Notes under the pieces: generated by a model | Told to the model about the DNA's origin: nothing | The model's input: the letters and a program-made list of their open reading frames with translations, nothing else | Database searches by the model: none | Assembly: GCF_035688975.1 (NCBI RefSeq) | Contig: NZ_DASSMH010000115.1 | Coordinates: forward strand, 41,253-105,252 | Reading direction: 5' to 3' | DNA from: Intrasporangium sp. | GTDB lineage: Bacteria; Actinomycetota; Actinomycetes; Actinomycetales; Dermatophilaceae | DNA: 64,000 bases | Shown: piece by piece, positions 1-64,000 of the stretch | Layout of the letters: each line of letters opens with the position of its first letter | How positions within the stretch are numbered: position 1 is the stretch's first letter | Program-made: the position numbers and the translations under genes

Positions 1-1253
1 AGCCGTCGACGCAGGAGCGGGACCGCCTCGACGAGGTGGCACGCACCGCCCGCGCGCTCGAGACCGAGCTGCGCCTCGGCCTGCGCACGAGGGAGGAGCG
101 GGCCCGCGCGCTGCACGACCGCGCCGCCGCGCTGGAGCGGTCCGCCGTCCATGAGGAGCAGGCGCGCGAGCGCCTCGCCGCCCGCCGCGAGCAGCGCCGG
201 CGGGAGGCCACCGTCGCCGAGGCGGTGCGGTGTGCCGCGGCATACGCCCACGACGTCCTCGTGAGCTCCGCGGAGCGGGCCGACCGGGCCCGCCTCGCCC
301 TCGAGGCGGAAGGCACCGACCGCGACGCCGAGCTGGCCATCGTGCGCCGGGACATCGGCACCCTGCAGGCGGAGCTGCGCGAGCTCACCGACACGGTGCA
401 CCGCGACGAGGTCGCCCGCACGCAGCAGCGGCTGCGCATCGAGCAGCTGCAGCAGAGGGCCGTCGAGGAGCTCGGCGTCTCCCCGGACGTCCTCGTCGAG
501 GACTACGGGCCCCACCGGCCCGTGCCCGTGCTGGCGGACGCCGGCGACGCGGGCGGGGAGCAGGCGCCGGAGGCGGTGCCGTTCGTGCGCGCGGAGCAGG
601 AGAAGCGGCTGCGCCGGGCCGAGCGCAGCCTCGGCGCCCTGGGCCGGGTCAACCCGCTCGCGCTCGAGGAGTACTCGGCGCTCGAGGAGCGGCACCGGTT
701 CCTCACCGAGCAGCTGGAGGACCTCAAGAGCTCCAAGCGCGACCTGCTCGACATCGTCAAGGAGGTGGACGACCGGGTGCAGCAGGTCTTCGCCGAGGCC
801 TTCGCCGACACGGCCGCCGCCTTCGAGGGCGTCTTCCAGCGGCTCTTTCCCGGCGGTGAGGGGCGCCTCGTGCTCACCGACCCCGGCGACCTGTTGACGA
901 CGGGGCTCGACGTCGAGGCCCGGCCGCCGGGCAAGAAGATCAAGCGGCTGTCCCTGCTGTCGGGCGGCGAACGGTCCCTGGTGGCCGTGGCCCTGCTCGT
1001 CGCCATCTTCAAGGCGCGTCCCAGCCCCTTCTACATCATGGACGAGGTGGAGGCAGCCCTCGACGATGCCAACCTCGGCCGCCTGCTGACCCTCTTCGAG
1101 GAGCTGCGGGACAGCTCGCAGCTCATCGTCATCACGCACCAGAAGAAGACGATGGAGATCGCCGACGCGCTCTACGGCGTGAGCATGCGTGGCGACGGGG
1201 TGACGACGGTCGTCTCGCAGCGTCTGCGCGACGTGGCGGACCAGCCCGCCTGA
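1..1253 (+). CDS. smc: Chromosome segregation protein SMC, C-terminal part (5' end lies upstream of the window)
   Basis: The frame is open from base 3. It encodes coiled-coil Ala/Arg/Glu-rich sequence, then the ABC signature LSGGERSLVAVALLVAIF and Walker B FYIMDEVEAALD. Stop at 1251-1253. Confidence 0.93.
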   Translation, partial: PSTQERDRLDEVARTARALETELRLGLRTREERARALHDRAAALERSAVHEEQARERLAARREQRRREATVAEAVRCAAAYAHDVLVSSAERADRARLALEAEGTDRDAELAIVRRDIGTLQAELRELTDTVHRDEVARTQQRLRIEQLQQRAVEELGVSPDVLVEDYGPHRPVPVLADAGDAGGEQAPEAVPFVRAEQEKRLRRAERSLGALGRVNPLALEEYSALEERHRFLTEQLEDLKSSKRDLLDIVKEVDDRVQQVFAEAFADTAAAFEGVFQRLFPGGEGRLVLTDPGDLLTTGLDVEARPPGKKIKRLSLLSGGERSLVAVALLVAIFKARPSPFYIMDEVEAALDDANLGRLLTLFEELRDSSQLIVITHQKKTMEIADALYGVSMRGDGVTTVVSQRLRDVADQPA

Positions 1254-1428
1254 CGCGGCCGACGCGCGTCCCAGTGGTCGGGTCGCGGGCCGTATGCCGC
1301 GCCGCTGGGGGGTCGCGGGCCCGGGCGGCCGGTGCGAAGGTCACGGGTCGGTTTCAGGTCGGCCACGTTTCGGTCCACGAGCGTGGGGCGTGACGGGGAC
1401 CGGTCGGTCGATCCGTCACTATTGTCCC

Positions 1429-1620
1429 ATGGTCTTCCTCGTGCTCGCGATGCTGGTCGCAACGGGTCTGGCGGTCGCGGTCGTCGGCGTCGTCGCGGTG
1501 CCTGCGCGCCGCAACGGCCGGGACGTGCTCACCGCCAAGGGCGAAGGAGTGCTCGAAGCCGCCCGCGAACGGGTCGGTGGCGTCGGCCGGTCCACGGCCG
1601 CCCGCACGCGCACGCACTGA
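1429..1620 (+). CDS. Hypothetical small membrane protein (63 aa, one TM helix)
   Basis: An internal ATG of ORF 1294..1620 gives MVFLVLAMLVATGLAVAVVGVVAV..., with GC-rich third codon positions. CACTAT/TATTGT lies just upstream, so a leaderless start is possible. No homology was recognised. Confidence 0.3.
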   Translation: MVFLVLAMLVATGLAVAVVGVVAVPARRNGRDVLTAKGEGVLEAARERVGGVGRSTAARTRTH

Positions 1621-1714
1621 CGCCACCGGCTGACCCCGGTTCCGCACCGACCGGGACCGCTCCAGCGCCGCCTGCCTGCTGTCGGCGGCCCGGGCACCAC
1701 CTGGGTCCGCCTGC

Positions 1715-1843
1715 GAATCAACTGGCGGATCACCTGGCATCTGCTGTCGCTCTGGCAGCACCACATGCCAGTTGATCGGCCAGTTGATCGCGCCCGGGTC
1801 CGTCGAAGCAGCACCAGGCGCCAGCTGATCTGCCAGTTGATCG
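1715..1843. repeat. Palindromic 12-mer-array element, copy A
   Basis: Left arm GAATCAACTGGC GGATCACCTGGC, a 28-nt core (..CTGGCAGCACC..) and right arm 2x GCCAGTTGATCG. A second core-like segment follows, then GCCAGCTGATCT GCCAGTTGATCG. Intergenic, upstream of ftsY. Confidence 0.85.
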
Positions 1844-1867
1844 GGGCCCGGCGCGTGGCCCACGCGC

Positions 1868-3106
1868 GTGGACGGACCGACGAGCCGTGCATGGTTGGAT
1901 GACCGCGTGGAAAACCTCTGGATCTACGTCGTTCTCGCCCTCGTCATCGTCGTCGTCGGCGTCGGTCTCGTCGTCGGCTTGGTCCGTGACCGCGGCTCGA
2001 GGGGTCGTCTCGAGGAACGGCCGCCGACCGCGGCGCCGACCCTGCCACCGGACACCGACCTCGACCGGTACCCGCCGCCGGTCACCGAGGCCCCGGCGCG
2101 GGAGCTCGAGGAGGAGGGCGCCCACGCCGAGGTGGAGGTCACCCTCCCGGCCCCGCCAGCGGCGCCCGCCGTGGAGAAGCCCGAGTCGGCACGGGGCCGC
2201 CTGCGTCGCCTGCGCGCTCGCCTGGCCGGCTCCAACACCGTCCTCGGCCGGGGCCTCCTCGCGCTGCTGTCCCGAGGCAGGCTCGACGAGGAGGCGTGGG
2301 AGGAGGTCGAGGACACCCTCATCACGTCCGACCTGGGCGTCGACGCCACGATGGAGCTCGTCAGCTCCCTGCGCACCAGGGTCAAGGTCGACGGCGCCAC
2401 CGACGAGGCCACGGTCCGCGGGTGGCTCCGCGAGGACCTGCTCGCCCTCGTGCGACCTGAGCTGGACCGGCGCATCGCCTCGGCACGAGTCGGAGATCGC
2501 CCCGCCGTCATCCTCGTCGTCGGCGTCAACGGCACCGGCAAGACGACCACCGTCGGCAAGCTGGCCCGCGTGCTCGTCGCCGAGGACCGGGACGTGCTCC
2601 TCGGCGCGGCGGACACGTTCCGCGCGGCCGCAGCAGACCAGCTCGAGACGTGGGGCGCGCGCGTCGGCGTCCCGACCGTGCGCTCCGACAAGGAGGGCGC
2701 CGACCCCGCCGCCGTCGCCTTCGACGCGGTGCGGGCCGGGATCGAGCAGGAGGTCGACGTCGTCATCGTCGACACGGCCGGCCGGCTCCACAACAAGGTC
2801 GGTCTCATGGACGAGCTCGGCAAGATCAAGCGGGTCATCGAGAAGCAGAGCGAGATCGACGAGGTGCTCCTCGTGCTCGACGCGACGACCGGCCAGAACG
2901 GGTTGCAGCAGGCGAAGGTCTTCTCCGAGGCCGTCGACGTCACCGGCATCGTGCTGACCAAGCTCGACGGCACCGCCAAGGGCGGCATCGTCGTGGCCGT
3001 CCAGCGCCAGCTCGGCGTGCCCGTCAAGCTCGTCGGGCTCGGAGAGGGACCGGACGACCTGGCGCCGTTCGACCCGGAGGCCTTCGTCGACGCTCTGCTC
3101 GAGTGA
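1868..3106 (+). CDS. ftsY: Signal recognition particle receptor FtsY
   Basis: N-terminal TM segment (LWIYVVLALVIVVVGVGLVVGLV) and an acidic/Pro-rich linker. SRP-GTPase NG domain with GVNGTGKTTTVGKLA, DTAGR and TKLDG motifs. The start could instead be GTG 1907. Confidence 0.95.
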   Translation: MDGPTSRAWLDDRVENLWIYVVLALVIVVVGVGLVVGLVRDRGSRGRLEERPPTAAPTLPPDTDLDRYPPPVTEAPARELEEEGAHAEVEVTLPAPPAAPAVEKPESARGRLRRLRARLAGSNTVLGRGLLALLSRGRLDEEAWEEVEDTLITSDLGVDATMELVSSLRTRVKVDGATDEATVRGWLREDLLALVRPELDRRIASARVGDRPAVILVVGVNGTGKTTTVGKLARVLVAEDRDVLLGAADTFRAAAADQLETWGARVGVPTVRSDKEGADPAAVAFDAVRAGIEQEVDVVIVDTAGRLHNKVGLMDELGKIKRVIEKQSEIDEVLLVLDATTGQNGLQQAKVFSEAVDVTGIVLTKLDGTAKGGIVVAVQRQLGVPVKLVGLGEGPDDLAPFDPEAFVDALLE

Positions 3107-3157
3107 GCCGAGGGCCCGCGCAGCCGAGGAGCCCGCGCAGCCGAGGAGCCCGAGCGC
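3107..3157. repeat. About 17-bp tandem repeat (about 3 copies: GCCGAGG(A/G)GCCCGCGCA) directly after the ftsY stop
   Basis: Read directly from sequence. Contains CCGCGC...GCGCGG stem potential and may act as the ftsY terminator region. Confidence 0.5.
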
Positions 3158-3158
3158 G

Positions 3159-7315
<4,157 letters not shown>

Positions 7316-7334
7316 GCGCGGGCGCCGGCCGGCG

Positions 7335-7805
7335 TCACGACGACCCGGACGCCGTGCCGCCCGCGCGCAGCTCGGCCAGGGCCGACTCCTTCGCCGCGCT
7401 GAATCGCTCGCCCAGGTCACCCAGCTGCTGGTTGGTCGCCGCCTCGGCGAACCGGGGCAGGATGTCCTGCTCCTCCTCCTCGACGTGGTGGCGAACCTCG
7501 CCGATCAGCGCGGCGATGAGCCCGTCGGCCCCGGGCTCGTCCGGGTCCATCGCGAGCAGCTGCTGCAGCGTCTCCTCGACGTGCTGGTGCTCGGCGAGCC
7601 CGTCGTCGACGTCCTGCGCCTCGTCGGGCGCGATGGACTTGATCGCCGGGTAGACCACCTGCTCCTCGGCCTTCGAGTGCGGGACGAGCAGCTCGGCGAC
7701 CTGCTCCAGCAGGGCCTTGATGTCGCCCTTCTCGGACTCGAGCTTCTTGAACACCGACTCGAGCCTGCGGTGGTCTTCCTTGATGAGCGTGACGACGCCA
7801 GCCAT
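7335..7805 (-). CDS. Hemerythrin HHE cation-binding domain protein
   Basis: 156 aa from ATG 7805, with GGAAGGA 6-7 nt upstream. Contains IKEDHRRLESVF..., HSKAEEQVVYP and EVRHHVEEEEQDILP motifs. The upstream part of ORF 7335..7964 is Pro/Arg-rich repeat-derived sequence. Confidence 0.8.
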   Translation of the reverse strand: MAGVVTLIKEDHRRLESVFKKLESEKGDIKALLEQVAELLVPHSKAEEQVVYPAIKSIAPDEAQDVDDGLAEHQHVEETLQQLLAMDPDEPGADGLIAALIGEVRHHVEEEEQDILPRFAEAATNQQLGDLGERFSAAKESALAELRAGGTASGSS

Positions 7806-7928
7806 GTCGTTCCTTCCGGTGGGTCGTGCCGTGGTGGGCACAGGGGCGGGGCCGCACGTCCGCGGCCCTCCGGCGGGGCGTACCCCCGCGCGGGCCGGTT
7901 CTACCCCCGGTCGCGGCCCGAGGGGAGC

Positions 7929-7976
7929 ACGGAGCGGCATACGGAGCGGCATACGGACCGGCATACGGACCGGGTG
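7929..7976. repeat. 12-bp tandem repeat x4 (ACGGAGCGGCAT-type), carrying three copies of octamer CGGCATAC
   Basis: Units at 7929-7940, 7941-7952, 7953-7964 and a degenerate one at 7965-7976. Lies in the divergent hemerythrin/ffh intergenic region. Confidence 0.9.
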
Positions 7977-8023
7977 TGAACCGGCCGACTCGGACGGTCA
8001 CGGCGAGCGGCTAAAGTTGCCGG

Positions 8024-9640
8024 GTGTTCGCATCCCTGTCTGACCGGCTGACCGCCACCTTCAAGAACCTGCGGGGCAAGGGCCGCCTGACGGAGTCCGA
8101 CGTCAACTCGACGGTCCGCGACATCCGGATGGCCCTGCTCGAGGCCGACGTGGCGCTGCCCGTCGTCAAGCGCTTCACCGCCCGGGTCCGGGAGCGGGCG
8201 CTCGGCGCGGAGGTCAGCCAGGCGCTCAACCCGGCGCAGCAGGTCGTCAAGATCGTCCAGGACGAGCTCGTCGGCATCCTCGGCGGGCGGACCCGCCCGA
8301 TCGAGCTGGCCAAGCAGCCGCCGACGGTGATCATGCTCGCCGGACTGCAGGGCTCCGGCAAGACGACGCTCGCCGGCAAGCTCGGCAGGTGGCTCAAGGA
8401 CCAGGGCCACACCCCGATCCTCGTCGCCGCCGACCTGCAACGCCCCAACGCCGTGACCCAGCTCGAGGTCGTCGCCGAGCGTGCGGGCGTGGCGGTCTTC
8501 GCGCCGGAGCGGGGCAACGTCGGCGGCCACGACGCCGTGCTGACCTCGGGCGAGGGCACGCACTCCTTCGGCGACCCGGTCGCGGTGGCTCGGATGGGCG
8601 TGGCGCAGGCGCGGGCGCGGCAGCACGACGTCGTCATCGTCGACACGGCGGGCCGGCTCGCGGTGGACGCCAACCTCATGCAGCAGGCGGCCGACATCCG
8701 CGCCGCCATCGAGCCGGACGAGGTCCTCTTCGTCATCGACGCCATGATCGGCCAGGCGGCCGTCGACACGGCCCACGCCTTCCAGGAGGGCGTCGCGTTC
8801 ACCGGTGTCGTGCTCACCAAGCTCGACGGCGACGCCCGTGGCGGTGCGGCGCTGTCGGTGGCGGAGATCACCCAGCGGCCCATCATGTTCGCGTCGACAG
8901 GCGAGAAGGTCACCGACTTCGAGGTCTTCCACCCGGACCGGATGGCGAGCCGCATCCTCGACATGGGTGACGTGCTCACCCTCATCGAGCAGGCCGAGAA
9001 GGCGTTCGACAAGCGCCACGCCGACGAGATGGCGCGCAAGTTCCTCGCCGAGGAGGACTTCACCTTCGAGGACTTCCTCCAGCAGATGAGCGCCATCAAG
9101 AAGATGGGCTCGCTCAAGGCGATGCTCAAGATGATGCCGGGCATGCAGCAGATGCGCGAGCAGCTCGACGCGTTCGACGACCGCGAGTTCGACCGCGTCG
9201 AGGCGATGGTCCGCTCGATGACGCCCTTCGAGCGCACCCATCCCAAGCAGATCAACGGCTCGCGCCGCGCCCGCATCGCCCGGGGTTCGGGTGTGACGGT
9301 GACCGACGTCAACCAGCTGCTCGAACGCTTCGGGCAGGCGCAGAAGATGATGAAGTCGCTCGCTCGCGGTGGTGGCGCCGGGATCCCCGGTATGCCGTCC
9401 ATCCCGGGTAGCGCCAAGCGCGGCAAGGCCCAGCCGCAGCGCAAGAAGAGCAAGAGCGGCAACCCCGCCAAGCGCGCCGCGGAGGAGCGCGCCCTGGCAC
9501 AGCGGGCGGCTGACGGTCGCGCGAGCGCGGCGGCAGGGGCCTTCGGGCTGCCGAGCGGAGGTGCCGACGGCGGCGCGCCGCTGGAGCTGGACCCGGCGAA
9601 CCTGCCCAAGGGCTTCGACAAGTTCCTCGGCGGCCGCTGA
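8024..9640 (+). CDS. ffh: Signal recognition particle protein Ffh
   Basis: MFASLSDRLTATFKNLRGKGRLTE. NG domain (GLQGSGKTTLAGKLG, DTAGR, TKLDGDARGG), Met-rich M domain and a basic C-terminal tail. Confidence 0.96.
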   Translation: MFASLSDRLTATFKNLRGKGRLTESDVNSTVRDIRMALLEADVALPVVKRFTARVRERALGAEVSQALNPAQQVVKIVQDELVGILGGRTRPIELAKQPPTVIMLAGLQGSGKTTLAGKLGRWLKDQGHTPILVAADLQRPNAVTQLEVVAERAGVAVFAPERGNVGGHDAVLTSGEGTHSFGDPVAVARMGVAQARARQHDVVIVDTAGRLAVDANLMQQAADIRAAIEPDEVLFVIDAMIGQAAVDTAHAFQEGVAFTGVVLTKLDGDARGGAALSVAEITQRPIMFASTGEKVTDFEVFHPDRMASRILDMGDVLTLIEQAEKAFDKRHADEMARKFLAEEDFTFEDFLQQMSAIKKMGSLKAMLKMMPGMQQMREQLDAFDDREFDRVEAMVRSMTPFERTHPKQINGSRRARIARGSGVTVTDVNQLLERFGQAQKMMKSLARGGGAGIPGMPSIPGSAKRGKAQPQRKKSKSGNPAKRAAEERALAQRAADGRASAAAGAFGLPSGGADGGAPLELDPANLPKGFDKFLGGR

Positions 9641-9670
9641 GGCAGGTCACCACGACGAGCCCGTATGCCG

Positions 9671-9826
9671 CCGGGTGCTGCCCTCGCGACGTCGCCTGCC
9701 AGTTGATCCGCCAGTTGATCCGCCAGTAGATCAGTCGCCGATCAACGCGCAGATCAACTGGCGCCGGGTGCTGCCCTGACGACGTCGCCTGCCAGTTGAT
9801 CCGCCAGGAGATCCGCCAGTTGATCA
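9671..9826. repeat. Palindromic 12-mer-array element, copy B (composite, opposite orientation)
   Basis: Two direct modules, each made of core CCGGGTGCTGCCCT(C/G)(G/A)CGACGTCGCCT plus 3x GCCAGTTGATCC-type units (9671-9733 and 9764-9826). They are separated by two inverted units (GCCGATCAACGC GCAGATCAACTGGC). Confidence 0.85.
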
Positions 9827-9857
9827 GCCGTGGGCTGCGAACGCCCGACACGCCTCT

Positions 9858-9947
9858 CTGTCCACAGGCTTCGCCCTCCATCGGCCTGTCCACAGGTGCG
9901 CACCCGCCCCGGAGAAGGCGGCCTCGAACTGGCCCACCCTGTGGACA
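9858..9947. promoter_or_regulatory. Three copies of (C)TGTCCACAGG (two direct, one inverted) upstream of or overlapping the start of the AbiEi/DUF559-like gene
   Basis: CTGTCCACAGG at 9858-9868 and 9886-9896. CCTGTGGACA at 9938-9947, ending at the ATG. This is an 8/9 match to the actinobacterial DnaA box TTGTCCACA and is also a CTGTnnACAG palindrome. Confidence 0.4.
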
Positions 9948-10915
9948 TGGAACTACCCGACCTCCTTCGCGACCTCGTCCATGAGCAGAGCGGCCTCGTG
10001 ACGCGCCGGCAACTGATCGAGGGCGGGGTGCCGCCCGCGATGATTCGCTGGCAGACCGGCCGTCGGTGGCGCTCCGTGCTGCCGGGGGTGATCCTGCTCG
10101 AGTCGTCGCTTCCCACGTGGGATCAGCGCCTTGTGGCCGCACTGCTCGCCGCCGGCCCGAGCTCGTGGCTGAGCGGGACCACCGCCGCCGCCTGGCACGG
10201 CTTGATGGACGGGCGTGAGCGGCTCCCTGTCCATGTCCTGGTGCCTTTCCCGAACCGCAGCCGGCGGATCGGATGGGTCTCCATCCGAGCGACCACCCTG
10301 ACGAACGAGCGCCTCGTGCACCGCGGCCCGCTTCGCATCTCGTGCCGACCGCGCGCCGTCGTCGACGCGGCAGCGCAGGCGCCGGACGAGGCAGCCGCGC
10401 GGGCGCTCGTCATCGCCGCAGTACAGGAGCGACTCGTGCGCGTGGACGACGTGCAGCACTGGCTCGGCGTCCGCCGGCGCAACGGCACCCTGCGCCTCAA
10501 GGCCGCGGTTCGAGAGGCCGCCGCTGGAGCGTGGTCCGTGCCCGAGGCCGAGCTGGCGACGCTGGTGACACGCTCCCGGAGCCTGCCGCCGGTCTGGGCG
10601 AACCCCCAGCTGACCGACCAGGTGGGACGACCGCTCACGACACCGGACCTGTGGTTCGATGATGTGGGCATGGCCGTCATGGTGCACTCCCGCCGCTTCC
10701 ATGGCGGGCAGCTGGACTGGGAAGGCACCGTCGACGCCGACGAGGATCTACGAGCCGTCGGGATCGAGGTCGTCAGCGTCACGCCGTCGGCCATCGGACG
10801 GGAGCCGGCCAAGGTCATGGCCCGCATCGAGTCCGGCCATGCGCGGGCCGCGGCGCGTCCCCGACCCGAGGTCACTGCGGTGCCGCGCGACTTCCTCCGC
10901 AGGGCCAGCGGCTGA
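9947..10915 (+). CDS. AbiEi_4-like N-terminal domain / DUF559 (endonuclease-like) C-terminal domain protein
   Basis: MELPDLLRDLVHEQSGLVTRRQLIEGGVPPAMIRWQTGRRWRSVLPGVILL... is typical of actinobacterial AbiEi-antitoxin-like proteins. The C-terminus ...VMVHSRRFHGGQLDWEGTVDADEDLRAVGIEVVSVTPSAI is DUF559/Vsr-fold-like. GTG 9941 is an alternative start. Confidence 0.6.
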   Translation: MELPDLLRDLVHEQSGLVTRRQLIEGGVPPAMIRWQTGRRWRSVLPGVILLESSLPTWDQRLVAALLAAGPSSWLSGTTAAAWHGLMDGRERLPVHVLVPFPNRSRRIGWVSIRATTLTNERLVHRGPLRISCRPRAVVDAAAQAPDEAAARALVIAAVQERLVRVDDVQHWLGVRRRNGTLRLKAAVREAAAGAWSVPEAELATLVTRSRSLPPVWANPQLTDQVGRPLTTPDLWFDDVGMAVMVHSRRFHGGQLDWEGTVDADEDLRAVGIEVVSVTPSAIGREPAKVMARIESGHARAAARPRPEVTAVPRDFLRRASG

Positions 10916-10930
10916 GTTCGGCCGCTCAGC

Positions 10931-11018
10931 CAATCAACTGGCGGATCAACTGGCGGGTGGTGTTGCCCTGGCAGCAGCGGGTGCCAGTTGATCGGCCAGT
11001 TGATCGGCCAGTTGATCG
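10931..11018. repeat. Palindromic 12-mer-array element, copy C
   Basis: CAATCAACTGGC GGATCAACTGGC, core GGGTGGTGTTGCCCTGGCAGCAGCGGGT, then 3x GCCAGTTGATCG. Starts 16 nt after the upstream stop codon. Confidence 0.88.
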
Positions 11019-11033
11019 CGGGCCGGGGCGGGG

Positions 11034-11196
11034 CGGTCGCGTGGGTGGGGAAGGGGGCGGCCATCGCGGGCGGGGACGGGGCTGCCATCGCGGGCGGGGA
11101 CGGGGCGGTCGCGTGGGCGGGACGGGGCGGCCATCGCGGGCGGGGACGGGGCGGCGGCGCGGGCGGGGACGGCCCTGCCATCGCGGGCGGGATCGG
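11034..11196 (+). repeat. G-rich tandem repeat of about 24 bp, about 7 copies (GCCATCGCGGGCGGGGACGGGG-type)
   Basis: Successive units are read at 11034, 11058, 11082, 11106, 11128, 11152 and 11173. Each carries GGG/GGGG tracts on the + strand. The array ends 19 nt before the amidohydrolase ATG. Confidence 0.8.
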
Positions 11197-11214
11197 CTCG
11201 GTAGGGTCGGCAGC

Positions 11215-12303
11215 ATGAGTGCACCGGTGCTTCGTGTCCGTGGTCAGGTGCTCGTCGGACCGGAGGACGTGCGCGACGAGCTCTGGGTCATCGGCGGCAA
11301 GGTCTCGTTCTCACCGCCCGCGTCGGACGCGGACGTGCAGCAGCTCGACGGGTGGGTGCTGCCGGGTCTCGTCGACGCGCACTGTCACATCGGCCTCGGC
11401 CCCCACGGCGAGGTCAGTCGCGAGGAGACCGAGCAGCAGGCGATCACCGACCGCGAGCACGGCACGCTCCTCGTGCGCGACGCGGGCCAGCCGGGGGACA
11501 CCCGGTGGATCGACGCCCGCGAGGACCTGCCCAAGATCATCCGCGCCGGGCGCCACATCGCCCGGACCCGCCGCTACCTGCGCAACTACGCCCACGAGGT
11601 CGAGGAGTCAGAGCTCGTGCAGCACGTCCGGCTCGAGGCGCACCGTGGCGACGGCTGGGTCAAGCTCGTCGGCGACTGGATCGACCGGGAGGTCGGCGAC
11701 CTCGCCCCGTCCTGGTCCCGTGCGGTCGTCGCCGACGCCGTCGCGGCCGCCCACGAGGAGGGGGTCCGGGTCACAGCCCACTGCTTCGGTGAGGAGTCGC
11801 TGCGGGACCTTGCCGCCGCCGGCATCGACTGCATCGAGCACGCGACCGGGCTGCAGGAGGACTCGATCGACACCTTCGCGGCCCAAGGCATCGCCATCGT
11901 GCCGACCCTGGTCAACATCGCCACGTTCCCCAGGCTGGCGCAGCCCGCCAAGGCGAAGTTCCCCCGCTACCACCGGCACATGCTCGACCTGCACGAGCGC
12001 CGCTACGCCACGCTCGGGGCCGCCCACGAGGCGGGCGTGCCGATCTACGTCGGCACGGATGCCGGGGGAAGCCTGCCGCACGGGCTCGTCGCGCAGGAGA
12101 TGGCCGAGCTGACGCGAGCCGGCCTGTCGACCCTCGAGGTCCTGGCCGCCGGCACGTGGGCCGCCCGCGACTGGCTGGGCCGGCCCGGCCTCGTCGAGGG
12201 CGCCGACGCCGACCTCGTCGTCTACGGCGCCGACCCGCGCCACGACATCAGCGTCGTCGCCGACCCCAAGGGCGTCGTGCTGAGGGGCCGCGTTGTCCGT
12301 TGA
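11215..12303 (+). CDS. Metal-dependent amidohydrolase family protein
   Basis: MSAPVLRVRGQVLVGPEDVRDELWVIGGKVSF, the DAHCHIG metal-binding motif, HCFGEE and GTDAGG. Same position after ffh as amidohydrolases in other actinobacteria. The track start at 10957 would add a repeat-derived Gly/Arg tail and is rejected. Confidence 0.8.
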   Translation: MSAPVLRVRGQVLVGPEDVRDELWVIGGKVSFSPPASDADVQQLDGWVLPGLVDAHCHIGLGPHGEVSREETEQQAITDREHGTLLVRDAGQPGDTRWIDAREDLPKIIRAGRHIARTRRYLRNYAHEVEESELVQHVRLEAHRGDGWVKLVGDWIDREVGDLAPSWSRAVVADAVAAAHEEGVRVTAHCFGEESLRDLAAAGIDCIEHATGLQEDSIDTFAAQGIAIVPTLVNIATFPRLAQPAKAKFPRYHRHMLDLHERRYATLGAAHEAGVPIYVGTDAGGSLPHGLVAQEMAELTRAGLSTLEVLAAGTWAARDWLGRPGLVEGADADLVVYGADPRHDISVVADPKGVVLRGRVVR

Positions 12304-13216
12304 GGTGCCGCTGCCGTGGGCCGACCGGTTCACGGCAACGGGGCAGCGGGTGCGGGTCCGGCCGCCCACGAGCGCCGACGCGGCGGCATACGTCGAGGCG
12401 GTGACGCGCTCGGCCGGTCGGCTGTCGGACTTCGCCCTGCCCGACCCGCACAACCTGCCCGCGGTGGTCGCCGCCCAGTCGGCGACCTACCGCTCCTTTC
12501 TCATCCTCGCCCGGGACGCGGCCGGCGACCACGGCCTCGTCGGGCGGGTCAACGTCGCCAACATCGTCGGGGGTGCGTTTCGCAGCGCGACGCTCGGCTA
12601 CGACGCCTACGACCCGTATGCCGGGAAGGGCCTCTTCGCCGAGGGGCTTGGCCTCGTGCTCGACATCGCGTTCACCGACGAGCCGCGCGGCCTCGGCCTG
12701 CACCGGGTCGAGGCCAACATCCAGCCGGCCAACACGCGCTCGGCCGGGGTCGTGCGCTCGCTCGGCTTCACCCACGAGGGGTTCAGCCGTGGCTTCCTGC
12801 ACATGGCCGGTCCCGACGGCCGCCGGGACTGGCGTGACCACGACCGCTACGCCATCCTCTCCAGCGACTGGCCGGCCGCTCCCTACCACCGGCACTCGCG
12901 CACGCGGCTGGCCGCCGTCGTCAACCTGCGCCCCGGCTGGGACGCTGGGCGGCTCGCCCCGCAGCTCGCCGCGGAGCTGGGGCTGCCGCTCTACGGCGAG
13001 CACGTCGTCCCCGACCACGACGCGCTCTGGGAGCTGCTGCGGATCTCCCCGGTCGGCGGCGTCGTCGAGTGCCGCCTGTCGCCGCCGGAGCTGCGCATCG
13101 GCCTCGCCCGGGCGCGCTTCGACCCCGCCGTGGTGCCCGTCGTCTCGTCGGCGTCCGAGGCCGACAAGCGCGAGGTCGCCGCCCTGGCGCTGCGGGTGCG
13201 GGCGGCATACGCGTGA
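12293..13216 (+). CDS. GNAT N-acetyltransferase (RimJ/RimL-like) with an uncharacterised C-terminal domain of about 110 aa
   Basis: [36 protein letters not shown]...[29 protein letters not shown] is a typical RimJ-type GNAT. Start is ambiguous (TTG 12293 or GTG 12305) and overlaps the upstream stop. Confidence 0.75.
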
Positions 13217-13421
13217 GGGCTGCGGCACCGGGCGGCGGGGGAGGCCCGGCCGCTGCCGATTCGGCTCCGCTCCGCACGTCTGGCAGAATGACCCGCTGTA
13301 CCCGTCCGGGCGGGGCCCTCTTCCCCCGGTCCGGAACGCCTACACCGAGCATCGGTACCCCGCGTGTTCCCCACCCGGTCTCGCCGTGCTCACCTCACAG
13401 AAAACAGGAGACACCACGACC

Positions 13422-13970
13422 GTGGCCGTCAAGATCCGTCTGAAGCGCATGGGCAAGATCCGTGCACCGTTCTACCGCGTCGTCGTCATGGACTCGCGCG
13501 TCAAGCGTGATGGCCGGGCCATCGAGGAGATCGGCAAGTACCACCCCACCGAGGAGCCCTCGCTCATCGAGATCGATGGTGAGCGGGCGCAGTACTGGCT
13601 GCGGCAGGGCGCCCAGCCCACCGAGACCGTCGAGGCGCTGCTGAAGGTGACTGGCGACTGGCAGGCCGCCAAGGGCCTCGAGGGCGCCGAGGGCACGCTT
13701 CGCGTCAAGGAGCCCAAGACCTCGAAGAAGGACCTCTACGAGGCCGCGCTCGCCGCCGCCGGCAAGGCCGACGACGCCAAGGACGGAGCCACCACGGGCC
13801 GCAAGCGGGCCGAGAAGAAGGTCGAGTCGCCCAAGGCCGAGTCGCCTAAGGCCGAGTCGCCCAAGGCCGACACGCCCGACGTCGCCGCCATCGAGGACGC
13901 CGTCGAGCGCGACGTCATCCGCGAGGAGGAGGCCGAGCGCAGCCTCACCTCCGAGACGACCGAGGACTGA
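13422..13970 (+). CDS. rpsP: 30S ribosomal protein S16 with a long acidic/Lys C-terminal extension
   Basis: GTG start with AGGAG at 13406-13410. [42 protein letters not shown]. The C-terminal extension includes (ESPKA)x3. Confidence 0.95.
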
Positions 13971-13972
13971 GC

Positions 13973-14215
13973 ATGCTCGAGGAGGCGCTCGAGCACCTCG
14001 TCAAGGGCATCGTCGAGCACGACGAGGACGTCGTCGTGCGCCGCAAGGAGCTGCGGCGCGGTGAGCTGCTCGAGGTGCGGGTCCACCCCGACGACCTCGG
14101 GCGCGTCATCGGCCGCTCCGGGCGCACGGCGAGCGCCCTGCGCACCGTCGTCAACGCCCTCGCCGGCAACGGCAACGTGCGCGTCGACATCGTCGACACC
14201 GACCAGGTGCGCTGA
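13973..14215 (+). CDS. KH-domain RNA-binding protein (YlqC/UPF0109 family)
   Basis: 80 aa with the GRVIGRSGRTASALRTVV KH motif. Conserved position between rpsP and rimM. Confidence 0.9.
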   Translation: MLEEALEHLVKGIVEHDEDVVVRRKELRRGELLEVRVHPDDLGRVIGRSGRTASALRTVVNALAGNGNVRVDIVDTDQVR

Positions 14216-14235
14216 GCGCAGCGTCTCTTCCGCCC

Positions 14236-14275
14236 GAGGCGGGGCGTCTCCGGTCGACCGGAGACGCCCCGCCTC
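14236..14275 (+). terminator. Perfect 40-nt palindrome (hairpin), probable intrinsic terminator or attenuator
   Basis: GAGGCGGGGCGTCTCCGGTCGACCGGAGACGCCCCGCCTC, 20 nt after the KH-protein stop. There is no clear U-tract (I-shaped type common in actinobacteria). Confidence 0.5.
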
Positions 14276-14345
14276 GCGTGGTCGTCCGGTCGTCTTCCGT
14301 ATGCCGTGCCGCCCCGCTGCCGTCCCGCCTGAGAGGATGCCCGGC

Positions 14346-14879
14346 ATGAGCGTCGTCCTCGCCCGCATCGGCAAGCCCCACGGACTGCACGGCGAGGTCA
14401 CCGTGCAGCTGCACACCGACAGCCCCGAGACCCGCTTCGCCGAGGGTGCCGTCCTCGACACGCAGGCGGCCCCCGGGTCAGGGGTGCCGCACCGGCTGAC
14501 GATCCGGTCGACGCGCGTGCACAACGGCATCTGGCTGCTCGCCTTCGCCGAGGTCCCGGACCGGACCGGCGCCGAGGGACTGCGCGGCACCCGGCTCGTC
14601 CTCGACGAGGCGGCCGTGGAGCCCGACGAGGACGACGACGGCTTCTACGAGGAGGAGCTCGTCGGCCTCGAGGTGCGCGACCCGGCCGGCCACGTCCTCG
14701 GCACCGTGACGGGGCTCGAGGTGGGCGTGGCCCAGGACCGGCTCGTGCTCGAGCTCAGCGACGGCGTCACGGCATACGTGCCCTTCGTGGAGCAGATCGT
14801 GCCGGCGGTCGAGTCGGACCACGTCGTCGTCGACGCACCCGCGGGACTGTTCGACCTCTACCGCGAGGGGACCCGGTGA
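14346..14879 (+). CDS. rimM: 16S rRNA processing protein RimM
   Basis: [31 protein letters not shown]... PRC-barrel C-terminus. Conserved operon position. Confidence 0.92.
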
Positions 14880-14895
14880 GGCGGAGCGGGCGCCG

Positions 14896-16065
14896 ATGAG
14901 GATCGACGTCGTCTCGATCTTCCCCGACTACCTCGCGCCGCTCGACCTCTCCCTCCTCGGCAAGGCGCGTGAGGCCGGGCTCCTCGACGTGCGCGTGCAC
15001 GACCTGCGCGGCTTCACGCACGACCGGCACCGGACCGTCGACGACACGCCCTACGGCGGCGGCCCCGGGATGGTGATGAAGCCCGAGCCCTGGGCCGAGG
15101 CGCTGGGACACGTCGTGGCACAAGGGAATCCGGGAGGGCGCCCGCACCTCGTCATCCCGGGGCCGGGCGGCACGCTCTTCACCCAGGCCATCGCCCGTCG
15201 CCTGGCGCGGGAGCCCTGGCTGGCCTTCGCGTGCGGCCGCTACGAGGGCATCGACGAGCGGGTCTACGAGCACGCCGCGCACGACCTGGGGCTCGAGGTG
15301 TCGGTCCTCAGCCTCGGCGACTACGTCCTCAACGGCGGCGAGGTGGCGGTGCTCGCGATGGTCGAGGCGATCGCCCGGCTCGTGCCCGGGGTGGTCGGCA
15401 ACGCCGAGTCGCTCGTCGAGGAGTCCCACGAGGACGGCCTGCTCGAGTACCCCGTCTACACCCGCCCGCAGACGTGGCGGGGGCGGCAGGTGCCGGCGGT
15501 GCTGCTCTCCGGTGACCACGCGGCCATCGACCGGTGGCGGCACGAGCAGCGCCTCGCCCGCACGGCCGCGCGCCGGCCCGACCTGCTGCACGCGTCGCAC
15601 GCCGACGCCGACCTCGAGGTGCGGCTCGCCGTGCCCGCGGACGCGCCCGAGCTGTTCACGCTGACCCGGGCCTGCTGGGTGCAGGAGGCGCAGGCCAACG
15701 ACACCCTCGACATCCCGGCCCTCGTCGAGGACTACGACACGGTGCGGGCGAGCCTCGCCTCGACGCGGACGTGGGTGGCGCGCCGGGGGGGACGGCTCGT
15801 CGGGTCGGTCCGGACCGAGCAGCGCGGCGACGAGCTGTACGTCGGCCGGCTCATGGTCGCGCCGGACCTGCAGGGGCAGGGACTGGGCCGGCGCCTGCTC
15901 GAGCACGCCGAGTCCACCGCGCCCGACGGCATACGGGCCTACCGGCTGCTCACCGGCGCCGGCAGCGTGGCCAACCTCCGGCGCTACCGCCGCGCCGGCT
16001 ACCGTCCCGTGCCGGGGGAGCCGAGCATCCCAGGCACGGTCGAGCTCGTGAAGCGTCGGCGCTGA
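14896..16065 (+). CDS. trmD: tRNA (guanine37-N1)-methyltransferase TrmD fused to a C-terminal GNAT acetyltransferase domain
   Basis: Residues 1 to about 235 are TrmD ([13 protein letters not shown]..., [39 protein letters not shown]). Residues about 240-389 are GNAT ([24 protein letters not shown]...YRRAGYRPV). One uninterrupted frame. Confidence 0.88.
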
Positions 16066-16255
16066 GCACGATTTCGGGTATGCCGTGCCGCTCTGGCACA
16101 CTGGTCGCTTGCGTCCGGCATCAGACGGCCCCTGCCACAGGGGGAGTCGAGCCGGCTCCCGCGCAGCGGCGCGGGTCGGCCCGACGTGGCCCGACGGACG
16201 CACGACCAGCATTCACCCCGGGTGGCCTGTGGCACCGCGAGAAAGCGAAGCAGCC

Positions 16256-16633
16256 ATGCACACGTTCGACGAGCTCAACGCCGCCTCCCTGCGCACGGAC
16301 GTGCCGGAGTTCCGCGCCGGCGACACCGTCAAGGTCCACGTCAAGGTCATCGAGGGCACCCGCTCGCGCGTCCAGATCTTCCAGGGCATCGTCATCCGCC
16401 GCCACGGCGGTGGCATCGGCGAGACGTTCACGGTCCGCAAGGTCTCCTTCGGGGTGGGCGTCGAGCGCACCTTCCCCCTGCACACCCCGGTCATCGACAA
16501 GATCGAGCTCGTCACGCGCGGCGACGTGCGCCGCGCCAAGCTCTACTACCTGCGCGGGCTGCGCGGCAAGGCCGCCAAGATCCGCGAGAAGCGCGAGACG
16601 GTCCCGGCCAAGGCTGCCAGCAAGACCAGCTGA
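16256..16633 (+). CDS. rplS: 50S ribosomal protein L19
   Basis: [47 protein letters not shown]..., 125 aa. Confidence 0.96.
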
Positions 16634-16643
16634 CGCGCCGGCG

Positions 16644-17384
16644 TTGATCCTCGGACGGCGCGGTCGCCCCGCCGCGGCCCAGCCTCCCCGCCCGGGAGCG
16701 CCGGGCGGCGCCGGGGCGGCCGCGCCGTCGGCGTCGCGGCGCCGTCCGCTCGCGTGGCTCGTGGCCCCCGCCGCCGTGCTCCTCGCGGTCGTGGCGGTCC
16801 GGGCGCTGCTCGTCGCGCCCTTCTCGATCCCGAGCGGGTCGATGGAGCCCACGCTCGAGGTCGGCGACCGCATCCTCGTCACGCGCGCGACCGCGCCCGA
16901 CGGGCTCCGGCGTGGTGACGTCGTGGTCTTCGACGCCGCGCGGGCCTTCGGCCTCGCCACGACCGGCCATGGGGTCGTCGCGAGCATCGGCGAGGCCCTC
17001 GGCACCCTGGTGGGTCACGGGCCAGAGACCGACTACGTCAAGCGGGTGATCGGCCTGCCCGGTGACCACGTCCGGTGCTGCGACGCGGCCGACCGGGTGG
17101 TCGTCAACGACGAGCCGGTGGATGAGCCCTACGTCTACCCGGGGGACCGCCCCAGTGACCATCCCTTCGACGTCGTCGTCCCGGCAGGCTCCTTCTGGGT
17201 GCTCGGCGACCACCGATCCGCGTCCGCTGACTCCCGTGCCCACCTCGGCGACCCCGGCGGTGGGATGGTGCCCGGAGAGGACATCATCGGTCAGGTTTGG
17301 ATGCGATACTGGCCGCTCGGTCGGGCCGGGAGGCTCGCATCCGGCCCCCAGCCCAGTTCCGCGAGCCCACGAAACGGTCAGTGA
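16644..17384 (+). CDS. lepB: Signal peptidase I (paralogue 1)
   Basis: TM segment, then the catalytic FSIPSGSMEPTL (Ser), [11 protein letters not shown] (Lys box) and VLGDHRSASADSR. The start is uncertain because there is no in-frame ATG; TTG 16644 is proposed. Confidence 0.8.
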   Translation: MILGRRGRPAAAQPPRPGAPGGAGAAAPSASRRRPLAWLVAPAAVLLAVVAVRALLVAPFSIPSGSMEPTLEVGDRILVTRATAPDGLRRGDVVVFDAARAFGLATTGHGVVASIGEALGTLVGHGPETDYVKRVIGLPGDHVRCCDAADRVVVNDEPVDEPYVYPGDRPSDHPFDVVVPAGSFWVLGDHRSASADSRAHLGDPGGGMVPGEDIIGQVWMRYWPLGRAGRLASGPQPSSASPRNGQ

Positions 17385-18322
17385 TGTCGACGCAGCAGCC
17401 CGGACGCCACCCCGACGACCCGGTCGTGGAGCGCCCGGACGAGGACTCCGCCCTGCGCCGGGTGCAGCCGAGCCCCGGTGGGCCCCTCGAGGAGGAGGCG
17501 GACGAGCCGTCCGCCGGCGTCCTCGACTCGGTCCTGGCGGGCCTCAAGGAGATCGTCATCGTCGTCGTGCTGGCCATGGCGCTGTCGTTCGTGGTCAAGA
17601 CGTGGCTCTTCCAGGCCTTCTACATCCCCTCCGGGTCGATGGAGGACACGCTCGTGCGCGACGACCGGGTCATCGTCAGCAAGCTGACCCCGGGCCCGTT
17701 CGACCTGCGCCGCGGTGACGTGGTCGTCTTCGAGGACCCGGGTGGGCCGGTGCCCTGGCTCTCCGGGGTGCAGGGCTCGTCGTCGACCGTGGGAGGCCCG
17801 TTCCACGACGCGCTCGTCTTCGTCGGGCTGCTGCCCGAGGACGCGGAGAACCACCTCATCAAGCGGGTCATCGGCCTGCCGGGCGACCACGTTCAGGCCG
17901 ACGGCAGGAGCGGGGACATCAAGGTCAACGGCGTGCCGATCACCGAGCCCTACGTCAAGGCGGGCGACGAGCCCAGCGAGGACAAGCCGTTCGACGTCGT
18001 CGTCCCGGCCGGGCGCGTCTGGGTCATGGGCGACCACCGGTCCGACTCCTCGGACTCGAGGTTTCACGATGACGGCACCGGGGCCACGGGCTCCGTGCCC
18101 ATGGACAAGATCGTCGGCCGGGCCCTTTTCATCGTGTGGCCGATCGACCACGTGACGTGGCTCGGCGTGCCGGAGCGGACCTTCGGCGCGGTGCCGTCAC
18201 CGTCCGCCATCACGCCCGCCAAGCCGCGCACGACGACGACCACCGTCCCTGGTGGCAAGGCCACGCCCCCCCGCGCCACGACAAGGCCGGCCGCCACCGT
18301 GGGCAAAGCACCTGCGGCCTAG
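17384..18322 (+). CDS. lepB: Signal peptidase I (paralogue 2) with a Pro/Thr-rich C-terminal tail
   Basis: The ATG overlaps the upstream TGA (TGATG). [23 protein letters not shown] and [13 protein letters not shown]. Confidence 0.88.
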
Positions 18323-18332
18323 CCCGACCGTC

Positions 18333-19061
18333 ATGGCCACCTCCTCCCGGAAGCCCTCGCTGCGCGTCGAGCGTGAGCTGCAGCGACAGGGCCACCGACT
18401 GCTCGCCGGCATGGACGAGGTCGGCCGCGGCGCCCTCGCGGGGCCGGTGAGTGTCGGCGTCGTCGTCATCGACGAGGCGGTCCGGTCGGCTCCGGTCGGC
18501 GTCAAGGACTCCAAGCTGCTCACCGGACGGGCGCGTGCCGGCCTCGTGCCACGGATCCAGCGGTGGGCGGTGGCGCACGCCGTCGGGCATGCCGGCCCCG
18601 ACGAGATCGACGCCATCGGCATTCTCGCCGCGCTGCGCGTCGCCGGCATCCGCGCCCTCGCCGCGCTGGGCGTCGCGCCCGACCTCGTCATCCTCGACGG
18701 CAACCACGACTGGCTGACCGCCCCGACGGATGTGGGGCTGCTCGCCTTCACGGGGGACCGACCCGTCACCCCACCGGTCGTGACGATGATCAAGGCGGAC
18801 CTGCGGTGCTCCAGCGTCGCGGCCGCCAGCGTCCTCGCCAAGGTGGAGCGCGACGAGCTCATGGTCGGGCTCTCGGCGCACCACCCGGCATACGGGTGGG
18901 GTCTCAACAAGGGGTATGCCGCTCCCGAGCACCTGGACGCGCTGTCCCGGCTGGGGCCGTGCGCACTGCATCGCCGCTCGTGGCGGCTGCCGGGCGTCGT
19001 GGACCACAATGAGTGGCAGGACCTCGCCCCCGGCGAGCAGACAGAAACGGCGGTTCGGTGA
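18333..19061 (+). CDS. rnhB: Ribonuclease HII
   Basis: [22 protein letters not shown] (DEVGRG motif), DSKLL, and [15 protein letters not shown] near the C-terminus. Confidence 0.93.
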
Positions 19062-19378
19062 GCTCTGAAGACCTCGAGAAGTACGAGACCGAGATGGAGC
19101 TGCAGCTCTACAAGGAGTATCGCGACGTCGTCGGCCTCTTCACCCACGTCGTCGAGACGGAGCGCCGCTTCTACCTCGCCAACTCCGTCGACGTGAAGGT
19201 GCGCACCGACGGCGGGGAGGTCTTCTTCGACGTGACGATGGCCGACGCGTGGGTGTGGGACATCTACCGACCGGCGCGTTTCGTCAAGAACGTGCGGGTG
19301 ATCACGTTCAAGGACGTCAACGTCGAGGAGCTGCCCAAGCCCGACATCAAGCTGCCGGAGTCCGGCGACTTCTCCTGA
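19058..19378 (+). CDS. DUF2469 family protein
   Basis: The GTG overlaps the rnhB stop (GTGA). [41 protein letters not shown]... is highly conserved in actinobacteria at this locus. Confidence 0.88.
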
Positions 19379-19469
19379 GGTCCACAGCGAACATCCACAC
19401 CGAGGGTCCACAGCGAACATCCACACCGAGCGTCCACACCGAGCCGGGCGGGACGCGCGTCGTCCACAG
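19379..19469 (+). repeat. Array of six same-strand TCCACA (DnaA-box-core-like) motifs; five lie at a strict 13-bp period (26-bp unit x2 plus a half unit)
   Basis: GGTCCACAGCGAACATCCACACCGAG at 19379-19404 is repeated perfectly at 19405-19430. CGTCCACACCGAG follows at 19431-19443, and GTCCACAGGG at 19462-19471. Confidence 0.85.
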
Positions 19470-19519
19470 GGCCTGCAGGGCGGTGACCGCGCAGGCGCCG
19501 CCGGCCGCAGGCTGGTGGC

Positions 19520-19909
19520 ATGGACTCCCTTCCCAGCCGCATCCTCGGTGACTACGGCGAGCGCCTCGCCTGCCGGTATCTGACCGACCGGGGGCTGACC
19601 GTCCTCGACCGCAACTGGCGCTGCGCGCGGGGCGAGATCGACATCGTCGCCGAGGACGGCGGCTGCATCGTCATCTGCGAGGTGAAGACCCGCAGCTCCG
19701 AGCAATTCGGCGCCCCGTTCGAGGCCGTCACCCAGCGCAAGGTCCGACGGCTCCGACGCCTCGCCGGGCTGTGGCTCGAGACGGGTCGGTCGCCGGCCGA
19801 GGGGACCGGGCGCTCGGTGGCGCCCGGTGGCCTGCGGATCGACGTCATCTCGATCCTCTGCGCACCCGGCGCACCGGCCCGCCTCGAGCACCTGCGCGGC
19901 GTGTCGTGA
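19520..19909 (+). CDS. yraN: YraN family (UPF0102) endonuclease-like protein
   Basis: GERLACRYLTDRGLTVLDRNWRCARGEIDIVAEDGGCIVICEVKTR... is the typical YraN core. Confidence 0.9.
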   Translation: MDSLPSRILGDYGERLACRYLTDRGLTVLDRNWRCARGEIDIVAEDGGCIVICEVKTRSSEQFGAPFEAVTQRKVRRLRRLAGLWLETGRSPAEGTGRSVAPGGLRIDVISILCAPGAPARLEHLRGVS

Positions 19910-21456
19910 GCGGGTTGGGGCGCACCATGGCGGTCGGGCTGCGCGGCGTGACCGGCTTCCTCGTCGACGTCGAGGCGCACGTGTCCCAAGGACTGCCGTC
20001 GTTCGTCATCAGCGGCCTCGGCGACTCCGCCGTCGCGCAGTCGCCGGGGCGGATCCGGGCGGCCGCGTCGGCCCTGGCGCTGCCGGCGAGCCAGCGGCGG
20101 ATCACGGTCAACCTCTCGCCCGCGGGCGTGCGCAAGACCGGGCCGGGGTTCGACCTGGCGATCCTCGTCGCGGTGGCGGCCGCCATGGGCGCCGTGCCGC
20201 AGCGCGTCGTCTCCGACGTGCTGCATCTCGGCGAGCTCGGGCTCGACGGTGCGGTCCGCGGGGTCCCGGGGGTGCTGCCCGCCATCCACGCGGCCGCGCA
20301 GGAGGGCGTCCGGCACGTCGTCGTCCCGGTCGCGAATGCCGCGGAGGCCCGCCTCGTCTCCGGCGTCCAGGTGCACCCGGTCGCCGACGTGGCCGAGCTG
20401 ATGCAGCGCTACGCCAACCTCGCGCGAGGCCGGCCCGTGGTCGAGGTGCCCGTGCCGCCCTCGCGGGAGCCGGCGTCGCCAGCCACGGGGATGGACCTCG
20501 CCGAGGTGCTCGGCCAGGCGGAGGCGAAGCTGGCCCTGGAGATCGCGGCGGCCGGTGGGCACCACCTGCTCATGGCGGGGCCGCCCGGGGCGGGCAAGAC
20601 GATGCTCGCGGAACGGTTGCCCGGCCTGCTGCCGGGCCTCGACGAGCCTCGGTCCATGGAAGTGACGGCCATCCACTCCGTGCTGGGCGTCCTCGGCGAC
20701 GACGTGCGGCTCATCCGGCGGCCGCCCTTCGTCGCCCCACACCACGGAGCGTCGACGGCTGCCGTCATCGGCGGCGGCAGCGGGCGGATCCGCCCCGGTG
20801 CCGTCACGCAGGCCCATGCCGGGGTCCTCTTCCTCGACGAGACGCCCGAGTTCGACAAGAACGTCCTGCAAGCGCTGCGGACCCCCCTCGAGCGCGGCAC
20901 GGTGACTATCGCCAGGGCCGCGGAGACGGTCACCTTCCCAGCCCGCTTCCAGCTGGTCCTCGCCGCGAATCCCTGCCCGTGCGGCCACGGGTGGGGCAAG
21001 GGGCTGGACTGCACCTGCACCCCGCTCCTGCGCCGCAACTACTTCGGCAAGCTCTCCGGGCCCCTGCTCGACCGCGTGGACCTGCAGGTCCACGTGCAGC
21101 CGCCGGGTCTCACGTCCGCGGGACAGGCGCCGGGCGAGACCACCGCCACGGTGGCGGCGCGCGTGGCGCAGGCGCGGGCGGCCCAGCGCCACCGGTGGGC
21201 GGCTGCCCGTCGGGCCGTCGAGCTCAACAGCGAGGTCGCCGGCTCGGTCCTGCGCGAGCCGCCCTGGCGGCTACCGCGCCTGGACACCGCCCCGCTCGAC
21301 CGGGCGCTCGAGCTGGGGTCGATCAGCCTGCGCGGATACGACCGCACGTTGCGCGTGGCGTGGACCATGGCGGACCTCGTGGGGCTGACCCGCCCGGTCC
21401 GCGAGCAGGTGGACCTGGCGCTCTCCTTGCGGCGGCAGGCGGCGGTGGCGGCATGA
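19906..21456 (+). CDS. comM: Mg-chelatase-like AAA+ ATPase YifB/ComM family
   Basis: The GTG overlaps the yraN stop. Lon-like N-domain, Walker A GPPGAGKTMLA, GVLFLDE and a Cys-rich insert (CPCGHGWGKGLDCTC). ATG 19927 is an alternative start. Confidence 0.9.
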   Translation: MSGLGRTMAVGLRGVTGFLVDVEAHVSQGLPSFVISGLGDSAVAQSPGRIRAAASALALPASQRRITVNLSPAGVRKTGPGFDLAILVAVAAAMGAVPQRVVSDVLHLGELGLDGAVRGVPGVLPAIHAAAQEGVRHVVVPVANAAEARLVSGVQVHPVADVAELMQRYANLARGRPVVEVPVPPSREPASPATGMDLAEVLGQAEAKLALEIAAAGGHHLLMAGPPGAGKTMLAERLPGLLPGLDEPRSMEVTAIHSVLGVLGDDVRLIRRPPFVAPHHGASTAAVIGGGSGRIRPGAVTQAHAGVLFLDETPEFDKNVLQALRTPLERGTVTIARAAETVTFPARFQLVLAANPCPCGHGWGKGLDCTCTPLLRRNYFGKLSGPLLDRVDLQVHVQPPGLTSAGQAPGETTATVAARVAQARAAQRHRWAAARRAVELNSEVAGSVLREPPWRLPRLDTAPLDRALELGSISLRGYDRTLRVAWTMADLVGLTRPVREQVDLALSLRRQAAVAA

Positions 21457-22547
21457 CCGACGAGCGACGGGCGAGAGCTGCCCTGAGCCGGCTCGTCGAA
21501 CCGTGTGACGCAACCGTCGCGGCGCTGCTGGACCGGGTCGGGGCCGTGGAGGCCGTCGAGCGAATCCGGTGGGCGGCCAAGGGGCTCGAGCGCTTCGCCG
21601 CCCGGGTGGAGCGGCTCGACGTCGACCAGGACCTCGCCAACGGCGCCCGGATCGGGGCGCGTGTCGTCATCCCCGGAGACGACGAGTGGCCGGCGCGGCT
21701 CGACGACCTCCCGATCCCGCCGTGGTGCCTCTGGGTCCGCGGACCGCTGGAGCTCGGGGCGGGCCTGCGCCGGTCGGTGGCGGTCGTGGGCGCGCGGATC
21801 TGCACCCCCTACGGTGAGCACTTCGCGGCCGAGCTCGGTGCCGCGCTCGCCGGCCGTGGCTGGGCGGTGGTCTCGGGCGCGGCCTTCGGGATCGACGCGG
21901 CGGCGCATCGTGGCTGCCTCGCGGTCGACGGCACCACCGTGGCGGTGCTCGCCGGCGGCATCGACCGCGTCTATCCCGCCGCCCACGGGCAGCTCCTGCA
22001 GCGCATCCTCGACCGGGGCGCCTGTGTCTCCGAGGTGGCACCGGGATCCGCGCCGATGAAGAGCCGTTTCCTGCACCGCAACCGGCTGATCGCGGCGCTG
22101 ACCGCCGGCACGGTGGTCGTCGAGGCGGGGCTGCGGTCCGGCTCCCTCAACACCGCGCGTCACGCCACCGCGCTGCTCCGTCCGGTCGCCGCCGTGCCCG
22201 GGCCGGTCACCTCGATGAGCTCGGCCGGCTGCCACCAACACATCCGGTCGGGCGAGGCGGTCCTCGTCACGAGCGCGGCGGAGGTCATCGAGCTCGTCGG
22301 CGACGTGGGCGTCGACGCGTGCGAGGAGCCGAGCGGGCCGGTGCTGGCCGCCGACCACCTGCCGCCGGCCGAGGCGGGCGTCCTCGAGGCCCTGCCGGTG
22401 CGCGGCTCCATGGACCTCGACGGCCTCAGCGTCCTGACGACGTTGGCGCCCCTCGCGGTCCGAGCGGCGCTGGCCCGGCTCGAGGACCTCGGCCTCGCCG
22501 TCGCCGAGGAGGGCCGTTGGCGCAAGGCCCGAGCGCGCCGCTCCTGA
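21453..22547 (+). CDS. dprA: DNA-processing protein DprA (Smf)
   Basis: The ATG overlaps the comM stop (ATGA). Rossmann-like DprA core (VAVVGARICTPYGE..., SGAAFGIDAAAHRG, FLHRNRLIAAL) and a C-terminal winged-helix-like tail. Confidence 0.9.
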   Translation: MTDERRARAALSRLVEPCDATVAALLDRVGAVEAVERIRWAAKGLERFAARVERLDVDQDLANGARIGARVVIPGDDEWPARLDDLPIPPWCLWVRGPLELGAGLRRSVAVVGARICTPYGEHFAAELGAALAGRGWAVVSGAAFGIDAAAHRGCLAVDGTTVAVLAGGIDRVYPAAHGQLLQRILDRGACVSEVAPGSAPMKSRFLHRNRLIAALTAGTVVVEAGLRSGSLNTARHATALLRPVAAVPGPVTSMSSAGCHQHIRSGEAVLVTSAAEVIELVGDVGVDACEEPSGPVLAADHLPPAEAGVLEALPVRGSMDLDGLSVLTTLAPLAVRAALARLEDLGLAVAEEGRWRKARARRS

Positions 22548-22609
22548 CCCCAGCCGCCCGGGGGTCGGGGCGCAGTCGTGACGGTCCCCGCGGCTGCCCC
22601 GCATCGTGG

Positions 22610-23566
22610 TCAGGCGCGGGGATGGGCCTGCTCGTAGCTGCGACGCAGCCGATCCACGGAGACGTGGGTGTAGATCTGGGTCGTCGCGAGGCTGGCATGG
22701 CCGAGGAGCTCCTGGACGTCCCGAAGGTCCGCGCCGCCTTCGAGCAGGTGCGTGGCCGCACTGTGGCGCAGTCCGTGGGGCCCGAGGTCCGGCGCGTCGG
22801 CGACCTGCGTGAGCAGCGCATGCAGGACGGCCCGGACCTGGCGGGCGTCCACGCGCCGGCCCCGCCGCCCCAGGAAGAGAGCGGAACCCGACGTGGCCGT
22901 GGAGAGGCGCGGGCGGACCGCGAGCCACTCCTCGAGGGCCCGGGCGGCCGGGGCCCCGAACGGCACCACCCGCTCCTTGGCCCCCTTGCCCATGACCCGC
23001 ACCACGCGCTGGCCGAGGTCGAGGTCATCGACGTCCAGCGCGACGAGCTCGCCCACCCGGATCCCGCTTGCGTAAAGCAGCTCGAGCACCGCCCGGTCCC
23101 GGGCGTGCACAGGGTCGCCGTCGTCGGCCCGCACCGCGGCGACGTCGAGGAGCGTGCCCGCCTGGTCCTGCCGCAGCACGCCGGGCAGCGTCCGGACGCG
23201 CCTTGGCGCGACGAGGCGCAGAGACGGGTCCCGCTCGACCCGGCCGGTCGAGTGGGCCCAGGAGAAGAACGTGCGCGCGGAGGCCGCCCGGCGGGCGAGC
23301 GTGGCCCGGGCGGCGCCGCCGGCGGCCTGGTCACCGAGCCACGCGCGCAGGTCGGCGAGCCGGATGTCCCCCGCACCGGCCAGCCCCCGCCCGGCCACGA
23401 AGGCGAGCAGGTGACGAACGTCTCCGAGGTAGGCGCGCCGGGTGTGCTCGGACCGGCCACGCTCGGCTCCGAGGTGCCGGGAGAAGGCGTCGAGCAGGGC
23501 GGCCTGCGACGACTCGCGCGCGGCCATCGCAGCCGAGCCGTCAGCGCCGTCCGACAGACCTGCCAT
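22610..23566 (-). CDS. xerC: Tyrosine recombinase XerC
   Basis: The N-terminal SAM-like domain has the typical XerC/D opening ([31 protein letters not shown]). Catalytic residues lie in ...[39 protein letters not shown]. Conserved neighbour of dprA. ATG 23527 is an alternative start. Confidence 0.88.
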
Positions 23567-23669
23567 GCCGGCACCTTCGCGCACGCAGGTCGGACAGGCA
23601 AGGACATCCTGCCGGCGGTCGGCGCCGGCGCGCCGGAGCCCCCGGTCCACGGTCGACTCAGCCCGGCGG

Positions 23670-24218
23670 TCAGAGAGGGCGGAGGGGGAGCAGCCTGATC
23701 GGCCGTGGCATGAGCAGGCTGAGCGGGTCGAGGTAGTCGTGGCCGCGCAGCACGCCCCAGTGCAGGCACGCGCGCGGCGCGCAGTGGCCCGCTGCCGGGG
23801 CGACGCGCCCGATGGCCGCGCCACCGGCGACGAGGGTCCCGACCGGTGGCGGGCCGGTGACCGGCTCGAAGGTGCTGCGCAGCCCTCCGGCGTGGGTGAC
23901 CACGACCACGCCGCGACCGGCCAGCAGGCCGGTATACGTGACCCGCCCCGCGCCCGGAGAGAGGACCGCCTGCCCGGCCGTGGCCTCGAGGTCGACCCCG
24001 CGGTGGCCGGGGGACCAGCGGTGCTCGGGCCGGTCGAAGGCTCTCGCCACCGCCGGGCGGGGGGAGAGCGGCCACTGCCACCCGCGGCTCGTGCCGGCCC
24101 CCGAGGGCTCGCCGGCGTCGGCGGCGAGGCTCCCCACGGTGGCGGAAGCACCCCCGAGCGCGACCACCGTGGCGGTGAGCGCCGTGGCGAGGGCGAGAAC
24201 GGCCGTGCCGATGGGCAT
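23670..24218 (-). CDS. M23 family metallopeptidase (secreted or membrane-anchored)
   Basis: An N-terminal hydrophobic segment, then HRGVDL, AGRVTY and LHWG, the LytM-type motifs. The track start at 24371 would overlap the convergently read upstream gene, so ATG 24218 is preferred. Confidence 0.8.
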
Positions 24219-24309
24219 GTCGGCCACGCTAGGCGCGTCCCGCGTCGGCCGGGCGACCGATGCCGCGGCGGTGGACGACGCGCTGACGTGGTCGTCGCCC
24301 TGTGGACGC

Positions 24310-25482
24310 TCAGGCCTTGGCGCGGCTGAGGGCGCTGAGACGCCGGCTCGCCTCGACGAGGACGTCGTCACGCTTGCAGAAGGCGAAGCGGATCAGCGTC
24401 CTCGCCGCGTCGCGGTCGTCGCAGAAGACCGATACCGGCACCCCCACCACCCCGGCGAGCTCCGGCAGGCGCCGAGCGAACTCGACCCCGTCCAGCGCCC
24501 CGAGGGGTGCCGCGTCGGCGATGACGAAGTAGGTGCCCGCCGGCCGGGACACCTCCAGCCCGCTGGCGGCGAGCGCCGAGCAGAGCAGGTCGCGCTTGCG
24601 CTGCAGGGATGCGGCGAGCCCGGCATACACCTCGTCGTCGAGGCCGAGGGCGAGCGCCACCGCGGGCTGGAACGGCCCAGACCCGACGAAGGTGATGAAC
24701 TGCTTGACGGTGCGGGCCGCCGAGACGACCTCGCGGGGACCGCAGAGCCAGCCGACCTTCCAGCCGGTCACCGAGAACGTCTTGCCGGCCGAGGAGATGG
24801 TGATGGTCCGCTCCGCCATGCCGGGCAGGCTCGCCATCGGCACATGCTCCACACCGTCGAAGACCAGGTGCTCGTAGACCTCGTCGGTGACGACCCACGC
24901 GTCGTGCTGCCTCGCCAGCGACGCGACGAGCTCGAGCTCGGCGCGGGTGAAGACCTTGCCCGTGGGGTTGTGCGGCGTGTTGAGCAGCACGAGTCTCGTC
25001 CGGCTCGAGAAGGCGGCCCGCAGGGACGCCTCGTCCACGGCGAAGTCGGGGAAGCGCAGCACCGACGTGCGGCGCGCGGCGCCGGAGAGCGCGATCGTCG
25101 CGGCATACGAGTCGTAGTAGGGCTCGAAGGTCACCACCTCGTCGCCGGCCTCGCACAGCGCGAGGATCACCGAGGCGATCGCCTCGGTGGCGCCGACGGT
25201 GACGAGGACCTCCGACGCCGGGTCGACGCGCAGCCCGTAGAACCGCTCCTGGTGCCGGGCGATCGCGAGGAGCAGCTCCGGGACGCCCGGGCCGGGCGGG
25301 TACTGGTTGCGACCCGCGTCGATGGCCGCCTTCGCCGCCTCGAGCATGACGCGCGGGCCGTCGGTGTCCGGGAACCCCTGCCCGAGGTTGATGCTCCCCG
25401 TCCGCTGCGCGAGCGCCGTCATCTCGGCGAAGACCGTCGTGCCGAAGCCGGCCAACGGGGCGTCTCGGCGCAGGGACGGCAT
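24310..25482 (-). CDS. Class I/II PLP-dependent aminotransferase (DapC / MalY-like)
   Basis: [13 protein letters not shown]..., [20 protein letters not shown] and [16 protein letters not shown] (PLP-Lys). 390 aa from ATG 25482. Confidence 0.85.
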
Positions 25483-25522
25483 ACCGGCATGGTAGACGGC
25501 GACGCCCCGCACGCGCCCGCGC

Positions 25523-26452
25523 TCAGAGGTTGGTCGGGTTGGAGCCGGAGTCGATGACGACCCCCTTCCGGCCGGTGTCGCCGAGCGTGGTGCCGACGAG
25601 CCCGCGGCCCGAGGCGATGAAGGCGAAGAGGTAGTGGTCGGGGAAGAGCTGCAGCTTGAGGACACCGAAGTCGGAGCGGTCGAAGACCTGGCTGCCGACG
25701 TGCTTGGAGGACCGGTTCGACAACGACTTGCCGCCCGTGCCGACGACGAAGGAGCGGATGCCGGCGGCGTCGAGGGCGCCCGTGCTGTTCATCTTGGCGA
25801 ACCGCTCGTAGTTGTGGTTGTGGCCCGATAGGACGATGTCGGCGTGCGCGGTCTGCAGCAGGGCCCAGATCGGGGCGGCCGCGGTGTAGTCCGTAATGGA
25901 GTTCGGCGAGGTGTAGCGCGCCTGGTGCCACGTGGCCAGGATGTGCGCCCCCGGGTGAGCGGCGAGGTCGGACTTGAGCCACGCGTACTGCGGCGACGTG
26001 CTCGACATGGGGACCTCCGAGTTGAGCGCGTAGCCGCGCCACCCGTTGCCGATGTCCCACGCGTAGTAGAGGGCGCCGTTCGTCGCGTTCTTGACGACGG
26101 GCCCGAAGTACGAGGTGTACCCGGCCGCCCCGGCTGTCTGGTAGTCGTGGTTGCCGGGGACCGGCCGCGTGACCGCCTTGAAGGAGCCCCACGTCGGCGC
26201 GTACTTGGTGTTGTAGTCGCTGAGGGAGCCCAGCTCGTAGGCGTTGTCACCGAGCGGCAGGACGAACTTCGGCGCGTTGGCGCGGATCACGTCACCCGTG
26301 GAGCCCGCGTTGGTGCCGGATCCCGCGATGTCACCGGCGGCCATGACGACGACCGGGACGACCGCAGCGGTCGATGTGGGGGCGGTGACGCCCACCACGG
26401 CTGTGATCGAGACGACGGCGGCCGCTGCCGCCCGGGCAAGTCTGATGCGCAT
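25523..26452 (-). CDS. Secreted metallophosphoesterase (calcineurin-like)
   Basis: Signal peptide MRIRLARAAAAAVVSITAVVGVTA. Motifs AAGDIA, LGDNAYE, GNHDY and SGHNHNYER. Confidence 0.85.
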   Translation of the reverse strand: MRIRLARAAAAAVVSITAVVGVTAPTSTAAVVPVVVMAAGDIAGSGTNAGSTGDVIRANAPKFVLPLGDNAYELGSLSDYNTKYAPTWGSFKAVTRPVPGNHDYQTAGAAGYTSYFGPVVKNATNGALYYAWDIGNGWRGYALNSEVPMSSTSPQYAWLKSDLAAHPGAHILATWHQARYTSPNSITDYTAAAPIWALLQTAHADIVLSGHNHNYERFAKMNSTGALDAAGIRSFVVGTGGKSLSNRSSKHVGSQVFDRSDFGVLKLQLFPDHYLFAFIASGRGLVGTTLGDTGRKGVVIDSGSNPTNL

Positions 26453-26564
26453 GGTGTGGCCCCTCTGTCGGTCCGGTCCTCCCCGCGGACTGGTCAGTGG
26501 TCGCCCATTGTGTATGCCGTGAAGCCGGCGCGCAGCGGAATGTGCGCGGTGACGGACCGCCCGC

Positions 26565-28466
26565 TCAGGCAAGGCCGCAGGCGGTGATCCGGTAGAGCGT
26601 GTAGCGCCCCGAGGTCGCCACCCTCGTCAGGCCGGGGACCGCGGCGAGGTGCATGAGACCCGAGGACCGCTCGGGAAGGTCGAGCCAGTAGACGTCGGGC
26701 GACTCGACGACGAAGCGCACGCCCTGACGACGCAGCGCCGCGCACACGTCGGGCCGAGCGGCCATGTCCCGAAGGCCGGTCCCGATGACCACCTCGTCCC
26801 CGGCCGCTGCCATGGGGATCGAGCGGTAGAGCGTGCGCGTGCCCGTGAGGGCATAGAGCAGCGGGGAGCCGTTCTCCGGGCGCCCCGCGACCACCTGCCC
26901 GGGCGGCACGAAGGCGGCCAGGCGCTCGAGGTCCGCCTGCCGAGCGGGGTCGAGGATGATTCTCTCGGGCAGGGCGGGGTGGAAGTAGTCCCGCAGGAGG
27001 CGGCTGCGGTCGGCATGGTCGGCGACGACGGTGAGGAGCGGCACCGCGCCCACGGCGGCGGCCGCCACGAGAAAGGGCGCCCGCCGCAGTGCGGGCACGC
27101 GCCGTAGCAGCGCCCGGAGCGCAGGAGCAGCCGCCGCGACCATGACCACGCCGGGCACGGTGGCGAGCGAGGCCAGGCGGACCTTGTCGTTGTACCAGTA
27201 CCCCGTGACGAGGGCCGTCCACTCGGACGTCGACGACGCGGCGAGGACGTAGAGGCCCACGCAGCACACCCACATCGCGAGGACCGGGGCGGCCGCCCGC
27301 GCCCGCGTGAGGATCCACCCCGTGCCGAGGGCGACCAGGGCCAGCAGTCCCCAGGCCACCGACGTGACCTGCAGGCGACCCCCGACGCTCTCGACGAGGG
27401 CGGTCCACACGGACACGTGACCCGGCCAGCCGTAGGCCTGCGTTGCGGCAAGGCGGGAGGAGACCAGGGGTGCGGCCAGCACGCCGGCCGCGACGACGGC
27501 GACCACGGCCGCGATGTCGCGCACCACCACGGTCCACGGCGAGTGTCCGAGCACCCCGGCCCGCAACCGGGCGGCGAAGAACCACGCGAGGGCGAAGACG
27601 ACGAGGGAGACCAAGGCGTTGGGGTGGACGAGGGCGAGGCCGGGCAGGGCGGCGACGAACGCGAGGACCTGGCCCGGGCGCCGCGAACGGGCTGCCTGGA
27701 GCATGAGGGCGAGCGCCCCGGAGGTCAGCGCCGTGCCCATGAGGTTGGGCCAGAGGACCCCCCAGCCGAGGAGCATGGTGGGAAAGGCCACGAAGCCCGC
27801 GGCCGCGAACCCGCCGGCGTAGAGCACGAGGCGCGAGGTGCCGAGGGCGTGCCGCACGAGGGCCACGCAGCCGACCGGCCACACGACGGCCGCGAGCACG
27901 ACGGTGGCGGCGTTCGCCGCCGCGAGGATGGGCACGTGGACGGCGAGCATGCCCGTGGCCGTCCAGGCGTGGAAGCCGCTCGGGTAGAGGGAGCCGTTGG
28001 TCGGGGCGAAGTTGCCGGTGTCGAGGAAGAGCCGGACCCGGTTGAGGTGGAAGACGGCATCCGGGCTGTCCACGAGCTCGTCGGGCCGGCCGATGGCCGG
28101 CAGGAGCGTGATCAGGGTGACGGCGACCCCGATGCCGCAGGCCACCGCGGCGTCCGGTCGAGGCCGGCCGAGCCACCGCCGGGAGCGGGTGAGGTGGGGG
28201 CCGTCGCGGTGCAGGAGGTGGCCGAGCAGCGCCGCCACCGCGGTCGTCCCGGCCGTGGCGGCGACGAGGAGCGGCAAGGACCACCGCACGCCGGCGAGCC
28301 CAGCCACGGTGGCCCAGCCGCCGAGGACGGCGACGGAGACGGCGGGGGAGATGGCAACGGCCTCGAGGCCCCGCGCACCGAGCGCCCGCACGACCAGCCA
28401 GCCGGGGACGAGCAGGAGGGCCGTCAGGACGGTGAGGACCGGGATCGCCTCGGTCCAGCTCGCCAT
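26565..28466 (-). CDS. Large polytopic membrane protein, GT-C-like / DUF6541-like (function unknown)
   Basis: 633 aa from ATG 28466. At least 12 predicted hydrophobic helices and a soluble C-terminal domain of about 150 aa. No catalytic motif was recognised with certainty. Confidence 0.6.
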   Translation of the reverse strand: MASWTEAIPVLTVLTALLLVPGWLVVRALGARGLEAVAISPAVSVAVLGGWATVAGLAGVRWSLPLLVAATAGTTAVAALLGHLLHRDGPHLTRSRRWLGRPRPDAAVACGIGVAVTLITLLPAIGRPDELVDSPDAVFHLNRVRLFLDTGNFAPTNGSLYPSGFHAWTATGMLAVHVPILAAANAATVVLAAVVWPVGCVALVRHALGTSRLVLYAGGFAAAGFVAFPTMLLGWGVLWPNLMGTALTSGALALMLQAARSRRPGQVLAFVAALPGLALVHPNALVSLVVFALAWFFAARLRAGVLGHSPWTVVVRDIAAVVAVVAAGVLAAPLVSSRLAATQAYGWPGHVSVWTALVESVGGRLQVTSVAWGLLALVALGTGWILTRARAAAPVLAMWVCCVGLYVLAASSTSEWTALVTGYWYNDKVRLASLATVPGVVMVAAAAPALRALLRRVPALRRAPFLVAAAAVGAVPLLTVVADHADRSRLLRDYFHPALPERIILDPARQADLERLAAFVPPGQVVAGRPENGSPLLYALTGTRTLYRSIPMAAAGDEVVIGTGLRDMAARPDVCAALRRQGVRFVVESPDVYWLDLPERSSGLMHLAAVPGLTRVATSGRYTLYRITACGLA

Positions 28467-28789
28467 GCGCCCTCCACCGTCGATCGGGTCCCCTCCGCGC
28501 CCATTGTGGCGGGTGCCGGGGATTTCGCCCCCACCCGGGGCAGGCCATAGGATCGGGGGTGGTCCGGTGTGCCTCGTGCGCGCCGCGACCGTAATTCGCG
28601 CGTCTTCTGCCGGACGGAGCTCCCCCGCGGGGCTCGGTCCGGGGCGCACCACGGCAGTCCCGGCGGGTCCGGGCGGGGTGCGTGCAAGGCGCCAGGCGCG
28701 AGACGTATGCCGTCCAGCCCGGTCCTTCGGGCGGGGGGCGGCACGTCCCGCGGACAACTGACAACACCACGACAAGGGAGGACAACGGC

Positions 28790-29743
28790 ATGGCCGTCGT
28801 CACCATGCGCCAGCTCCTCGAGAGCGGCGTTCACTTCGGGCACCAGACCCGACGCTGGAACCCCAAGATGAAGCGCTTCATCATGACCGAGCGCAACGGC
28901 ATCTACATCATCGACCTGCAGCAGTCGCTGACCTACATCAACAACGCCTACGAGTTCGTCAAGGAGACCGTCGCCCACGGCGGCACCATCCTGTTCGTCG
29001 GCACGAAGAAGCAGGCCCAGGAGCCCGTCGCCGAGCAGGCGACGCGCGTCGGCATGCCCTACGTCAACCACCGCTGGCTCGGCGGCATGCTCACCAACTT
29101 CTCGACGATCTCCAAGCGGCTCACGCGCCTCAAGGAGCTCGAGGAGCTCGACTTCGACGACGTGGCCGGCTCCGGCTACACGAAGAAGGAGCTGCTCATC
29201 CTCGGCCGCGAGAAGGACAAGCTCGAGAAGACCCTCGGCGGCATCCGCTCGATGACCAAGGTCCCCTCCGCCGTGTGGGTCGTCGACACGAAGAAGGAGC
29301 ACCTCGCCGTCGACGAGGCCCGCAAGCTGGGTCTGCCGGTCATCGCCATCCTCGACACCAACTGCGACCCCGACGAGGTCGACTACAAGATCCCCGGCAA
29401 CGACGACGCCATCCGGTCCGTCACGCTGCTGACCCGCGTCGTCGCGGACGCCGTCGCCGAAGGTCTCGTCCAGCGCTCGTCCGGCCGCAGCGGCGGTGAC
29501 GCCGCGGCGGAGGAGCCGCTCGCCGAGTGGGAGCGGGAGCTCTACGCCGAGGCCGCCGCCGTCGCCGACGCCCCGTCGGCACCCGCCGAGGACGCCGCAC
29601 CGGCGGAGGCGGCCCAGGCCGCCGCCGTGGAGGCGACGGACGCCGCTGCCGAGGAGACCGCACCGGCGGCCGTCCCGGGCAGCGAGCAGGCCCCGGCCGT
29701 GGCCTCCTCGCTCAACGCCGAGCCGGGCAGCGCCAACGCCTGA
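28790..29743 (+). CDS. rpsB: 30S ribosomal protein S2 with an Ala/Glu-rich C-terminal extension
   Basis: [52 protein letters not shown] lies upstream. Confidence 0.96.
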
Positions 29744-29840
29744 CGTCCCGGGGGGCCCCCGAGCCGGCAGCCAGCCGGCCCGGCACCCCCCGCAGCCACA
29801 CAGCAGCCACCAGCACCGACGAAAAGAGCGAACTACACCC

Positions 29841-30671
<831 letters not shown>

Positions 30672-30681
30672 CTCGCGAGGT

Positions 30682-30720
30682 GTCCGCGGGTCGGGGGGCG
30701 CCCCCCTGACCTCGGCGGAC
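30682..30720 (+). terminator. GC-rich hairpin after tsf
   Basis: GTCCGC GGGTCGGGGGG CG CCCCCC(T)GACC TCG GCGGAC. Nested stems starting 11 nt after the stop. Confidence 0.5.
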
Positions 30721-30837
30721 GCTACGATGGCCACGATGCCGGTCGTCCCTGTGGGGGACGACCGGCGTCGTCGTCTGCCGGCCGCCTGCGAATCCGCTTG
30801 CGGGGCAGTCCTTGTCTCACACATCACAGCGCTCCGA

Positions 30838-30857
30838 TATACCCAGCGGGGTATAAT
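30838..30857 (+). promoter_or_regulatory. CsoR/CstR-type inverted repeat overlapping a TATAAT -10 box; the downstream gene is probably leaderless
   Basis: TATACCC-AGCG-GGGTATA (30838-30855). TATAAT at 30852-30857 ends 6 nt before ATG 30864. Confidence 0.45.
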
Positions 30858-30863
30858 TGAGCT

Positions 30864-31895
30864 ATGAAAACCACGACCTCGCTCGTGGTCCTGGGAGCGG
30901 GAACGGCCGGCACGATGGTCGTCAACAAGCTCCGTCGCCGGCTCCCGGCCAGCCACTGGCGCATCACCGTCATCGACCGCAACGACACCCACGACTACCA
31001 GCCGGGGTATCTCTTCCTCCCCTTCGGCGCCACGACGCCCGAGCAGGTGCGTCGTGCGAGGCATCCCCTCATCGCAGACGGGGTCGAGCTCGTCCTCGCG
31101 GAGGTCGACCGGGTGGATCCGGACGCCCGCACCGTGCGTCTGCAGGACGGGCGGGAGATCGCCTACGACTACCTCGTCATCGCGTCCGGCACGACTCCCA
31201 GGCCGGACCAGACGCCCGGCATGCTCGGTGAGCAGTGGCACCGCTCGGTGGGCGAGTTCTACACCTACGACGGCGCCCTCGCCCTGCGCGAGCAGCTCGC
31301 CCACTTCACCGGCGGACGGCTCGTCGTGCACATCACGGAGCTGCCGATCAAGTGCCCGGTCGCCCCGCTCGAGTTCACCTTCCTCGCCGACGACTGGCTG
31401 CGCCACCGTCGCCTGCGCGAGCGCACCGAGCTGGTCTTCGTCACGCCCCTCGACGGCGCCTTCACCAAGCCCGTCGCGAGCCGGGAGCTCGGCCACCTGC
31501 TCGAGGAGCGCGGCGTGGGCGTCGAGACCGACTTCCTCGTCGAGCGCATCGACCAGGAGCGCAAGGTCCTCGTCTCCTACGACGAGCGTGAGGTGCCCTA
31601 CGACCAGCTCGTCACCGTCCCGCTCAACATGGGGGCCGACTTCGTGGCCCGCTCCGGCCTCGGCGACGAGCTGAACTACGTCCCCGTCGACCGGCACACG
31701 CTGCGTTCGACGGCCTACGAGACGATCTTCGCCCTCGGCGACGCGAGCAACATCCCCACCTCCAAGGCGGGCTCGGTGGCGCACTTCTCGGTGGACGTCT
31801 TCGTCGACAACTTCGTCGACCTCGTGGCCGGCCGGCCGATGACCCGGTCCTTCGACGGCCACGCCAACTGCTTCGTCGAGTCCGGCGGGGGCTAG
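30864..31895 (+). CDS. SQR-like FAD-dependent pyridine nucleotide-disulfide oxidoreductase, truncated as written by an in-frame TAG
   Basis: VVLGAGTAGT dinucleotide fold, ELPIKCPVAPLEF, FALGDASNIPTSKAGSVAHF and GHANCF. The family normally continues for about 70 more residues. Confidence 0.8.
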   Translation: MKTTTSLVVLGAGTAGTMVVNKLRRRLPASHWRITVIDRNDTHDYQPGYLFLPFGATTPEQVRRARHPLIADGVELVLAEVDRVDPDARTVRLQDGREIAYDYLVIASGTTPRPDQTPGMLGEQWHRSVGEFYTYDGALALREQLAHFTGGRLVVHITELPIKCPVAPLEFTFLADDWLRHRRLRERTELVFVTPLDGAFTKPVASRELGHLLEERGVGVETDFLVERIDQERKVLVSYDEREVPYDQLVTVPLNMGADFVARSGLGDELNYVPVDRHTLRSTAYETIFALGDASNIPTSKAGSVAHFSVDVFVDNFVDLVAGRPMTRSFDGHANCFVESGGG

Positions 31896-32108
31896 GCGCT
31901 GCTGCTCGACTTCAACTACGACACCGAGCCGCTCACCGGCACGTTCCCGCTCCCCGTCGTCGGGCCGCTTCGCCTGCTCAAGGCCTCGCGGGCCAACCAC
32001 GTCGGCAAGCTCGCCTTCCGCCACCTCTACTGGCACGTCCTGCTGCCCGGGCGACCGATGGGCCTGCCCGCCCAGCTGTCCATGGCGGGCAAGAGGCCCG
32101 CCGCCTGA
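31896..32108 (+). other. In-frame continuation of the SQR-like gene after TAG 31893-31895 (conserved C-terminal 70 codons, TGA at 32106)
   Basis: Translates to ALLLDFNYDTEPLTGTFPLPVVGPLRLLKASRANHVGKLAFRHLYWHVLLPGRPMGLPAQLSMAGKRPAA. This is the expected C-terminal amphipathic region of the family, in the same frame. Confidence 0.7.
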
Positions 32109-32123
32109 GAAAGGAACGTCACG

Positions 32124-32438
32124 ATGACCACCACGACCATCGCCGGCCACCCCGTCGAGGTCAACGAGGAGGGCTTCCTCACCAACCCGCGCCAGTGGAG
32201 CGACGAGCTCGGTGCCGAGCTGGCCCGCCTCATCGGGATCGAGCTCGGCCCCGAGCACTGGAAGCTCGTCCACTTCCTGCGCGACGACTTCGCCGCCCAG
32301 GGCGAGACGGCCACGCTGCGCCGCGTGAGCACGTCGACCGGCGTGCCCGTGAAGCAGCTCTTCGCCCTCTTCCCCGGCAAGCCGGCGAAGAAGCTGGCCT
32401 ACGTCTCCGGGCTGCCCAAGCCCAAGGGGTGCGTCTGA
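32124..32438 (+). CDS. TusE/DsrC/DsvC family sulfur-relay protein
   Basis: 104 aa. EEGFLTNPRQWSDEL..., and a C-terminal arm ...GLPKPKGCV with the conserved penultimate Cys (single-Cys TusE type). Confidence 0.85.
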   Translation: MTTTTIAGHPVEVNEEGFLTNPRQWSDELGAELARLIGIELGPEHWKLVHFLRDDFAAQGETATLRRVSTSTGVPVKQLFALFPGKPAKKLAYVSGLPKPKGCV

Positions 32439-32492
32439 GCCGCCTCCCGGTATGCCGGTCCACCCACCCACCCACTCGAAGGAGGCCTTCCC

Positions 32493-33002
32493 ATGACCGA
32501 CACCATGCCGGTGATCCTCCCGTCGTTCGACGATGCGGCGACCAGCGGCCGCAAGCTCGCGATCATCTGCAGCAAGGGCACCCTCGACATGGCCTACCCC
32601 GGGCTCGTCCTCGCCAACGCCGCCCTCGGTGAGGGCATCGAGACCCACCTGTTCTTCACCTTCTGGGGCTTCGACATGATCAACAAGAGGACCATGGGCG
32701 ACCTCAAGTTCACCCCGCTCGGCAACACCGCGACCCACGTGCCCCAGGGGCTCGGCGGCATACCGGGCATGACGCATCTGGCCACGTCGCAGATGAAGAA
32801 GGCCATGGCCGAGCTCGACATCCCCGAGGTCCCCGACTTCCTCGACCAGATCGTCGCCTCCGGCGGTCACCTGTGGGCCTGCCGCATGTCGGCCGACCTG
32901 CAGCACCTCCACGAGGCGGACCTGCGTGACGACGTCGAAGGCATCATCTCCGCCGCCGACTTCATGGAGCTCACCGAGGGGGCGCAGATCCTCTTCATCT
33001 GA
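32493..33002 (+). CDS. DsrE/DsrF-like family protein (DsrE2 / COG2210 type)
   Basis: [41 protein letters not shown]... and [10 protein letters not shown]. Confidence 0.8.
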
Positions 33003-33135
33003 CCGGGTAGGCCAGGCCCCGAGAGGAGCAGCCGCCAGTCGTCGCCGGACCGGGACCCCTGGCCGGATCGGCGCCGGGAGCGGCGGTGTGGAAGGATCGG
33101 GCGACCGCCCCGCACACCGCCCAGGAGGCTCCGTC

Positions 33136-33864
33136 ATGCCCGACGCCCTGACCGTCCCGCTCCGGCGGGTCCTGCTCAAGCTCTCGGGGGAGGCGTTCGG
33201 CGGGGGCAAGGTCGGCGTCGACCCGGCCGTCGTGGCGGGGATCGCCAGGCAGATCGCGCCCGCCATCCGCCAGGGCGTGCAGGTGGCCGTCGTCGTGGGA
33301 GGCGGCAACTTCTTCCGCGGCGCCGAGCTGCAGCAACGCGGCATGGACCGCACCCGGGCCGACTACATGGGCATGCTCGGCACGGTCATGAACTGCCTCG
33401 CGCTGCAGGACTTCCTCGAGAAGGAGGGCGTCGAGACACGGGTGCAGTCGGCGATCTCGATGACCCAGATCGCCGAGCCCTACATCCCACGGCGGGCGAT
33501 CCGCCACCTCGAGAAGGGACGCGTCGTGATCTTCGGCGCAGGGGCCGGGATGCCGTTCTTCTCCACCGACACCGTGAGCGCGCAGCGGGCGCTGGAGATC
33601 AAGTGCGACGCGGTGCTCATGAGCAAGAACGGCGTCGACGGGGTCTACGACTCCGACCCGCGCCGCAACCCGGACGCGCAGAAGCTCGACACCGTCACCT
33701 TCACCGAGGCGATCTCGGGCGGGCTCAAGGTCGTCGACGCCGCCGCGTTCGCCCTGTGCATGGAGAACAAGCTCCCGATGGTCGTCTTCGCCATGGAGGG
33801 CCCGGGAAACATCACCCGCGCGCTGCTGGGTGAGAGGATCGGCACGCTGGTCACCAACGACTGA
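33136..33864 (+). CDS. pyrH: UMP kinase
   Basis: AGGAGG at 33123-33128. [14 protein letters not shown]..., [11 protein letters not shown] and [16 protein letters not shown]. Confidence 0.96.
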
Positions 33865-33949
33865 TGCCCGTGCGAGCAGCGCCGGGCGTCGGCGTCCGCA
33901 GCCGCACCCCGGTCACCACCGGTCACCACAGACGAGGAAAGAAAACCCG

Positions 33950-34507
33950 ATGATCGAAGAGACCCTGTTCGAGGCCGAAGAGAAGATGGACAAGGCCGTC
34001 GAGGTCGTGAAGGAGGACTTCGCCGGCATCCGGACCGGCCGGGCCAACCCTGGGCTGTTCAACAAGCTGCAGGTCGAGTACTACGGCGCCCCGACCCCGC
34101 TGCAGCAGCTCGCCTCCTTCCAGAACCCGGAGGCTCGCACGATCCTCGTCATCCCGTTCGACAAGTCGGCGATGCACGCCATCGAGAAGGCCATCCGCGA
34201 CTCCGACCTCGGCGTCAACCCGAGCAGCGACGGCAACCAGATCCGCTGCGTGATGCCGGAGCTGACGGAGCAGCGTCGCCGCGACTACATCAAGCTCGCG
34301 CACCAGAAGGCCGAGGAGGCCCGGGTCTCCGTCCGCAACATCCGGCGCAAGGCCAAGACGGACCTCGACCGTCTCGTCAAGGACGGAGAGGTCGGCGAGG
34401 ACGAGGGGGCGCGAGCCGAGAAGGAGCTGGACGCGCTGACGAAGAAGCACGTCGACCTCGTCGACTCCCTCGTCAAGTCCAAGGAGACCGAGCTGCTCGA
34501 GGTGTGA
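33950..34507 (+). CDS. frr: Ribosome recycling factor
   Basis: [37 protein letters not shown]... 185 aa. Confidence 0.96.
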
Positions 34508-34526
34508 CCTCGATGCTCGCCCGCCC

Positions 34527-35525
34527 ATGTCCTCCGACGAGCCAGCAGAGTCCTCGGGCACCGAGGAGCGCTCCGGCAGCGAGGCGCCACCCGTTCCGGA
34601 GCCGGAGCACCACGGAGAGGGACTGCTCGAGGTGACTGCCCCCGTCCCCTACGAGGCCTCGCTCGACGACGTCGCGACGCTGCCACCCGAGGAGGTCCTC
34701 GAGAAGAAGCCGCCGCGCGCCGGCCGCGACCTCAAGGCCGCGATCGCGGTGGGCCTCACCCTGGGCGGGCTCGTCGTCGGCACCCTGGCGGTGCGGAAGG
34801 AGTCGTTCCTCGTCCTGCTCATGGCCGCCGTGGCAGTCGGCGTCTGGGAGATGCGGGCCGCCCTGCGGCCGACCGGGGCGCGGGCCGCGCTGGCCCCAGC
34901 GGTCCTCGGCTCTGTCGGGATGCTGTGGGCCGCGTATGCCGGCGGGCCGGCCGCCCTCACCGCGGCCTGGTGCCTCGCCTCCGTCGCGGTGGTCCTGTGG
35001 CGCGCCGCCGGCCCCCCGGAAGGCGCAGCGCGGGACGTGCTCGGCGGCATGTTCATCGTCACCTACCCGGCGTTCCTCGCCGGCTTCTGCGCGCTCCTGC
35101 TCGCAGCCGAGGACGGCGTCGGCCGGGTCTTCGTCTTCATCCTCATCACCGTGTGCAGCGACGTCGGGGGGTATGCCGCGGGCGTCCTCCTCGGCAGGCA
35201 CCCCATGGCGCCGTCCATCAGCCCGAAGAAGTCGTGGGAGGGATTCGGCGGGTCGGTGCTCCTCTGCGTCGCCGGGGGCGCCGTCACGGTGCGCCTGATC
35301 CTCGGCCAGCCGTGGTGGATCGGGATGCTCCTCGGCGTCGGCGTCGCCGTCGCCGCCACGGTCGGGGACCTCATGGAGTCCCTGCTCAAGCGCGACCTCG
35401 GCATCAAGGACATGTCCAACCTCCTTCCCGGCCACGGTGGCCTGATGGACCGGCTCGACTCGCTCATCGTCGTCGCGCCCATCGTCTGGGCGGTCCTCAC
35501 CCTGCTCGCGCCGACCGCCCGGTAG
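34527..35525 (+). CDS. cdsA: Phosphatidate cytidylyltransferase
   Basis: Polytopic membrane protein. C-terminal signature SPKKSWEGFGGS...GDLMESLLKRDLGIKDMSNLLPGHGGLMDRLDS. Confidence 0.93.
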   Translation: MSSDEPAESSGTEERSGSEAPPVPEPEHHGEGLLEVTAPVPYEASLDDVATLPPEEVLEKKPPRAGRDLKAAIAVGLTLGGLVVGTLAVRKESFLVLLMAAVAVGVWEMRAALRPTGARAALAPAVLGSVGMLWAAYAGGPAALTAAWCLASVAVVLWRAAGPPEGAARDVLGGMFIVTYPAFLAGFCALLLAAEDGVGRVFVFILITVCSDVGGYAAGVLLGRHPMAPSISPKKSWEGFGGSVLLCVAGGAVTVRLILGQPWWIGMLLGVGVAVAATVGDLMESLLKRDLGIKDMSNLLPGHGGLMDRLDSLIVVAPIVWAVLTLLAPTAR

Positions 35526-35567
35526 GCGGACCGACCACGCTGGCGGGCCTGAGACAATGGACGGGCC

Positions 35568-36776
35568 ATGAGCACCTCCGAGCCCTCCGCGCCCTCCGCG
35601 CCCTCCCGGCGTCCCGTCCCCCTGCCCGAGCCGACGACCGCCCCACCGGTCCCCGGCCAGCTGACCTTCCGCGCGCCCCGGCGCGCGAAGCCGCCGCGGC
35701 ACCTCGCCGACCTCAGCCCGGCCGAGCGCACCGACGCGGTGGTGCGCCTCGGGCAGCAGGGCTTCCGCGCCCGGCAGCTGTCGACGCACTACTTCGATCG
35801 GCTCACCCTCGACCCGGAGCGGATGACCGACCTGCCCAAGGCCGTGCGTGGCGGCCTGGTCGCGGACCTCCTGCCCACCCTGCTCACCCCCGTCGTGCGG
35901 CGCACCGCGGACGACGGCCAGACGATGAAGTACGCGTGGCGCCTGCACGACCGCGCCATCGTCGAGTCGGTCCTCATGCGCTACCCGGGGCGGGTGACGA
36001 TCTGCATCTCGAGCCAGGCCGGGTGCGGCATGAACTGCCCCTTCTGCGCCACCGGACAGGCCGGGCTCACGCGCAACCTGTCCACCGCCGAGATCGTCGA
36101 GCAGGTGGTGTGGGCGGCGCGGGCGCTGCGGGCCGGGGAGCTCGCCGGTGGCGAGGCGGCCGACCGCGAGGCCCCGCTGCGCGTCAGCAACGTCGTCTTC
36201 ATGGGCATGGGGGAGGCCCTCGCCAACTACCAGCAGGCCATCGGCGCCATCCGGCGGCTCACCGACCCGGTCCCGGACGGCCTCGGCCTGTCGGCGAGGG
36301 GGATCACGATGTCGACGGTGGGGCTCGTGCCGGGCATCGACAAGCTCGCCGCCGAGGGGGTGCCCGTGACGCTCGCACTGTCGCTGCACGCACCCGACGA
36401 CGAGCTGCGCAACGAGCTCGTGCCGATCAACACCCGGTGGTCGGTCGACGAGGCGCTCGACGCCGCGCACCGCTACTACGCGACGACCGGCCGACGCGTG
36501 TCCATCGAGTACGCCCTGATCCGGGACATCAACGACCAGGGCTGGCGGGCCGACCTGCTCGGGGAGAAGCTGCGCCGGCGCGGCCGCGGCTGGGTCCACG
36601 TCAACCCCATCCCGCTCAACCCGACGCCCGGGTCCAAGTGGACCGCCTCCCGGCCGGGGGTCGAGCAGCACTTCGTCGAGCGGTTGCGGGCCCACGGCAT
36701 ACCGACGACGGTGCGCGACACCCGCGGCCAGGACATCGACGGGGCGTGCGGGCAGCTGGCGGCGTCCACCGCCTGA
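35568..36776 (+). CDS. rlmN: 23S rRNA/tRNA (adenine-C2)-methyltransferase RlmN (radical SAM)
   Basis: [21 protein letters not shown] (CxxxCxxC), [11 protein letters not shown] and ...DIDGACGQL. Confidence 0.94.
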
Positions 36777-36861
36777 CCGCCGAGCGGCCACGGGCTGCCA
36801 AGCCGGTCACTCCCGCCCCGGCCCACTGGCACCGCCCGGTGCGGGACGGCAGAGTGAGGCC

Positions 36862-38760
36862 ATGAGCACCGGCGCCTACGCCCGCACCTACCAGGCCAGC
36901 ATCGAGGACCCCGCCGCGTTCTGGGGGGCGGCTGCGCAGGACATCGACTGGGTCACGCCCCCGACCACCGTCCTCGACGACTCGAACGCGCCGTTCTACC
37001 GGTGGTTCCCCGACGGCGAGCTCAACGTGTGCTTCAACGCCGTGGACCGGCACGTGGCCGCGGGCCGGGGCGACCAGCCGGCCATCCGCTACGACTCTCC
37101 CGTGACCGGGACCACGCGCACCATTGCGTATGCCGAGCTGCTCGAGCAGGTGCGGGCGGTCGCGGGGGGCCTGAGGGGGCTCGGGGTCGACAAGGGCGAC
37201 CGGGTCGTCATCTACATGCCGATGGTGCCCGAGGCGGTCGTCGCGATGCTCGCCTGCGCCCGGATCGGCGCCGTCCACTCCGTCGTCTTCGGCGGCTTCG
37301 CCCCACAGGAGCTCGCCGCGCGCATCGACGACGCCGCGCCCAAGGTCATCCTGTCCGCCTCGTGCGGGGTGGAGCCGAGCCGGGTCGTGCCCTACAAGCC
37401 GTTCCTCGACGAGGCGATCAACCGGTCCGCGCACCAGCCCGACACGTGCGTCATCCTCCAGCGCGAGCAGCAGCCGGCCGAGCTCGGGGAACGCGACGTC
37501 GACTGGCGCGACTTCGTCGCCGGTGACGCGGCCCGGGCGGGCGCCGACCCGGTCCCCGTGCGCGGCACCGACCCGCTCTACGTCCTCTACACGTCCGGCA
37601 CGACGGGCAAGCCGAAGGGCATCGTGCGCGACAGCGGTGGGTATGCCGTGGCGCTGCGCTGGTCGATGAAGGCCATCTACGACGTCGGGCCGGGCGAGAC
37701 GCTCTTCACGGCGAGCGACGTCGGATGGGTCGTCGGCCACTCCTACATCGTCTACGCGCCGCTGCTCACCGGCGCCACGACGGTGCTCTACGAGGGCAAG
37801 CCGGTCGGCACCCCGGACGCCGGGGCCTTCTGGCGGGTCATCGCGGACTACGGCGTCAAGGCCCTCTTCACGGCCCCGACGGCCTTCCGCGCGATCAAGA
37901 AGGAGGACTCCGGGGCCACGCTCCTCGCGGCATACGACCTCGCCGGCTTCGAGACGCTCTTCCTCGCTGGGGAGCGGCTCGACCCGGACACCTACGAGTG
38001 GGCTTCCGCCACGCTCCGGGTGCCGGTCATCGACAACTGGTGGCAGACGGAGACCGACTGGCCGATCGCGGCCAACCCCAAGGGCATCGAGCAGCTGCCG
38101 ATCAAGCCGGGGTCGCCCTCGGTCCCGGTGCCGGGCTACGACGTGCGGGTGCTCGACGGGGAGGGCAACGAGGTCGAGCGGGGCCGGGAGGGGGCGATCT
38201 GCATCAGGCTGCCCATGCCGCCGGGGACCCTGCCGACGCTGTGGCGCGACGACGAGCGCTACGTCAGCTCCTACCTGTCCGCCTACCCCGGCTACTACCT
38301 CACCGGAGACGGCGGCTACATCGACGAGGACGGCTACATCTTCGTCATGGGCCGCACCGACGACGTCCTCAACGTCGCGGGCCACCGGCTCTCGACCGGC
38401 TCCATCGAGTCCGCCCTGGCCGGGCACGAGGCGGTCGCCGAGTGCGCCGTCATCGGTGTGCGCGACGAGCTCAAGGGCCAGGTGCCGAGGGCCCTGGTCG
38501 TGCTCAAGTCCGGCGTCGACGCCGCAGCCGACGGGGAGCGGATCTGCAGGGAGCTCGTCCAGCGGGTCCGGGCGGAGGTGGGCGCGGTCGCCGCCCTGCA
38601 GCAGGTCGACATCGTCCCGGGCCTGCCGAAGACCCGCTCCGGCAAGATCCTGCGCAAGACGATGCGCGAGATCGCCGACGGTGGCTCGCCCTCGGTGCCC
38701 GCCACCATCGAGGACGCCGGCGTCCTCGACGCGCTCGGCCCCGTCCTGCGCCGGGACTGA
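36862..38760 (+). CDS. prpE: Propionate--CoA ligase (acyl-CoA synthetase, PrpE-like)
   Basis: N-terminus YQASIEDPAAFWGAAAQDIDWVTPPTTVLDDSNAPFYRWF is PrpE-like. AMP-binding motif YTSGTTGKPKG. VVFGGFAPQELAARIDDA. C-terminal PKTRSGKILR. Confidence 0.85.
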   Translation: MSTGAYARTYQASIEDPAAFWGAAAQDIDWVTPPTTVLDDSNAPFYRWFPDGELNVCFNAVDRHVAAGRGDQPAIRYDSPVTGTTRTIAYAELLEQVRAVAGGLRGLGVDKGDRVVIYMPMVPEAVVAMLACARIGAVHSVVFGGFAPQELAARIDDAAPKVILSASCGVEPSRVVPYKPFLDEAINRSAHQPDTCVILQREQQPAELGERDVDWRDFVAGDAARAGADPVPVRGTDPLYVLYTSGTTGKPKGIVRDSGGYAVALRWSMKAIYDVGPGETLFTASDVGWVVGHSYIVYAPLLTGATTVLYEGKPVGTPDAGAFWRVIADYGVKALFTAPTAFRAIKKEDSGATLLAAYDLAGFETLFLAGERLDPDTYEWASATLRVPVIDNWWQTETDWPIAANPKGIEQLPIKPGSPSVPVPGYDVRVLDGEGNEVERGREGAICIRLPMPPGTLPTLWRDDERYVSSYLSAYPGYYLTGDGGYIDEDGYIFVMGRTDDVLNVAGHRLSTGSIESALAGHEAVAECAVIGVRDELKGQVPRALVVLKSGVDAAADGERICRELVQRVRAEVGAVAALQQVDIVPGLPKTRSGKILRKTMREIADGGSPSVPATIEDAGVLDALGPVLRRD

Positions 38761-38770
38761 ACCACCCCCT

Positions 38771-38852
38771 CACGTCGAGTGGCCAGTTCCGTGCAGGGCC
38801 CGCACCCACCTGCCCCGCCCCCACGTCGAGTGGCCAGTTCCGTGCAGGGCCC
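38771..38852. repeat. Perfect 31-bp direct repeat, two copies 51 bp apart, between convergent genes
   Basis: CACGTCGAGTGGCCAGTTCCGTGCAGGGCCC at 38771-38801 and 38822-38852. Confidence 0.9.
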
Positions 38853-38873
38853 ACGCGCGTCCCGGGGCAACGC

Positions 38874-39983
38874 TCACGTGGCAATGCGTGCAACCGCTGC
38901 GTCGAGGTCGTCGACGAGGTGCAGTGAGCCCGCCATCCGCCGGCTCCGGGCCAGCGCCTGCAGCGCCGGCCAGATCGGCAGCTGCTCCGTCCAGTGCCAC
39001 CGACCGACCAGGACGAGGGGTGGCAGCGGCGCCTCCTCGCGGGCGTAGTAGAGGGGCGTGACCGCCTGGAAGATCTCCTGCACGGTGCCCGCCGCGCCGG
39101 GCAGCACGACGACGCCCCCCGTGCAGCGGGCGAGGAGGCCGTCCTCGCGGATCGCGTTGGAGAAGTACTTGGCCACGACGTCGCAGAAGACGTTGGGCGG
39201 CTCGTGGCCATAGAACCACGTCGGGATGCCGAGCGAGCGGGCCGACGGGCCCAGCGTGTCCGTCGGCGCTGGCGGCTCGTCGCCGACGATGGTCTGGCGC
39301 ACCTGCAGCGCGAGCGACGCCCACGAGGTGACGTCAGGGCGGAAGGAGGGCACCCGCTCCAGCCGACCGAGCGCCTCGGACAGGGCGACGCGGTCGCGGC
39401 AGAACGCCCCGAGGTTGGCCGCCTCCATCGCACCCGGGCCCCCGCCGGTCGCGACGAGGTGCCCCGCCTCGGCCAGGTCGTGTCCCAGGCCAGCGGCGGC
39501 GGCATACCCCGTCGACCCGCGGGCCAGCGCGTGCCCACCCATGACGCCCACGACCGACCGGCCGGCGACGAACTCGTCCAGCTCGTCGGTGACCGCGTCG
39601 TCGTGGATGGCGCGGATCAGCGTGCAGTAGGCGTCGGTGCGTAGCCGGGCGTCGACCGACCAGGCGTAGGCGCGGGCGTCGGGGGTCGCCGCGTAGCCAC
39701 CGGCGTCCAGCCCGGCATACAGCTCCTGCGGCAGGTAGAGGCCCCGCCAGGGGTCGACGGGCGCATCCGTCACGGCGGGGAAGAGGATCGCGCCCCGGAC
39801 CTGGAGCGCGTGCGCGACGTCGGCCGGAACCGTGCCACCGAGCACGACGAGCCCCCTGAGGTCGTCGTGCTCGGCCAGCCGGTCGCCGTAGGCCGTGAGG
39901 TCGAGGTGCTGCAGGCGCAGTCCGCGAAGGGAGCCGCCCCCGTCGAGGTGGTCGTCCAGCTCGTCGAGGTCCTCGATCTCCAT
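38874..39983 (-). CDS. LOG family protein (Rossmann-fold nucleotide-binding, PpnN/TIGR00730-like) with an N-terminal extension
   Basis: VGVMGGHAL...GHLVATGGGPGAMEAANLGA and VVLPGAAGTVQEIFQ (PGGxGTxxE-type motif). 369 aa from ATG 39983. Confidence 0.75.
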   Translation of the reverse strand: MEIEDLDELDDHLDGGGSLRGLRLQHLDLTAYGDRLAEHDDLRGLVVLGGTVPADVAHALQVRGAILFPAVTDAPVDPWRGLYLPQELYAGLDAGGYAATPDARAYAWSVDARLRTDAYCTLIRAIHDDAVTDELDEFVAGRSVVGVMGGHALARGSTGYAAAAGLGHDLAEAGHLVATGGGPGAMEAANLGAFCRDRVALSEALGRLERVPSFRPDVTSWASLALQVRQTIVGDEPPAPTDTLGPSARSLGIPTWFYGHEPPNVFCDVVAKYFSNAIREDGLLARCTGGVVVLPGAAGTVQEIFQAVTPLYYAREEAPLPPLVLVGRWHWTEQLPIWPALQALARSRRMAGSLHLVDDLDAAVARIAT

Positions 39984-40059
39984 GGCGCCATTGTGCCGAG
40001 CCGCCTGCACGGCCCGGACCGGACGCACTTGCCACATCCACCGGTGGCAGGATCGGCGG

Positions 40060-41001
40060 ATGCTCGGCGTGCTGCAGGGGTTCGCGACGATCGGGGCGGT
40101 CGTCGCCGTCGGCTGGCTGCTCGCCCACGTGCGCGTCCTCGACGAGACGGCGCAGGTCGCCCTGTCCCGGCTGGCCTTCGCCGTCGCGTCGCCGGCGCTG
40201 CTGCTCACGGTCATGCAGCGCACGCCGCTGGGCGCCCTGCTCTCGCCCAACCTCTGGACCTCGCTGGCGAGCGTCGCCGCCGTCGTCGCGGCGTATGTCG
40301 CCCTCGCCGTCGTCCGCTGGCCCGGGCGGTCGCTCGGCGAGCGGGTCGTCGGGAGCCTCTGCGCCTCCTACGTCAACGCGGGCAACCTCGGCATCCCGAT
40401 CACGCTCTACGTCCTCGGCGACGTGGCCTGGGTGGCGCCGACGCTGCTCCTCCAGCTGCTCGTGCTCACGCCGGTGGCCATGGCGCTCCTGGACCGCGAC
40501 GCCCGGTCCGGCCGGCCCACGCTCTGGCACGCGCTGCGAGGGGCGGGCGGCAACCCGGTCACGGTGGGAGCGGTCGCGGGGCTGCTGCTCGCCGCCCTCC
40601 AGGTGCAACTGCCTCGGGTGGTCTCGGCCGCCGTGGAGCTCCTCGGTGCGATGGCCGTCCCGTCGATGCTCATCGCCTTCGGGATCTCGCTGCGGCTCGG
40701 TCCACGACCGGCGGCGGGGGAGTCCGCCGGCCACGTCGGCCTCCTCGTGGTGCTGAAGACGCTCGTCCAGCCCGCGGTGGCGCTCGGCGTCGGCGCCGCG
40801 GCGTTCGGGCTGCGCGGGCACGCGCTCTTCGCCGTCGTCGTGACGGGTGCCCTCCCGACGGCGCAGAACGTCTTCACGTATGCCGTGCGCTACCGCCGGG
40901 AGGTGCACCTGGCCCGGGACGTCGTCCTGCTCAGCACCTTCGCCTCGGTCCCGGTCATCCTCGGGATCGCGGCGGGCTTCCACGCCCTGGCCGGGATCTG
41001 A
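40060..41001 (+). CDS. AEC (auxin efflux carrier) family transporter
   Basis: MLGVLQGFATIGAVVAVGWLLAH..., about 10 TM segments, NAGNLGIP motif and a C-terminal ...LSTFASVPVI. Confidence 0.85.
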   Translation: MLGVLQGFATIGAVVAVGWLLAHVRVLDETAQVALSRLAFAVASPALLLTVMQRTPLGALLSPNLWTSLASVAAVVAAYVALAVVRWPGRSLGERVVGSLCASYVNAGNLGIPITLYVLGDVAWVAPTLLLQLLVLTPVAMALLDRDARSGRPTLWHALRGAGGNPVTVGAVAGLLLAALQVQLPRVVSAAVELLGAMAVPSMLIAFGISLRLGPRPAAGESAGHVGLLVVLKTLVQPAVALGVGAAAFGLRGHALFAVVVTGALPTAQNVFTYAVRYRREVHLARDVVLLSTFASVPVILGIAAGFHALAGI

Positions 41002-41007
41002 CCGCCC

Positions 41008-41751
41008 TCAGAAGTCCCCGCCGCCGAAGTCCCCGCCGAAGTCCCCGCCGCCGAAGTCGCCGAACCCGCCGCCGAAGTCGCTGCCGAGGTCGCCACCGCC
41101 GTCCCCGGCGTAGTCCACCCCCGAGTCGGCGCCGGTGTCCGCGCCCGTGTCCGCGCCCGAGTCGCCGCTGTCGCCGGCTGGGTCACCCGTGTCGGCGGCG
41201 GCCGCCGCCTCGGGGGAATCGTCGAAGCCGCCCATCATCGCGTCGGCGATGGCGGAGCCGACCACGACGCCGGCGATGGTCCCGAGCATCGAGCCGGCGA
41301 ACATGCCACCCATGCCCATGCCACCCATGCCCATGCCACCGCGGCCCATGCCCATGCCGCCACCGCCGAACGCCTGTGGCAGGTAGCCGGGCTGGCGCAT
41401 CTCGGCCCGGGTCGCGGCCCGCGCGAGCTCGGCCGGATCGGCACGGGTCGGCCGCTCGGCCTCGGGCAGGTCGGCGCTCATCCGCTGCAGCACCTGCTGG
41501 CGCTGCTCCTGCGTCAGCTTCTCGAACGCCTCGCGGTGCACCTGCTCGATGGCCTCGGGCGGCGCGGTGCGCAGCAGGTACTTGTACCGCGCGATGGCGC
41601 GCTCGTCCTCCTCCGAGGCGCCGCCCGAGGGAGCCGGCACGGCATACGGCTGGCCCGAGGGCGGCGGAAGCGAGCCATCGCGCGGGGCCGGGGCGCCGGT
41701 GCGGGACGAGGAGAGCGGCTCACGGCCGAGCAGCCGGTCGAGAAAACCCAT
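41008..41751 (-). CDS. Hypothetical low-complexity protein (Gly/Met-rich hydrophobic segment, acidic Gly/Asp C-terminal repeats)
   Basis: MGFLDRLLGR..., a helical region (QEQRQQVLQRM), GMGMGRGGMGMGGMGMGGMFAGSMLGTIAGVVVGSAIA and (GGDF)n at the C-terminus. Codon bias is consistent with coding. Confidence 0.55.
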   Translation of the reverse strand: MGFLDRLLGREPLSSSRTGAPAPRDGSLPPPSGQPYAVPAPSGGASEEDERAIARYKYLLRTAPPEAIEQVHREAFEKLTQEQRQQVLQRMSADLPEAERPTRADPAELARAATRAEMRQPGYLPQAFGGGGMGMGRGGMGMGGMGMGGMFAGSMLGTIAGVVVGSAIADAMMGGFDDSPEAAAAADTGDPAGDSGDSGADTGADTGADSGVDYAGDGGGDLGSDFGGGFGDFGGGDFGGDFGGGDF

Positions 41752-41855
41752 GGTGGGACCCCTTGGAGTGTCGATGCTGGGAGTGTGCTGACAACGACAC
41801 CCCTACCCCGTGAAGTTCCCGCTACAACCGGGTCCGACGGGCGGGCCCCCCCGGG

Positions 41856-43361
41856 TCAACAGGCCATGAGGCCGAGGGCGAAGCCACGAGCGTGCAGCCG
41901 CGGGACGAGCAGGTCGACGGCCGCCACGGTCTGTGACCGGTCGCCGCCGCCGTCATGGAGCAGGATCCGGGCGCCGGGAGCGACGGCCGCGAGAACCCGG
42001 TCGACGATCGTCCACGTGCCCGGCCGCGACCAGTCGCGGGGGTCGACGGTCCAGAGGATCTGGCGCTGGCCGCGTCCCACGATGATGCCGAGCACCCGGC
42101 TGTTCGTGGCGCCGTAGGGCGGGCGGACACAGCGGGGCCGGTAGCCCAGCGCGGACTCCATGCGGTCCAGCTCCGAGGTGATGGAGGCGTTCGGGAGGGT
42201 CGTCAGGTCCGGGTGGTCCCAGGTGTGGTTGCCGACGAGGTGACCTGCGGCGCGCACGGATCGGGTGACGTCCGGGGCGGCCGCGATGTTCTGTCCGACC
42301 TCGAAGAAGACCGCACGAACGCCGTACTTGAGAAGGACCGCAAGGACCTGCGGGGTATAGGTGCGGTGGGGGCCGTCGTCGAAGGTGAGGTAGACCGTCC
42401 CGGCAGACGGCGGCGGCGGCGGCGGAGGTGGAGGTGGAGGTGGCGGGGGCGGGGGCGCGGCGCCTTCGCCCGGGAGGCGGATCGCCTGCCAGCCGGCGCC
42501 GATGACGGGGTAGGGCGAGACCCACCCGCCGGTCCCGTTGCCTCGATACAGGATGAGGTGCCCGTCGGCGGCCCGGGCGAGGACGTCGCTTCGCCCGTCG
42601 CCGGACCAGTCGCCGACGCCGAGGAGTGCCGTGAACTGGTTCCAGCCCCGGCCGACCACCATGGCGCCGGTGACGCCACCGGCGCCGTCCCCCCGGAAGA
42701 GCTGCAGGTCGCCGGTGGCGGTGTTGCGGGCGAGGAAGTCGACGACCCGGTCGCCGTCCCAGTCGCCGGTGAGCACGAGGCCGTCGTACGAGCCCCAGCC
42801 GCTGCCGACCTGCCTGGCCCCGGAGAACCCGCCCGTCCCGTTGCCGGTGTAGAGCCAGAGTGCGCCGGTGTCCCTGCGGACGGCGAGCAGATCGGCTCGT
42901 CCGTCGCCGCTCCAGTCCCCCGGCGAGAAGATCTGGCTGAAGACGTTCCAGCCGCTGCCGATGGCCGTCCAGTCGCGGAACCCCCCGGCCCCGTTGCCGG
43001 AGTAGAGCCACAGGGACCCGTTGTTCGGGTCCCGGGCGATGACGTCGGTCCCCGGCCGGCCGTCCCAGTCGCCGACGAGGCGGATGTGGTCCCGCGCGCT
43101 CCATCCGGTGCCGAGCTGGGTGCGCACCCCGGAGAAGCCGCCGAGGCCGTCGCCGCGATAGAGCCAGAGCACGCCGTCGCTCGTCGGGCCGACGATGTCG
43201 GGGTGGCCGTCGCCGCTGAAGTCGGAGGCCACCGTCGCGGTGACCGGGGTCACGGCCCCCGCCGGTGTCGCGGGCCCCATGGCGGGAAGGGCCAGTGCCC
43301 CGGTCAACAAGGCCCCGCAGAGCGCCGCACCCCACCTGCCACCACGCCCACGGCCGTTCAT
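41856..43361 (-). CDS. Secreted FG-GAP/VCBS-repeat protein fused through a poly-Pro linker to a polysaccharide deacetylase (NodB/CE4) domain
   Basis: Signal peptide, then repeated GDWxGDGxxD(L/V) ... LWLY.G.G.GGF modules (about 6). A run of 17 consecutive Pro follows. Then YLTFDDGPHRTYTPQVL..., NHTWDHPDL and ILLHDGGGDR. Confidence 0.85.
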   Translation of the reverse strand: MNGRGRGGRWGAALCGALLTGALALPAMGPATPAGAVTPVTATVASDFSGDGHPDIVGPTSDGVLWLYRGDGLGGFSGVRTQLGTGWSARDHIRLVGDWDGRPGTDVIARDPNNGSLWLYSGNGAGGFRDWTAIGSGWNVFSQIFSPGDWSGDGRADLLAVRRDTGALWLYTGNGTGGFSGARQVGSGWGSYDGLVLTGDWDGDRVVDFLARNTATGDLQLFRGDGAGGVTGAMVVGRGWNQFTALLGVGDWSGDGRSDVLARAADGHLILYRGNGTGGWVSPYPVIGAGWQAIRLPGEGAAPPPPPPPPPPPPPPPPSAGTVYLTFDDGPHRTYTPQVLAVLLKYGVRAVFFEVGQNIAAAPDVTRSVRAAGHLVGNHTWDHPDLTTLPNASITSELDRMESALGYRPRCVRPPYGATNSRVLGIIVGRGQRQILWTVDPRDWSRPGTWTIVDRVLAAVAPGARILLHDGGGDRSQTVAAVDLLVPRLHARGFALGLMAC

Positions 43362-43437
43362 GATCAGCCCTTCACGCCCCTCAGGGCCATGGTCGCGCGG
43401 CAGCCTCCGCAGGGGTAGGGGCCAAGGTCCCGCCCGT

Positions 43438-43515
43438 CTCAGCGGTGGTTCTCAGTGGTGGTTCTCAGTGGTGGTTCTCAGCGGTGGTTCTCAGCGGTGG
43501 TTCTCAGAGGTGGTT
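43438..43515. repeat. 13-bp tandem repeat x6 (CTCAG(C/T/A)GGTGGTT)
   Basis: Six contiguous units. The last supplies the final codons and TGA stop of the aminotransferase on the - strand. The array lies 77 bp upstream of the deacetylase start codon. Confidence 0.9.
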
Positions 43516-44946
43516 CTCCGCCTCCGTGAGCACCGACCGCAGCCGCGACTCCATCTCGTCGAACTGCTCCGGGCCCATCGTCAGCGGCGGCGCGAGCTGC
43601 ACGACGGGGTCGCCGCGGTCGTCGGCGCGGCAGTAGAGCCCCGCGTCGAAGAGCGCCTTGGACAGGAAGCCGCGCAGCAGCCGCTCGGCCTCTGCGTCGT
43701 CGAAGGTCTCGCGCGTCGCCTTGTCCTTGACCAGCTCGATCCCGTAGAAGTAGCCGGCGCCGCGGACGTCGCCCACGAGCGGCAGGTCGAGCAGCCGCTC
43801 GAGCGTGGCGCGGAACGCCGGGGCGTTGTCCTTAACGTGCTGGGTCAGGCCCTCGCGCTCGAAGATGTCGAGGTTGGCCATGGCGACGGCCGCCGAGACG
43901 GGGTGGCCGCCGAAGGTGTAGCCGTGCGGGAAGTACGTCGTGCCGTGCCGGAAGGGCTCGAAGAGCCGGTCGCTCGCGATCATCGCGCCGATGGGGGAGT
44001 AGCCGCTCGTCAGCCCCTTGGCGCAGGTGATGATGTCGGGCACGTAGCCGAAGTCGTCGCAGGCGAACATCGAGCCGATCCGCCCGAAGGCGCAGATGAC
44101 CTCGTCGGAGACGAGCAGCACGTCATGCGCGTCACAGATCTCGCGGACCCGCTGGAAGTAGCCGGACGGCGGCGGGAAGCAGCCGCCCGAGTTCTGCACC
44201 GGCTCGAGGAAGACCGCCGCGACGGTGTCCGGCCCCTCGAACTCGATCGCCTCGGCGATGCGGTCCGCGGCCCACCGGCCGAAGGCCTGCTCGTCGTGTC
44301 GCAGGTGCTCCGGTGCCCGGTAGGCGTTGGTGTTGGGCACCTTGAACGCGCCGGGCACGAGCGGCTCGAACATCTCCTTGGCGGCCGGTATGCCGGTGAT
44401 GGACAGGGCTCCCTGCGGGGTGCCGTGATAGGCGACGGCGCGGGAGATGACCTTGTGCTTCGTCGGCCTGCCCGTCAGCTTGAAGTACTGCTTGGCCAGC
44501 TTCCACGCCGTCTCGACCGCCTCGCCGCCACCCGTGGTGAAGAAGACCCGGTTGAGGTCGCCGGGAGCGTATGCCGCGAGCCGCTCGGCGAGCTCGATCG
44601 CGCTCGGGTGCGCGTAGGACCAGAGCGGGAAGAACGCCAGCTCGCGGGCCTGGCGTGCGGCCGCCTCGGCGAGCTCCTCGCGGCCGTGCCCGACCTGGAC
44701 GACGAAGAGCCCGGCGAGGCCGTCGATGTACTCGTTGCCACGGTCGTCCCAGAGGGTCCAGCCACGGCCTCGGGTGATGACCGGGACCGAGTGCCCCAGT
44801 CCGCCCGCCGAGCCGGGCTCCTCGAAGACCGAGTGCCGCGTGAAGTGCATCCACAGGTGGTCGCGGGCCGCCTGGGCGTAGGTGGCGCCGGTGCGGGTGG
44901 ACCGGTCGGACTCCGGCTCCCACACGTCGTTCGGGTCGACGGTCAT
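43504..44946 (-). CDS. Class III PLP-dependent (omega/GABA/putrescine-type) aminotransferase
   Basis: GNEYIDGLAGLFVVQVGHGR, FFTTGGGEAVETAWK, LLVSDEVICAFGRIG and TCAKGLTSGYSPIG (PLP-Lys). Confidence 0.88.
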   Translation of the reverse strand: MTVDPNDVWEPESDRSTRTGATYAQAARDHLWMHFTRHSVFEEPGSAGGLGHSVPVITRGRGWTLWDDRGNEYIDGLAGLFVVQVGHGREELAEAAARQARELAFFPLWSYAHPSAIELAERLAAYAPGDLNRVFFTTGGGEAVETAWKLAKQYFKLTGRPTKHKVISRAVAYHGTPQGALSITGIPAAKEMFEPLVPGAFKVPNTNAYRAPEHLRHDEQAFGRWAADRIAEAIEFEGPDTVAAVFLEPVQNSGGCFPPPSGYFQRVREICDAHDVLLVSDEVICAFGRIGSMFACDDFGYVPDIITCAKGLTSGYSPIGAMIASDRLFEPFRHGTTYFPHGYTFGGHPVSAAVAMANLDIFEREGLTQHVKDNAPAFRATLERLLDLPLVGDVRGAGYFYGIELVKDKATRETFDDAEAERLLRGFLSKALFDAGLYCRADDRGDPVVQLAPPLTMGPEQFDEMESRLRSVLTEAENHL

Positions 44947-45434
44947 CGGGTCCCCCAGTTGTAGAGCTGTTTGTTGAGCTTGAGGTAGACGAAGGTCTCC
45001 GTGACGGTCACGGAGGGAAGGTTTCGGATCCGGGTGGTGAGCAGCTCGAGCAGGTGGTCGTCGTCCTCGCAGACCACCTCGGCGAGGATGTCGAAGCTGC
45101 CGGCGGTGGTGACGACGTAGGAGACCTCCTCGATGGCGGAGAGCGCCTGCGCCACTGCAGTCATGTCGCCGGCGACCCGTATGCCGACCATCGCCTGGCG
45201 TTGGAAGCCCACCTGCAGAGGGTCGGTCACGGCGACGATCTGCATCACCTGGGCATCGAGCAGGCGCTGCACGCGCTGGCGCACCGCCGCCTCCGACAGG
45301 CCCACCTCGCCGGCGATCGAGGCATAGGACTTTCGCCCGTCCTGCTGCAGCTGCTCGATGATCGACTTGGAGACGTCGTCAAGGCTGGTCGGGGCCTGGC
45401 GGCCCGGCCGCCCGCGGGCCCGCTTGGTCGTCAT
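44943..45434 (-). CDS. Lrp/AsnC family transcriptional regulator
   Basis: LDDVSKSIIEQLQQDGRKSYASIAGEVGLSEAAVRQRVQRL (HTH) plus a RAM domain. The stop overlaps the aminotransferase start (ATGA). Confidence 0.88.
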   Translation of the reverse strand: MTTKRARGRPGRQAPTSLDDVSKSIIEQLQQDGRKSYASIAGEVGLSEAAVRQRVQRLLDAQVMQIVAVTDPLQVGFQRQAMVGIRVAGDMTAVAQALSAIEEVSYVVTTAGSFDILAEVVCEDDDHLLELLTTRIRNLPSVTVTETFVYLKLNKQLYNWGTR

Positions 45435-45546
45435 GCCTCGATGGTGACCTGCGCAACCGCGCCTTGGCAACCACGATTGCGACTGAATCCGAAGCCAGCG
45501 CACCGACAGCCTTTCGAATTCGTAGGGACCGGCCTACCATGCCCAC

Positions 45547-46995
45547 ATGACGAACCGGCCTCGCCCGCTGCGCAACTTCGTCGGTGGCCGGTATGTCGAG
45601 CCGGCCAGCGACACCCGGACCGAGGTCGTCAACCCGGCCACGGCGACGGTGGTGGCGACCGCCCCGGTGAGCGGTCAGGCCGATGTCGACGCGGCATACG
45701 ACGCGGCGGCCCAGGCCTTCGCGACGTGGGGGGAGACGACCCCGAGCGCGCGCCAGCACGCGCTGTTGAAGTTCGCCGACGCCATCGAGCGGCGGGCCGA
45801 CGAGCTCGTGCGGCTCGAGGTGGAGGACACGGGCAAGCCGCGCTCGCTCACGGCGAGCGAGGAGCTGCCGCCCATGGTCGACCAGCTGCGCTTCTTCGCC
45901 GGCGCGGCGCGGGTGCTCGAGGGCCGGGCGGCGGCGGAGTACCTGCCCGGGCACACGTCGTGGGTGCGGCGGGAACCCATCGGGGTCGTCGGCCAGGTCA
46001 CGCCGTGGAACTACCCCATGATGATGGCCATCTGGAAGGTCGGGCCCGCCCTCGCCGCGGGCAACACCGTCGTGCTCAAGCCCTCCGACACGACGCCCCA
46101 GACGACCCTGCTGCTCGCGGAGATCGCCTCGGAGTTCCTGCCCGACGGCGCCTTCAACGTCGTCACCGGCGACCGCGAGACAGGCCGGATGCTCGTCGAG
46201 CACCCGACACCGGCCATGGTCGCCATCACCGGCTCGGTGCGCGCGGGCATGGAGGTGGCCGCCAGCGCGTCGCGCGACGTCAAGCGCGTGCACCTCGAGC
46301 TCGGCGGCAAGGCGCCGGTCATCGTCTTCGACGACGCGGACGTCGAGGCCGCGGCGGCGGGCATCGGCCTCGCCGGCTACTTCAACGCGGGCCAGGACTG
46401 CACGGCCGCCACCCGGGTGCTGGCCGGGCCCCGCGTGCACGACGACTTCGTGGCCGCCCTCGCGGACTACGCCCGGAACGAGGCCAGGGTCGGTATGCCG
46501 GACGACCCGGGCGCCCTCGTCGGCCCGGTCAACAACCGCAACCAGGTGCGCCACGTCGCGGGCTTCCTCGACCGGCTGCCCGAGCACGCCCGGGTCGCCG
46601 CCGGCGGCTCGCGGGTCGCGGCTCTGGGCGACGGCTTCTTCTTCGAGCCGACGGTGCTCGCCGGGCTGCACCAGGACGACGAGCAGGTGCAGTCGGAGAT
46701 CTTCGGCCCGGTCATCACCGTGCAGCGGTTCACCGACGAGGAGCAGGCCCTCGCGTGGGCCAACGGCGTGGACTACGGCCTCGCGTCGAGCGTCTGGACC
46801 CGCGACTTCGGCAAGGCGATGCGGATGAGCAAGCGGCTCGACTTCGGGTGCGTGTGGATCAACACGCACCTCCCCCTCGTCGCGGAGATGCCGCACGGCG
46901 GGTTCAAGCACAGCGGCTACGGCAAGGACCTGTCGATGTACGGCCTCGAGGACTACACCCGGGTCAAGCACGTCATGGCCAACCTCGAGTCGTGA
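45547..46995 (+). CDS. NAD-dependent aldehyde dehydrogenase (gamma-amino/guanidino-butyraldehyde dehydrogenase-like)
   Basis: ALDH motifs: [35 protein letters not shown] (catalytic Cys) and EIFGPV. Confidence 0.88.
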
Positions 46996-47018
46996 CTGCC
47001 GCGGGCTAGGCTGCGCGG

Positions 47019-48113
47019 GTGAGCCGCTACGGTGCGCAGTTCGGCCCCGATGTCACCTTCCTCGGGGTGGAGCGGTGCGACCTCGACGTGCCCGAGTCGT
47101 ATGCCGGTGCCGACGTCGTCATCGTCGGCGCCCCCTTCGACGGAGGAACCTCCCACCGGCCGGGGGCCCGCTTCGGCCCGCAGGCGATCCGGACGACCGA
47201 CTACCTGCCCCAGGACGGCTCGCGGCCGTCGCTGGCGCTGCGCACCGACGGCCTCGTGGACCTGCGGGTCCTCGACGCAGGCGACGTCGAGATGTACTCG
47301 GGCGACATCGAGAGGGCGCTGCCCGCGCTCGAGGCCGCGGTCGAGAAGGTCGCTCGCGCCGGGGCCATCCCCGTCGTCCTCGGCGGCGACCACTCCATCG
47401 CCTACCCCGACGCCAAGGGCGTGGCCAACGTCCTCGGTCACGGGCGGGTGTCGATGGTCCACTTCGACGCCCACGCCGACACCGGCGACATCGAGTTCGG
47501 CTCGCTCTGGGGCCACGGCCAGCCGATGCGGCGGCTCATCGAGTCCGGCGCCCTGCGCGGCGACCGCTTCCTCCAGGTGGGTCTGCGCGGCTACTGGCCC
47601 GGGCCGCAGACCCTCGACTGGATGGCACACCAGGGCATGCGGTCCTACGAGATGACCGAGATCGGCCACCGGGGCCTCGACGACTGCCTCACCGAGGCGT
47701 TCGCCATTGCCACCGACGAGTGCGACGGCGTCTTCCTCAGCGTCGACATCGATGTCTGCGACCCCGGTCACGCCCCGGGCACCGGCACCCCGGAGCCCGG
47801 TGGGCTCTCCGCACGCCAGCTGCTGGACGCCGTCCGCCGAGTCTGCCTCGAGCTGCCCGTCGTGGGCGTCGACGTCGTCGAGGTGTCGCCGCCCTACGAC
47901 CAGGCCGACATCACCGCCGCGTTGGCCAACCGGGTTGTCCTGGAAGCCCTGTCGGCCATCGCCCGCAAGCGCCGCGACGCCCGGGACGGCATCCGGTGGG
48001 ACCCGTCCATCGCGCTCCTGTCGGGCCGCGTTCCCGAAGGCCGCCGCGGCCGCGCTGACGAGCACCGAGCCACCACCCGAGCGCCCCGTCCACTGACACC
48101 GGAAGGTCCCTGA
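47019..48113 (+). CDS. Ureohydrolase family protein (agmatinase / guanidinobutyrase-like)
   Basis: VGAPFDGGTSHRPGARFGP, GGDHSIAYP, HFDAHADT and SVDIDVCDPGHAPGTGTPEPGG. It has an unusual basic C-terminal tail of about 45 aa. GTG start. Confidence 0.85.
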   Translation: MSRYGAQFGPDVTFLGVERCDLDVPESYAGADVVIVGAPFDGGTSHRPGARFGPQAIRTTDYLPQDGSRPSLALRTDGLVDLRVLDAGDVEMYSGDIERALPALEAAVEKVARAGAIPVVLGGDHSIAYPDAKGVANVLGHGRVSMVHFDAHADTGDIEFGSLWGHGQPMRRLIESGALRGDRFLQVGLRGYWPGPQTLDWMAHQGMRSYEMTEIGHRGLDDCLTEAFAIATDECDGVFLSVDIDVCDPGHAPGTGTPEPGGLSARQLLDAVRRVCLELPVVGVDVVEVSPPYDQADITAALANRVVLEALSAIARKRRDARDGIRWDPSIALLSGRVPEGRRGRADEHRATTRAPRPLTPEGP

Positions 48114-48114
48114 C

Positions 48115-49578
48115 ATGACCGCCACTCGCGAGCGAACCGTCCTCGAGGCCGTCCCCACCGGGCTGCTCATCGGCGGGCGGTGGCGCGACGCCACCGGAGG
48201 CGCCACGCTGGCCGTCGACGACCCCGCGACCGGCGAGACGCTGGCCCGCGTGGCTGACGCCACCGTCGCCGACGGGCGCGCGGCGCTCGACGCCGCCGTG
48301 GCTGCGCAGGCCGACTGGGCCGCCGTCCCGCCCCGCGATCGCGGAGAGCTGCTGCGCGCGGCATACGAGAAGCTCACCGCCCGCGCCGACGACTTCGCCA
48401 TGATCATGACGCTCGAGATGGGCAAGCCCCTCGCCGAGTCGCGGGGCGAGGTGGCATACGGCGCCGAGTTCTTCCGGTGGTTCTCCGAGGAGGCGGTCCG
48501 GGTCGGCGGGCGCTACTCGACCTCCCCGAACGGCGCGACCCGCCTGCTGACGATGAAGCAGCCGGTCGGGCCGACCCTCATGATCACGCCGTGGAACTTC
48601 CCGCTGGCGATGGGTACGCGGAAGATCGGCCCCGCCATCGCCGCCGGCTGCACCATGGTGATGAAGCCGGCGAGCGCCACCCCGCTGACGATGCTCGCGC
48701 TCGCCGAGCTGCTGCGCGAGTGCGGCCTGCCCGACGGGGTGCTCAACGCCATCACGACCAGCTCCACCGGGCAGGTCATCGAGCCGCTCATCCGCGACCC
48801 GCGGCTGCGCAAGCTCACCTTCACCGGCTCGACGGAGGTCGGGCGCACCCTGCTCGAGCAGGCGTCGCAGCAGGTCCTGCGCGTGTCGATGGAGCTCGGC
48901 GGCAACGCGCCGTTCCTCGTCTTCGGCGACGCGGACCTGGACAAGGCGGTCGACGGGGCGGTGACCGCCAAGATGCGCAACATGGGCGAGGCATGCACGG
49001 CGGCCAACCGGTTCTACGTCCACGAGTCGGTGGCCGAGGAGTTCTCGCGGCGACTGGCCGAGCGGCTGGGGGCGCTGCGGCTCGGCCGGGGCACCGACGA
49101 CGGCGTGGACGTCGGGCCGCTCGTCGACGCGAAGTCGCGGGACAAGGTCTCCGCCCTCGTCGACGACGCGGTCGCCAAGGGGGCGAAGGTCCTCGTCGGC
49201 GGCTCCTCGCCGGAGGGCGCCGGCTGGTTCTACCGCCCCACGGTGCTCTCCCAGGTGCCCGCCGACGCCCGACTGGCACGGGAGGAGATCTTCGGCCCCG
49301 TGGCGCCGGTGTCGAGCTTCACCAGCGACGAGGAGGCCGTGCGGATGGCCAACGACACCGAGTACGGCCTCGTCGCCTACCTCTTCACCCGGGACCTGTC
49401 CCGCGCACTGCTCGTCTCGGAGGCGCTCCAGTTCGGCATGGTCGGCGTCAACCAGGGCATCGTGTCCAACCCCGCTGCTCCCTTCGGCGGGGTCAAGGCG
49501 AGCGGCGTCGGGCGCGAGGGCGGCTTCGAGGGCATCGAGGAGTACCTCGAGACCAAGTACGTGGGGCTGGCCCTCTGA
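48115..49578 (+). CDS. gabD: Succinate-semialdehyde dehydrogenase (NAD(P)+)
   Basis: Typical GabD: ITPWNFPLAMGTRKIGPA, VSMELGGNAP, RNMGEACTAANR and EEIFGPV. Confidence 0.85.
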   Translation: MTATRERTVLEAVPTGLLIGGRWRDATGGATLAVDDPATGETLARVADATVADGRAALDAAVAAQADWAAVPPRDRGELLRAAYEKLTARADDFAMIMTLEMGKPLAESRGEVAYGAEFFRWFSEEAVRVGGRYSTSPNGATRLLTMKQPVGPTLMITPWNFPLAMGTRKIGPAIAAGCTMVMKPASATPLTMLALAELLRECGLPDGVLNAITTSSTGQVIEPLIRDPRLRKLTFTGSTEVGRTLLEQASQQVLRVSMELGGNAPFLVFGDADLDKAVDGAVTAKMRNMGEACTAANRFYVHESVAEEFSRRLAERLGALRLGRGTDDGVDVGPLVDAKSRDKVSALVDDAVAKGAKVLVGGSSPEGAGWFYRPTVLSQVPADARLAREEIFGPVAPVSSFTSDEEAVRMANDTEYGLVAYLFTRDLSRALLVSEALQFGMVGVNQGIVSNPAAPFGGVKASGVGREGGFEGIEEYLETKYVGLAL

Positions 49579-49613
49579 GTCGTGCTCGCTCCCTCGCGCG
49601 GTATGCCGCCCGT

Positions 49614-49737
49614 CGAACGGCTGGCGGATCAGCTGGTGGATCAACCGGCGAATCAGCTGGTGGATCAACTGGCGGATCAACTGGCGTCTGATGTCGTCAG
49701 GGCAGCAGCAACGGCCAGTTGATCTGCCAGTTGATCG
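49614..49737. repeat. Palindromic 12-mer-array element, copy D
   Basis: Five left units (GGATCAGCTGGT GGATCAACCGGC GAATCAGCTGGT GGATCAACTGGC GGATCAACTGGC), core GTCTGATGTCGTCAGGGCAGCAGCAACG, then two right units GCCAGTTGATCT GCCAGTTGATCG. Confidence 0.88.
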
Positions 49738-49767
49738 GCTCGGCCGAGGCTGGGAGAGAATGCGCGG

Positions 49768-50979
49768 GTGACTGACGCTGCCCGCTCGACGCGGCCCCGG
49801 CGGGTCGTCCTCCTCGGCTCGACCGGCTCCATCGGGACCCAGGCGCTCGACCTCGTCCGGCGCAACCCCGACCGCTTCGCCGTCACCGGGCTGTCCGCCG
49901 GGGCCAACCTCGAGCTCGTCGCGCGGCAGGCGGCCCTGCTGCGGGTGCCGGTCGTGGCGGTCGCCGTGGACGACGAGCAGGCCCTCGCGACGGCGATCGC
50001 CAGGGCGGCCGACGAGGCGGGCACGGCGGCATACGACCCGGAGCTGCTCACCGGACCCGACGCGAGCACCGCCCTCGCCGCCCGGGAGGCCGACGTCGTG
50101 CTCAACGGCATCACCGGCGCCATCGGCCTCGCGCCCACCCTCGCCGCGCTGGAGGCCGGCACGACCCTTGCCCTGGCCAACAAGGAGTCGCTCATCATCG
50201 GCGGCCCGCTCGTCAGGCGGGCGGCGGCGCCGGGCCAGCTCGTGCCGGTCGACTCGGAGCACAGCGCCATCGCCCAGTGCCTGCGCGGGGGACGGGCCGA
50301 GGAGGTCCGACGGCTCGTCATCACGGCGAGCGGCGGCCCCTTCCGCGGGCGCACCCGGGCCGACCTGCAGGAGGTCACCGTCGAGCAGGCCCTCGCCCAC
50401 CCCAACTTCGCGATGGGACCGGTCATCACGACGAACTCGGCCACGCTCGTCAACAAGGGGCTCGAGGTCATCGAGGCGCACCTGCTCTTCGACGTGCCGT
50501 TCGAGCGCATCGACGTCGTCGTGCACCCGCAGCAGGTCATCCACTCGATGGTGGAGTTCACCGACGGCTCGACGATCGCGCAGGCGTCCCCGCCGTCGAT
50601 GCTCATCCCCATCGCCCTCGGGATGGCCTGGCCGCACCGGGTGCCGGGCGCGGGGCCGGCCATCGACTGGAGTCAGGCCGCGTCGTGGGACTTCGAGCCG
50701 CTCGACCAGACGGCCTTCCCCGCGGTGGCGCTCGCGAAGCAGGTCGGCGCGGCGGGGGGCACGTGGCCCGCGGTCTACAACGCGGCCAACGAGGTGTGCG
50801 TGCAGGGCTTCTTCGACGGCCGGCTGCGGTTCGTCGACATCGTCGACGAGGTGGCCCGGGTCGTCGAGGCGTATGCCGCCGAGCCCGGGTCGCGGGTCGC
50901 CGACGTGAGCCTCGCGGACGTGCTCGAGGCCGACCGCTGGGCCCGTGCGGCGGCCGTGGAGGTCCCCACCACCCCTTGA
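49768..50979 (+). CDS. dxr: 1-deoxy-D-xylulose 5-phosphate reductoisomerase
   Basis: [31 protein letters not shown] and [12 protein letters not shown] start. Confidence 0.95.
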
Positions 50980-51065
50980 CCGCGAGCCGAGGCGGGAGCG
51001 CGTCGCCGGTGAGGCGCTCCCACCTCGAATCGATAGATTCACGGTCCGGGTGTGACAATTGAGCA

Positions 51066-52412
51066 ATGCTGTTCCTGGTCGGGGTCCTCGTCATCGTCAT
51101 CGGTGTGGCGCTGAGCATCGCGCTGCACGAGATCGGTCACCTCGTCCCGGCCAAGAGGTTCGGCGTCAGGGTGAGCCAGTACATGGTCGGCTTCGGCCCA
51201 ACCGTGTGGTCCCGGCGGCGCGGCGAGACGGAATACGGCATCAAGGCGATCCCACTCGGCGGCTACGTCCGGATGATCGGCATGCTGCCGCCTCGCCCGG
51301 GGGACGAGCCGGGACGGCTGCGCACCCTCTCGACGGGCCGCTTCAGCCAGCTCGTCGACCAGGCGCGCGCCGACTCCATGGAGGAGGTGCGGCCGGGCGA
51401 CGAGGACCGGGTCTTCTACAAGCTGGCCTGGTGGAAGAAGGTCGTCGTGATGATGGGCGGGCCGCTAATGAACCTGCTCATCGCGGCCGTGCTCCTCACC
51501 GGAACGATCACGCTCTACGGGCTGCCCACCGTGGTGCCCACGATCGGCGCCGTCTCCACCTGCGTCCCGACCGCCGCGCCGACCATGACCGCTCCCCTTC
51601 CCGCTTGCCAGCCGGGGGATCCCGTGTCGCCCAGCCAGCAGTCCGGCCTGCAGCCGGGCGACCGGGTCCTTAGCATCGACGGGCGGCCGGTGACGACGTG
51701 GGACCAGGTGACGGCCGCGATCCGCCGCAGCATGGGGACGCCGCTTCGCCTCGAGGTCCAGCGTGGCGGCGCCCGCCAGGCGCTGACGCTGACCCCCGCC
51801 GCCATCGAGCGGCCCACCTACGACAGCCAGGGCAACCCCGTCGTCCAGGACGGCAAGCTCGTGCTGCAGCGCGTCGGCTTCGCCGGTGTGGTGCCGCGGC
51901 GGGAGATCGTCAAGGCGCCCCTGTCCGACGCGCCGAGGTTCGTCTGGGACCGCACCCTCGACACGGCGGCGATCATCGTGAGGATCCCCGAGAAGATGGT
52001 CGGCGTCGTGCAGGCGGCCTTCGGCTCCGGGGATCGCGACCCCAACGGCCCCATCTCCGTCGTCGGCGTCGGCCGGATCGGCGGCGAGGTGGCGGCCCTC
52101 GACGTCCCCGCCGATGCGGGCGGCAACTGGGCCAAGCTCGCGCAGCTCGTGCTGCTCATCGCCTCGCTCAACCTCGCGCTCTTCGTCTTCAACCTGGTGC
52201 CGCTGCTGCCGCTCGACGGCGGCCACGTGGCCGGGGCGCTCTGGGAGGCGGTCAAGAAGGGCTGGGCCCGGCTGCGACGCCGACCCGACCCCGGCTACGT
52301 CGACGTCGCCAAGGGCCTGCCCATCGCGTACACGATGTCGATGGTGCTCATCGCCATGTCGGTGCTGCTCATCTACGCCGACATCGTCAAGCCGATCAGG
52401 CTCTTCGGCTGA
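51066..52412 (+). CDS. rseP: Site-2 (M50) intramembrane zinc metalloprotease, RseP/Rip1-like, with a PDZ domain
   Basis: HEIGHLVPAK (HExxH), a PDZ-like segment (GLQPGDRVLSIDGRPV) and C-terminal NLVPLLPLDGGH. Confidence 0.92.
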   Translation: MLFLVGVLVIVIGVALSIALHEIGHLVPAKRFGVRVSQYMVGFGPTVWSRRRGETEYGIKAIPLGGYVRMIGMLPPRPGDEPGRLRTLSTGRFSQLVDQARADSMEEVRPGDEDRVFYKLAWWKKVVVMMGGPLMNLLIAAVLLTGTITLYGLPTVVPTIGAVSTCVPTAAPTMTAPLPACQPGDPVSPSQQSGLQPGDRVLSIDGRPVTTWDQVTAAIRRSMGTPLRLEVQRGGARQALTLTPAAIERPTYDSQGNPVVQDGKLVLQRVGFAGVVPRREIVKAPLSDAPRFVWDRTLDTAAIIVRIPEKMVGVVQAAFGSGDRDPNGPISVVGVGRIGGEVAALDVPADAGGNWAKLAQLVLLIASLNLALFVFNLVPLLPLDGGHVAGALWEAVKKGWARLRRRPDPGYVDVAKGLPIAYTMSMVLIAMSVLLIYADIVKPIRLFG

Positions 52413-52475
52413 CGGCTGACGGTCGGGGAATACCTCGAATCCGGGGTGGCGACGGGGGCGGGGGATAATGACGCC

Positions 52476-53636
52476 ATGACGGTCTCCCTCGGCATGCCCT
52501 CGGCTCCCGCTCCGGTCCTTGCCCCGCGTCGCAAGACGCGCCAGATCAAGGTCGGCAAGGTCGGTGTCGGCAGCGAGTCGCCGATCTCCGTGCAGTCGAT
52601 GACGACGACGCCCACGACCGACATCAACGCCACGCTCCAGCAGATCGCCGAGCTCACCGCATCCGGCTGCGACATCGTTCGGGTCGCGTGCCCGAGCCAG
52701 GACGACGCCGACGCCCTGCCGGCCATCGCCCGCAAGAGCCAGATCCCCGTCATCGCCGACATCCACTTCCAGCCCAAGTACGTCTTCGCCGCCATCGACG
52801 CCGGGTGCGCGGGGGTGCGGGTCAACCCCGGCAACATCCGCCAGTTCGACGACCAGGTCAAGGAGATCGCGCGCGCCGCCAAGGACGCCGGGGTCTCGAT
52901 CCGCATCGGCGTCAATGCCGGCTCGCTCGACCGGCGCCTCCTCGCCAAGTACGGCAAGGCCACGCCCGAGGCCCTCGTCGAGTCGGCGGTCTGGGAGGCG
53001 AGCCTCTTCGAGGAGCACGACTTCCACGACTTCAAGATCTCGGTCAAGCACAACGACCCCGTCATCATGGTGCGTGCCTACGAGCTGCTGGCCGAGCGGG
53101 GGGACTGGCCACTGCATCTCGGCGTCACCGAGGCCGGGCCGGCCTTCCAGGGCACCATCAAGTCGGCCACCGCGTTCGGTGCGCTGCTCTCGCGGGGCAT
53201 CGGCGACACCATTCGCGTGTCCCTCTCGGCCCCGCCGGTCGAAGAGGTCAAGGTCGGCAACCAGATCCTGCAGAGCCTCGGCCTCAAGCCGCGCAAGCTC
53301 GAGATCGTCTCGTGCCCGTCCTGCGGCCGTGCGCAGGTCGACGTCTACACGCTCGCCGACCAGGTGACGGCGGGTCTCGAGGGGCTGACCGTGCCGCTTC
53401 GGGTGGCGGTCATGGGCTGCGTCGTCAACGGACCGGGGGAGGCCCGGGAGGCCGATCTCGGCGTCGCCTCGGGCAACGGCAAGGGCCAGATCTTCGTCAA
53501 GGGTGAGGTGGTCAAGACCGTCCCCGAGAGCCAGATCGTGGAGACGCTCATCGAGGAGGCGCAGCGGATCGCCGAGGAGATGGGCGAGCCCGTCGACGAG
53601 GCGTCGGCCGGCTCCCCGAGCGTCACCGTCGGCTGA
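52476..53636 (+). CDS. ispG: 4-hydroxy-3-methylbut-2-en-1-yl diphosphate synthase
   Basis: [36 protein letters not shown] and SCPSCGR...[13 protein letters not shown] 52446 is an alternative start. Confidence 0.94.
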
Positions 53637-53657
53637 CCCTCCGGCTCGGGAGCGGCC

Positions 53658-55610
53658 TCACGGTCGGGGGACGAGCAGGTCGTCGAGGGACACGGCGACC
53701 GGCGCGTTCGTGACCGTCGTCGGCAGGTACGGTGCCACACCGACGGCCCCGGCTGTCTGCAGGCTGGCTGTGCTGTCCGTCGCCGACCTGGTCCAGGCGG
53801 CCGGCTCGGGGCTGCCCTGCGGCCACACCTTGGCGCGAAGCGTCGTCGGCGACGTGCCGGCGACCTCCATCCGCACCGCCAGCCTCGTGTTCGGCGAGTA
53901 GACGACGCCGGGCAGCGCGACGGCCGGTTGCAGCGTCGCCTCCACGCCACCGCTGAACCGCGTCAGCGCCACCGAGACCGCGCCACTCGCGGCCACGCTC
54001 ACCTTGGCACGATACGTGCCGACCGACGGCACCCACCGGCCGAGGACGCTGACCACGGCGGTGCCGCCGGTCGGCACCTTGTCCAGGCCGATGGTCGCGG
54101 TCACGGCGGCCGTCGTGGTGGAGACCTGCTTGAGCACGGCACTCGGCCCGCTGCCTGCCGTGAGGCGGACGACGCCCAGCGAGCCGTCGACGGCGAAGGC
54201 GGAGGAGGTGCCGGTGAGCGTCCACGGACCGCCCACGTCCGCGGAGCCCCAGCCGCCCGCCACCGTGCGGCCGAAGGAGTCGGCGGCCAGAGCGGTGGGG
54301 GCGGGGGGCGGCACGGTCACCGTGACCGGCCGGCTCGACACGCCGCTCGCCCCGGCGCTGTCCTGCACGGTGAGGGTGACGGTGTAGGTGCCGGCGGCAG
54401 GGAAGGTGTGGGCCACCGTGACACCGGTGCCCGGCGCCGACCCGTCCCCGAAGTCCCACGAGTAGCCCTGCACGGGGCCCTCGGCATCCGAGGAGGCGGA
54501 GGCGTCGAAGGCGCACGCGAGGTCGGTGCAGCTCGCGGAGAAGACCGCGGTGGGCGGCTGGTCCTCCCCGGGCAGGGGGTCGCGCAGGACGAACGAGTCG
54601 GTGAAGGTGCTCGTGCCGACGGGGAGGAACTGTGCGCTCAGCGAGCTCGCCGTCGCGGAGAGGCTGAGCACCCCGAACGGCCCACCCTGGTTCAGCCCCG
54701 CATACGTCGCGAAGTACGGCGCCTCCGGGTCGGCCGGGGACGCGTCGCGCAGCGCGACGCCGCCGGTCCCCACGGTCGCGAACACGGTCCCGGCCCCGCG
54801 CATCATGGTGGCGTCGCCGTCCGCGACGCAGTCCGGGTCGAACGTGCCGGGAACGATGCCGGGGCAGGCCGCGCCCAGCCGCAGCTGGTGGGTCCGCTGG
54901 TAGAGGTGCTCGTGGCCGTTGAGGACGAGGTCGACGCGCTTGTCGACGAGCAGGTTGGTGATGTCGGTGTTGCCGCCGCAGGTGTACTGGCCGACCGAGA
55001 TGCACGGCTTGTGCAGGCCGACGACCACCCAGCGCACGCCCTTGGCGCGGGCGGCGTCGATCGCGTTGGCCGTCCACGCATACCTGGCGGTGCCGGCGGC
55101 ATACGACCACGTGCCGTCAGGGAAGGTCAGGTCCGGGGAGATCCCGATGAAGCGGACGAGCGGGTTGGTCTCGGGGACGTCGGCATACCACTGCCGTCCG
55201 TAGGTGCCCACCAGCCCGGGCAGCTGGTTGGGCAGGCACGCGGAGAAGTCGTTGATGTTCCCGTTCATCCCCCCGCTCTCGTGGCTGCCGGCGATGAGCT
55301 CGAAGGGGAACCCCGCGCCGACCTTGGAGACCACGAGGTCGCACCAGGCCGACTCCTGGCCCGTGACGCCGTACGACAGGTCCCCGAGGGCGAGGTTGAG
55401 GTCCGGCGCCGTCTCGGCCACCTTGTCGAGGACGAGCTGAGTCTGGGGACTGTTGGCGTAGTCCCCGGCAGCCGTGAAGTGCACCTCGCCCGGCACGGCG
55501 ACGGCCGCCTCTGCGGTGGCGGGACCAGATCCCCCCGAGCCGAGCAGACCGGGGAGGCCGGCGAGGAGGGCGGCGGCGGCGACGGCGGCGACGGTGGCTC
55601 GACCACGCAT
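53658..55610 (-). CDS. Secreted metallophosphoesterase with a PKD domain and a C-terminal beta-sandwich (LamG-like) domain
   Basis: Signal peptide MRGRATVAAVAAAALLAG. Motifs GDY/GDLSY/GSHE/GHEHLYQR. PKD-like YSWDFGDGS...TYTVTLTVQD. About 220 aa of C-terminal domain of unknown function. Confidence 0.8.
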   Translation of the reverse strand: MRGRATVAAVAAAALLAGLPGLLGSGGSGPATAEAAVAVPGEVHFTAAGDYANSPQTQLVLDKVAETAPDLNLALGDLSYGVTGQESAWCDLVVSKVGAGFPFELIAGSHESGGMNGNINDFSACLPNQLPGLVGTYGRQWYADVPETNPLVRFIGISPDLTFPDGTWSYAAGTARYAWTANAIDAARAKGVRWVVVGLHKPCISVGQYTCGGNTDITNLLVDKRVDLVLNGHEHLYQRTHQLRLGAACPGIVPGTFDPDCVADGDATMMRGAGTVFATVGTGGVALRDASPADPEAPYFATYAGLNQGGPFGVLSLSATASSLSAQFLPVGTSTFTDSFVLRDPLPGEDQPPTAVFSASCTDLACAFDASASSDAEGPVQGYSWDFGDGSAPGTGVTVAHTFPAAGTYTVTLTVQDSAGASGVSSRPVTVTVPPPAPTALAADSFGRTVAGGWGSADVGGPWTLTGTSSAFAVDGSLGVVRLTAGSGPSAVLKQVSTTTAAVTATIGLDKVPTGGTAVVSVLGRWVPSVGTYRAKVSVAASGAVSVALTRFSGGVEATLQPAVALPGVVYSPNTRLAVRMEVAGTSPTTLRAKVWPQGSPEPAAWTRSATDSTASLQTAGAVGVAPYLPTTVTNAPVAVSLDDLLVPRP

Positions 55611-55775
55611 GATGTGTGTCCCTTCCCGGGGCTCTGCGGCGTCAGAGCCGGAATCAGCGCCAGAGATACCATGCGGCCACTCGCGACCGGTAGGCATTGG
55701 CCTGGATACACGGCAGGACGCAACACCGGCCGTGCCAAGGTGGCAATCGGCGCCGTCGACCGGCAGGCTGAGAGC

Positions 55776-56621
55776 GTGCTGCGCCAACGCCTCCCCGTGC
55801 GACCGCTGACGGTGGCCGACACGGATGCCGCGCTCGCGCTGTGCGCGCGGGACCGGGTCGCCAACGTCTTCGTCGCCGCCCGCATCCTCGAGGGCTCACT
55901 CCGCTCCCAGCCCGGCGCCCTCCTCGGCCACTACCGCGACGGGGCCCTCTCGGGGCTCGCATGGATGTCGGCCAACGTCGTGCCCGTCGGGCTCGACGAC
56001 GACGCAGCGTGCGCCATCGCTGCGCGGATCAGCCGGGCGCGCCGGTCCAGTGCGTCGGTCTTCGGACCGAGCGACCAGGTGGCTCGCCTGTGGGAGCGGC
56101 TGGCGCCGACGTGGGGTCCGGTGCGGGCGATCCGCACCCGTCAACCGCTCCTCACGACCGGCACCCGACCGTCGACGCTCGGCATCCCGCTCGACCCAGG
56201 GGTGCGGCCGGCCCGTCCCGACGAGGTCGACCTCGTGCTGCCGGCGGCGGCGCACATGTTCACCGAGGAGATCGGCTACCCGCCCTACCGGGGGTCGGAC
56301 CGCGGGTACCGGTCGGGCGTGGCGGCGCTGATCCGCGCCGGCCACACCCTCGTCCGGGTCGAGGGCGGGGAGGTCGTCTTCAAGGCCGACGTGGGCTCCA
56401 TCGGGCTCGGGGCCGTGCAGGTCCAGGGGGTGTGGCTGCACCCGCGGCTGCGGGGCCGGGGCCTGGCCGTGCCGGCCATGGCCGCGACCGTCGAGATCAT
56501 CCTCGACACCCTCGCCGAAGAGGTGTCCCTCTACGTCAACGACTACAACCTCCCGGCGCGGGCCACCTACGCCCGCTGCGGCTTCCGCGAGGTGGGCTCG
56601 TTCACGACGGTCCTGCTGTGA
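55776..56621 (+). CDS. GNAT N-acetyltransferase with a DUF4081-like N-terminal domain
   Basis: ...[24 protein letters not shown]...[22 protein letters not shown]. Conserved neighbour of ispG in actinobacteria. GTG start inferred. Confidence 0.75.
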
Positions 56622-56676
56622 CGGGCGGCCCCGCTATCCTGCCGGGGTTCCGTCTCGCACCTTCCGAGGAGTCCCC

Positions 56677-58446
56677 GTGCCCCTGCGCATGTCGTCCCTG
56701 TTCCTGCGAACTCTGCGCGAGGACCCGGCCGACGCGGAGGTGCCGAGCCACCGGCTGCTCGTCCGGGCCGGGTACGTGCGGCGGGTCAGCCCCGGCATCT
56801 ACACCTGGCTCCCGCTGGGGCTGCGCGTGCTGCGCAACGTCGAGCGCATCGTCCGCGAGGAGATGGACGCCATCGGCGCCCAGGAGCTGATCTTCCCGGC
56901 CCTGCTGCCGCGGGAGCCCTACGAGACGACCGGTCGGTGGACGGAGTACGGCGAGAACCTCTTCCGCCTGACCGACCGCAAGGGCGGGGACTACCTGCTC
57001 GGGCCGACTCACGAGGAGATGTTCACGCTCGCCGTGAAGGACCTGTTCGGCTCCTACAAGGACCTGCCGCTCACGCTCTACCAGATCCAGAACAAGTACC
57101 GGGACGAGGCGCGTCCGCGCGCCGGCGTGCTGCGCGGGCGCGAGTTCGTCATGAAGGACTCGTACTCCTTCGACGTCGACGGGGCCGGGCTCGACGCGGC
57201 CTACGAGGCCCATCGCGGCGCCTACGTGCGGATCTTCGACCGCCTCGGGTTCGACTACGTCATCGTGCGCGCGATGGCCGGCGCGATGGGCGGCAGCAAG
57301 AGCGAGGAGTTCCTCGCCACGGCGGAGAACGGCGAGGACACCTACGTCCGCTCCACAGGCGGGTCGTATGCCGCCAACGTCGAGGCGGTGGTCGTGCCGC
57401 AGGCCGAGCCCGTCGACTGCTCCGCCGTGCCGGCCGCGCACGTCGAGGACACGCCTGACACGCCGACCATCGAGACGCTCGTCGCCTCGGCGAACGCGCA
57501 CCACCCACGCGCCGACGGGCGCCCCTGGACGGCGGCGGACACGCTCAAGAACGTGCTCGTCATGCTCGTGCACCCCGACGGACGCCGCGAACCGCTCGCC
57601 ATCGGGCTTCCCGGCGACCGAGAGGTCGACGTGAAGCGGCTGGAGGCCCAGGTGGCGCCGGCGGAGGTGGCGGCCTTCGAGGACAAGGACTTCGCGCGGC
57701 ATACGGGACTGGTCAAGGGCTACATCGGCCCCGGCGCGCTGGGCGAGAAGCGGCCCACCGGCATCCGCTACCTGCTCGACCCGCGGGTCGCCGTGGGGTC
57801 TGCGTGGATCACCGGCGCCGACGAGCCCGGGCGGCACGTCTTCGACCTCGTCCACGGCCGCGACTTCACGGGCGACGGCACCATCCAGGCCGCCGAGGTC
57901 CGCGACGGCGACCCGGCCCCGGACGGCAGCGGCACGCTCGTCACCGCGCGCGGCATCGAGATGGGCCACATCTTCCAGCTCGGCACGAAGTACGCCGAGG
58001 CGCTCGACCTCAAGGTGCTCGACCAGCACGGCAAGCTCGTGACGGTCACAATGGGCTCCTACGGCGTCGGGGTGTCGCGGGCGGTCGGCTGCGTCGCCGA
58101 GGGCAACCACGACGAGGCGGGGCTCATCTGGCCGCGCGAGCTCTCGCCCGTCGACGTGCACATCGTCGCGACGGGCAAGGACGAGGCGGTGCACGCCAAG
58201 GCGGAGCAGGTCGCGGCCTCCCTCGAGGCGCGGGGCGTCTCCTCGCTGCTCGACGACCGGCGGCAGGCCAGCCCGGGCGTGAAGTTCAAGGACGCGGAGC
58301 TGATCGGCGTGCCGACGATCGTCGTCGTCGGCAAGGGCCTCGCCACCGGGGTCGTCGAGATCAAGGACCGGCGCAGCGGCGAGCGGCGCGAGGTGGGAGT
58401 CGACGAGGTGGTCGAGGCGATCGTCGCGGAGGTCCGCGGCTCGTGA
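56677..58446 (+). CDS. proS: Proline--tRNA ligase (bacterial type with INS editing domain)
   Basis: [32 protein letters not shown]..., [27 protein letters not shown] and C-terminal anticodon-binding domain. ATG 56689 is an alternative start. Confidence 0.95.
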
Positions 58447-58459
58447 CCGGCGGCCGCGG

Positions 58460-59242
58460 GTGAGCGATCCCAGCCTCACGACGCTCGCCTTCCTCGCCCT
58501 GGCCGCCTTCGCCGCCGGCTGGATCGACGCGGTGGTCGGCGGCGGCGGCCTCGTCCAGCTGCCCGCCCTGCTCGTGGGCCTGCCGGCGGCCACGCCGGCG
58601 CAGCTGCTCGCGACGAACAAGTTCGGCTCGATCTTCGGCACGGCGACCAGCGCGGTGACGTACTACCGCCGGGTGCGCCCCGACCTGCGCACCGCGCTGC
58701 CCATGGCGGCGGTCGCCTACGCCGGGTCCGTCGGCGGGGCCCTGGTCGGCCTGCACATCCCGAAGGCGGCGTTCAACCCCGTCGTCCTGGTGCTGCTCGT
58801 GGTCGTCGGCGCCTACACCCTCCTCAGGCCCGACCTCGGCCGGGAGTCCATCCGGCGCTTCCACGGCCACCAGCACGTCGGCCTGGCGATGCTCACCGGG
58901 CTGGTCATCGGCGCCTACGACGGGGCCCTCGGCCCGGGCACCGGCTCCTTCCTCGTCTTCACGCTCGTCGGCCTGCTCGGCTACAGCTTCCTCGAGTCGA
59001 GCGCCAAGGCGAAGATCGCGAACTTCGCCACCAACCTCGGCGCGCTGACGGTCTTCGCCCCGATGGGGTTGGTCCTCGTCAAGGTGGCGCTGGTCATCGC
59101 CGGGGCCAACCTCGTCGGCGGCTACGTGGGCGCGCGGACCGCCGTGGCCCGGGGCAGCGGCTTCGTCCGGGCGCTCTTCATCACCATCGTGTCCGCCTTC
59201 GTCGTGAAGATCGGCGGCAGCCTCGTCGGCTGGTGGGCCTGA
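58460..59242 (+). CDS. TSUP (TauE/SafE) family anion exporter
   Basis: 8 TM segments, including AAGWIDAVVGGGGLVQLPALL and GANLVGGYVGAR. Confidence 0.85.
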   Translation: MSDPSLTTLAFLALAAFAAGWIDAVVGGGGLVQLPALLVGLPAATPAQLLATNKFGSIFGTATSAVTYYRRVRPDLRTALPMAAVAYAGSVGGALVGLHIPKAAFNPVVLVLLVVVGAYTLLRPDLGRESIRRFHGHQHVGLAMLTGLVIGAYDGALGPGTGSFLVFTLVGLLGYSFLESSAKAKIANFATNLGALTVFAPMGLVLVKVALVIAGANLVGGYVGARTAVARGSGFVRALFITIVSAFVVKIGGSLVGWWA

Positions 59243-59255
59243 CACTGCGGTCGGG

Positions 59256-60752
59256 TCAGGCGGCCAGCACGCTGAGGAGGTGACGTTCGAGCGCGCTCGG
59301 TGGCGCGGTGGCCAGGCCCGGGACGAGGGGTGGTGCGGTCGAGGCATAGGTGTGCCCGGTGGGCGTGGTGGTCTCGACCGTATGCCGTCGGCGGGACCTT
59401 CCGATGCCGGGCGGAAGCGTGCGGGCATGCCAGCCGGGGTGCTGCTTCGCATGGTTGCACCGGACGCACAGCCCTTGACCGTTGTCCGCATGCGTGGGTC
59501 CCCCCGCGGCGTGCTCGACGACATGGTCGAGGTGGCGGATCGGGGCGTCGCACCACGGGGTCCGGCAGGTGCCGGCGTCGCGGGTGACGAGGTAGCGGCG
59601 CAGTGCGCCGTCGAAGACGCGGCGGGTGGAGTCCATCGCCACGAGCGTGCCGTCGGCGGGGTGCGTGTAGAGCCGTCGGAGCCAGGCCCGAGCCGCGGCC
59701 GACGCGGAGTCCGCTGGGGCGCTGGTCGTGAGCAGGTCGCGGGCCCAGGAGGCCGGCACGGTGCCGTAACCGGTCAGCTGGGCGGGCGTGTCGTCCCCGG
59801 CGAGCAGCGCCCGGTCCGTCATGACGAGCTGCACCTCGACCGGGACCGCCTCGGCCGTGCTCTGACCGGTGACGCGGGTGACCAGGGTGTCGGCCATGAC
59901 CTGACCCTTGGACCGCGCGTCGCCGGCGGCGCGTGCGGTGTCGGCCGCGACGGTGAGGCTGGCCTGGACCGCCACAGCCTGCGCCACGGGAAGCAACGCG
60001 GTCAGGTAGGCCATCGTGTCCGGTGCCGGGCGAGTCGTGACCCGCCGATCGGACTCGGCACGCCGGCTGCGAGCCACGACCGACGCGGCGTCGATGCGGT
60101 AGGCGATCGCCTGCACGCGCCGGACGAGCTCTCGGTCCCCGAGCGATCCCAGCCGCTCACCCTGGTCCGCCAGGGGTCCCGCGATCTGCGCGTCGACGAC
60201 GGTGCGCTGCTCCGGCGTCAGGACGGCGGTCTCACGAACGATGAGCATGGCCCTCCACTCGGTGAGCTCTCCCGCCTCGAGGGCGGCCAGGGTGTGCGGC
60301 ATCTGCCCGGTGAGGGTCAGCGCGAGGTTGAGGTGCCGGGCGCCCTGCGTGGGGGACTCTCGGCGTGCGAGCGCCACCTGGGCCGCGATGCCGGTGCCAG
60401 CTCGAGGCCCTCGCGGTCGTCGCTCGGAGCGCCCACCGCGGGGGCCGCTGACCGCCTCGTCCGGGACCGAGGCGCGACGCGCCTGGTCGCGGGCCGCACG
60501 CCATCCGTCGAAGTCGCCCCGGTCGGAACACTCCCGCGCCCGCTCGCGCCACTCGGCAGCCACCTGCTCCTGAGAGCGGACCAAGGCGGCGGTGACCCGC
60601 ACCTGCGCGGCCGCCAGCGCGGCCTTGGCGCGCTCCAGCAGTGCGAGCTGGTCGATGCGCTCACGGTCATCGACCCGGTCGTCGAGGCGCGGCAGGGCGG
60701 TGACGAGGGCCTCCAGGTCCCCCGTCGACAGCCTCCCTGCGGACTCGTTCAT
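59256..60752 (-). CDS. DUF222 / HNH endonuclease domain protein (REP13E12-like family)
   Basis: DUF222 N-terminal region. C-terminal CRTPWCDAPIRHLDHVVEHAAGGPTHADNGQGLCVRCNHAK (HNH). TATAAT at 60760-60765 (- strand) ends 7 nt before the ATG. Confidence 0.85.
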   Translation of the reverse strand: MNESAGRLSTGDLEALVTALPRLDDRVDDRERIDQLALLERAKAALAAAQVRVTAALVRSQEQVAAEWRERARECSDRGDFDGWRAARDQARRASVPDEAVSGPRGGRSERRPRGPRAGTGIAAQVALARRESPTQGARHLNLALTLTGQMPHTLAALEAGELTEWRAMLIVRETAVLTPEQRTVVDAQIAGPLADQGERLGSLGDRELVRRVQAIAYRIDAASVVARSRRAESDRRVTTRPAPDTMAYLTALLPVAQAVAVQASLTVAADTARAAGDARSKGQVMADTLVTRVTGQSTAEAVPVEVQLVMTDRALLAGDDTPAQLTGYGTVPASWARDLLTTSAPADSASAAARAWLRRLYTHPADGTLVAMDSTRRVFDGALRRYLVTRDAGTCRTPWCDAPIRHLDHVVEHAAGGPTHADNGQGLCVRCNHAKQHPGWHARTLPPGIGRSRRRHTVETTTPTGHTYASTAPPLVPGLATAPPSALERHLLSVLAA

Positions 60753-60835
60753 ATGTTCGATTATAGCGGACCGATGGCCCGCAGGGAAGCCCTCCACGCA
60801 GCCCTCACATCCGGGCCACCCGCGCCCCACAGGGA

Positions 60836-62296
60836 GTGCACAGCGGCCACCCGCACCGTGGAGGCATGAGCGCAGGAGTCGTCACCGAGCCGCACGGCAT
60901 ACCCGTGCCGTCCCCCGCCCGTGCTGCGCTGCCGAGGCTGCCGAGGCCCGTGCCCCTCTGGTGGCGGGACGTGTCCGGCGCGCTGGCGTGGGGGCTCGTC
61001 CTCTTCGTCGTCGGTCTCTGGGTGGCGGGTGGCGGGCTTACCGCCTTCGGCACCACCGGCGACGCCATGACGACCCTCGGTCGACTCGCCGGCCTCCTCT
61101 CCTCCGTGCTCATCCTGATCCAGGTGCTGCTCATGGCCCGGATCCCCATGGTCGAGCAGGCCTGGGGACAGGACGAGCTGGCGCGGGTCCACCGCGTCGT
61201 CGGGTTCACCAGCTTCAGCCTCATGCTGGCCCACATCGGGCTGGTCATCGTCGGGTATGCCGCCGGCACGAGCCTCGGCGTGGTCGGCACCTTCGTCGAC
61301 CAGGTGCTGCACTCGCCCGGCATGCTGCTCGCCCTTGCCGGCACCGTGGCCCTCGTCATGGTCGTCGCCACCTCGATCCGCAAGGCGCGCGCGAGGCTGC
61401 GCTACGAGTCCTGGCACCTGCTGCACCTCTATGCCTACCTCGGCGCCGGGCTGGCGCTGCCGCACCAGCTGTGGACGGGCCAGGACTTCCGGTCGAGCGC
61501 CGTGGCCACCGTCTTCTGGTGGGGCCTGTATGCCGCCACGCTGGCCGCCGTCCTCGTCTTCCGCCTCGCCCTGCCGGCCGTCCGCTCGGCGAGGCACCGC
61601 CTCGTCGTGGCGGACGTCGTCGCCGAGTCGCCCACGGTCACGAGCGTCGTCATCACCGGGAGGGCGCTCGAGCGGCTGCCCGCGCGGGCCGGGCAGTTCT
61701 TCCAGTGGCGCTTCCTCGACGGGCCCGGGTCGAGCCGGGCCAAGCCCTTCTCCCTGTCGGCCGCACCGGACGGGCGCAGCCTGCGCCTCACGGGTGAGGC
61801 CGTCGGCCCGGGGTCCGGCCGGCTTCGCAGTCTCCGCCCCGGCACGAAGGTGCTGCTCGAGGGTCCCTACGGCCGGCTCCACGCAGGCACCAAGGTCCGG
61901 CAGCGAAGCGTGCTGATCGGCGCCGGCATCGGGATCACGCCGCTGCGGGCCCTCCTCGAGGAGCTGCCGGCGGGGCCGGACGAGACCGTGCTCATCTACC
62001 GGGTCGGCAGCACCGAGGACATCGTCCTCGCCGACGAGCTCGTCGAGCTCGCTCGCTCCAAGGGCGCCCGCGTCGTCGCCGTCGTCGGTCACCGGGCGCC
62101 CGACCGTGACAGCTGGCTGCCCGCGCAGCTCGGCCACCTCGGGGACGCCGAGGCGCTGCTGCGCATCGTTCCCGACGTGGCGCAGCGTGACGTCTTCGTC
62201 TGCGGCAACCCCGCGTGGATGCGGTCCGTCATGGGGGCGGCCCGCGCGGCGGGCGTGCCGGAGCAGGCCCTGCACTCCGAACGCTTCAGCTACTGA
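60836..62296 (+). CDS. Ferric reductase-like transmembrane domain fused to an FAD/NAD(P)-binding (FNR-like) domain
   Basis: 6-TM haem-binding-type domain (HRVVGFTSFSLMLAHI, HLLHLYAYLGAGLALPHQLW). Then RPFSLSA, GPYG and GAGIGITP motifs. Start uncertain (GTG 60836 or ATG 60866). Confidence 0.8.
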   Translation: MHSGHPHRGGMSAGVVTEPHGIPVPSPARAALPRLPRPVPLWWRDVSGALAWGLVLFVVGLWVAGGGLTAFGTTGDAMTTLGRLAGLLSSVLILIQVLLMARIPMVEQAWGQDELARVHRVVGFTSFSLMLAHIGLVIVGYAAGTSLGVVGTFVDQVLHSPGMLLALAGTVALVMVVATSIRKARARLRYESWHLLHLYAYLGAGLALPHQLWTGQDFRSSAVATVFWWGLYAATLAAVLVFRLALPAVRSARHRLVVADVVAESPTVTSVVITGRALERLPARAGQFFQWRFLDGPGSSRAKPFSLSAAPDGRSLRLTGEAVGPGSGRLRSLRPGTKVLLEGPYGRLHAGTKVRQRSVLIGAGIGITPLRALLEELPAGPDETVLIYRVGSTEDIVLADELVELARSKGARVVAVVGHRAPDRDSWLPAQLGHLGDAEALLRIVPDVAQRDVFVCGNPAWMRSVMGAARAAGVPEQALHSERFSY

Positions 62297-62340
62297 CCAC
62301 CGGCCCGTCGGACCGGGCACCCCGCGACAAAGGAGACCCC

Positions 62341-62808
62341 ATGCGCCGCATCGTCACGTGGGCCATGAGCACGCTGACCGTCCTCGTCCTGCTCTTCAGC
62401 TACAGCACGTCCCGGTCGTCTCAGCCGGTCGCCGCCACGGCCGAGACACGCCGGGTCACCACGACGACGACGCAGCACTCGGCGGCCACGTCGGGCTCCT
62501 CCGGCTCGTCGCCCACGTCCGCGGCGGCTGCCGCCCGCACCGTCACCGGCGACGAAGCCATGACCCGCTACGGGGTGGTCCAGGTCCAGATCACGGTGCA
62601 GGACGGCAAGATCACCAAGTCGGAGGCCGTCCAGGCGCCGTCGGAGAACCGCCACGACCAGATGATCAACAGCCAGGCCGTCCCGGTCTACAACGACGAG
62701 GTCGTCGCCGCGCAGTCCGCCGGCATCGACATGGTGTCGGGCGCCACGGTGACCTACGACGGCTACGTCCAGTCCCTCCAGTCGGCCATCGACAAGGCGA
62801 ACCTGTGA
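62341..62808 (+). CDS. Membrane-anchored FMN-binding domain protein
   Basis: AAGGAG at 62330-62335. N-terminal TM segment and a Ser/Thr-rich linker. The FMN_bind domain ends ...GIDMVSGATVTYDGY, the flavinylation-type motif (S/T)GAT. Confidence 0.8.
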   Translation: MRRIVTWAMSTLTVLVLLFSYSTSRSSQPVAATAETRRVTTTTTQHSAATSGSSGSSPTSAAAAARTVTGDEAMTRYGVVQVQITVQDGKITKSEAVQAPSENRHDQMINSQAVPVYNDEVVAAQSAGIDMVSGATVTYDGYVQSLQSAIDKANL

Positions 62809-63578
62809 CCGATCCCGTCGTGTCGCACGGCCCGCCCCCGCGCCGGGCGTGGGTCGAGCACGTCATGGGTATGCCGGTGAGCATCCACGTGCGCGGGGCC
62901 GCCGCGGACTCCGCGCTGACCCGCCAGGCCGTCATGGCGGCATACGAGGTCTTCCACGACCTGGACCGGGTGTTCTCGACCTACCGCGCCGACTCCGACC
63001 TCATGCGCTTGCGTCGAGGCGAGGTCGATCTCGACGCGTGCAGTCCACTCGTGGCCCAGGCGCTGGCGCTCGGCGAGGAGGCAGCGCGGCGCACGGGGGG
63101 TGCGTTCACGACGAGTCTCCCGACCGCGGACGGTGGGCTCGCCCTCGACCTCACCGGACTGGTCAAGGGCTGGGCGGTCGATCGCGCAGCCGAGCAACTC
63201 CGTCCGCTGGCGCGGATCTCCTTCTGCATCAACGCCGGTGGTGACCTGCTCGTGGGCGCGTCGGCCGGTCTGCCGGCGTGCGGCCCTGGGGCGATCGACT
63301 GGCGCATCGGCATCGAGGACCCGGCGGATCGCTCGCGCATCGCCACGACGGTGTCCCTGACGGCCGGAGCGGTGGCGACGTCCGGGACCGCTGCGCGCGG
63401 TGCCCACCTCTACGACCCGGCCACCGGCTGCATGGTCGGGCGCACCGGGTCCGTGACCGTCGTGGGGCCGACCCTGCTGTGGGCCGACGTGTGGGCCACC
63501 GCGCTGTTCGTCGGCGGCGGCGCCGCCTCGCGGGCCTTTGCGCGCGAGGCGCCGGGCTACCGCTCGCTGGGGCTGTAG
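62805..63578 (+). CDS. apbE: FAD:protein FMN transferase (ApbE family)
   Basis: The GTG overlaps the upstream stop (GTGA). MGMPVSIHVRG..., FSTYRADSDLMRLRRGE, LTGLVKGWAVDRA and ATSGTAARG. Confidence 0.85.
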   Translation: MTDPVVSHGPPPRRAWVEHVMGMPVSIHVRGAAADSALTRQAVMAAYEVFHDLDRVFSTYRADSDLMRLRRGEVDLDACSPLVAQALALGEEAARRTGGAFTTSLPTADGGLALDLTGLVKGWAVDRAAEQLRPLARISFCINAGGDLLVGASAGLPACGPGAIDWRIGIEDPADRSRIATTVSLTAGAVATSGTAARGAHLYDPATGCMVGRTGSVTVVGPTLLWADVWATALFVGGGAASRAFAREAPGYRSLGL

Positions 63579-63633
63579 ACCGACGGTCGGGCGGGCAAGG
63601 CTGACGGCAGTCGCGCACTTGTTGGCAGGAGAC

Positions 63634-64000
63634 TCACCAGCGGTGGGCCACGTCGATGACGAGCCTCGACCCGGATCCGGGCCCAGCGAGGGTGAACACT
63701 CGGAACGGCAAGCGTGCCCGCACGCCGAGTCCCAAGGTGTTGTTGCTCTCCCAGAGCTCGACCCAGGCGACCTGCCGGAAGGTGCGCCAGCCGGTGACGT
63801 CAACCAGCTCGGCGCGACTGGCCGGGTGGTACCTGGTCTGGGTGTCAGGGCCGTAGGGCTCCGCGACGACGATCTCGAGGAGCGCACCGCCGCGCAGGTC
63901 GACCGGCTGGGCGAGGCCCAGCCCGGCGATGGCCGGCACGTAGCGAACAGAGAACCCGCCGCTGCGTCCCTCGAAGTCGAGGACCAGCCGGTCGAAGCAC
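63634..64000 (-). CDS. AMIN-like / GerMN-type domain protein, C-terminal part (5' end beyond the window)
   Basis: The frame stays open to base 64000: ...FDRLVLDFEGRSGGFSVRYVPAIAGLGLAQPVDLRGGALLEIVV...RLVIDVAHRW. The track Met at 63939 is an internal GTG. Confidence 0.55.
   Translation of the reverse strand, partial: CFDRLVLDFEGRSGGFSVRYVPAIAGLGLAQPVDLRGGALLEIVVAEPYGPDTQTRYHPASRAELVDVTGWRTFRQVAWVELWESNNTLGLGVRARLPFRVFTLAGPGSGSRLVIDVAHRW

What the first reader, a model, noticed from the sequence alone, without database searches (positions are those of the whole stretch)
1..64000. Octamer CGGCATAC/GTATGCCG occurs about once per kb in both orientations and recruits rare codons (uptake-sequence-like signature)
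A by-eye scan finds at least 56 perfect copies. On the + strand, 29 read GTATGCCG: 1292, 5770, 7198, 9390, 9663, 12616, 14299, 16078, 18914, 26512, 28705, 32450, 34933, 35171, 37128, 37641, 40878, 44388, 44569, 45179, 46493, 47099, 49601, 50871, 57366, 59380, 61255, 61528 and 62869. Another 27 read CGGCATAC: 238, 4493, 7935, 7947, 7959, 12384, 13203, 14770, 15927, 18886, 24621, 25101, 25477, 32756, 36695, 37928, 39500, 39713, 41640, 45692, 48359, 50027, 55097, 55181, 57697, 60895 and 62938. With a rough base-composition model (assuming about 70-72% GC, not computed), an octamer with three A/T would be expected only about 2-3 times on both strands. Inside genes the word sits in all three frames. 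It is accommodated by codons otherwise avoided here: TAT-GCC (5771 and 7199 in glnD), GCA-TAC (12385, 13204), ATA for Ile (15931 in trmD, where all other Tyr codons I read are TAC) and ATG-CCG (including the start codon of the aminotransferase at 25482). This points to selection on the DNA word rather than on protein. The balanced orientation argues against Chi- or KOPS-type polar signals. The density and orientation-independence resemble DNA uptake sequences (Neisseria DUS, Pasteurellaceae USS), which to my knowledge are not described in Actinobacteria. comM and dprA are present in the window. Alternatives are a nucleoid-protein or methyltransferase target, or a mismatch-repair bias.
Basis: partly seen in the sequence, partly recalled or inferred. 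Interest (0 to 1): 0.85.

Follow-up and report, generated by a model that had tools for sequence, protein, structure and literature searches.

The report
Genome-wide hyper-abundant octamer with dialects
An eight-letter DNA word, GTATGCCG, is written about once per thousand bases in both orientations across this actinobacterial genome and its whole family, overriding normal codon choice and changing "spelling" in some lineages, much like the DNA-uptake tags of Neisseria and Haemophilus, which have not been described in this phylum.

Summary
The window (72.7% GC, from an Intrasporangium-like MAG) holds 56 exact copies, 29 on + and 27 on -. Shuffle, low-order Markov and synonymous-codon nulls expect 1-3. 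The word is a sharp 8-mer with almost no flank consensus and no halo of one-mismatch variants. It lies in unrelated genes and intergenic DNA with random spacing.

It fills nearly every synonymous "slot": 22 TAT to 1 TAC in G|TAY|GCC|G, and 6 of the 7 ATA codons lie in the word. The same word sits at 0.3-1.5 per kb in about 70 related Intrasporangiaceae/Dermatophilaceae loci and in 13 unrelated metagenome contigs. It shows no leading-strand bias.

Lineages that lack it carry one-step variants at the same density. GGATGCCG arose at least twice and recruits its own rare codons; GGATGMCG and GACGAAGGGG are seen in single loci. Sites are conserved more than other 8-mers, and in high-density lineages compatible peptides are enriched.

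This excludes repeats, peptides and Chi/KOPS-type polar signals. The best reading is a DUS/USS/HIP1-like self-recognition word spread by biased DNA import (confidence about 0.4). Uptake, the reader protein and methylation are untested. No paper in the library contains the word.

The parts
238..245 (-). copy in smc; codons GCG-GCA-TAC (AAY)
1292..1299 (+). copy, intergenic, 39 nt after smc stop
4493..4500 (-). copy in amt; ACG-GCA-TAC (TAY)
5770..5777 (+). copy in glnD; GCG-TAT-GCC-GTC (AYAV); kept in 28/68 relatives
7198..7205 (+). copy in glnD; ACG-TAT-GCC-GGT (TYAG); kept in 41/69 relatives
7935..7942 (-). copy 1 of a 12-bp tandem triple upstream of/at 5' end of hemerythrin-domain gene
7947..7954 (-). 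copy 2 of the 12-bp tandem triple
7959..7966 (-). copy 3 of the 12-bp tandem triple; kept in 9/12 aligned relatives
9390..9397 (+). copy in ffh; GGT-ATG-CCG (GMP); lineage-specific (5/80)
9663..9670 (+). copy, intergenic, 23 nt after ffh stop
12384..12391 (-). copy in GNAT gene; GCG-GCA-TAC (AAY)
12616..12623 (+). copy in GNAT gene; CCG-TAT-GCC-GGG (PYAG); kept in 26/44
13203..13210 (-). copy in GNAT gene; GCG-GCA-TAC (AAY)
14299..14306 (+). copy, intergenic, upstream of rimM
14770..14777 (-). copy in rimM; ACG-GCA-TAC (TAY)
15927..15934 (-). copy in trmD-GNAT; GAC-GGC-ATA-CGG (DGIR), rare ATA; kept in 20/33
16078..16085 (+). copy, intergenic, upstream of rplS; kept in 18/23
18886..18893 (-). 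copy in rnhB; CCG-GCA-TAC (PAY); inverted pair with 18914
18914..18921 (+). copy in rnhB; GGG-TAT-GCC-GCT (GYAA)
24621..24628 (-). copy in aminotransferase I/II (- gene); GTG-TAT-GCC-GGG (VYAG)
25101..25108 (-). copy in aminotransferase I/II; TCG-TAT-GCC-GCG (SYAA)
25477..25484 (-). copy at 5' end of aminotransferase I/II; GGT-ATG-CCG (possible start codon, not verified)
26512..26519 (+). copy, intergenic between two - strand genes
28705..28712 (+). copy at 5' end of rpsB ORF; ACG-TAT-GCC-GTC
32450..32457 (+). copy, intergenic between DsrC-like and DsrE-like genes
32756..32763 (-). copy in DsrE-like gene; GGC-GGC-ATA-CCG (GGIP), rare ATA
35171..35178 (+). copy in cdsA; GGG-TAT-GCC-GCG (GYAA)
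36695..36702 (-). copy in rlmN; CAC-GGC-ATA-CCG (HGIP), rare ATA
37128..37135 (+). copy in acs; GCG-TAT-GCC-GAG (AYAE)
37641..37648 (+). copy in acs; GGG-TAT-GCC-GTG (GYAV)
37928..37935 (-). copy in acs; GCG-GCA-TAC (AAY)
39500..39507 (-). copy in SLOG/LOG-like gene (-); GGG-TAT-GCC-GCC (GYAA)
39713..39720 (-). copy in SLOG/LOG-like gene (-); CTG-TAT-GCC-GGG (LYAG)
40878..40885 (+). copy in membrane transporter gene; ACG-TAT-GCC-GTG (TYAV)
41640..41647 (-). copy in unknown ORF (-); CCG-TAT-GCC-GTG (PYAV)
44388..44395 (+). copy in aminotransferase III (-); ACC-GGC-ATA-CCG (TGIP), rare ATA
44569..44576 (+). copy in aminotransferase III (-); GCG-GCA-TAC (AAY)
45179..45186 (+). copy in Lrp/AsnC regulator (-); GTC-GGC-ATA-CGG (VGIR), rare ATA
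45692..45699 (-). copy in aldehyde dehydrogenase; GCG-GCA-TAC (AAY)
46493..46500 (+). copy in aldehyde dehydrogenase; GGT-ATG-CCG (GMP)
47099..47106 (+). copy in arginase-family gene; TCG-TAT-GCC-GGT (SYAG)
48359..48366 (-). copy in second aldehyde dehydrogenase; GCG-GCA-TAC (AAY)
49601..49608 (+). copy, intergenic, 23 nt after aldehyde dehydrogenase stop
50027..50034 (-). copy in dxr; GCG-GCA-TAC (AAY)
50871..50878 (+). copy in dxr; GCG-TAT-GCC-GCC (AYAA)
55097..55104 (-). copy in metallophosphoesterase/PKD gene (-); TCG-TAT-GCC-GCC (SYAA)
55181..55188 (-). copy in metallophosphoesterase/PKD gene (-); TGG-TAT-GCC-GAC (WYAD)
57366..57373 (+). copy in proS; TCG-TAT-GCC-GCC (SYAA)
57697..57704 (-). 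copy in proS; CGG-CAT-ACG (RHT), rare CAT
59380..59387 (+). copy in DUF222/HNH gene (-); CGG-CAT-ACG (RHT)
60895..60902 (-). copy in unknown ORF; CAC-GGC-ATA-CCC (HGIP), rare ATA
61255..61262 (+). copy in unknown ORF; GGG-TAT-GCC-GCC (GYAA)
61528..61535 (+). copy in unknown ORF; CTG-TAT-GCC-GCC (LYAA)
62869..62876 (+). copy in unknown ORF; GGT-ATG-CCG (GMP)
62938..62945 (-). copy in unknown ORF; GCG-GCA-TAC (AAY)

Best explanation
GTATGCCG is a DNA-level 'self' word of the DUS/USS/HIP1 kind. A sequence-specific protein reads the double-stranded octamer in either orientation during import of DNA from relatives. The most likely route is natural transformation, which in Actinobacteria is known from Micrococcus luteus and uses Flp/Tad pili plus ComEA/ComEC. 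Fragments that carry the word would be taken up or retained preferentially and recombined into the genome. Any substitution that creates the word would then be over-transmitted, and any that destroys it under-transmitted. This is molecular drive, a word-specific biased gene conversion.

The word therefore accumulates wherever the protein code tolerates it, against codon bias.

Shown here:
- The word-directed force.
- Its strength and its phylogenetic spread.
- The dialect switches.
- The lack of strand polarity.

Inferred, not shown:
- That these bacteria are transformable.
For: (1) Abundance. The window has 56 copies against about 1-3 expected. About 70 related loci have 0.3-1.5 per kb. Thirteen metagenome contigs from other genomic places have 1.06 per kb.

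(2) Form and placement. It is a discrete 8-mer without conserved flanks. It occurs in all usable reading frames and in both orientations relative to genes (28:20). Spacing is random, CV 1.01.

(3) The force acts on DNA, at many positions and through different mutation types. In 1.33 Mb pooled:
- G|TAY|GCC|G is 256 TAT to 29 TAC, against 65:244 elsewhere. The odds ratio is about 33.
- xCG|GCN|TAC is 123 GCA to 69 GCC, against 11:288 elsewhere.
- C|GGC|ATH|C is 68 ATA to 180 ATC, against 9:943 elsewhere.
Slot saturation scales with density. For the Tyr-Ala slot it is 98%, 91%, 77% and 17% in high-, mid-, low- and no-word lineages.

(4) Dialects, as in DUS. GGATGCCG reaches 0.74-1.2 per kb in L043, L044, L066 and L070, where GTATGCCG is 0-0.23 per kb. 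It has its own rare-codon recruitment: G|GAY|GCC|G is 20 GAT to 2 GAC against 12:113 elsewhere, and xCG|GCN|TCC is 12 GCA to 4 GCC against 2:20. It arose in two separate clades. After the switch, old sites became preferred codons or the new word.

(5) No replication-strand bias: 435:383 where + is the leading strand.

(6) Sites are conserved more than other 8-mers, yet turn over at family depth.

(7) In high-density lineages, compatible peptides are enriched in the same genes. YA[AGVDE] has OR 1.9, p=0.003. [SPTA]AY has OR 2.7, p=3e-4. Control peptides are flat. From my own knowledge, USS do the same in Pasteurellaceae.

(8) Noncoding DNA is about 2-3 times denser than coding DNA in pooled loci, as expected when only coding constraint limits a drive.

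(9) The one sequenced phage of a family member, TJE1, has chance numbers: 2 copies in 49 kb.

(10) Literature context. Flp-pilus-dependent transformation exists in an actinobacterium (PMC4322843). DUS dialects co-evolve with ComP (PMC3868556). HIP1 is now proposed to be an uptake tag (bioRxiv 10.64898/2026.06.24.733823).
Against: - No evidence here that any Intrasporangiaceae is naturally transformable. The library search found none.
- No receptor, comEA/comEC or pilus genes could be examined. The dprA and comM genes in the window are ubiquitous and are word-free.
- One-mismatch forms are not over-represented: (O-E)/E is -0.16 or +0.22. In H. influenzae and N. gonorrhoeae the values are +2.0 and +4.8.
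- Copies are not concentrated in terminators or inverted pairs, unlike about half of DUS/USS. Only 7-8 of 56 are intergenic, there is one close inverted pair, and none of the 19 copies in 1-20 kb overlaps a terminator-like site.
- Weak selection for any other genome-wide function could produce the same codon signal, given large population sizes.
Confidence: 0.4

Rival explanations
1. A methylation- or repair-coupled ratchet, as in the original HIP1 model. A methyltransferase or another modification enzyme recognises the octamer. A repair process directed by the modified parental strand preferentially restores damaged sites and keeps new ones. Sites then accumulate without any DNA import.
For: - The definition is very sharp, with no one-mismatch halo. 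That fits enzyme-grade specificity.
- Sites are conserved above background.
- Dialects that differ by single bases are typical of changes in methyltransferase target-recognition domains. This rests on my own knowledge.
- HIP variants have been tied to methyltransferases (Elhai 2015, as summarised in bioRxiv 10.64898/2026.06.24.733823).
Against: - No methyltransferase gene lies in the window.
- Actinobacteria lack MutS/MutL/MutH, so no known strand-directed system could run the ratchet. This rests on my own knowledge.
- A ratchet lowers the loss of sites but does not speed their gain. It therefore explains poorly the rapid, complete replacement of the word after a dialect switch.
- No methylome data were available.
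Confidence: 0.2
2. A Chi-like control sequence for an end-processing helicase-nuclease (AdnAB or RecBCD). It marks own DNA and switches degradation to recombination. It would be kept in both orientations because most breaks in these soil bacteria are two-ended.
For: - An 8-mer at roughly kilobase spacing, with species-specific words that change between lineages, is Chi-like.
- No Chi sequence is known for AdnAB, to my knowledge.
Against: - There is no leading-strand bias: 29:27 in the window and 435:383 in pooled syntenic loci where 86% of gene bases are on +. Known Chi sites are skewed and only a few-fold enriched. The library holds a survey of Chi motifs in Proteobacteria (PMC8022716, listed), which I did not read.
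- Enrichment of about 20-50-fold, with near-saturating recruitment of rare codons, is far beyond that of known Chi sites.
- Phage TJE1 shows no enrichment.
Confidence: 0.12
3. Binding sites of an abundant chromosome-organising or segregation protein, or of a conjugative FtsK/TraB-type translocase. Translocases of this kind read 8-bp words through winged-helix gamma domains.
For: - The word length is 8 bp, as for KOPS, SRS and TraB TRS. This rests on my own knowledge.
- Distribution is genome-wide.
- A 12-bp tandem triple lies in a divergent promoter region at 7929-7973 and is conserved in relatives.
Against: - Translocase guide words must be polar; these are not.
- Known nucleoid proteins have degenerate sites and tens to hundreds of specific sites, not thousands of exact 16-bit sites. 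This rests on my own knowledge.
- Spacing is random, CV 1.01.
- TraB clt sites are local clusters, not spread at 1 per kb.
Confidence: 0.1
4. A trivial origin: a dispersed repeat or mobile-element remnant, a repeated peptide, or a single mutational hot spot such as 5mC deamination.
For: Three copies form a tandem repeat at 7935-7966. GTACGCCG>GTATGCCG is a CpG transition.
Against: - Flanks are unrelated.
- Orthologues align without indels and differ by substitutions at positions 1, 2, 4, 7 and 8.
- Five reading frames are used.
- The codon-shuffle null gives 1.6 against 48 observed.
- Gains need C>T, C>A and G>T changes at different positions.
- The separate repeat family of the window (GATCAACTGGC arrays) does not contain the word.
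Confidence: 0.02

Closest known systems
DNA uptake sequences of Neisseriaceae (DUS, 10-12 nt, read by the minor pilin ComP)
   Same: - About one exact copy per kb on both strands without replication polarity.
- Copies arise by substitution.
- Related lineages carry dialects that differ by one or two bases, with the old word replaced (PMC3868556).
   Different: - The word is 8 nt, or 9-10 nt in some lineages.
- It lies mostly inside genes rather than in inverted-repeat terminators.
- It has no halo of one-mismatch forms.
- The phylum differs, the cells have one membrane, and no type IV pilus or ComP is known. Uptake bias is not shown.
Uptake signal sequences of Pasteurellaceae (USS, 9-nt core plus AT-rich flanks)
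   Same: - Similar density.
- A large share of copies lies in coding DNA, in preferred reading frames.
- There is a measurable effect on encoded peptides. The USS counterpart of this effect rests on my own knowledge.
- There are two or more dialects.
   Different: - No extended flanking consensus.
- The word runs against genome composition: three A/T in a 73% GC genome.
- The receptor is unknown in both cases.
HIP1 (GCGATCGC) and other highly iterated palindromes of cyanobacteria
   Same: - An octamer at roughly kilobase density.
- It propagates by substitutions, is conserved in coding and noncoding DNA, and has lineage variants.
- Its function was long unknown, and it is now proposed to be a transformation tag.
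   Different: - It is not a palindrome.
- Spacing is random, not quasi-periodic.
- No link to a methyltransferase is known.
Chi sites (RecBCD/AddAB)
   Same: A short species-specific word, over-represented, that differs between lineages.
   Different: - No strand skew.
- Enrichment about ten times stronger.
- It recruits rare rather than common codons.
KOPS / SRS / TraB-TRS 8-mers read by FtsK-family translocases
   Same: The word length is 8 bp, and it is read as double-stranded DNA.
   Different: Those words are strongly polar (KOPS, SRS) or locally clustered (TRS). This word is non-polar and dispersed.

Membership tests
DNA uptake sequences (DUS/USS) | A short exact word, hugely over-represented (about 1 per kb) across the genome on both strands | tested here: met
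   The window has 56 copies against 1-3 expected. Relatives have 0.3-1.5 per kb. Unrelated contigs have 1.06 per kb.
DNA uptake sequences (DUS/USS) | Competent cells preferentially take up DNA that carries the word | not testable with these tools
   This needs uptake or transformation competition assays.
DNA uptake sequences (DUS/USS) | A competence machinery with a sequence-specific receptor in the same genomes | not tested
   Only dprA and comM were seen, and both are near-ubiquitous. comEA, comEC and pilus genes lie outside the DNA available.
DNA uptake sequences (DUS/USS) | Lineage-specific dialects that replace one another | tested here: met
   GGATGCCG appears in two clades with its own codon recruitment. 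L077 has GGATGMCG, L080 has GACGAAGGGG, and L055 and L079 have GTATGCCGCG.
DNA uptake sequences (DUS/USS) | Graded over-representation of one-mismatch forms | tested here: not met
   The one-mismatch class has (O-E)/E of -0.16 (composition) or +0.22 (order-1 Markov). DUS/USS show +2.0 and +4.8.
DNA uptake sequences (DUS/USS) | About half of the copies lie in terminators, often as inverted pairs | tested here: not met
   48 of 56 copies are in genes. One close inverted pair lies inside rnhB. No copy in 1-20 kb overlaps a terminator-like site. The test is weak because terminators are poorly predicted in high-GC DNA.
Chi sites | Orientation bias towards the leading strand | tested here: not met
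   29:27 in the window. 435:383 in syntenic loci co-oriented with replication.
Chi sites | Alters the activity of RecBCD, AddAB or AdnAB | not testable with these tools
   This needs biochemistry.
KOPS/SRS-type architecture-imparting sequences | Strong replichore-dependent polarity | tested here: not met
   Same counts as for Chi. Only one replichore was sampled, but within it the word is not polar.
HIP-type highly iterated octamers | A hyper-abundant octamer that propagates by substitution and is conserved in coding and noncoding DNA | tested here: met
HIP-type highly iterated octamers | Palindromic, and contains the site of a resident methyltransferase | tested here: not met
   GTATGCCG is not a palindrome (read directly from the sequence). 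Methylation and methyltransferases were not testable.
REP/MITE-like dispersed repeats | Copies share extended flanks or structure and arise by insertion | tested here: not met
   Flanks are not conserved. Orthologous sites differ by substitutions without indels.

The most novel reading that the evidence does not exclude
This would be the first uptake-sequence-type self-recognition system in Actinobacteria, and in any Gram-positive lineage. An 8-10 bp word is read by an unknown receptor, possibly part of a Flp/Tad-pilus and ComEA import route. Word and receptor co-evolve through one-base dialect steps across a whole family of soil and sludge bacteria. That would imply frequent natural transformation in a group where none is documented.

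A still more novel reading is also not excluded: the drive is independent of DNA import, that is, a word-specific repair or conversion process in a phylum that lacks MutS/MutL.
Probability: 0.4. Interest if true: 0.92.

Novelty: new variant of a known kind. Interest (0 to 1): 0.85.

Why it matters
Uptake tags are known from only two proteobacterial families, with HIP1 of cyanobacteria as a recent candidate. A comparable signature in high-GC Gram-positive bacteria matters for several reasons.

- It would point to unrecognised, frequent and kin-biased gene exchange in abundant soil and activated-sludge actinobacteria.
- It offers natural reciprocal test pairs. Sister lineages use GTATGCCG or GGATGCCG, so the reader protein can be sought by phylogenetic co-variation.
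- It gives a practical handle for transforming genetically intractable genera, by adding the word to donor DNA.
- Whatever the mechanism, it is a clear case of a DNA-level force that overrides codon bias, alters protein sequences and switches specificity. That bears on models of molecular drive.
- The word can also serve as a marker to bin metagenomic contigs and to flag foreign DNA.

Tried and rejected
- Exact-protein look-ups of two window proteins found nothing, probably because of GTG-start translation. The source was later identified through P0001.
I rejected it as circular.
- A viral-contig scan for two words within 31 nt returned only chance or tandem hits and no word-rich high-GC virus.
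- A search for plasmids of the family found none in PLSDB. A guessed accession, AP008980, was absent. Density on plasmids versus the chromosome was therefore not tested.
- Two protein searches (Ffh, L19), meant to reach other actinobacterial families, returned only in-family hits. Spread outside Intrasporangiaceae/Dermatophilaceae is unknown.
- Rfam and tRNA scans of the window found nothing.
- The terminator scan found nothing overlapping the words.
- Literature searches found no paper with the octamer in this context, and nothing on competence in this family.
- Considered and rejected: repeat element, repeated peptide, single deamination hot spot, RNA-level signal (both gene orientations are used), primase or Okazaki start site and KOPS (both need polarity), and regular structural spacing (CV 1.01).

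Full report
**1. Observation**

The window is 64,000 bp and 72.7% GC. GTATGCCG occurs 29 times on the + strand and its complement CGGCATAC 27 times, 56 in all.

Chance expectations are:
- 1.07 +/- 1.01 (maximum 5) in dinucleotide-preserving shuffles.
- 0.87 under an order-1 Markov model and 2.57 under order 3.
- 1.6 +/- 1.2 when synonymous codons are shuffled among positions, keeping every protein and the codon usage. Against this, 48 copies are observed inside genes.

It is the top-ranked 8-mer. That is only because the 7-mers exist almost solely inside the word (TATGCCG 56 of 56). The test is circular here and does not count against the finding.

**2. Anatomy**

Aligned copies share nothing beyond the octamer.

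Single-mismatch variants are at background. Most occur 0-2 times; the GC-richer GGATGCCG occurs 16 times and GCATGCCG 7 times.

I made gene calls from GC3 periodicity, checked by Pfam. With these, 48 copies lie in about 35 unrelated genes and 7-8 in intergenic DNA. That is proportional to the 90% coding fraction. Orientation relative to the gene is 28 same and 20 opposite. Spacing is random, with CV 1.01. The largest gap, 5.7 kb, is within the random range.

The window is a conserved core segment: smc-ftsY-amt-glnD-ffh ... rimM-trmD-rplS-lepB-rnhB-DUF2469-yraN-comM-dprA ... rpsB-tsf-pyrH-frr-cdsA-rlmN-acs ... dxr-rseP-ispG-proS. It holds no methyltransferase, pilus gene or comEA/comEC gene (same Pfam calls). 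It holds no Rfam family and no tRNA.

**3. The force acts on DNA**

Five reading frames are used:

| Frame | Peptide | Copies |
|---|---|---|
| G\|TAT\|GCC\|G | Tyr-Ala | 22 |
| xCG\|GCA\|TAC | Ala-Tyr | 12 |
| C\|GGC\|ATA\|C | Gly-Ile | 6 |
| xGT\|ATG\|CCG | Met-Pro | 6 |
| CGG\|CAT\|ACx | Arg-His-Thr | 2 |

In the window:
- 22 of the 40 TAT codons (302 TAC) and 6 of the 7 ATA codons (610 ATC) lie in the word.
- In the context G|TAY|GCC|G the ratio is 22 TAT to 1 TAC. Other Tyr-Ala pairs are 5:29.
- In xCG|GCN|TAC the ratio is 12 GCA to 2 GCC. Elsewhere it is 1:23.

Reaching the word from the preferred codons needs C>T, C>A or G>T changes at different positions of the octamer. A single mutational hot spot cannot explain that.

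**4. Source and spread**

The Ffh protein of the window is identical to one annotated 'MAG TPA: Intrasporangium sp.' on a 109-kb contig.

Eighty syntenic ffh loci from one genome per species are all Intrasporangiaceae/Dermatophilaceae. They include Terrabacter, Intrasporangium, Humibacillus, Pedococcus, Phycicoccus, Knoellia and Lapillicoccus. About 70 of them carry the word at 0.3-0.7 per kb, and six carry 1.0-1.5 per kb. The expectation is about 0.02-0.03 per kb.

Pooled over 1.33 Mb, the codon signal is overwhelming:

| Context | Word codon : preferred codon | Elsewhere |
|---|---|---|
| G\|TAY\|GCC\|G | 256 TAT : 29 TAC | 65:244 |
| xCG\|GCN\|TAC | 123 GCA : 69 GCC | 11:288 |
| C\|GGC\|ATH\|C | 68 ATA : 180 ATC | 9:943 |
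| CGG\|CAY\|AC | 25 CAT : 43 CAC | 26:303 |

The Tyr-Ala odds ratio of about 33 corresponds, by inference, to a scaled advantage of about 3.5 over the codon preference.

A pattern scan of metagenomes returned 13 high-GC contigs from other genomic places, 105 kb in all. Beyond the seed pair they carry 1.06 copies per kb. The signature is therefore genome-wide and not a property of the ffh region.

**5. No polarity**

Three complete or near-complete chromosomes place the ffh locus so that its genes run with replication: positions 0.68 (reversed), 0.68 (reversed) and 0.36 (forward). This assumes the records start near dnaA.

In locus coordinates, 86% of gene bases are on +, yet the word is 435 on + and 383 on - (53:47, p=0.07). 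This rejects Chi-, KOPS- and primase-type polar signals.

In the pooled loci 65% of copies are in called genes, against 86% of bases. Noncoding DNA is thus about 2-3 times denser. Two caveats apply: the gene calls are crude and the loci are phylogenetically non-independent.

**6. Dialects**

Loci that lack GTATGCCG are not empty.
- L043 and L044 (two Humibacillus lineages) and L066 and L070 carry GGATGCCG at 0.74-1.2 per kb, against 0.1-0.3 elsewhere. That is 84 copies against about 8 expected.
- This variant recruits its own rare codons there. G|GAY|GCC|G is 20 GAT to 2 GAC against 12:113 in other flanks. xCG|GCN|TCC is 12 GCA to 4 GCC against 2:20. The same contexts are ordinary in GTATGCCG lineages.
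- L077 carries both GGATGCCG and CGGATGACG, that is GGATGMCG.
- L080 (Marihabitans MAG) carries the unrelated GACGAAGGGG at 1 per kb.
- L055 and L079 extend the word to GTATGCCGCG.
- High-density lineages prefer G rather than C at -1.

The L077 and L080 words rest on single loci and are tentative.

An Ffh tree and pairwise identities show that GTATGCCG occurs in all major clades, so it is ancestral. They also show that the T>G switch arose at least twice. One switch is inside the Terrabacter/Humibacillus clade and one is next to Knoellia/Pedococcus.

At orthologous positions after a switch, old sites have become preferred codons (CTACGCCG, GTACGCCG, GTAGGCCG). Where the change is synonymous, they have become the new word. 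New sites came from GGACGCCG or CGACGCCG.

**7. Maintenance and reach**

Some window sites are shared by most relatives: 7198 in 41 of 69, 12616 in 26 of 44, and the intergenic 16078 in 18 of 23. Others are private: 9390 in 5 of 80.

Between related genomes, word sites are conserved more than all other 8-mers:
- 9 of 11 against 0.27, p=2.5e-4.
- 8 of 8 against 0.33.
- 15 of 20 against 0.41.

Saturation of synonymous slots scales with density:

| Lineage group | Tyr-Ala | Ala-Tyr | Arg-His-Thr | Met-Pro | Gly-Ile |
|---|---|---|---|---|---|
| High density | 98% | 90% | 73% | 75% | 35% |
| Mid density | 91% | 58% | 33% | 51% | 27% |
| Low density | 77% | 50% | 0% | 32% | 22% |
| No word | 17% | 0% | 14% | 0% | 0% |

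The number of Tyr-Ala slots per 1000 codons rises from 0.21 through 0.49 and 0.77 to 1.26.

In high-density lineages the compatible peptides are themselves enriched in the same genes. YA[AGVDE] has odds ratio 1.9, p=0.003. [SPTA]AY has odds ratio 2.7, p=3e-4. Control peptides are unchanged. The word therefore also shapes protein sequence.

**8. What it is not**

- It is not a dispersed repeat. Flanks are unrelated, and orthologues differ by substitutions without indels.
- It is not a peptide effect.
- It is not the other repeat family of the window, the GATCAACTGGC arrays, which do not contain the word.
- It is not an RNA-level signal, because both gene orientations are used.
- It is not a polar chromosome signal.

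**9. Mechanism**

Three facts need explaining: a word-specific directional force, a reader of about 16 bits specificity that works in either orientation, and stepwise changes of specificity followed by turnover of thousands of sites.

The known systems that behave this way are the uptake sequences. DUS dialects co-evolve with ComP (PMC3868556). USS, DUS and their one-mismatch spectra are described in PMC1939737. Their placement is described in bioRxiv 10.1101/2025.10.24.684340. HIP1 of cyanobacteria also behaves this way and is now proposed to be a methylation-dependent transformation tag (bioRxiv 10.64898/2026.06.24.733823).

Natural transformation exists in Actinobacteria. In Micrococcus luteus it depends on Flp/Tad pili and ComEA/ComEC (PMC4322843, PMC8467076).

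I therefore rank first a self-recognition word spread by biased import and recombination, at confidence 0.4.

Differences from DUS/USS are real:
- There is no excess of one-mismatch forms. (O-E)/E is -0.16 or +0.22, against +2.0 and +4.8.
- There is no concentration in terminators or inverted pairs.
- The word is shorter.

Rivals are:
- A methylation- or repair-coupled ratchet (0.2).
- A non-skewed Chi-like nuclease signal (0.12).
- Sites of a chromosome-binding or translocase protein (0.1).
- Trivial origins (0.02).

The single phage known for the family, TJE1, has 2 copies in 49 kb, which is chance. That fits chromosome-specific accumulation but is weak evidence.

**10. Novelty**

Full-text searches found no paper that contains either strand of the octamer in this context. 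They found nothing on uptake sequences, Chi or competence in this family. Within that library the signature is undescribed.

I classify it as a new variant of a known kind, hyper-abundant self-words of the DUS/USS/HIP type. It occurs in a new phylum and has an unknown reader.

**11. Limits**

- Only 64 kb of the source genome and about 21 kb per relative were available.
- Pooled counts are phylogenetically non-independent.
- Gene calls in relatives are heuristic.
- The Ffh tree is a single-gene neighbour-joining tree.
- Spread outside the family, density in plasmids and prophages, competence genes, methylation and the reader protein could not be examined.

Noticed in passing
window 1717-1842, 9698-9829, 10933-11018, 49621-49736: A second, unrelated over-represented word: 18 exact ATCAACTGGC copies against 0.1 expected. 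It forms intergenic arrays of a 12-bp unit (GATCAACTGGCN). There are 2-5 direct copies on each side of a 25-30 nt GC-rich core, in inverted orientation, always just downstream of genes. The arrays look REP/BIME- or MITE-like. Relatives carry a different unit in the same kind of array (GATCAGTCTGC in L006 and L029). A GTATGCCG copy lies 5' of the arrays at 9663 and 49601 but is not part of them.
   Followed up: partly
window 7929-7973: GTATGCCG itself forms a 3.8-copy 12-bp tandem (unit ACGGACCGGCAT on +). It lies in the divergent region between the hemerythrin-domain gene (-) and ffh (+). The copy at 7959 is kept in 9 of 12 aligned relatives. The ATG inside that copy opens the longest ORF of the hemerythrin gene.
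   Followed up: partly
window 11015-11191; 19379-19444; 43437-43518: Further intergenic tandem repeats. There is a 24-bp GC-rich unit repeated 7.5 times. There is a 13-bp unit GTCCACACCGAGC repeated 5 times between DUF2469 and yraN. There is a 13-bp unit TCTCAGCGGTGGT repeated 6.3 times upstream of the class III aminotransferase.
   Followed up: no
window 14896-16065: trmD (tRNA m1G37 methyltransferase) is fused in one ORF to a C-terminal GNAT acetyltransferase domain.
   Followed up: no
window 59256-60752 (-): A DUF222 plus HNH endonuclease gene (REP13E12-like, often mobile in Actinobacteria) lies beside proS. It contains one copy of the word.
   Followed up: no
window 18921-24621: The longest word-free stretch (5.7 kb) holds DUF2469, yraN, comM and dprA. 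The gap is within the random expectation (median maximum gap 4962, 95th percentile 7469).
   Followed up: yes
L080 (Marihabitans MAG) whole locus; L077 whole locus: Candidate unrelated or further-diverged words. L080 has GACGAAGGGG, 14 dispersed copies in 14 kb in both orientations. L077 has CGGATGACG together with GGATGCCG. Each is seen in a single locus only, and codon recruitment was not tested.
   Followed up: partly
L066 whole locus: A mixed state: 20 GGATGCCG and 5 GTATGCCG, with all 5 of the latter on the + strand. It may be a lineage caught in transition between dialects.
   Followed up: no
L061 15983-16100: A coding 9-bp tandem repeat (CTTGTCAGC/CTTCTCGAC units) that mimicked an over-represented 8-mer in the k-mer screen.
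   Followed up: yes

What the first reader, a model, noticed from the sequence alone, without database searches (positions are those of the whole stretch)
1715..49737. Family of intergenic elements built from inverted arrays of a GATC-containing 12-mer around a conserved 28-nt core
Four copies (1715-1843, 9671-9826, 10931-11018, 49614-49737) share one architecture. It is (GGATCAACTGGC)n, then a core (consensus about G.C.GA.GTCG.CAGGGCAGCA(C/G)C...), then (GCCAGTTGATC.)m. Arm copy numbers vary: 2/2 (+2), 3 and 3 with 2 inverted, 2/3, and 5/2. The arms can pair into 24-36 bp stems. Every unit carries GATC, so each element is a dense GATC cluster at 12-bp spacing. All copies are intergenic and none fits a gene; the track ORFs across them give INWRINWR / QLADQLAD / PVDRPVDR peptides. 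There is no transposase, no terminal-inverted-repeat plus target-duplication pattern that I can see, and no CRISPR-like spacers. They resemble REP/BIME or MITE-like structured repeats, but the internal 12-mer iteration is unusual. It suggests a protein-binding array (iteron-like, or SeqA/Dam-like GATC clusters), an mRNA hairpin (terminator or stabiliser), or a RAYT-type substrate.
Basis: seen in the sequence. Interest (0 to 1): 0.75.

Follow-up and report, generated by a model that had tools for sequence, protein, structure and literature searches.

The report
Palindromic repeats bracketing a nuclease gene
The four odd 12-mer/GATC repeats are real copies of a hairpin-forming repeat whose home is on either side of one uncharacterised DNA-binding/nuclease gene, which suggests an undescribed actinobacterial counterpart of the REP-plus-dedicated-enzyme systems of other bacteria.

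Summary
Four loci carry inverted arrays of a 12-nt unit (GCCAGTTGATC) around a ~28-nt asymmetric core. A covariance model finds them and nothing else in the window. The source is an Intrasporangium-like MAG.

Its 322-aa product has an AbiEi-type winged-helix front and a Vsr/DUF559-like nuclease-fold C-terminus.

Every homologue I could inspect is bracketed the same way:
- Six genomes at the ffh locus carry the same elements, with a 17-nt core identical across genera.
- A 59%-identical homologue between map and infA has a related core, but its 12-nt-periodic arms lack GATC.
- A 30% homologue in Rhodococcus is flanked by two unrelated but mutually paralogous palindromes.
- Four relatives lacking the gene show no element in about 20 kb each.

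E1 and E4 are solo copies. The E1 site is empty in seven relatives.

Best reading: these are the cognate DNA elements of this protein, in a REP/RAYT-like or IS200-like arrangement with a non-HUH nuclease, and they probably also end transcripts. The association is shown; binding, cleavage and mobility are inferred. GATC/Dam and RAYT readings are not supported. No description was found in the literature.

The parts
1714..1790 (-). E1a: complete solo element (2 left units, 28-nt core, 2 right units). It lies between a small membrane-protein ORF (about 1429-1620) and ftsY (1868-3106).
   Evidence: Sequence. CM R1 scores 79.8 bits on - against 69.8 on +. Unit map. ftsY identified by Pfam. This site has no element in seven relatives.
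1791..1843 (-). E1b: half element. A second, degenerate core (cgcccgggtccgtcgaagcagcaccaggc) followed by 2 right-type units, with no left arm of its own.
9672..9733 (+). E2a: half element. Core (GGTGCTGCCCTCGCGAC at 9674) plus 3 right units and no left arm. It directly abuts GTATGCCGC (9663-9671), the left half of the ffh terminator-like hairpin seen in relatives.
   Evidence: (20.5 bits).
9739..9826 (+). E2b: complete element upstream of the bracketed gene (2 left units, core, 3 right units). Its core contains the family 17-mer GGTGCTGCCCTGACGAC exactly.
   Evidence: 71.6 bits on +, 49.2 on -.
9859..9946 (+). Spacer and presumed promoter region of the bracketed gene. It holds two direct GTCCACAGG boxes (9860, 9888) and an inverted one (9940) at the start codon. 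Boxes of this kind precede every homologue, including the one in Rhodococcus.
   Evidence: D5. Similar boxes also precede yraN-comM, so they are probably not specific to this gene.
9947..10915 (+). Bracketed gene: a 322-aa protein with an AbiEi/Rv2827c-like winged-helix N-terminal part and a Vsr/DUF559-like nuclease-fold C-terminal domain. D234, D238, S248 and H252 are invariant; H247 is present in 38 of 44 homologues.
   Evidence: Pfam AbiEi_4 is weak in this protein (E=0.002-0.003) and found in 26 of 44 homologues. AF2 model has pLDDT 89. Foldseek against PDB: 1zel 5e-4, 6y8q 1e-3, 3r3p TMt 0.73-0.75, 3hrl. Foldseek against BFVD is dominated by DUF559/Vsr/homing endonucleases. Conservation.
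10931..11018 (.). E3: complete element 16 nt after the stop codon of the bracketed gene (2 left units, quasi-palindromic core, 3 right units).
   Evidence: 76.0 bits on -, 74.7 on +; -53.5 kcal/mol, z -6.4.
49615..49737 (-). E4: complete solo element between an aldehyde dehydrogenase gene (48115-49578) and dxr (49768-50979). It has 5-6 left units (the outer ones degenerate, with a 24-nt sub-period), a core and 2 right units.
   Evidence: 86 bits on -; -73.4 kcal/mol, z -9.5.

Best explanation
The four loci are copies of a lineage-specific palindromic repeat. Two inverted arrays of a 12-nt unit surround a ~28-nt asymmetric core, and the whole can form a 25-35-bp hairpin or cruciform.

The family's home is a three-part module. 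Two copies, normally in the same orientation, bracket one chromosomal gene (window 9947-10915). That gene encodes a protein with an AbiEi-type winged-helix DNA-binding part and a Vsr/DUF559-type nuclease-fold domain.

I infer that the repeats are the cognate DNA sites of this protein. It could recognise them as inverted-repeat double-stranded sites, the way AbiEi and Rv2827c bind 23-bp inverted-repeat pairs, and/or as extruded hairpins that present the conserved core. I also infer that the pair insulates and controls the gene.

The solo copies (E1, E4) would then be dispersed derivatives. They could be non-autonomous copies as in REP/RAYT, or single copies left after recombination between the two direct flanking copies of a former module insertion (solo-LTR-like).

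As stable hairpins placed just after stop codons they very likely also end or stabilise transcripts.

Shown: the anatomy, the conserved bracket around the gene in three genomic contexts, the conservation of the core, and the existence of solo copies. Inferred: binding, cleavage, mobility and terminator activity.
For: (1) Bracket at the ffh locus. In the window, I. oryzae (L126), Terracoccus luteus (L131), a JGI genome (L132/L133), an ENA contig (L134) and a 6.65-Mb contig (L135), orthologues of 61-74% identity have an element about 80-170 nt upstream and another at or over the stop codon. In L126, L131, L132 and L134 no other element occurs in 17-21 kb.

(2) Co-absence. I. calvum, I. mesophilum, T. 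carboxydivorans and L130 lack the gene between ffh and the amidohydrolase gene, and show no element in about 17-21 kb each.

(3) Different locus, same module. The 59% homologue P0180 sits between map and infA (L136-L145). It is bracketed by hairpins with a related core (cTGGTTGCTGCAGCGACC; AGTGCTGTGCCAACGACCACC) and 12-nt-periodic arms of different sequence (GCCGCT...). The gene's TAG stop lies in the inner left-arm unit, as it does in L131.

(4) Deep conservation of the arrangement. The 30% homologue in Rhodococcus ruber is bracketed by two palindromes that are 81% alike, with 22-26-nt arms and a 3-nt loop.

(5) Constraint on the core. The 17-mer GGTGCTGCCCTGACGAC is identical in the window (E2b), the L047 MAG, L131 and L132, although the bracketed proteins are only 66-74% identical.

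(6) Paralogy and concerted change of the two flanking copies. In I. oryzae the upstream and downstream cores are 89% alike but only 50-79% like the cores of other genomes. Arms within the window are 85-93% alike.

(7) Arm covariation. Two arm types (GCCAGTTGATC and GCAGACTGATC) sit 70 nt apart in L047 with the same core. Changes on both sides of a pair occupy 36 cells against 22.9 +/- 3.9 in shuffles (1 of 500); the covariation score beats all 500 shuffles.

(8) Protein folds: AbiEi/Rv2827c plus DUF559/Vsr/I-Bth0305I-like, with invariant Asp and His residues.

(9) Precedent. AbiEi binds two 23-bp inverted repeats separated by 3 bp, and Rv2827c binds pairs separated by 13 bp (PMC7319586). The arms here are 24 nt (2 x 12); in Rhodococcus they are 22-26 nt with a 3-nt gap.

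(10) Solo copies are real and lineage-specific. The E1 site is empty in seven relatives. L047, L112 and L124 have elements without the gene.
Against: - No biochemical evidence exists; binding and cleavage are pure inference.
- Six of the eight bracketed cases share one ancestral locus. Independent contexts therefore number three, and in Rhodococcus the palindrome is not recognisably the same family.
- Genome-wide copy numbers could not be obtained, so the co-absence rests on about 20 kb per genome.
- The nuclease-fold call rests on a predicted structure. Pfam DUF559/MTES_1575 hits are below threshold, and neither the PDB sequence search nor NCBIfam finds anything.
- Most stem pairing is explained by column composition (80.1% paired against 77.4% in shuffles). 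The arms of I. oryzae pair poorly (16 of 23), so a strict hairpin requirement is not shown.
- The conserved protein front end might instead bind the conserved GTCCACA boxes, but those boxes also precede yraN-comM in genomes without the gene.
- The gene family is absent from the phage and viral collections and nearly absent from plasmids, so there is no sign of present-day horizontal mobility.
- In L135 the downstream core is flipped.
Confidence: 0.55

Rival explanations
1. They are simply strong factor-independent terminator/insulator hairpins or mRNA 3'-end stabilisers (the BIME/REP-type physiological role), with no functional tie to the neighbouring protein. Their presence on both sides of the gene only reflects insulation of a potentially harmful nuclease gene.
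For: Every copy with a callable neighbouring gene sits just after, or over, a stop codon. This holds for E1 (after the small ORF), E2 (after ffh), E3 (after the bracketed gene) and E4 (after the aldehyde dehydrogenase gene), for L056, and for L112 between convergent genes. Three of the four window segments fold at z -6.0 to -9.5 (E2b only z -1.9). Relatives carry ordinary hairpins at the same places, after ffh and after the small ORF. The core occurs in both orientations relative to transcription, as expected if only the stem matters.
Against: A terminator needs neither a 17-nt loop sequence identical across genera nor upstream and downstream copies that are paralogues in every lineage, including Rhodococcus. 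There is no U-tract: 0 terminator-like sites in 9500-11400. Gene and elements are present or absent together. This role is compatible with the best explanation as a side function, but is insufficient alone.
Confidence: 0.2
2. They are non-autonomous mobile palindromes (REP/REPIN or MITE/PATE type) moved by an unlinked enzyme encoded elsewhere in the genome (a RAYT, an IS200/IS605 TnpA or another transposase). The conserved position around the AbiEi-like gene would be an old insertion hot spot.
For: Palindromic, intergenic, variable in copy number and in orientation. Solo copies occur at lineage-specific sites. Within-genome similarity exceeds between-genome similarity.
Against: No Y1_Tnp/RAYT or DDE transposase is found among about 50 ORFs of the window, though the rest of the genome is unseen. 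There are no TIRs and no target duplications. A hot spot does not explain why homologues at two other loci (map-infA; Rhodococcus emb-accD4) are also bracketed, each by its own lineage's palindromes.
Confidence: 0.1
3. They act as RNA: a structured small RNA or cis-regulatory 3'-UTR element whose conserved loop (GGUGCUGCCCUGACGAC or its complement) pairs with a target or binds a protein.
For: The conserved loop is presented on a long stem, the elements lie in transcribed 3' regions, and there is a slight excess of G-T over A-C mismatches (36 vs 21).
Against: The core lies in both orientations relative to the flanking genes, all on the + strand here (E2 against E1 and E4; flipped in L135 downstream), so half the copies would present the complement. 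No Rfam family matches, at gathering threshold or at E<=1 apart from chance miRNA-hairpin hits. The mismatch bias is not significant.
Confidence: 0.08
4. They are GATC-methylation-dependent protein-binding clusters (SeqA/Dam-like, or targets of a GATC-specific enzyme) or iteron-like arrays for a replication or partition protein.
For: In the Intrasporangium/Terracoccus type every unit carries GATC at exact 12-bp spacing, and TGATC is the most invariant part of the arms.
Against: The homologous elements around the 59% homologue keep a related core and the 12-nt period but have no GATC at all. GATC is not rare in these genomes (292 observed against 158 expected). No Dam-like methylase, replication or partition gene lies nearby. 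The copies are dispersed among housekeeping operons.
Confidence: 0.05

Closest known systems
REP/REPIN elements with their RAYT (REP-associated tyrosine transposase)
   Same: Short intergenic palindromic repeats. One dedicated, chromosomal, largely vertically inherited gene is itself flanked by copies of the repeat. Further copies are dispersed in the genome, and copies within a genome resemble each other (concept from PMC3337134 and PMC3116915; data here).
   Different: The flanked gene is not a Y1/HUH transposase but an AbiEi-fold wHTH with a Vsr/DUF559-like nuclease fold. The flanking copies are direct, not inverted. There is no GTAG-type head. The arms are built from iterated 12-nt units with variable copy number. 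Copy density is low (4 loci in 64 kb, often only the two flanking ones in 20 kb). The host is Actinomycetota.
AbiEi / Rv2827c antitoxin-repressors and their inverted-repeat operators (type IV AbiE toxin-antitoxin)
   Same: The N-terminal two-thirds of the protein has the AbiEi/Rv2827c fold. Those proteins bind pairs of 23-bp inverted repeats separated by 3 or 13 bp upstream of their own gene (PMC7319586). Here the arms are 24 nt (22-26 nt with a 3-nt gap in Rhodococcus), and one copy lies upstream of the gene.
   Different: No AbiEii/DUF1814 toxin gene follows; the next gene is an amidohydrolase gene, or infA. The protein has an extra C-terminal nuclease-fold domain. The spacer is 28 nt and is conserved. 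A second copy sits at the 3' end. Solo copies lie tens of kb away. The upstream copy lies about 120-210 nt before the start codon in the window, beyond the presumed promoter.
IS200/IS605-family elements and their hairpin-only derivatives (PATEs)
   Same: One gene is bracketed by two similar subterminal hairpins in direct orientation, without terminal inverted repeats or visible target duplications. Gene-less hairpin derivatives occur elsewhere. (The family's properties are from my own knowledge.)
   Different: There is no TnpA (Y1 HUH) or TnpB. The gene appears single-copy and syntenic across genera. There is no evidence of current transposition.
BIME/REP-type and other hairpin terminators or mRNA stabilisers
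   Same: Stable GC-rich hairpins immediately after stop codons, between co-directional or convergent genes.
   Different: A sequence-conserved loop, paralogous copies tied to one gene, iterated 12-nt arms and no U-tract.
Vsr-fold (EDxHD/DUF559) homing endonucleases such as I-Bth0305I
   Same: The C-terminal domain of the model superposes on 3r3p and 3hrl (TM 0.67-0.75 normalised to the target). It also matches viral DUF559, Vsr and homing-endonuclease models. Asp and His residues are conserved. The gene is lodged between essential housekeeping genes.
   Different: It is not in an intron or intein, and not in phage. It is flanked by complete palindromes rather than by split target halves. Catalytic activity is untested.

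Membership tests
REP/REPIN-RAYT system | Associated gene is a RAYT (Y1 HUH transposase, Pfam Y1_Tnp) | tested here: not met
   The flanked gene hits only AbiEi_4, and its fold is AbiEi plus DUF559/Vsr-like. No Y1_Tnp is found among about 50 window ORFs. The rest of the genome was not seen.
REP/REPIN-RAYT system | The dedicated gene is flanked by copies of the repeat, and the repeat is dispersed elsewhere | tested here: met
   The gene is flanked on both sides in the window, L126, L131, L132, L134 and L135 (and L136 with variant arms). Solo copies are E1, E4, L047, L112 and L124. The orientation of the flanking copies is direct, not inverted as described for RAYTs.
REP/REPIN-RAYT system | Short (20-40 nt) imperfect palindrome with a conserved head such as GTAG, present in tens to hundreds of copies | tested here: inconclusive
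   The element is palindromic but 77-125 nt long, built of 12-nt iterations, and has no GTAG head. The genome-wide copy number could not be measured.
AbiE type IV toxin-antitoxin | AbiEi-fold antitoxin/repressor | tested here: met
   Foldseek: 1zel (Rv2827c) E=5e-4 and 6y8q (AbiEi) E=1e-3, probability 1.00. Pfam AbiEi_4 is found in 26 of 44 homologues and AbiEi_1 in 2.
AbiE type IV toxin-antitoxin | Bicistronic operon with an AbiEii/DUF1814 nucleotidyltransferase toxin | tested here: not met
   The downstream genes are an amidohydrolase gene plus a GNAT gene, or infA, or accD4 on the opposite strand. No DUF1814 is present in any locus.
AbiE type IV toxin-antitoxin | Operator made of 23-bp inverted-repeat pairs overlapping the promoter | tested here: inconclusive
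   Arms are 24 nt (2 x 12), or 22-26 nt in Rhodococcus. However, the spacer is 28 nt, the site lies 80-210 nt upstream, and a second site follows the gene. The operator geometry is from PMC7319586. Binding was not tested.
IS200/IS605 family | TnpA (Y1 HUH) and/or TnpB gene | tested here: not met
   Same Pfam and fold results as above.
IS200/IS605 family | Similar subterminal hairpins at both ends in direct orientation, with no TIR and no TSD | tested here: met
   This is a resemblance only.
Intrinsic (Rho-independent) terminator | GC-rich hairpin followed by a U-tract at a gene's 3' end | tested here: inconclusive
   The hairpin and the 3'-end position are met. A U-tract is absent: 0 sites in 9500-11400. 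Actinobacterial terminators often lack U-tracts (my own knowledge).
MITE | Terminal inverted repeats matching a resident transposon, plus a target-site duplication | tested here: not met
   No duplication is seen at the element borders. No transposase is present in the window.
Dam/SeqA-type GATC cluster | GATC is the conserved, functional part of the repeat | tested here: not met
   GATC is invariant within the Intrasporangium/Terracoccus type. It is absent from the homologous elements of L136 and from the Rhodococcus palindromes.
Integron attC / CALIN | Imperfect palindromes with RYYYAAC...GTTRRRY ends following each cassette, near or derived from an IntI integron | tested here: not met
   GATCAAC/GTTGATC fits the core sites in only 6 of 7 positions (my reading of the consensus). 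The copies are dispersed among housekeeping genes. The only tyrosine recombinase (22613-24367) is in the xerC position next to comM and rpsB.
Vsr/DUF559 (PD-(D/E)XK-like) nuclease | Vsr-type fold with conserved catalytic Asp/His | tested here: inconclusive
   The model's C-terminal domain matches 3r3p and 3hrl (probability 0.66-0.82) and many viral DUF559/Vsr models (probability up to 1.0). D234, D238 and H252 are invariant and H247 is present in 38 of 44. Pfam DUF559 is not hit and MTES_1575 only reaches E=0.03-0.09. The PDB sequence search finds nothing.
Rfam RNA families | Match to a curated covariance model | tested here: not met
   0 hits at gathering threshold over the window. Only chance miRNA-hairpin hits far below threshold appear at E<=1.

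The most novel reading that the evidence does not exclude
An undescribed class of selfish-then-domesticated DNA module in Actinomycetota. It consists of a wHTH(AbiEi-fold)-Vsr-like nuclease gene bracketed by two direct copies of a long, co-evolving palindrome that the enzyme recognises and cuts. It lodges between essential housekeeping genes (ffh, map-infA, emb-accD4) and sheds solo palindromes around the genome. In other words, it is a functional analogue of REPIN-RAYT or IS200/IS605 built on a completely different (non-HUH) nuclease. The protein family is large: 330, 3,183 and 12,323 50%-identity clusters at E<=1e-30, 1e-10 and 1e-3.
Probability: 0.35. Interest if true: 0.85.

Novelty: new variant of a known kind. 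Interest (0 to 1): 0.72.

Why it matters
Repeat-plus-dedicated-enzyme systems such as REPIN-RAYT are, as far as I know, described mostly in Proteobacteria and always with a HUH tyrosine transposase. I found no paper describing an equivalent in high-GC Gram-positives.

If the bracket seen here is functional, three things follow:
- It assigns a first testable role and a DNA substrate to a large, unannotated actinobacterial protein family (AbiEi-like front, Vsr/DUF559-like back).
- It shows a second, independent enzymatic route to persistent intragenomic palindrome populations.
- It explains a class of odd intergenic repeats in Intrasporangiaceae genomes that can break assemblies and could serve as strain markers, because arm copy number varies.

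It also offers a compact protein/DNA-hairpin pair that could be of use as a sequence- or structure-specific nickase. If only the terminator reading is right, the finding is a curiosity of local genome architecture.

Tried and rejected
- **Genome scan.** Only L047 and L056 were real, so no genome-wide counts could be made.
- **Metagenome scan.** A core-plus-arm pattern gave 15 stretches, of which 3 were real, all from one sample. The two DNA-pattern scans of viral contigs gave 4 unrelated stretches and none.
- **Source contig.** The source MAG's own contig could not be fetched.
- **Exact-sequence literature search.** It returned only primers. Searches on AbiEi+DUF559, DUF559, Intrasporangiaceae palindromes, and Vsr-like+HTH+palindromic repeats found nothing relevant.
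- **Databases.** Rfam gave nothing. The PDB sequence search and NCBIfam gave nothing for the protein. Phage, viral and plasmid collections gave no close homologue.
- **Translated repeat.** Rejected: the loci lie outside GC3-supported frames.
- **Integron attC idea.** Rejected; see the membership test.
- **GTATGCCGC as an insertion target.** It abuts E2a and E4 but none of the copies in other genomes. It is also part of ordinary post-stop hairpins, so I dropped the idea.
- **GTCCACA boxes as the protein's private operator.** Weakened, because the same boxes precede yraN-comM even in genomes without the gene.
- **Strand bias of G-T vs A-C mismatches.** Tried as a test for an RNA role: 36 vs 21, not decisive.
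- **Filled-versus-empty site alignment for E1.** The site is empty in relatives, but the flanks are too diverged to define borders or duplications.
- **Two CM hits in a Kitasatospora locus.** They turned out to be coding sequence.
- **tblastn of 269 family proteins against all fetched loci.** It found no extra gene copies.

Full report
**1.

The four loci read as described. The 11-mer GCCAGTTGATC, allowing up to 2 mismatches, occurs 40 times in the window against 13.9 +/- 3.7 in shuffles. Of these, 25 lie in the four loci in strict 12-nt register.

The layout of each locus is:

| Locus | Layout |
|---|---|
| E1 (1714-1843) | L2-core-R2, then a second degenerate core plus R2 |
| E2 (9672-9826) | core-R3, a 6-nt spacer, then L2-core-R3 |
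| E3 (10931-11018) | L2-core-R3 |
| E4 (49615-49737) | L5-6-core-R2; the outer left units decay and show a 24-nt sub-period |

The distance from the core's CGAC to the first TGATC of the right arm is a fixed 13 nt in every copy I checked.

The core is asymmetric, with consensus GGTGCTGCCCTGACGAC. It reads on the + strand in E2a and E2b, and on the - strand in E1a, E1b and E4. E3's core is quasi-palindromic.

Three of the four window segments folded give hairpins of -54 to -73 kcal/mol, z -6.0 to -9.5. E2b is weaker at -35.8 kcal/mol, z -1.9.

A covariance model (R1, built from alignment A2 of 18 copies) run with filters off recovers exactly these loci at 72-86 bits, and E2a at 20.5 bits. Nothing else in the 64 kb exceeds 24 bits. 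In 740 kb of unrelated loci, all chosen because they contain two tandem units, the maximum is 31 bits. GC3 frame analysis puts all four loci between genes.

**2. Source and gene context**

The Ffh protein of the window is identical to one annotated 'MAG TPA: Intrasporangium sp.'. The nearest named relatives are Terrabacter and Intrasporangium at about 87% identity.

The window is a housekeeping stretch, in this order:
- smc, a small ORF, ftsY, amtB, glnB, glnD, ffh
- a 322-aa gene, then an amidohydrolase gene and a GNAT gene
- rimM (RimM domains), trmD, rplS, lepB, rnhB, a DUF2469 gene, yraN, comM
- a xerC-like gene, then rpsB, tsf, pyrH, cdsA, rlmN
- a roughly 13-kb metabolic block
- dxr, rseP, ispG, proS

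No Y1_Tnp/RAYT, DDE transposase or Dam-like gene was found. The element positions are:
- E1 lies between the small ORF and ftsY.
- E2 lies between ffh and the 322-aa gene.
- E3 lies right after that gene.
- E4 lies between an aldehyde dehydrogenase gene and dxr.

All flanking genes are on the + strand.

**3. The key finding: E2 and E3 bracket one gene, and this bracket is conserved**

The gene (9947-10915, starting MELPDLL) has orthologues of 61-74% identity. I fetched five orthologous loci:
- I. oryzae (L126)
- Terracoccus luteus (L131)
- a JGI genome (L132/L133)
- an ENA contig (L134)
- a 6.65-Mb contig (L135)

In every one, an element of the same family lies about 80-170 nt upstream of the start codon, and another lies at or across the stop codon. 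The core 17-mer is on the gene's sense strand in both positions, except that the downstream copy of L135 is flipped.

In L126, L131, L132 and L134 these are the only elements in 17-21 kb.

Four relatives in which ffh is followed directly by the amidohydrolase gene or by other genes have no element in about 17-21 kb each. These are I. calvum, I. mesophilum, T. carboxydivorans and L130.

The 17-mer GGTGCTGCCCTGACGAC is identical in the window, L047, L131 and L132, although the bracketed proteins are only 66-74% identical. That is far more conservation than neutral intergenic DNA would keep.

**4. The bracket travels with the gene**

A 59%-identical homologue (P0180) sits in a different place, between map and infA in the ribosomal-protein cluster (L136-L145). 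It is again bracketed by two hairpins:
- Their cores are recognisably related (cTGGTTGCTGCAGCGACC upstream; AGTGCTGTGCCAACGACCACC downstream).
- Their arms are again 12-nt periodic and begin with GCC, but are otherwise different (GCCGCTnnnnnn) and contain no GATC.
- The gene's TAG stop lies in the inner left-arm unit, exactly as in L131.

A 30%-identical homologue in Rhodococcus ruber lies between an arabinosyltransferase gene and accD4-pks13. It is bracketed by two near-perfect palindromes that are 81% alike, with 22-26-nt arms and a 3-nt loop.

So 'gene plus two paralogous palindromes' is a trait of the protein family. The palindrome sequence changes with the lineage, while the two copies around each gene stay alike. 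In I. oryzae the two cores are 89% alike but only 50-79% like the cores of other genomes.

**5. The protein**

- Pfam gives only a weak AbiEi_4 hit in this protein. The domain is found in 26 of 44 homologues, and AbiEi_1 in 2.
- NCBIfam and a PDB sequence-profile search give nothing.
- An AlphaFold2 model from 44 homologues is confident, with pLDDT 89.2 and pTM 0.80.
- Against the PDB, the model matches Rv2827c (1zel, E=5e-4) and S. agalactiae AbiEi (6y8q, E=1e-3) over the first 200-260 residues.
- The last roughly 100 residues match the Vsr-like catalytic domain of homing endonuclease I-Bth0305I (3r3p, target-normalised TM 0.73-0.75) and the DUF559-like NGO0050 (3hrl).
- Against viral models, the hits are dominated by DUF559, 'very-short-patch-repair endonuclease', homing and restriction endonucleases.
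- In the C-terminal motif TTPDLWFDDvalAVMVHSRrFH, residues D234, D238, S248 and H252 are invariant and H247 is present in 38 of 44. I recall that this pattern resembles the Asp/His pattern of Vsr, but I did not test that.
- The family is large: 330, 3,183 and 12,323 50%-identity clusters at E<=1e-30, 1e-10 and 1e-3.
- It is absent from the phage and viral collections and all but absent from plasmids.

**6. Solo copies**

- E1 and E4 have no family gene within the window.
- L047 (a Terracoccus MAG), L112 and L124 carry elements without the gene.
- The E1 site, between the small ORF and ftsY, has no element in seven relatives. In I. oryzae the corresponding spacer is only about 17 nt. E1 is therefore a lineage-specific gain.
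- Solo copies have the most perfect arms (20-22 of 23 Watson-Crick pairs). The old flanking copies of I. oryzae have 16 of 23.
- Half elements and tandem pairs are common: E1b, E2a, L047a+b, L131up1+up2, and the third partial copies downstream in L131 and L134.

**7. Hairpin or double-stranded binding site?**

On A2 the 31-pair helix is 80.1% paired against 77.4% in column shuffles, so most pairing follows from the palindromic consensus. There is nevertheless extra covariation. Changes on both sides of a pair occupy 36 cells against 22.9 +/- 3.9 (1 of 500 shuffles), and the covariation score is 0.192 against 0.140 (0 of 500). Register slides drop pairing to 21-46%.

The clearest case is L047. 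Two elements 70 nt apart share the core, but one has arms GGATCAGTCTGC/GCAGACTGATCC and the other has GATCAACTCGC/GCCAGCTGATCC.

Arms that change freely while staying complementary, around a conserved centre, argue that the stem matters as a stem and the core as a sequence. Palindrome-internal gene conversion could give the same picture without selection.

On the other side, AbiEi binds two 23-bp inverted repeats 3 bp apart, and Rv2827c binds pairs 13 bp apart (PMC7319586). That geometry is close to the 24-nt (2 x 12) arms here and to the 22-26-nt/3-nt palindromes of Rhodococcus. I cannot separate the two modes with sequence alone; they may coexist as cruciform extrusion.

**8. Best explanation and its limits**

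I conclude that the repeats are the cognate DNA elements of the bracketed wHTH-nuclease-fold protein. Together they form a module of element, promoter, gene and element. This module is inherited vertically, has changed locus at least twice in the family's history, and has left or spawned solo copies.

This is the logic of REPIN-RAYT (PMC3337134, PMC3116915), and the architecture resembles IS200/IS605, but with an unrelated enzyme.

The hairpins almost certainly also act as transcript ends, since all sit at gene 3' ends. They lack U-tracts, however, and a terminator role alone explains neither the conserved core nor the paralogy of the two flanking copies.

Binding, cutting and mobility are inferences. 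Six of the eight bracketed cases share one ancestral locus, and I could not obtain genome-wide counts.

**9. Rejected or weakened readings**

- **GATC/Dam/SeqA.** GATC is lost in the L136-type homologous elements.
- **RAYT substrate.** No RAYT was found, and the flanked gene is of another fold.
- **RNA with a functional loop.** The core occurs in both orientations relative to transcription, and there is no Rfam match.
- **Translated repeat, CRISPR, attC, MITE.** Their defining features are not met (see the membership test).

**10. Novelty**

No paper in the searchable library mentions the unit sequence, or links AbiEi-like/DUF559-like proteins to flanking palindromes.

I rate it a new variant of a known kind: palindromic repeats with a dedicated flanked gene. 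There is a substantial chance that it represents a new enzymatic class of such systems.

Noticed in passing
window, 25 sites (e.g. 237, 1292, 7934, 7946, 9663, 49601, 50026); also L125 11640-11680, L127 4130-4165, L134 9722-9768: The 9-mer GTATGCCGC (often cGTATGCCGCc) occurs 25 times in 64 kb against 0.19 expected. It lies on both strands, inside genes and between them, with unrelated flanks. In relatives it forms the two halves of hairpins after the smc and ffh stop codons. It looks like an uptake-sequence-, Chi- or HIP1-like over-represented word of these genomes.
   Followed up: partly
window 19379-19470 (also 9860, 9888, 9940); L125 20941/20972; L127 20974; L136 5911/5942; L146 2359: GTCCACA(G/C) boxes. 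Six lie in a 13-nt-period array between the DUF2469 gene and yraN(UPF0102)-comM. Two or three lie in front of the AbiEi-like gene in every lineage, including Rhodococcus. They are also present before yraN in genomes without that gene. This may be a shared regulator or promoter motif for nuclease and DNA-processing genes.
   Followed up: partly
window 11017-11191: A G-rich tandem repeat (period 24/46, CGCGGGCGGGGACGGGGCGGCCAT, about 7.5 copies) lies directly 3' of E3 and before the amidohydrolase start. Shorter G-runs occupy the same place in L131, L132, L134 and L135, but not in genomes lacking the module. It could form a G-quadruplex.
   Followed up: no
window 59259-60881 (-): An ORF with a DUF222 domain, the domain of mycobacterial '13E12 repeat family' HNH-endonuclease-type proteins. 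It lies between a TauE exporter gene and a ferric-reductase-like gene, and may be another selfish nuclease gene.
   Followed up: no
window 43437-43518; 7929-7973; 3106-3152: Other short intergenic or genic tandem repeats: 13 nt x 6.3 (TCTCAGCGGTGGT) between two minus-strand genes; 12 nt x 3.8 (ACGGACCGGCAT), made of repeated GTATGCCG words; and 17 nt x 2.8 at the ftsY end.
   Followed up: no
window 36862-49578: About 13 kb of accessory metabolic genes lies between rlmN and dxr: acetyl-CoA synthetase, a transporter, polysaccharide deacetylase, an aminotransferase, an AsnC regulator, two aldehyde dehydrogenases and an arginase-family gene. E4 marks the junction of this block with dxr.
   Followed up: no
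L131 11100-11150; L134 11075-11110: Third, partial elements (left-arm units plus a decayed core, with no right arm) follow the complete downstream element. Like E1b and E2a in the window, they suggest frequent recombination or slippage between adjacent copies.
   Followed up: no
L126 9910-9945; L056 2690-2710; L131 11195-11216: Leaderless-type promoter signatures (TACGCT or TAGGGT, 6-7 nt, then ATG/GTG) precede several genes downstream of elements. The 'GGCATAC' of the over-represented 9-mer sometimes supplies the -10-like hexamer.
   Followed up: no

Follow-up and report, generated by a model that had tools for sequence, protein, structure and literature searches.

The spacer between a DUF2469 gene and yraN in an Intrasporangium genome holds a tight row of DnaA-box-like sequences, and the question that it raises is whether these serve the replication initiator, a regulator of the genes downstream, or nothing at all. 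In the 64,000-nucleotide stretch of DNA analysed here (the window), six TCCACA cores lie on the plus strand at positions 19381, 19394, 19407, 19420, 19433 and 19463, exactly where the initial annotation had placed them, the first five being 13 bp apart and the sixth lying 30 bp beyond the fifth. The explanation that we favour, with modest confidence, is that this array is a recent, lineage-specific amplification within the two-box operator of a competence-type regulon, with DnaA as the probable reader of the boxes. Such a regulon has not been described for the phylum Actinobacteria.

The Array and Its Gene Neighbourhood

The array begins immediately 3′ of the stop codon (TGA, 19376–19378) of the DUF2469 gene, a Pfam-supported reading frame on the plus strand that is given here as 19061–19378 but whose start is uncertain (19013 or 19061). 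On the far side of the spacer, on the same strand, stand yraN (UPF0102; 19520–19909), comM, which encodes a Mg-chelatase-like AAA+ protein and overlaps yraN by 4 bp (19906–21456), and dprA, which overlaps comM by 4 bp (21453–22547). Pfam confirms rnhB, DUF2469, UPF0102/YraN, Mg-chelatase/ComM and DprA at the locus, and the ATG of yraN at 19520, the first possible start of its reading frame, agrees with the source gene calls in contigs L001 and L087–L089.

TRF resolves positions 19379–19442 of the plus strand into 2.5 copies of the 26-bp unit GGTCCACAGCGAACATCCACACCGAG (94% matches, score 114) or, in an alternative reading, into five copies of a 13-bp sub-unit (76% matches), which bears out the proposal that the 13-bp periodicity comes from a duplicated 26-bp unit followed by a half unit. 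A 25-nt core of that unit occurs in two exact copies, at 19380 and 19406, where none would be expected. TCCACA itself is not enriched across the window (20 occurrences against 19.0 expected), so the excess is local. Near-identical units stand head-to-tail here, as they do in VNTR-type loci.

Measured against TTGTCCACA, boxes 1 to 6 match at 7, 6, 7, 6, 7 and 8 of nine positions; a uniform match of 7 of 9 had been claimed, which holds for boxes 1, 3 and 5 and fails for boxes 2 and 4 (6 of 9) and for box 6 (8 of 9). The first four, all on the plus strand, are AGGTCCACA at 19378–19386, ACATCCACA at 19391–19399, GGGTCCACA at 19404–19412 and ACATCCACA again at 19417–19425, lying 82, 69, 56 and 43 bp, respectively, from the sixth. 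Box 5 is GCGTCCACA (19430–19438) and box 6 is TCGTCCACA followed by a G (19460–19469); for reasons given below, these two are called the distal and the proximal box.

Contig L001, from an independent Logan assembly, has the entire spacer in identical form, and the array is therefore no assembly artefact of the window's record. L001 is probably the same strain and so is silent on variation in copy number; apart from it, YraN identity falls to about 70% even in the closest relatives. A search of Rfam with positions 18800–19800 gave no match at E ≤ 1, the folding z-score of the spacer (−0.38) does not suggest a structured RNA, and a scan for sigma-70 and terminator consensus sequences, which is tuned to E. 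coli-like promoters and so is uninformative here, found nothing. A mobile-element origin finds no support, there being no phage match and one weak, chance plasmid match.

A Conserved Two-Box Module Upstream of yraN

Conservation in relatives divides the array in two: boxes 5 and 6 are kept, and the array as such is absent from all 59 other yraN-upstream regions searched, so that it is unique among 60 loci. The relatives carry instead two TTGTCCACA(G)-type boxes on the same strand, of which the first is homologous to box 5 and the second to box 6, and the perfect TTGTCCACA found at these homologous positions upholds the assignment of the window's boxes to the DnaA-box type. The ancestral distal box sits in the last 13-mer of the array, and the first four copies are specific to the window's lineage.

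The pair is found in about 55 of the 60 yraN-containing loci, which span several actinobacterial orders. Perfect 9/9 boxes number 38 in the yraN-upstream regions and none in 297 kb outside them, and boxes that match at 8 or more of nine positions are 37 times denser upstream of yraN than elsewhere. In all nine loci where other genes part DUF2469 from yraN, the pair stays with the 5′ end of yraN; because the boxes track yraN in this way, the DUF2469 gene is without functional tie to them.

The geometry of the pair is equally regular. Box-to-box spacing is 17–20 bp in 25 loci, 28–33 bp in 25 and 40–41 bp in three, with classes centred at about 18.5, 30 and 40.5 bp, almost nothing between them, and steps from class to class of one helical turn. 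In 54 of 55 loci a NANNNT hexamer lies at offset 47–50 from the proximal box, against a background of 0–1 per offset, and it lies there in 80 of 100 high-GC pairs drawn from metagenomes. This fixed distance of 47–50 bp to a putative −10 element would centre the proximal box near −56, in promoters that are mostly leaderless. The reading frames downstream of the metagenome pairs start mostly at offset 59–62, and the starts behind the modules concur with independent gene calls. When 176 modules were pooled, no conserved −35 emerged, the stretch from the box to the −10 being without conserved positions. Within the box, positions 4–9 are 95–100% invariant across orders and positions 1–3 are variable, with position 2 being C in 17 of 19 Micrococcales-like genomes (the window's included) and T in 23 of 24 Pseudonocardiales; the G directly after the proximal box is 87% conserved.

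In the window, the offset from the proximal box (48) points to CAGGCT at 19508–19513, on the plus strand, as the −10 hexamer. The ATG of yraN lies 7 nt past it, from which a leaderless transcript is inferred; the proximal box would then cover about −60 to −51 and the distal box, 30 bp away from start to start, about −90 to −82. Distances to the proximal box of 43, 56, 69 and 82 bp put the four extra boxes outside the conserved spacing classes. The suggestion that the array is operator-like and lies in the promoter region of yraN-comM-dprA is thus supported in respect of the pair, with its fixed distance from the −10. A fixed and helically phased operator without a conserved −35 is the layout of a class-I-like promoter, and the module may accordingly be predicted to work as an activator-dependent promoter of class-I type, with activation rather than repression as its probable mode.

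The Same Module at Other Genes

The module is not confined to yraN. The window has three instances of the composite of boxes and −10, where 0.08 would be expected, before yraN-comM-dprA, an M23 peptidase gene and an AbiEi-like gene, the latter two having been reached through a mild enrichment of GTCCACAG (nine occurrences against 2.6 expected). At the AbiEi-like gene (9947–10915, plus strand), which encodes a wHTH protein with a Vsr/homing-endonuclease-like C-terminal module and which we count as a regulon member, boxes CTGTCCACA lie 28 bp apart at 9858–9866 and 9886–9894, followed by a putative −10, CACCCT, at 9935–9940 (offset 49) and an apparently leaderless ATG at 9947. An inverted box on the minus strand, ATGTCCACA at 9940–9948, covers the −10 and the start and is found in the window only; the module as a whole is degenerate before the I. 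oryzae orthologue and absent in Terracoccus. The third module is on the minus strand, where the distal box GCGTCCACA (24309–24301) and the proximal box TCGTCCACC (24278–24270), 31 bp apart, precede a putative −10, TAGCGT, at 24231–24226 (offset 47) and the M23 peptidase gene (23670–24218), again with an apparently leaderless ATG, at 24218; xerC lies 3′ of that gene on the same strand (about 22610–23540). This module is kept in three relatives, I. calvum, Terrabacter and I. oryzae. The module is also conserved in seven Micromonosporaceae loci, and it precedes comM in two lineages.

In metagenome sequences, sampled for perfect pairs at 18–19 bp and with related lineages possibly recurring, the genes behind the pairs encode Ssd/CpaE (7), YraN (7), AbiEi-like proteins (6), RecA (5), CpaB (5), ComEA (3), SSB (2), prepilin peptidase (2), FtsK-like proteins (2) and SbcD (1), and the M23 peptidase is also among them. 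The module is therefore a cis-element common to DNA-receptor/channel, pilus, DprA, RecA and SSB genes, as one would look for in the operator of a competence regulon. A divergent HTH gene was looked for beside the cpaB and ssd modules and was not found. In the literature we found no earlier description of the motif, in either orientation, or of a link between DnaA and yraN, and co-mention of the mycobacterial orthologues gave no prior description of the regulon.

Two further sites in the window, at 61469 and at 4572, where a PII-like gene begins a short way downstream, are without the module architecture and are treated as chance matches. The multi-box arrays in L116, L171, L177, L104 and L148 were likewise set aside as low-GC or iteron-like repeats of unrelated organisms, outside the regulon. 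At L098, the upstream neighbour resembles an FmdB-type zinc-ribbon gene, as judged from its translation.

These observations can be drawn together in a model. The ancestral element would be two TTGTCCACA(G)-type boxes, both on one strand, before a promoter that lacks a −35 and is mostly leaderless, with the proximal box near −56 and the distal box one, two or three extra helical turns upstream. A very conserved DNA-binding protein would bind the two boxes from the same side of the helix and contact RNA polymerase, most simply as a class-I-type activator; we propose that this protein is DnaA, acting as a transcription factor. The module would thereby drive yraN-comM-dprA and serve as the cis-element of a DNA-uptake and recombination (competence-type) regulon across Actinobacteria. 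In the window's lineage, the distal box would have been amplified by a 13-bp and then a 26-bp duplication, leaving four extra copies that are probably weak, out-of-phase sites and that may raise local occupancy or be neutral.

The Reader of the Boxes

Which protein reads the boxes is a less certain part of this model. In M. tuberculosis and S. coelicolor the high-affinity DnaA box reads TTGTCCACA (PMC4285127, Table 1); the window's boxes conform to it at 6–8 of nine positions and those of relatives often at all nine, and this identity with the actinobacterial consensus makes DnaA the most probable reader, though as a candidate on which we put about even chances. The G that follows the box is found in the same place after R1 and R4, the two 9/9 boxes of E. 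coli oriC, and DnaA is known to regulate the transcription of genes for DNA repair and nucleotide synthesis (PMC11317965, PMC8203912). Also in favour of DnaA, the invariance of positions 4–9, with positions 1–3 variable, implies a reader with a very conserved DNA-binding domain. A full statement would be that DnaA directly activates comEA/EC, the Tad pilus, dprA-comM-yraN, recA and ssb throughout Actinobacteria, from two phased boxes, one at about −56 and the other at about −75, −86 or −97; in a variant, a dedicated competence regulator has evolved to recognise the exact DnaA box. This reading remains tentative, somewhat short of an even bet.

The spacing tells against DnaA. ChIP-seq in E. coli found DnaA outside oriC at double boxes with a gap of 2–3 bp, and a single additional base pair in the gap strongly cuts binding (PMC11317965); the gaps here are 9–10, 20–22 and about 31 bp (4 bp in the array), so they depart from a rule that is drawn from E. 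coli and may not be actinobacterial. This misfit leaves room for a dedicated factor, as does the lineage-specific base at position 2, which could mean that such a factor, rather than DnaA, has co-evolved with its site. No dnaA/dnaN neighbourhood occurs among the 120 retrieved box-pair loci, and tblastn with E. coli DnaA had no hits in the 1.14 Mb of retrieved DNA.

The same module and regulon could then be read by a highly conserved regulator other than DnaA, an account that we rate as possible but rather doubtful. Its leading candidate is the orthologue of Micrococcus luteus Mlut_14660, a small BldC-like protein of the HTH_17/excisionase family, although some other factor that mimics the DnaA box as its site is possible; either would bind each asymmetric 9–10-bp box as a monomer and oligomerise head-to-tail. 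Almost all mutations that de-repress comEA/EC in M. luteus fall in Mlut_14660 or its 5′UTR, and the gene adjoins a cpaB-cpaE operon (PMC8467076), the kind of operon that stands directly behind the boxes here. BldC belongs to that protein class; it binds direct repeats that are 9 bp long and asymmetric, in a head-to-tail arrangement, and its footprint at whiI, −50 to −80 (PMC5859096), is the promoter zone of the boxes; its optimal repeat, read by us on the opposite strand of the printed sequence, is TTGTCCGAA, which has TTGTCC in common with the box. A dedicated factor would also suit the lineage-specific position 2 and the spacing unlike that of DnaA, and the regulon is functionally coherent in the manner of the ComK or Sxy/CRP-S regulons.

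Set against this, the consensus is a DnaA box at nine of nine positions, and at ten of ten with the G of E. coli R1 and R4, an agreement hardly to be expected of an unrelated protein. In BldC operators the repeats are contiguous, with a 9-bp period, and need an AT-rich AATT element, whereas the boxes are GC-rich, not contiguous and without AATT, and the spacings of 29–31 and 40–41 bp are not multiples of 9. In M. luteus, Mlut_14660 behaves as a repressor (PMC8467076), while a −10 at constant distance and a missing −35 suggest activation. No HTH_17 gene adjoins the boxes in the inspected loci, and tblastn with a BldC sequence, here a weak probe, had no hits in the 1.14 Mb. The AbiEi-like wHTH and nuclease-like protein was also considered as the reader and judged unlikely, because its wHTH diverges across lineages while the core of the box is invariant.

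Titration, MtrA and the Extra Copies

DnaA could also be bound to no transcriptional end. The initial annotation had raised the idea of a chromosomal DnaA-titrating or reactivating locus, an analogue of datA, DARS or the Bacillus DBC that would tune initiation, and it is true that several same-strand DnaA-box-like sites lie within 90 bp, that relatives hold perfect consensus boxes at the homologous site, and that B. subtilis clusters of DnaA boxes outside oriC modulate initiation (PMC3245932). The evidence nonetheless runs heavily the other way, and we regard this role as very improbable. A conserved multi-box cluster that is independent of the neighbouring promoter was not found: the ancestral state is two boxes, which alone are conserved, and the other four are confined to the window's lineage. 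The window's boxes are weak matches (6–8 of 9), the 4-bp gaps of the array misfit the E. coli double-box rule of 2–3 bp, and IHF-type or other accessory features were not identified. A pair that is locked to the −10 and found again at many promoters of a single functional class behaves as an operator, and this tells against titration of the datA/DARS type as it does against sites for MtrA.

The latter, an OmpR-family response regulator, had been named as another possible occupant, for which the superficial resemblance of GTCCACAGCG to the mycobacterial GTCACAgcg and the presence of an M23 peptidase gene in the regulon might be adduced; cell-wall hydrolases are typical MtrA targets. The MtrA motif from ChIP-seq, however, consists of GTnAC-type 9-mers in direct repeat with a 2-nt gap and an 11-bp period (PMC6265350), and it fits neither the box nor its spacings. 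GTCCAC in the box has an additional base that is 98–100% conserved, no partner half-site lies 11 bp away (the spacings being 18–19, 29–31 and 40–41 bp, and 13 bp in the array), and comEA, recA, dprA and the pilus genes do not belong to the MtrA regulon. Of all the accounts, we give this one the least credence.

A different matter is whether the four extra copies do anything. They may be without function, the product of a neutral, VNTR-like slipped-strand expansion in a genome where short tandem repeats readily arise, with boxes 5 and 6 the only ones that matter; this concerns the amplified part alone, is compatible with the amplified-operator explanation, and strikes us as evenly poised. That the 26-bp duplication is perfect points to a recent event, no second array is seen among the 60 loci, many other intergenic tandem arrays with 12–13-bp units occur in the window, and the extra boxes match at 6–7 of nine positions and, at 43, 56, 69 and 82 bp, belong to none of the conserved spacing classes. 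On the other hand, the sub-units of the older, 13-bp duplication have drifted apart (8 of 13 positions identical) with TCCACA intact in every copy, which hints at selection on the core, and at a purD-like promoter in three metagenome loci a conserved box is joined by a third box at a distance of 13 bp.

Implications

[quoted passage not shown] For the control of competence in actinobacteria, the module offers a sequence motif, a promoter geometry and a predicted regulon that covers comEA, Tad-pilus genes, yraN-comM-dprA, recA, ssb, sbcD and the M23 peptidase gene in several orders, and together these make the question directly testable. Should DnaA prove to be the protein that reads the boxes, replication initiation would be linked to horizontal gene transfer in a new way, and if it acts as the activator, DNA uptake and recombination would be coupled to the state of the replication initiator; were a dedicated regulator to recognise the exact DnaA box, cross-talk with oriC during competence would follow. 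The poorly understood yraN/UPF0102, AbiEi-like wHTH-nuclease protein and DUF4192 gain a regulatory context, and the module may offer a practical route to induced transformability in industrially and medically important actinomycetes.

Comparison with Known Systems

The array by itself resembles MIRU/VNTR-type repeats, in that a short sequence is perfectly duplicated in tandem between two genes, probably through slippage, but differs from them in that its unit carries a conserved regulatory box. Like datA and DARS of E. coli and the B. subtilis DnaA-box clusters, it is a cluster of DnaA-box-like sites away from oriC; in contrast to these, its ancestral element is two boxes, tied to a promoter and found at many promoters, and the multi-box state is confined to one lineage.

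The module is comparable to DnaA-regulated promoters such as E. coli dnaA, nrdAB, purH and polA and those of the B. subtilis DnaA regulon, where, as here, the 9-mer is the DnaA-box consensus of the lineage and paired sites lie near promoters of DNA metabolism; R1 and R4 of E. coli are followed by the same G. It departs from these promoters in its helically phased spacing of 18–19, 29–31 or 40–41 bp in place of a 2–3-bp gap, in its fixed distance to the −10 and activator-like position near −56, and in a DNA-uptake and recombination regulon that is unreported for DnaA. With BldC-type operators and Mlut_14660 it has in common asymmetric 9-bp direct repeats in the −50 to −80 zone and, for the latter, a genetic link to comEA/EC expression and the cpaB-cpaE operon, whereas BldC repeats are contiguous and AT-rich (AATTxxxxC) and Mlut_14660 is genetically a repressor.

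In architecture, a further parallel is the ComK K-box of Bacillus subtilis, in which two AT-boxes stand one, two or three helical turns apart upstream of competence promoters. Both are two-site operators upstream of a core promoter with spacing quantised in helical turns, and the ComK regulon likewise includes comEA, recA, ssb, dprA, pilus and prepilin-peptidase genes. The sequence of the module is nevertheless unrelated, its boxes are direct, asymmetric repeats, it belongs to another phylum, and no ComK homologue is implicated.

The TCCACA array and its setting

The spacer between the DUF2469 gene (stop at 19378) and yraN (ATG at 19520) holds a tandem array at 19379-19442, in which TRF detects 2.5 copies of a 26-bp unit, GGTCCACAGCGAACATCCACACCGAG, with 94% matches, and which it also parses as five 13-bp sub-units. 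The array lies within the order lepB, lepB, rnhB, DUF2469, array, yraN, comM, dprA, the last three genes being joined by 4-bp overlaps, and its spacer is identical in an independent Logan contig. Six TCCACA cores on the plus strand (19381, 19394, 19407, 19420, 19433 and 19463) and a duplicated 26-bp unit had been described in the initial annotation, and both are borne out by TRF and by a repeat search of the window, which returned the unit as an exact duplicate. The boxes (9-mers of DnaA-box type with a TCCACA core, numbered 1-6 from 5′ to 3′) had also been said to match at 7/9 positions, which is right for boxes 1, 3 and 5 and wrong for the rest: against TTGTCCACA, boxes 1-6 score 7, 6, 7, 6, 7 and 8 out of 9. 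Since TCCACA is not enriched window-wide (20 found, 19.0 expected), the excess is local and the 13-bp period is a product of tandem duplication.

Two other arrays were noted. One, at 43437-43518 (TCTCAGCGGTGGT x6.3, 95% matches), also has a 13-bp period, is apparently intergenic and has a unit unrelated to the TCCACA array; the other, in a metagenome contig (L104 1308-1400), has TCCACA every 9 bp in at least nine copies of CTGTCCACA/TTGTCCACA, forming a contiguous DnaA-box-like array.

An ancestral pair of boxes

The source genome is from the Intrasporangiaceae/Dermatophilaceae, and its nearest YraN relatives, in Intrasporangium, Humibacillus and Terrabacter, are only ~70% identical. A check for conservation of the 26-bp unit found the array missing from the syntenic spacers of five relatives, which carry instead two same-strand boxes, (T/C)(T/C)GTCCACA(C/T)C upstream and GCCGTCCACAGCC downstream, 29-30 bp apart start-to-start (41 bp in Humibacillus). 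The pair corresponds to window boxes 5 and 6 (19433 and 19463), which start 30 bp apart.

The survey was widened to 80 DUF2469-encoding loci, one genome per species, from Micrococcales-like genomes, Pseudonocardiales, Streptosporangiales, Micromonosporaceae, Geodermatophilaceae and Mycobacteriales MAGs. The pair is present in ~55 of the 60 loci with yraN in reach, many boxes being perfect TTGTCCACA, and wherever genes intervene between DUF2469 and yraN (nine loci), it remains at the yraN 5′ end. Perfect boxes number 38 upstream of yraN versus 0 in the other 297 kb of locus DNA, and boxes matching at 8/9 or better are 37 times denser in yraN-upstream regions than in the remaining locus DNA. Box positions 4-9 (TCCACA) are 95-100% conserved while positions 1-3 vary, and a G directly follows the proximal box in 87% of loci. 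Spacing falls into three classes, with 25 loci at 17-20 bp, 25 at 28-33 bp and 3 at 40-41 bp; two further loci lie outside them. Because the steps are ~11 bp, helical phase is kept.

Promoter geometry

A NANNNT hexamer starts 47-50 bp past the proximal box in 54 of 55 loci, with 0-1 occurrences at other offsets. In the window this putative −10 is CAGGCT (19508-19513, plus strand), followed 6 nt later by the yraN ATG, the earliest possible start of that ORF; independent gene calls in I. calvum, Terrabacter and I. oryzae likewise place the yraN and M23 peptidase starts 60-61 bp from the proximal box. If the hexamer is a leaderless −10, the proximal box would occupy about −60 to −52 and the distal box would be centred near −75, −86 or −97. 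No position between box and −10 is conserved across 176 pooled modules, hence there is no −35, and a fixed, phased upstream site in such a promoter would usually point to an activator in contact with RNA polymerase. The boxes may nevertheless mediate repression rather than activation, as BldC represses whiI from −50 to −80 (PMC5859096).

Genes behind the module

A composite was required to combine a proximal box matching at 7/9 or better with NANNNT 47-50 bp past it and a second box upstream at one of the allowed spacings. The window has three, versus 0.08 expected from block shuffles (maximum 1 in 100): the yraN-comM-dprA promoter (plus strand); boxes 9858/9886 before the leaderless ATG (9947) of an AbiEi-like gene; and, on the minus strand, boxes 24309/24278 with TAGCGT and ATG 24218 of an M23 peptidase gene, then xerC. 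Three 20-kb loci from relatives carry composites with an upstream box only at yraN and at the M23 peptidase gene. Among the 80 genome loci, secondary modules that had not been selected for stand before the M23 peptidase gene in seven Micromonosporaceae and before comM in two lineages. A site at 4570-4579 (TCGTCCACAGG), immediately upstream of the PII (glnB-like) gene start, was judged a chance match because it has neither a partner box nor a −10 at the module offset.

When metagenomes were scanned for TTGTCCACA-N9-10-TTGTCCACA, 120 loci were returned, a sample biased to perfect pairs at 18-19 bp in which related lineages may recur. Among high-GC pairs, 80 of 100 have a −10 at offset 47-50, and most ORFs begin at offset 59-62. 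Downstream genes encode Ssd/CpaE_hom_Actino (7), YraN (7), AbiEi-like proteins (6), RecA (5), CpaB (5), ComEA (3), SbcD (1), and SSB, FtsK/SpoIIIE-FHA, prepilin peptidase A24, DUF4192 and SocA/Panacea (2 each), as well as M23 peptidase, TilS, TsaB and PurD-like proteins. With DNA receptor, pilus, DprA, ComM, RecA and SSB, this would essentially be a natural-transformation regulon; in M. luteus the pili used for transformation are of the Tad/Flp type (PMC4322843). We infer the functions of boxes and regulon alike from sequence. Of the readings first offered for the array, that of an operator in the yraN-comM-dprA promoter gains support, as a two-box element common to a regulon, and for the same reason a DnaA-titrating or reactivating site (datA/DARS/DBC) does not.

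Several observations concern individual members. Upstream of the PurD-like gene, three metagenome loci (L094 7122-7165, L107 1745-1790, L163 1881-1925) have TTGTCCACA-N10-TTGTCCACAGGCAAGATCCACA with a third box 13 bp past the second, after which come a −10 of the form TAGNNT and a conserved GGGCACTGGGCCGCCCCCGGGATCGGGTGG segment; in E. coli, DnaA is likewise bound upstream of purH, a purine gene (PMC11317965). The window's xerC (~22610-23540, minus strand) is co-directional with the M23 peptidase gene. In I. calvum, Terrabacter and I. oryzae, xerC instead follows dprA on the plus strand, which suggests that a local inversion in this genome moved it behind the dual-box M23 promoter.

The AbiEi-like gene (9947-10915; 322 aa, 55-74% identity across Intrasporangiaceae) is a recurrent regulon member. 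Its product is predicted to join an N-terminal AbiEi-type wHTH to a C-terminal Vsr/homing-endonuclease-like module (AF2 pLDDT 87.6), with Foldseek matches to Rv2827c, S. agalactiae AbiEi and I-Bth0305I. A third, inverted box, ATGTCCACA (9940-9948, minus strand), overlaps the −10 and start codon; it is absent from seven metagenome AbiEi-like promoters and so lineage-specific, and may serve auto-limitation by the same regulator. Dispersed over the window, at least four times (1713-1842, 9698-9829, 10933-11018, 49621-49736), is a palindromic element of 2-5 tandem 12-bp GCCAGTTGATC(N) units that face inverted GATCAACTGGC(N) across a conserved ~30-40 bp spacer (core ggtgctgccct / cagcaccac). As I. 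oryzae and Terracoccus luteus also have it ahead of their AbiEi-like genes (L210 1300-1385, L211 1225-1425), it is a family-wide REP/MITE-like repeat. Directly past one copy, before an ORF starting near 11216, a G-rich array (11015-11191; 24-bp unit ATCGCGGGCGGGGACGGGGCGGCC x7.5, also periods 46, 70 and 93) has the potential to form G-quadruplexes.

Which protein reads the boxes

DnaA is a serious candidate regulator and the likeliest single reader, at roughly even odds. The box consensus is identical to the DnaA box bound with high affinity in M. tuberculosis and S. coelicolor (PMC4285127 Table 1), E. coli oriC R1 and R4 (both 9/9) also have G after the box, and a core invariant across orders requires a reader with a very conserved DNA-binding domain. 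DnaA is, moreover, known to regulate transcription of repair and nucleotide-synthesis genes, with a preference for sites in pairs (PMC11317965, PMC8203912). However, paired boxes of E. coli DnaA need a 2-3 bp gap, one added bp strongly weakening binding (PMC11317965), whereas the gaps here are 9-10, 20-22 or ~31 bp; position 2 is C in 17/19 Micrococcales-like genomes and T in 23/24 Pseudonocardiales; and none of the retrieved box-pair loci is a dnaA neighbourhood.

A dedicated factor, such as a protein of the Mlut_14660 type, is a further candidate, to which we give a smaller yet substantial share of probability. Mlut_14660 is a small, probably essential HTH_17/excisionase-family protein whose gene adjoins cpaB-cpaE, and nearly all M. 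luteus mutants that de-repress comEA/EC map to it (PMC8467076); BldC, of the same class, reads asymmetric 9-bp direct repeats head-to-tail (PMC5859096). Yet BldC repeats are AT-rich and adjoin without gaps, and by its genetics the M. luteus protein is a repressor (PMC8467076). Beside the dual-box cpaB promoter of a long metagenome contig (L098 2313-2651 and neighbours) there is no HTH_17 gene, unlike in M. luteus. From ORF translations inspected by eye, we take the genes upstream of CpaB there to be galU, 5-formyltetrahydrofolate cyclo-ligase and an FmdB-type zinc-ribbon; the next gene in the run is SAF/CpaB (Pfam-confirmed). The remaining probability falls to other readers. MtrA, first proposed as an alternative, is excluded on motif and spacing, both of which differ (PMC6265350), and the wHTH of the AbiEi-like protein is too variable between lineages for an invariant core.

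The extra copies

This genome alone among 60 loci has more than two boxes, beyond an occasional degenerate copy. The duplication of the 26-bp unit is perfect and recent; that of the 13-bp sub-unit is older and retains 8/13 identical positions, with TCCACA intact in every copy. Distances from the extra boxes to the proximal box are 43, 56, 69 and 82 bp; none fits the conserved classes, for which extrapolation gives ~40.5, 51, 62, 73 and 84 bp, and the 4-bp gaps of these boxes misfit the E. coli double-box rule. The extra copies may be weak sites that increase local occupancy or simply neutral products of slippage; 12-13-bp intergenic tandem arrays are abundant in the genome.

Relation to known systems

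The searchable literature yielded no description of the motif, module or regulon, and a 2026 paper calls the M. luteus competence regulon unknown (PMC12849477). Both regulons and operators built from DnaA boxes are familiar; one in which two phased DnaA boxes govern DNA-uptake genes throughout a phylum would be a new variation on them, of high practical and conceptual interest.
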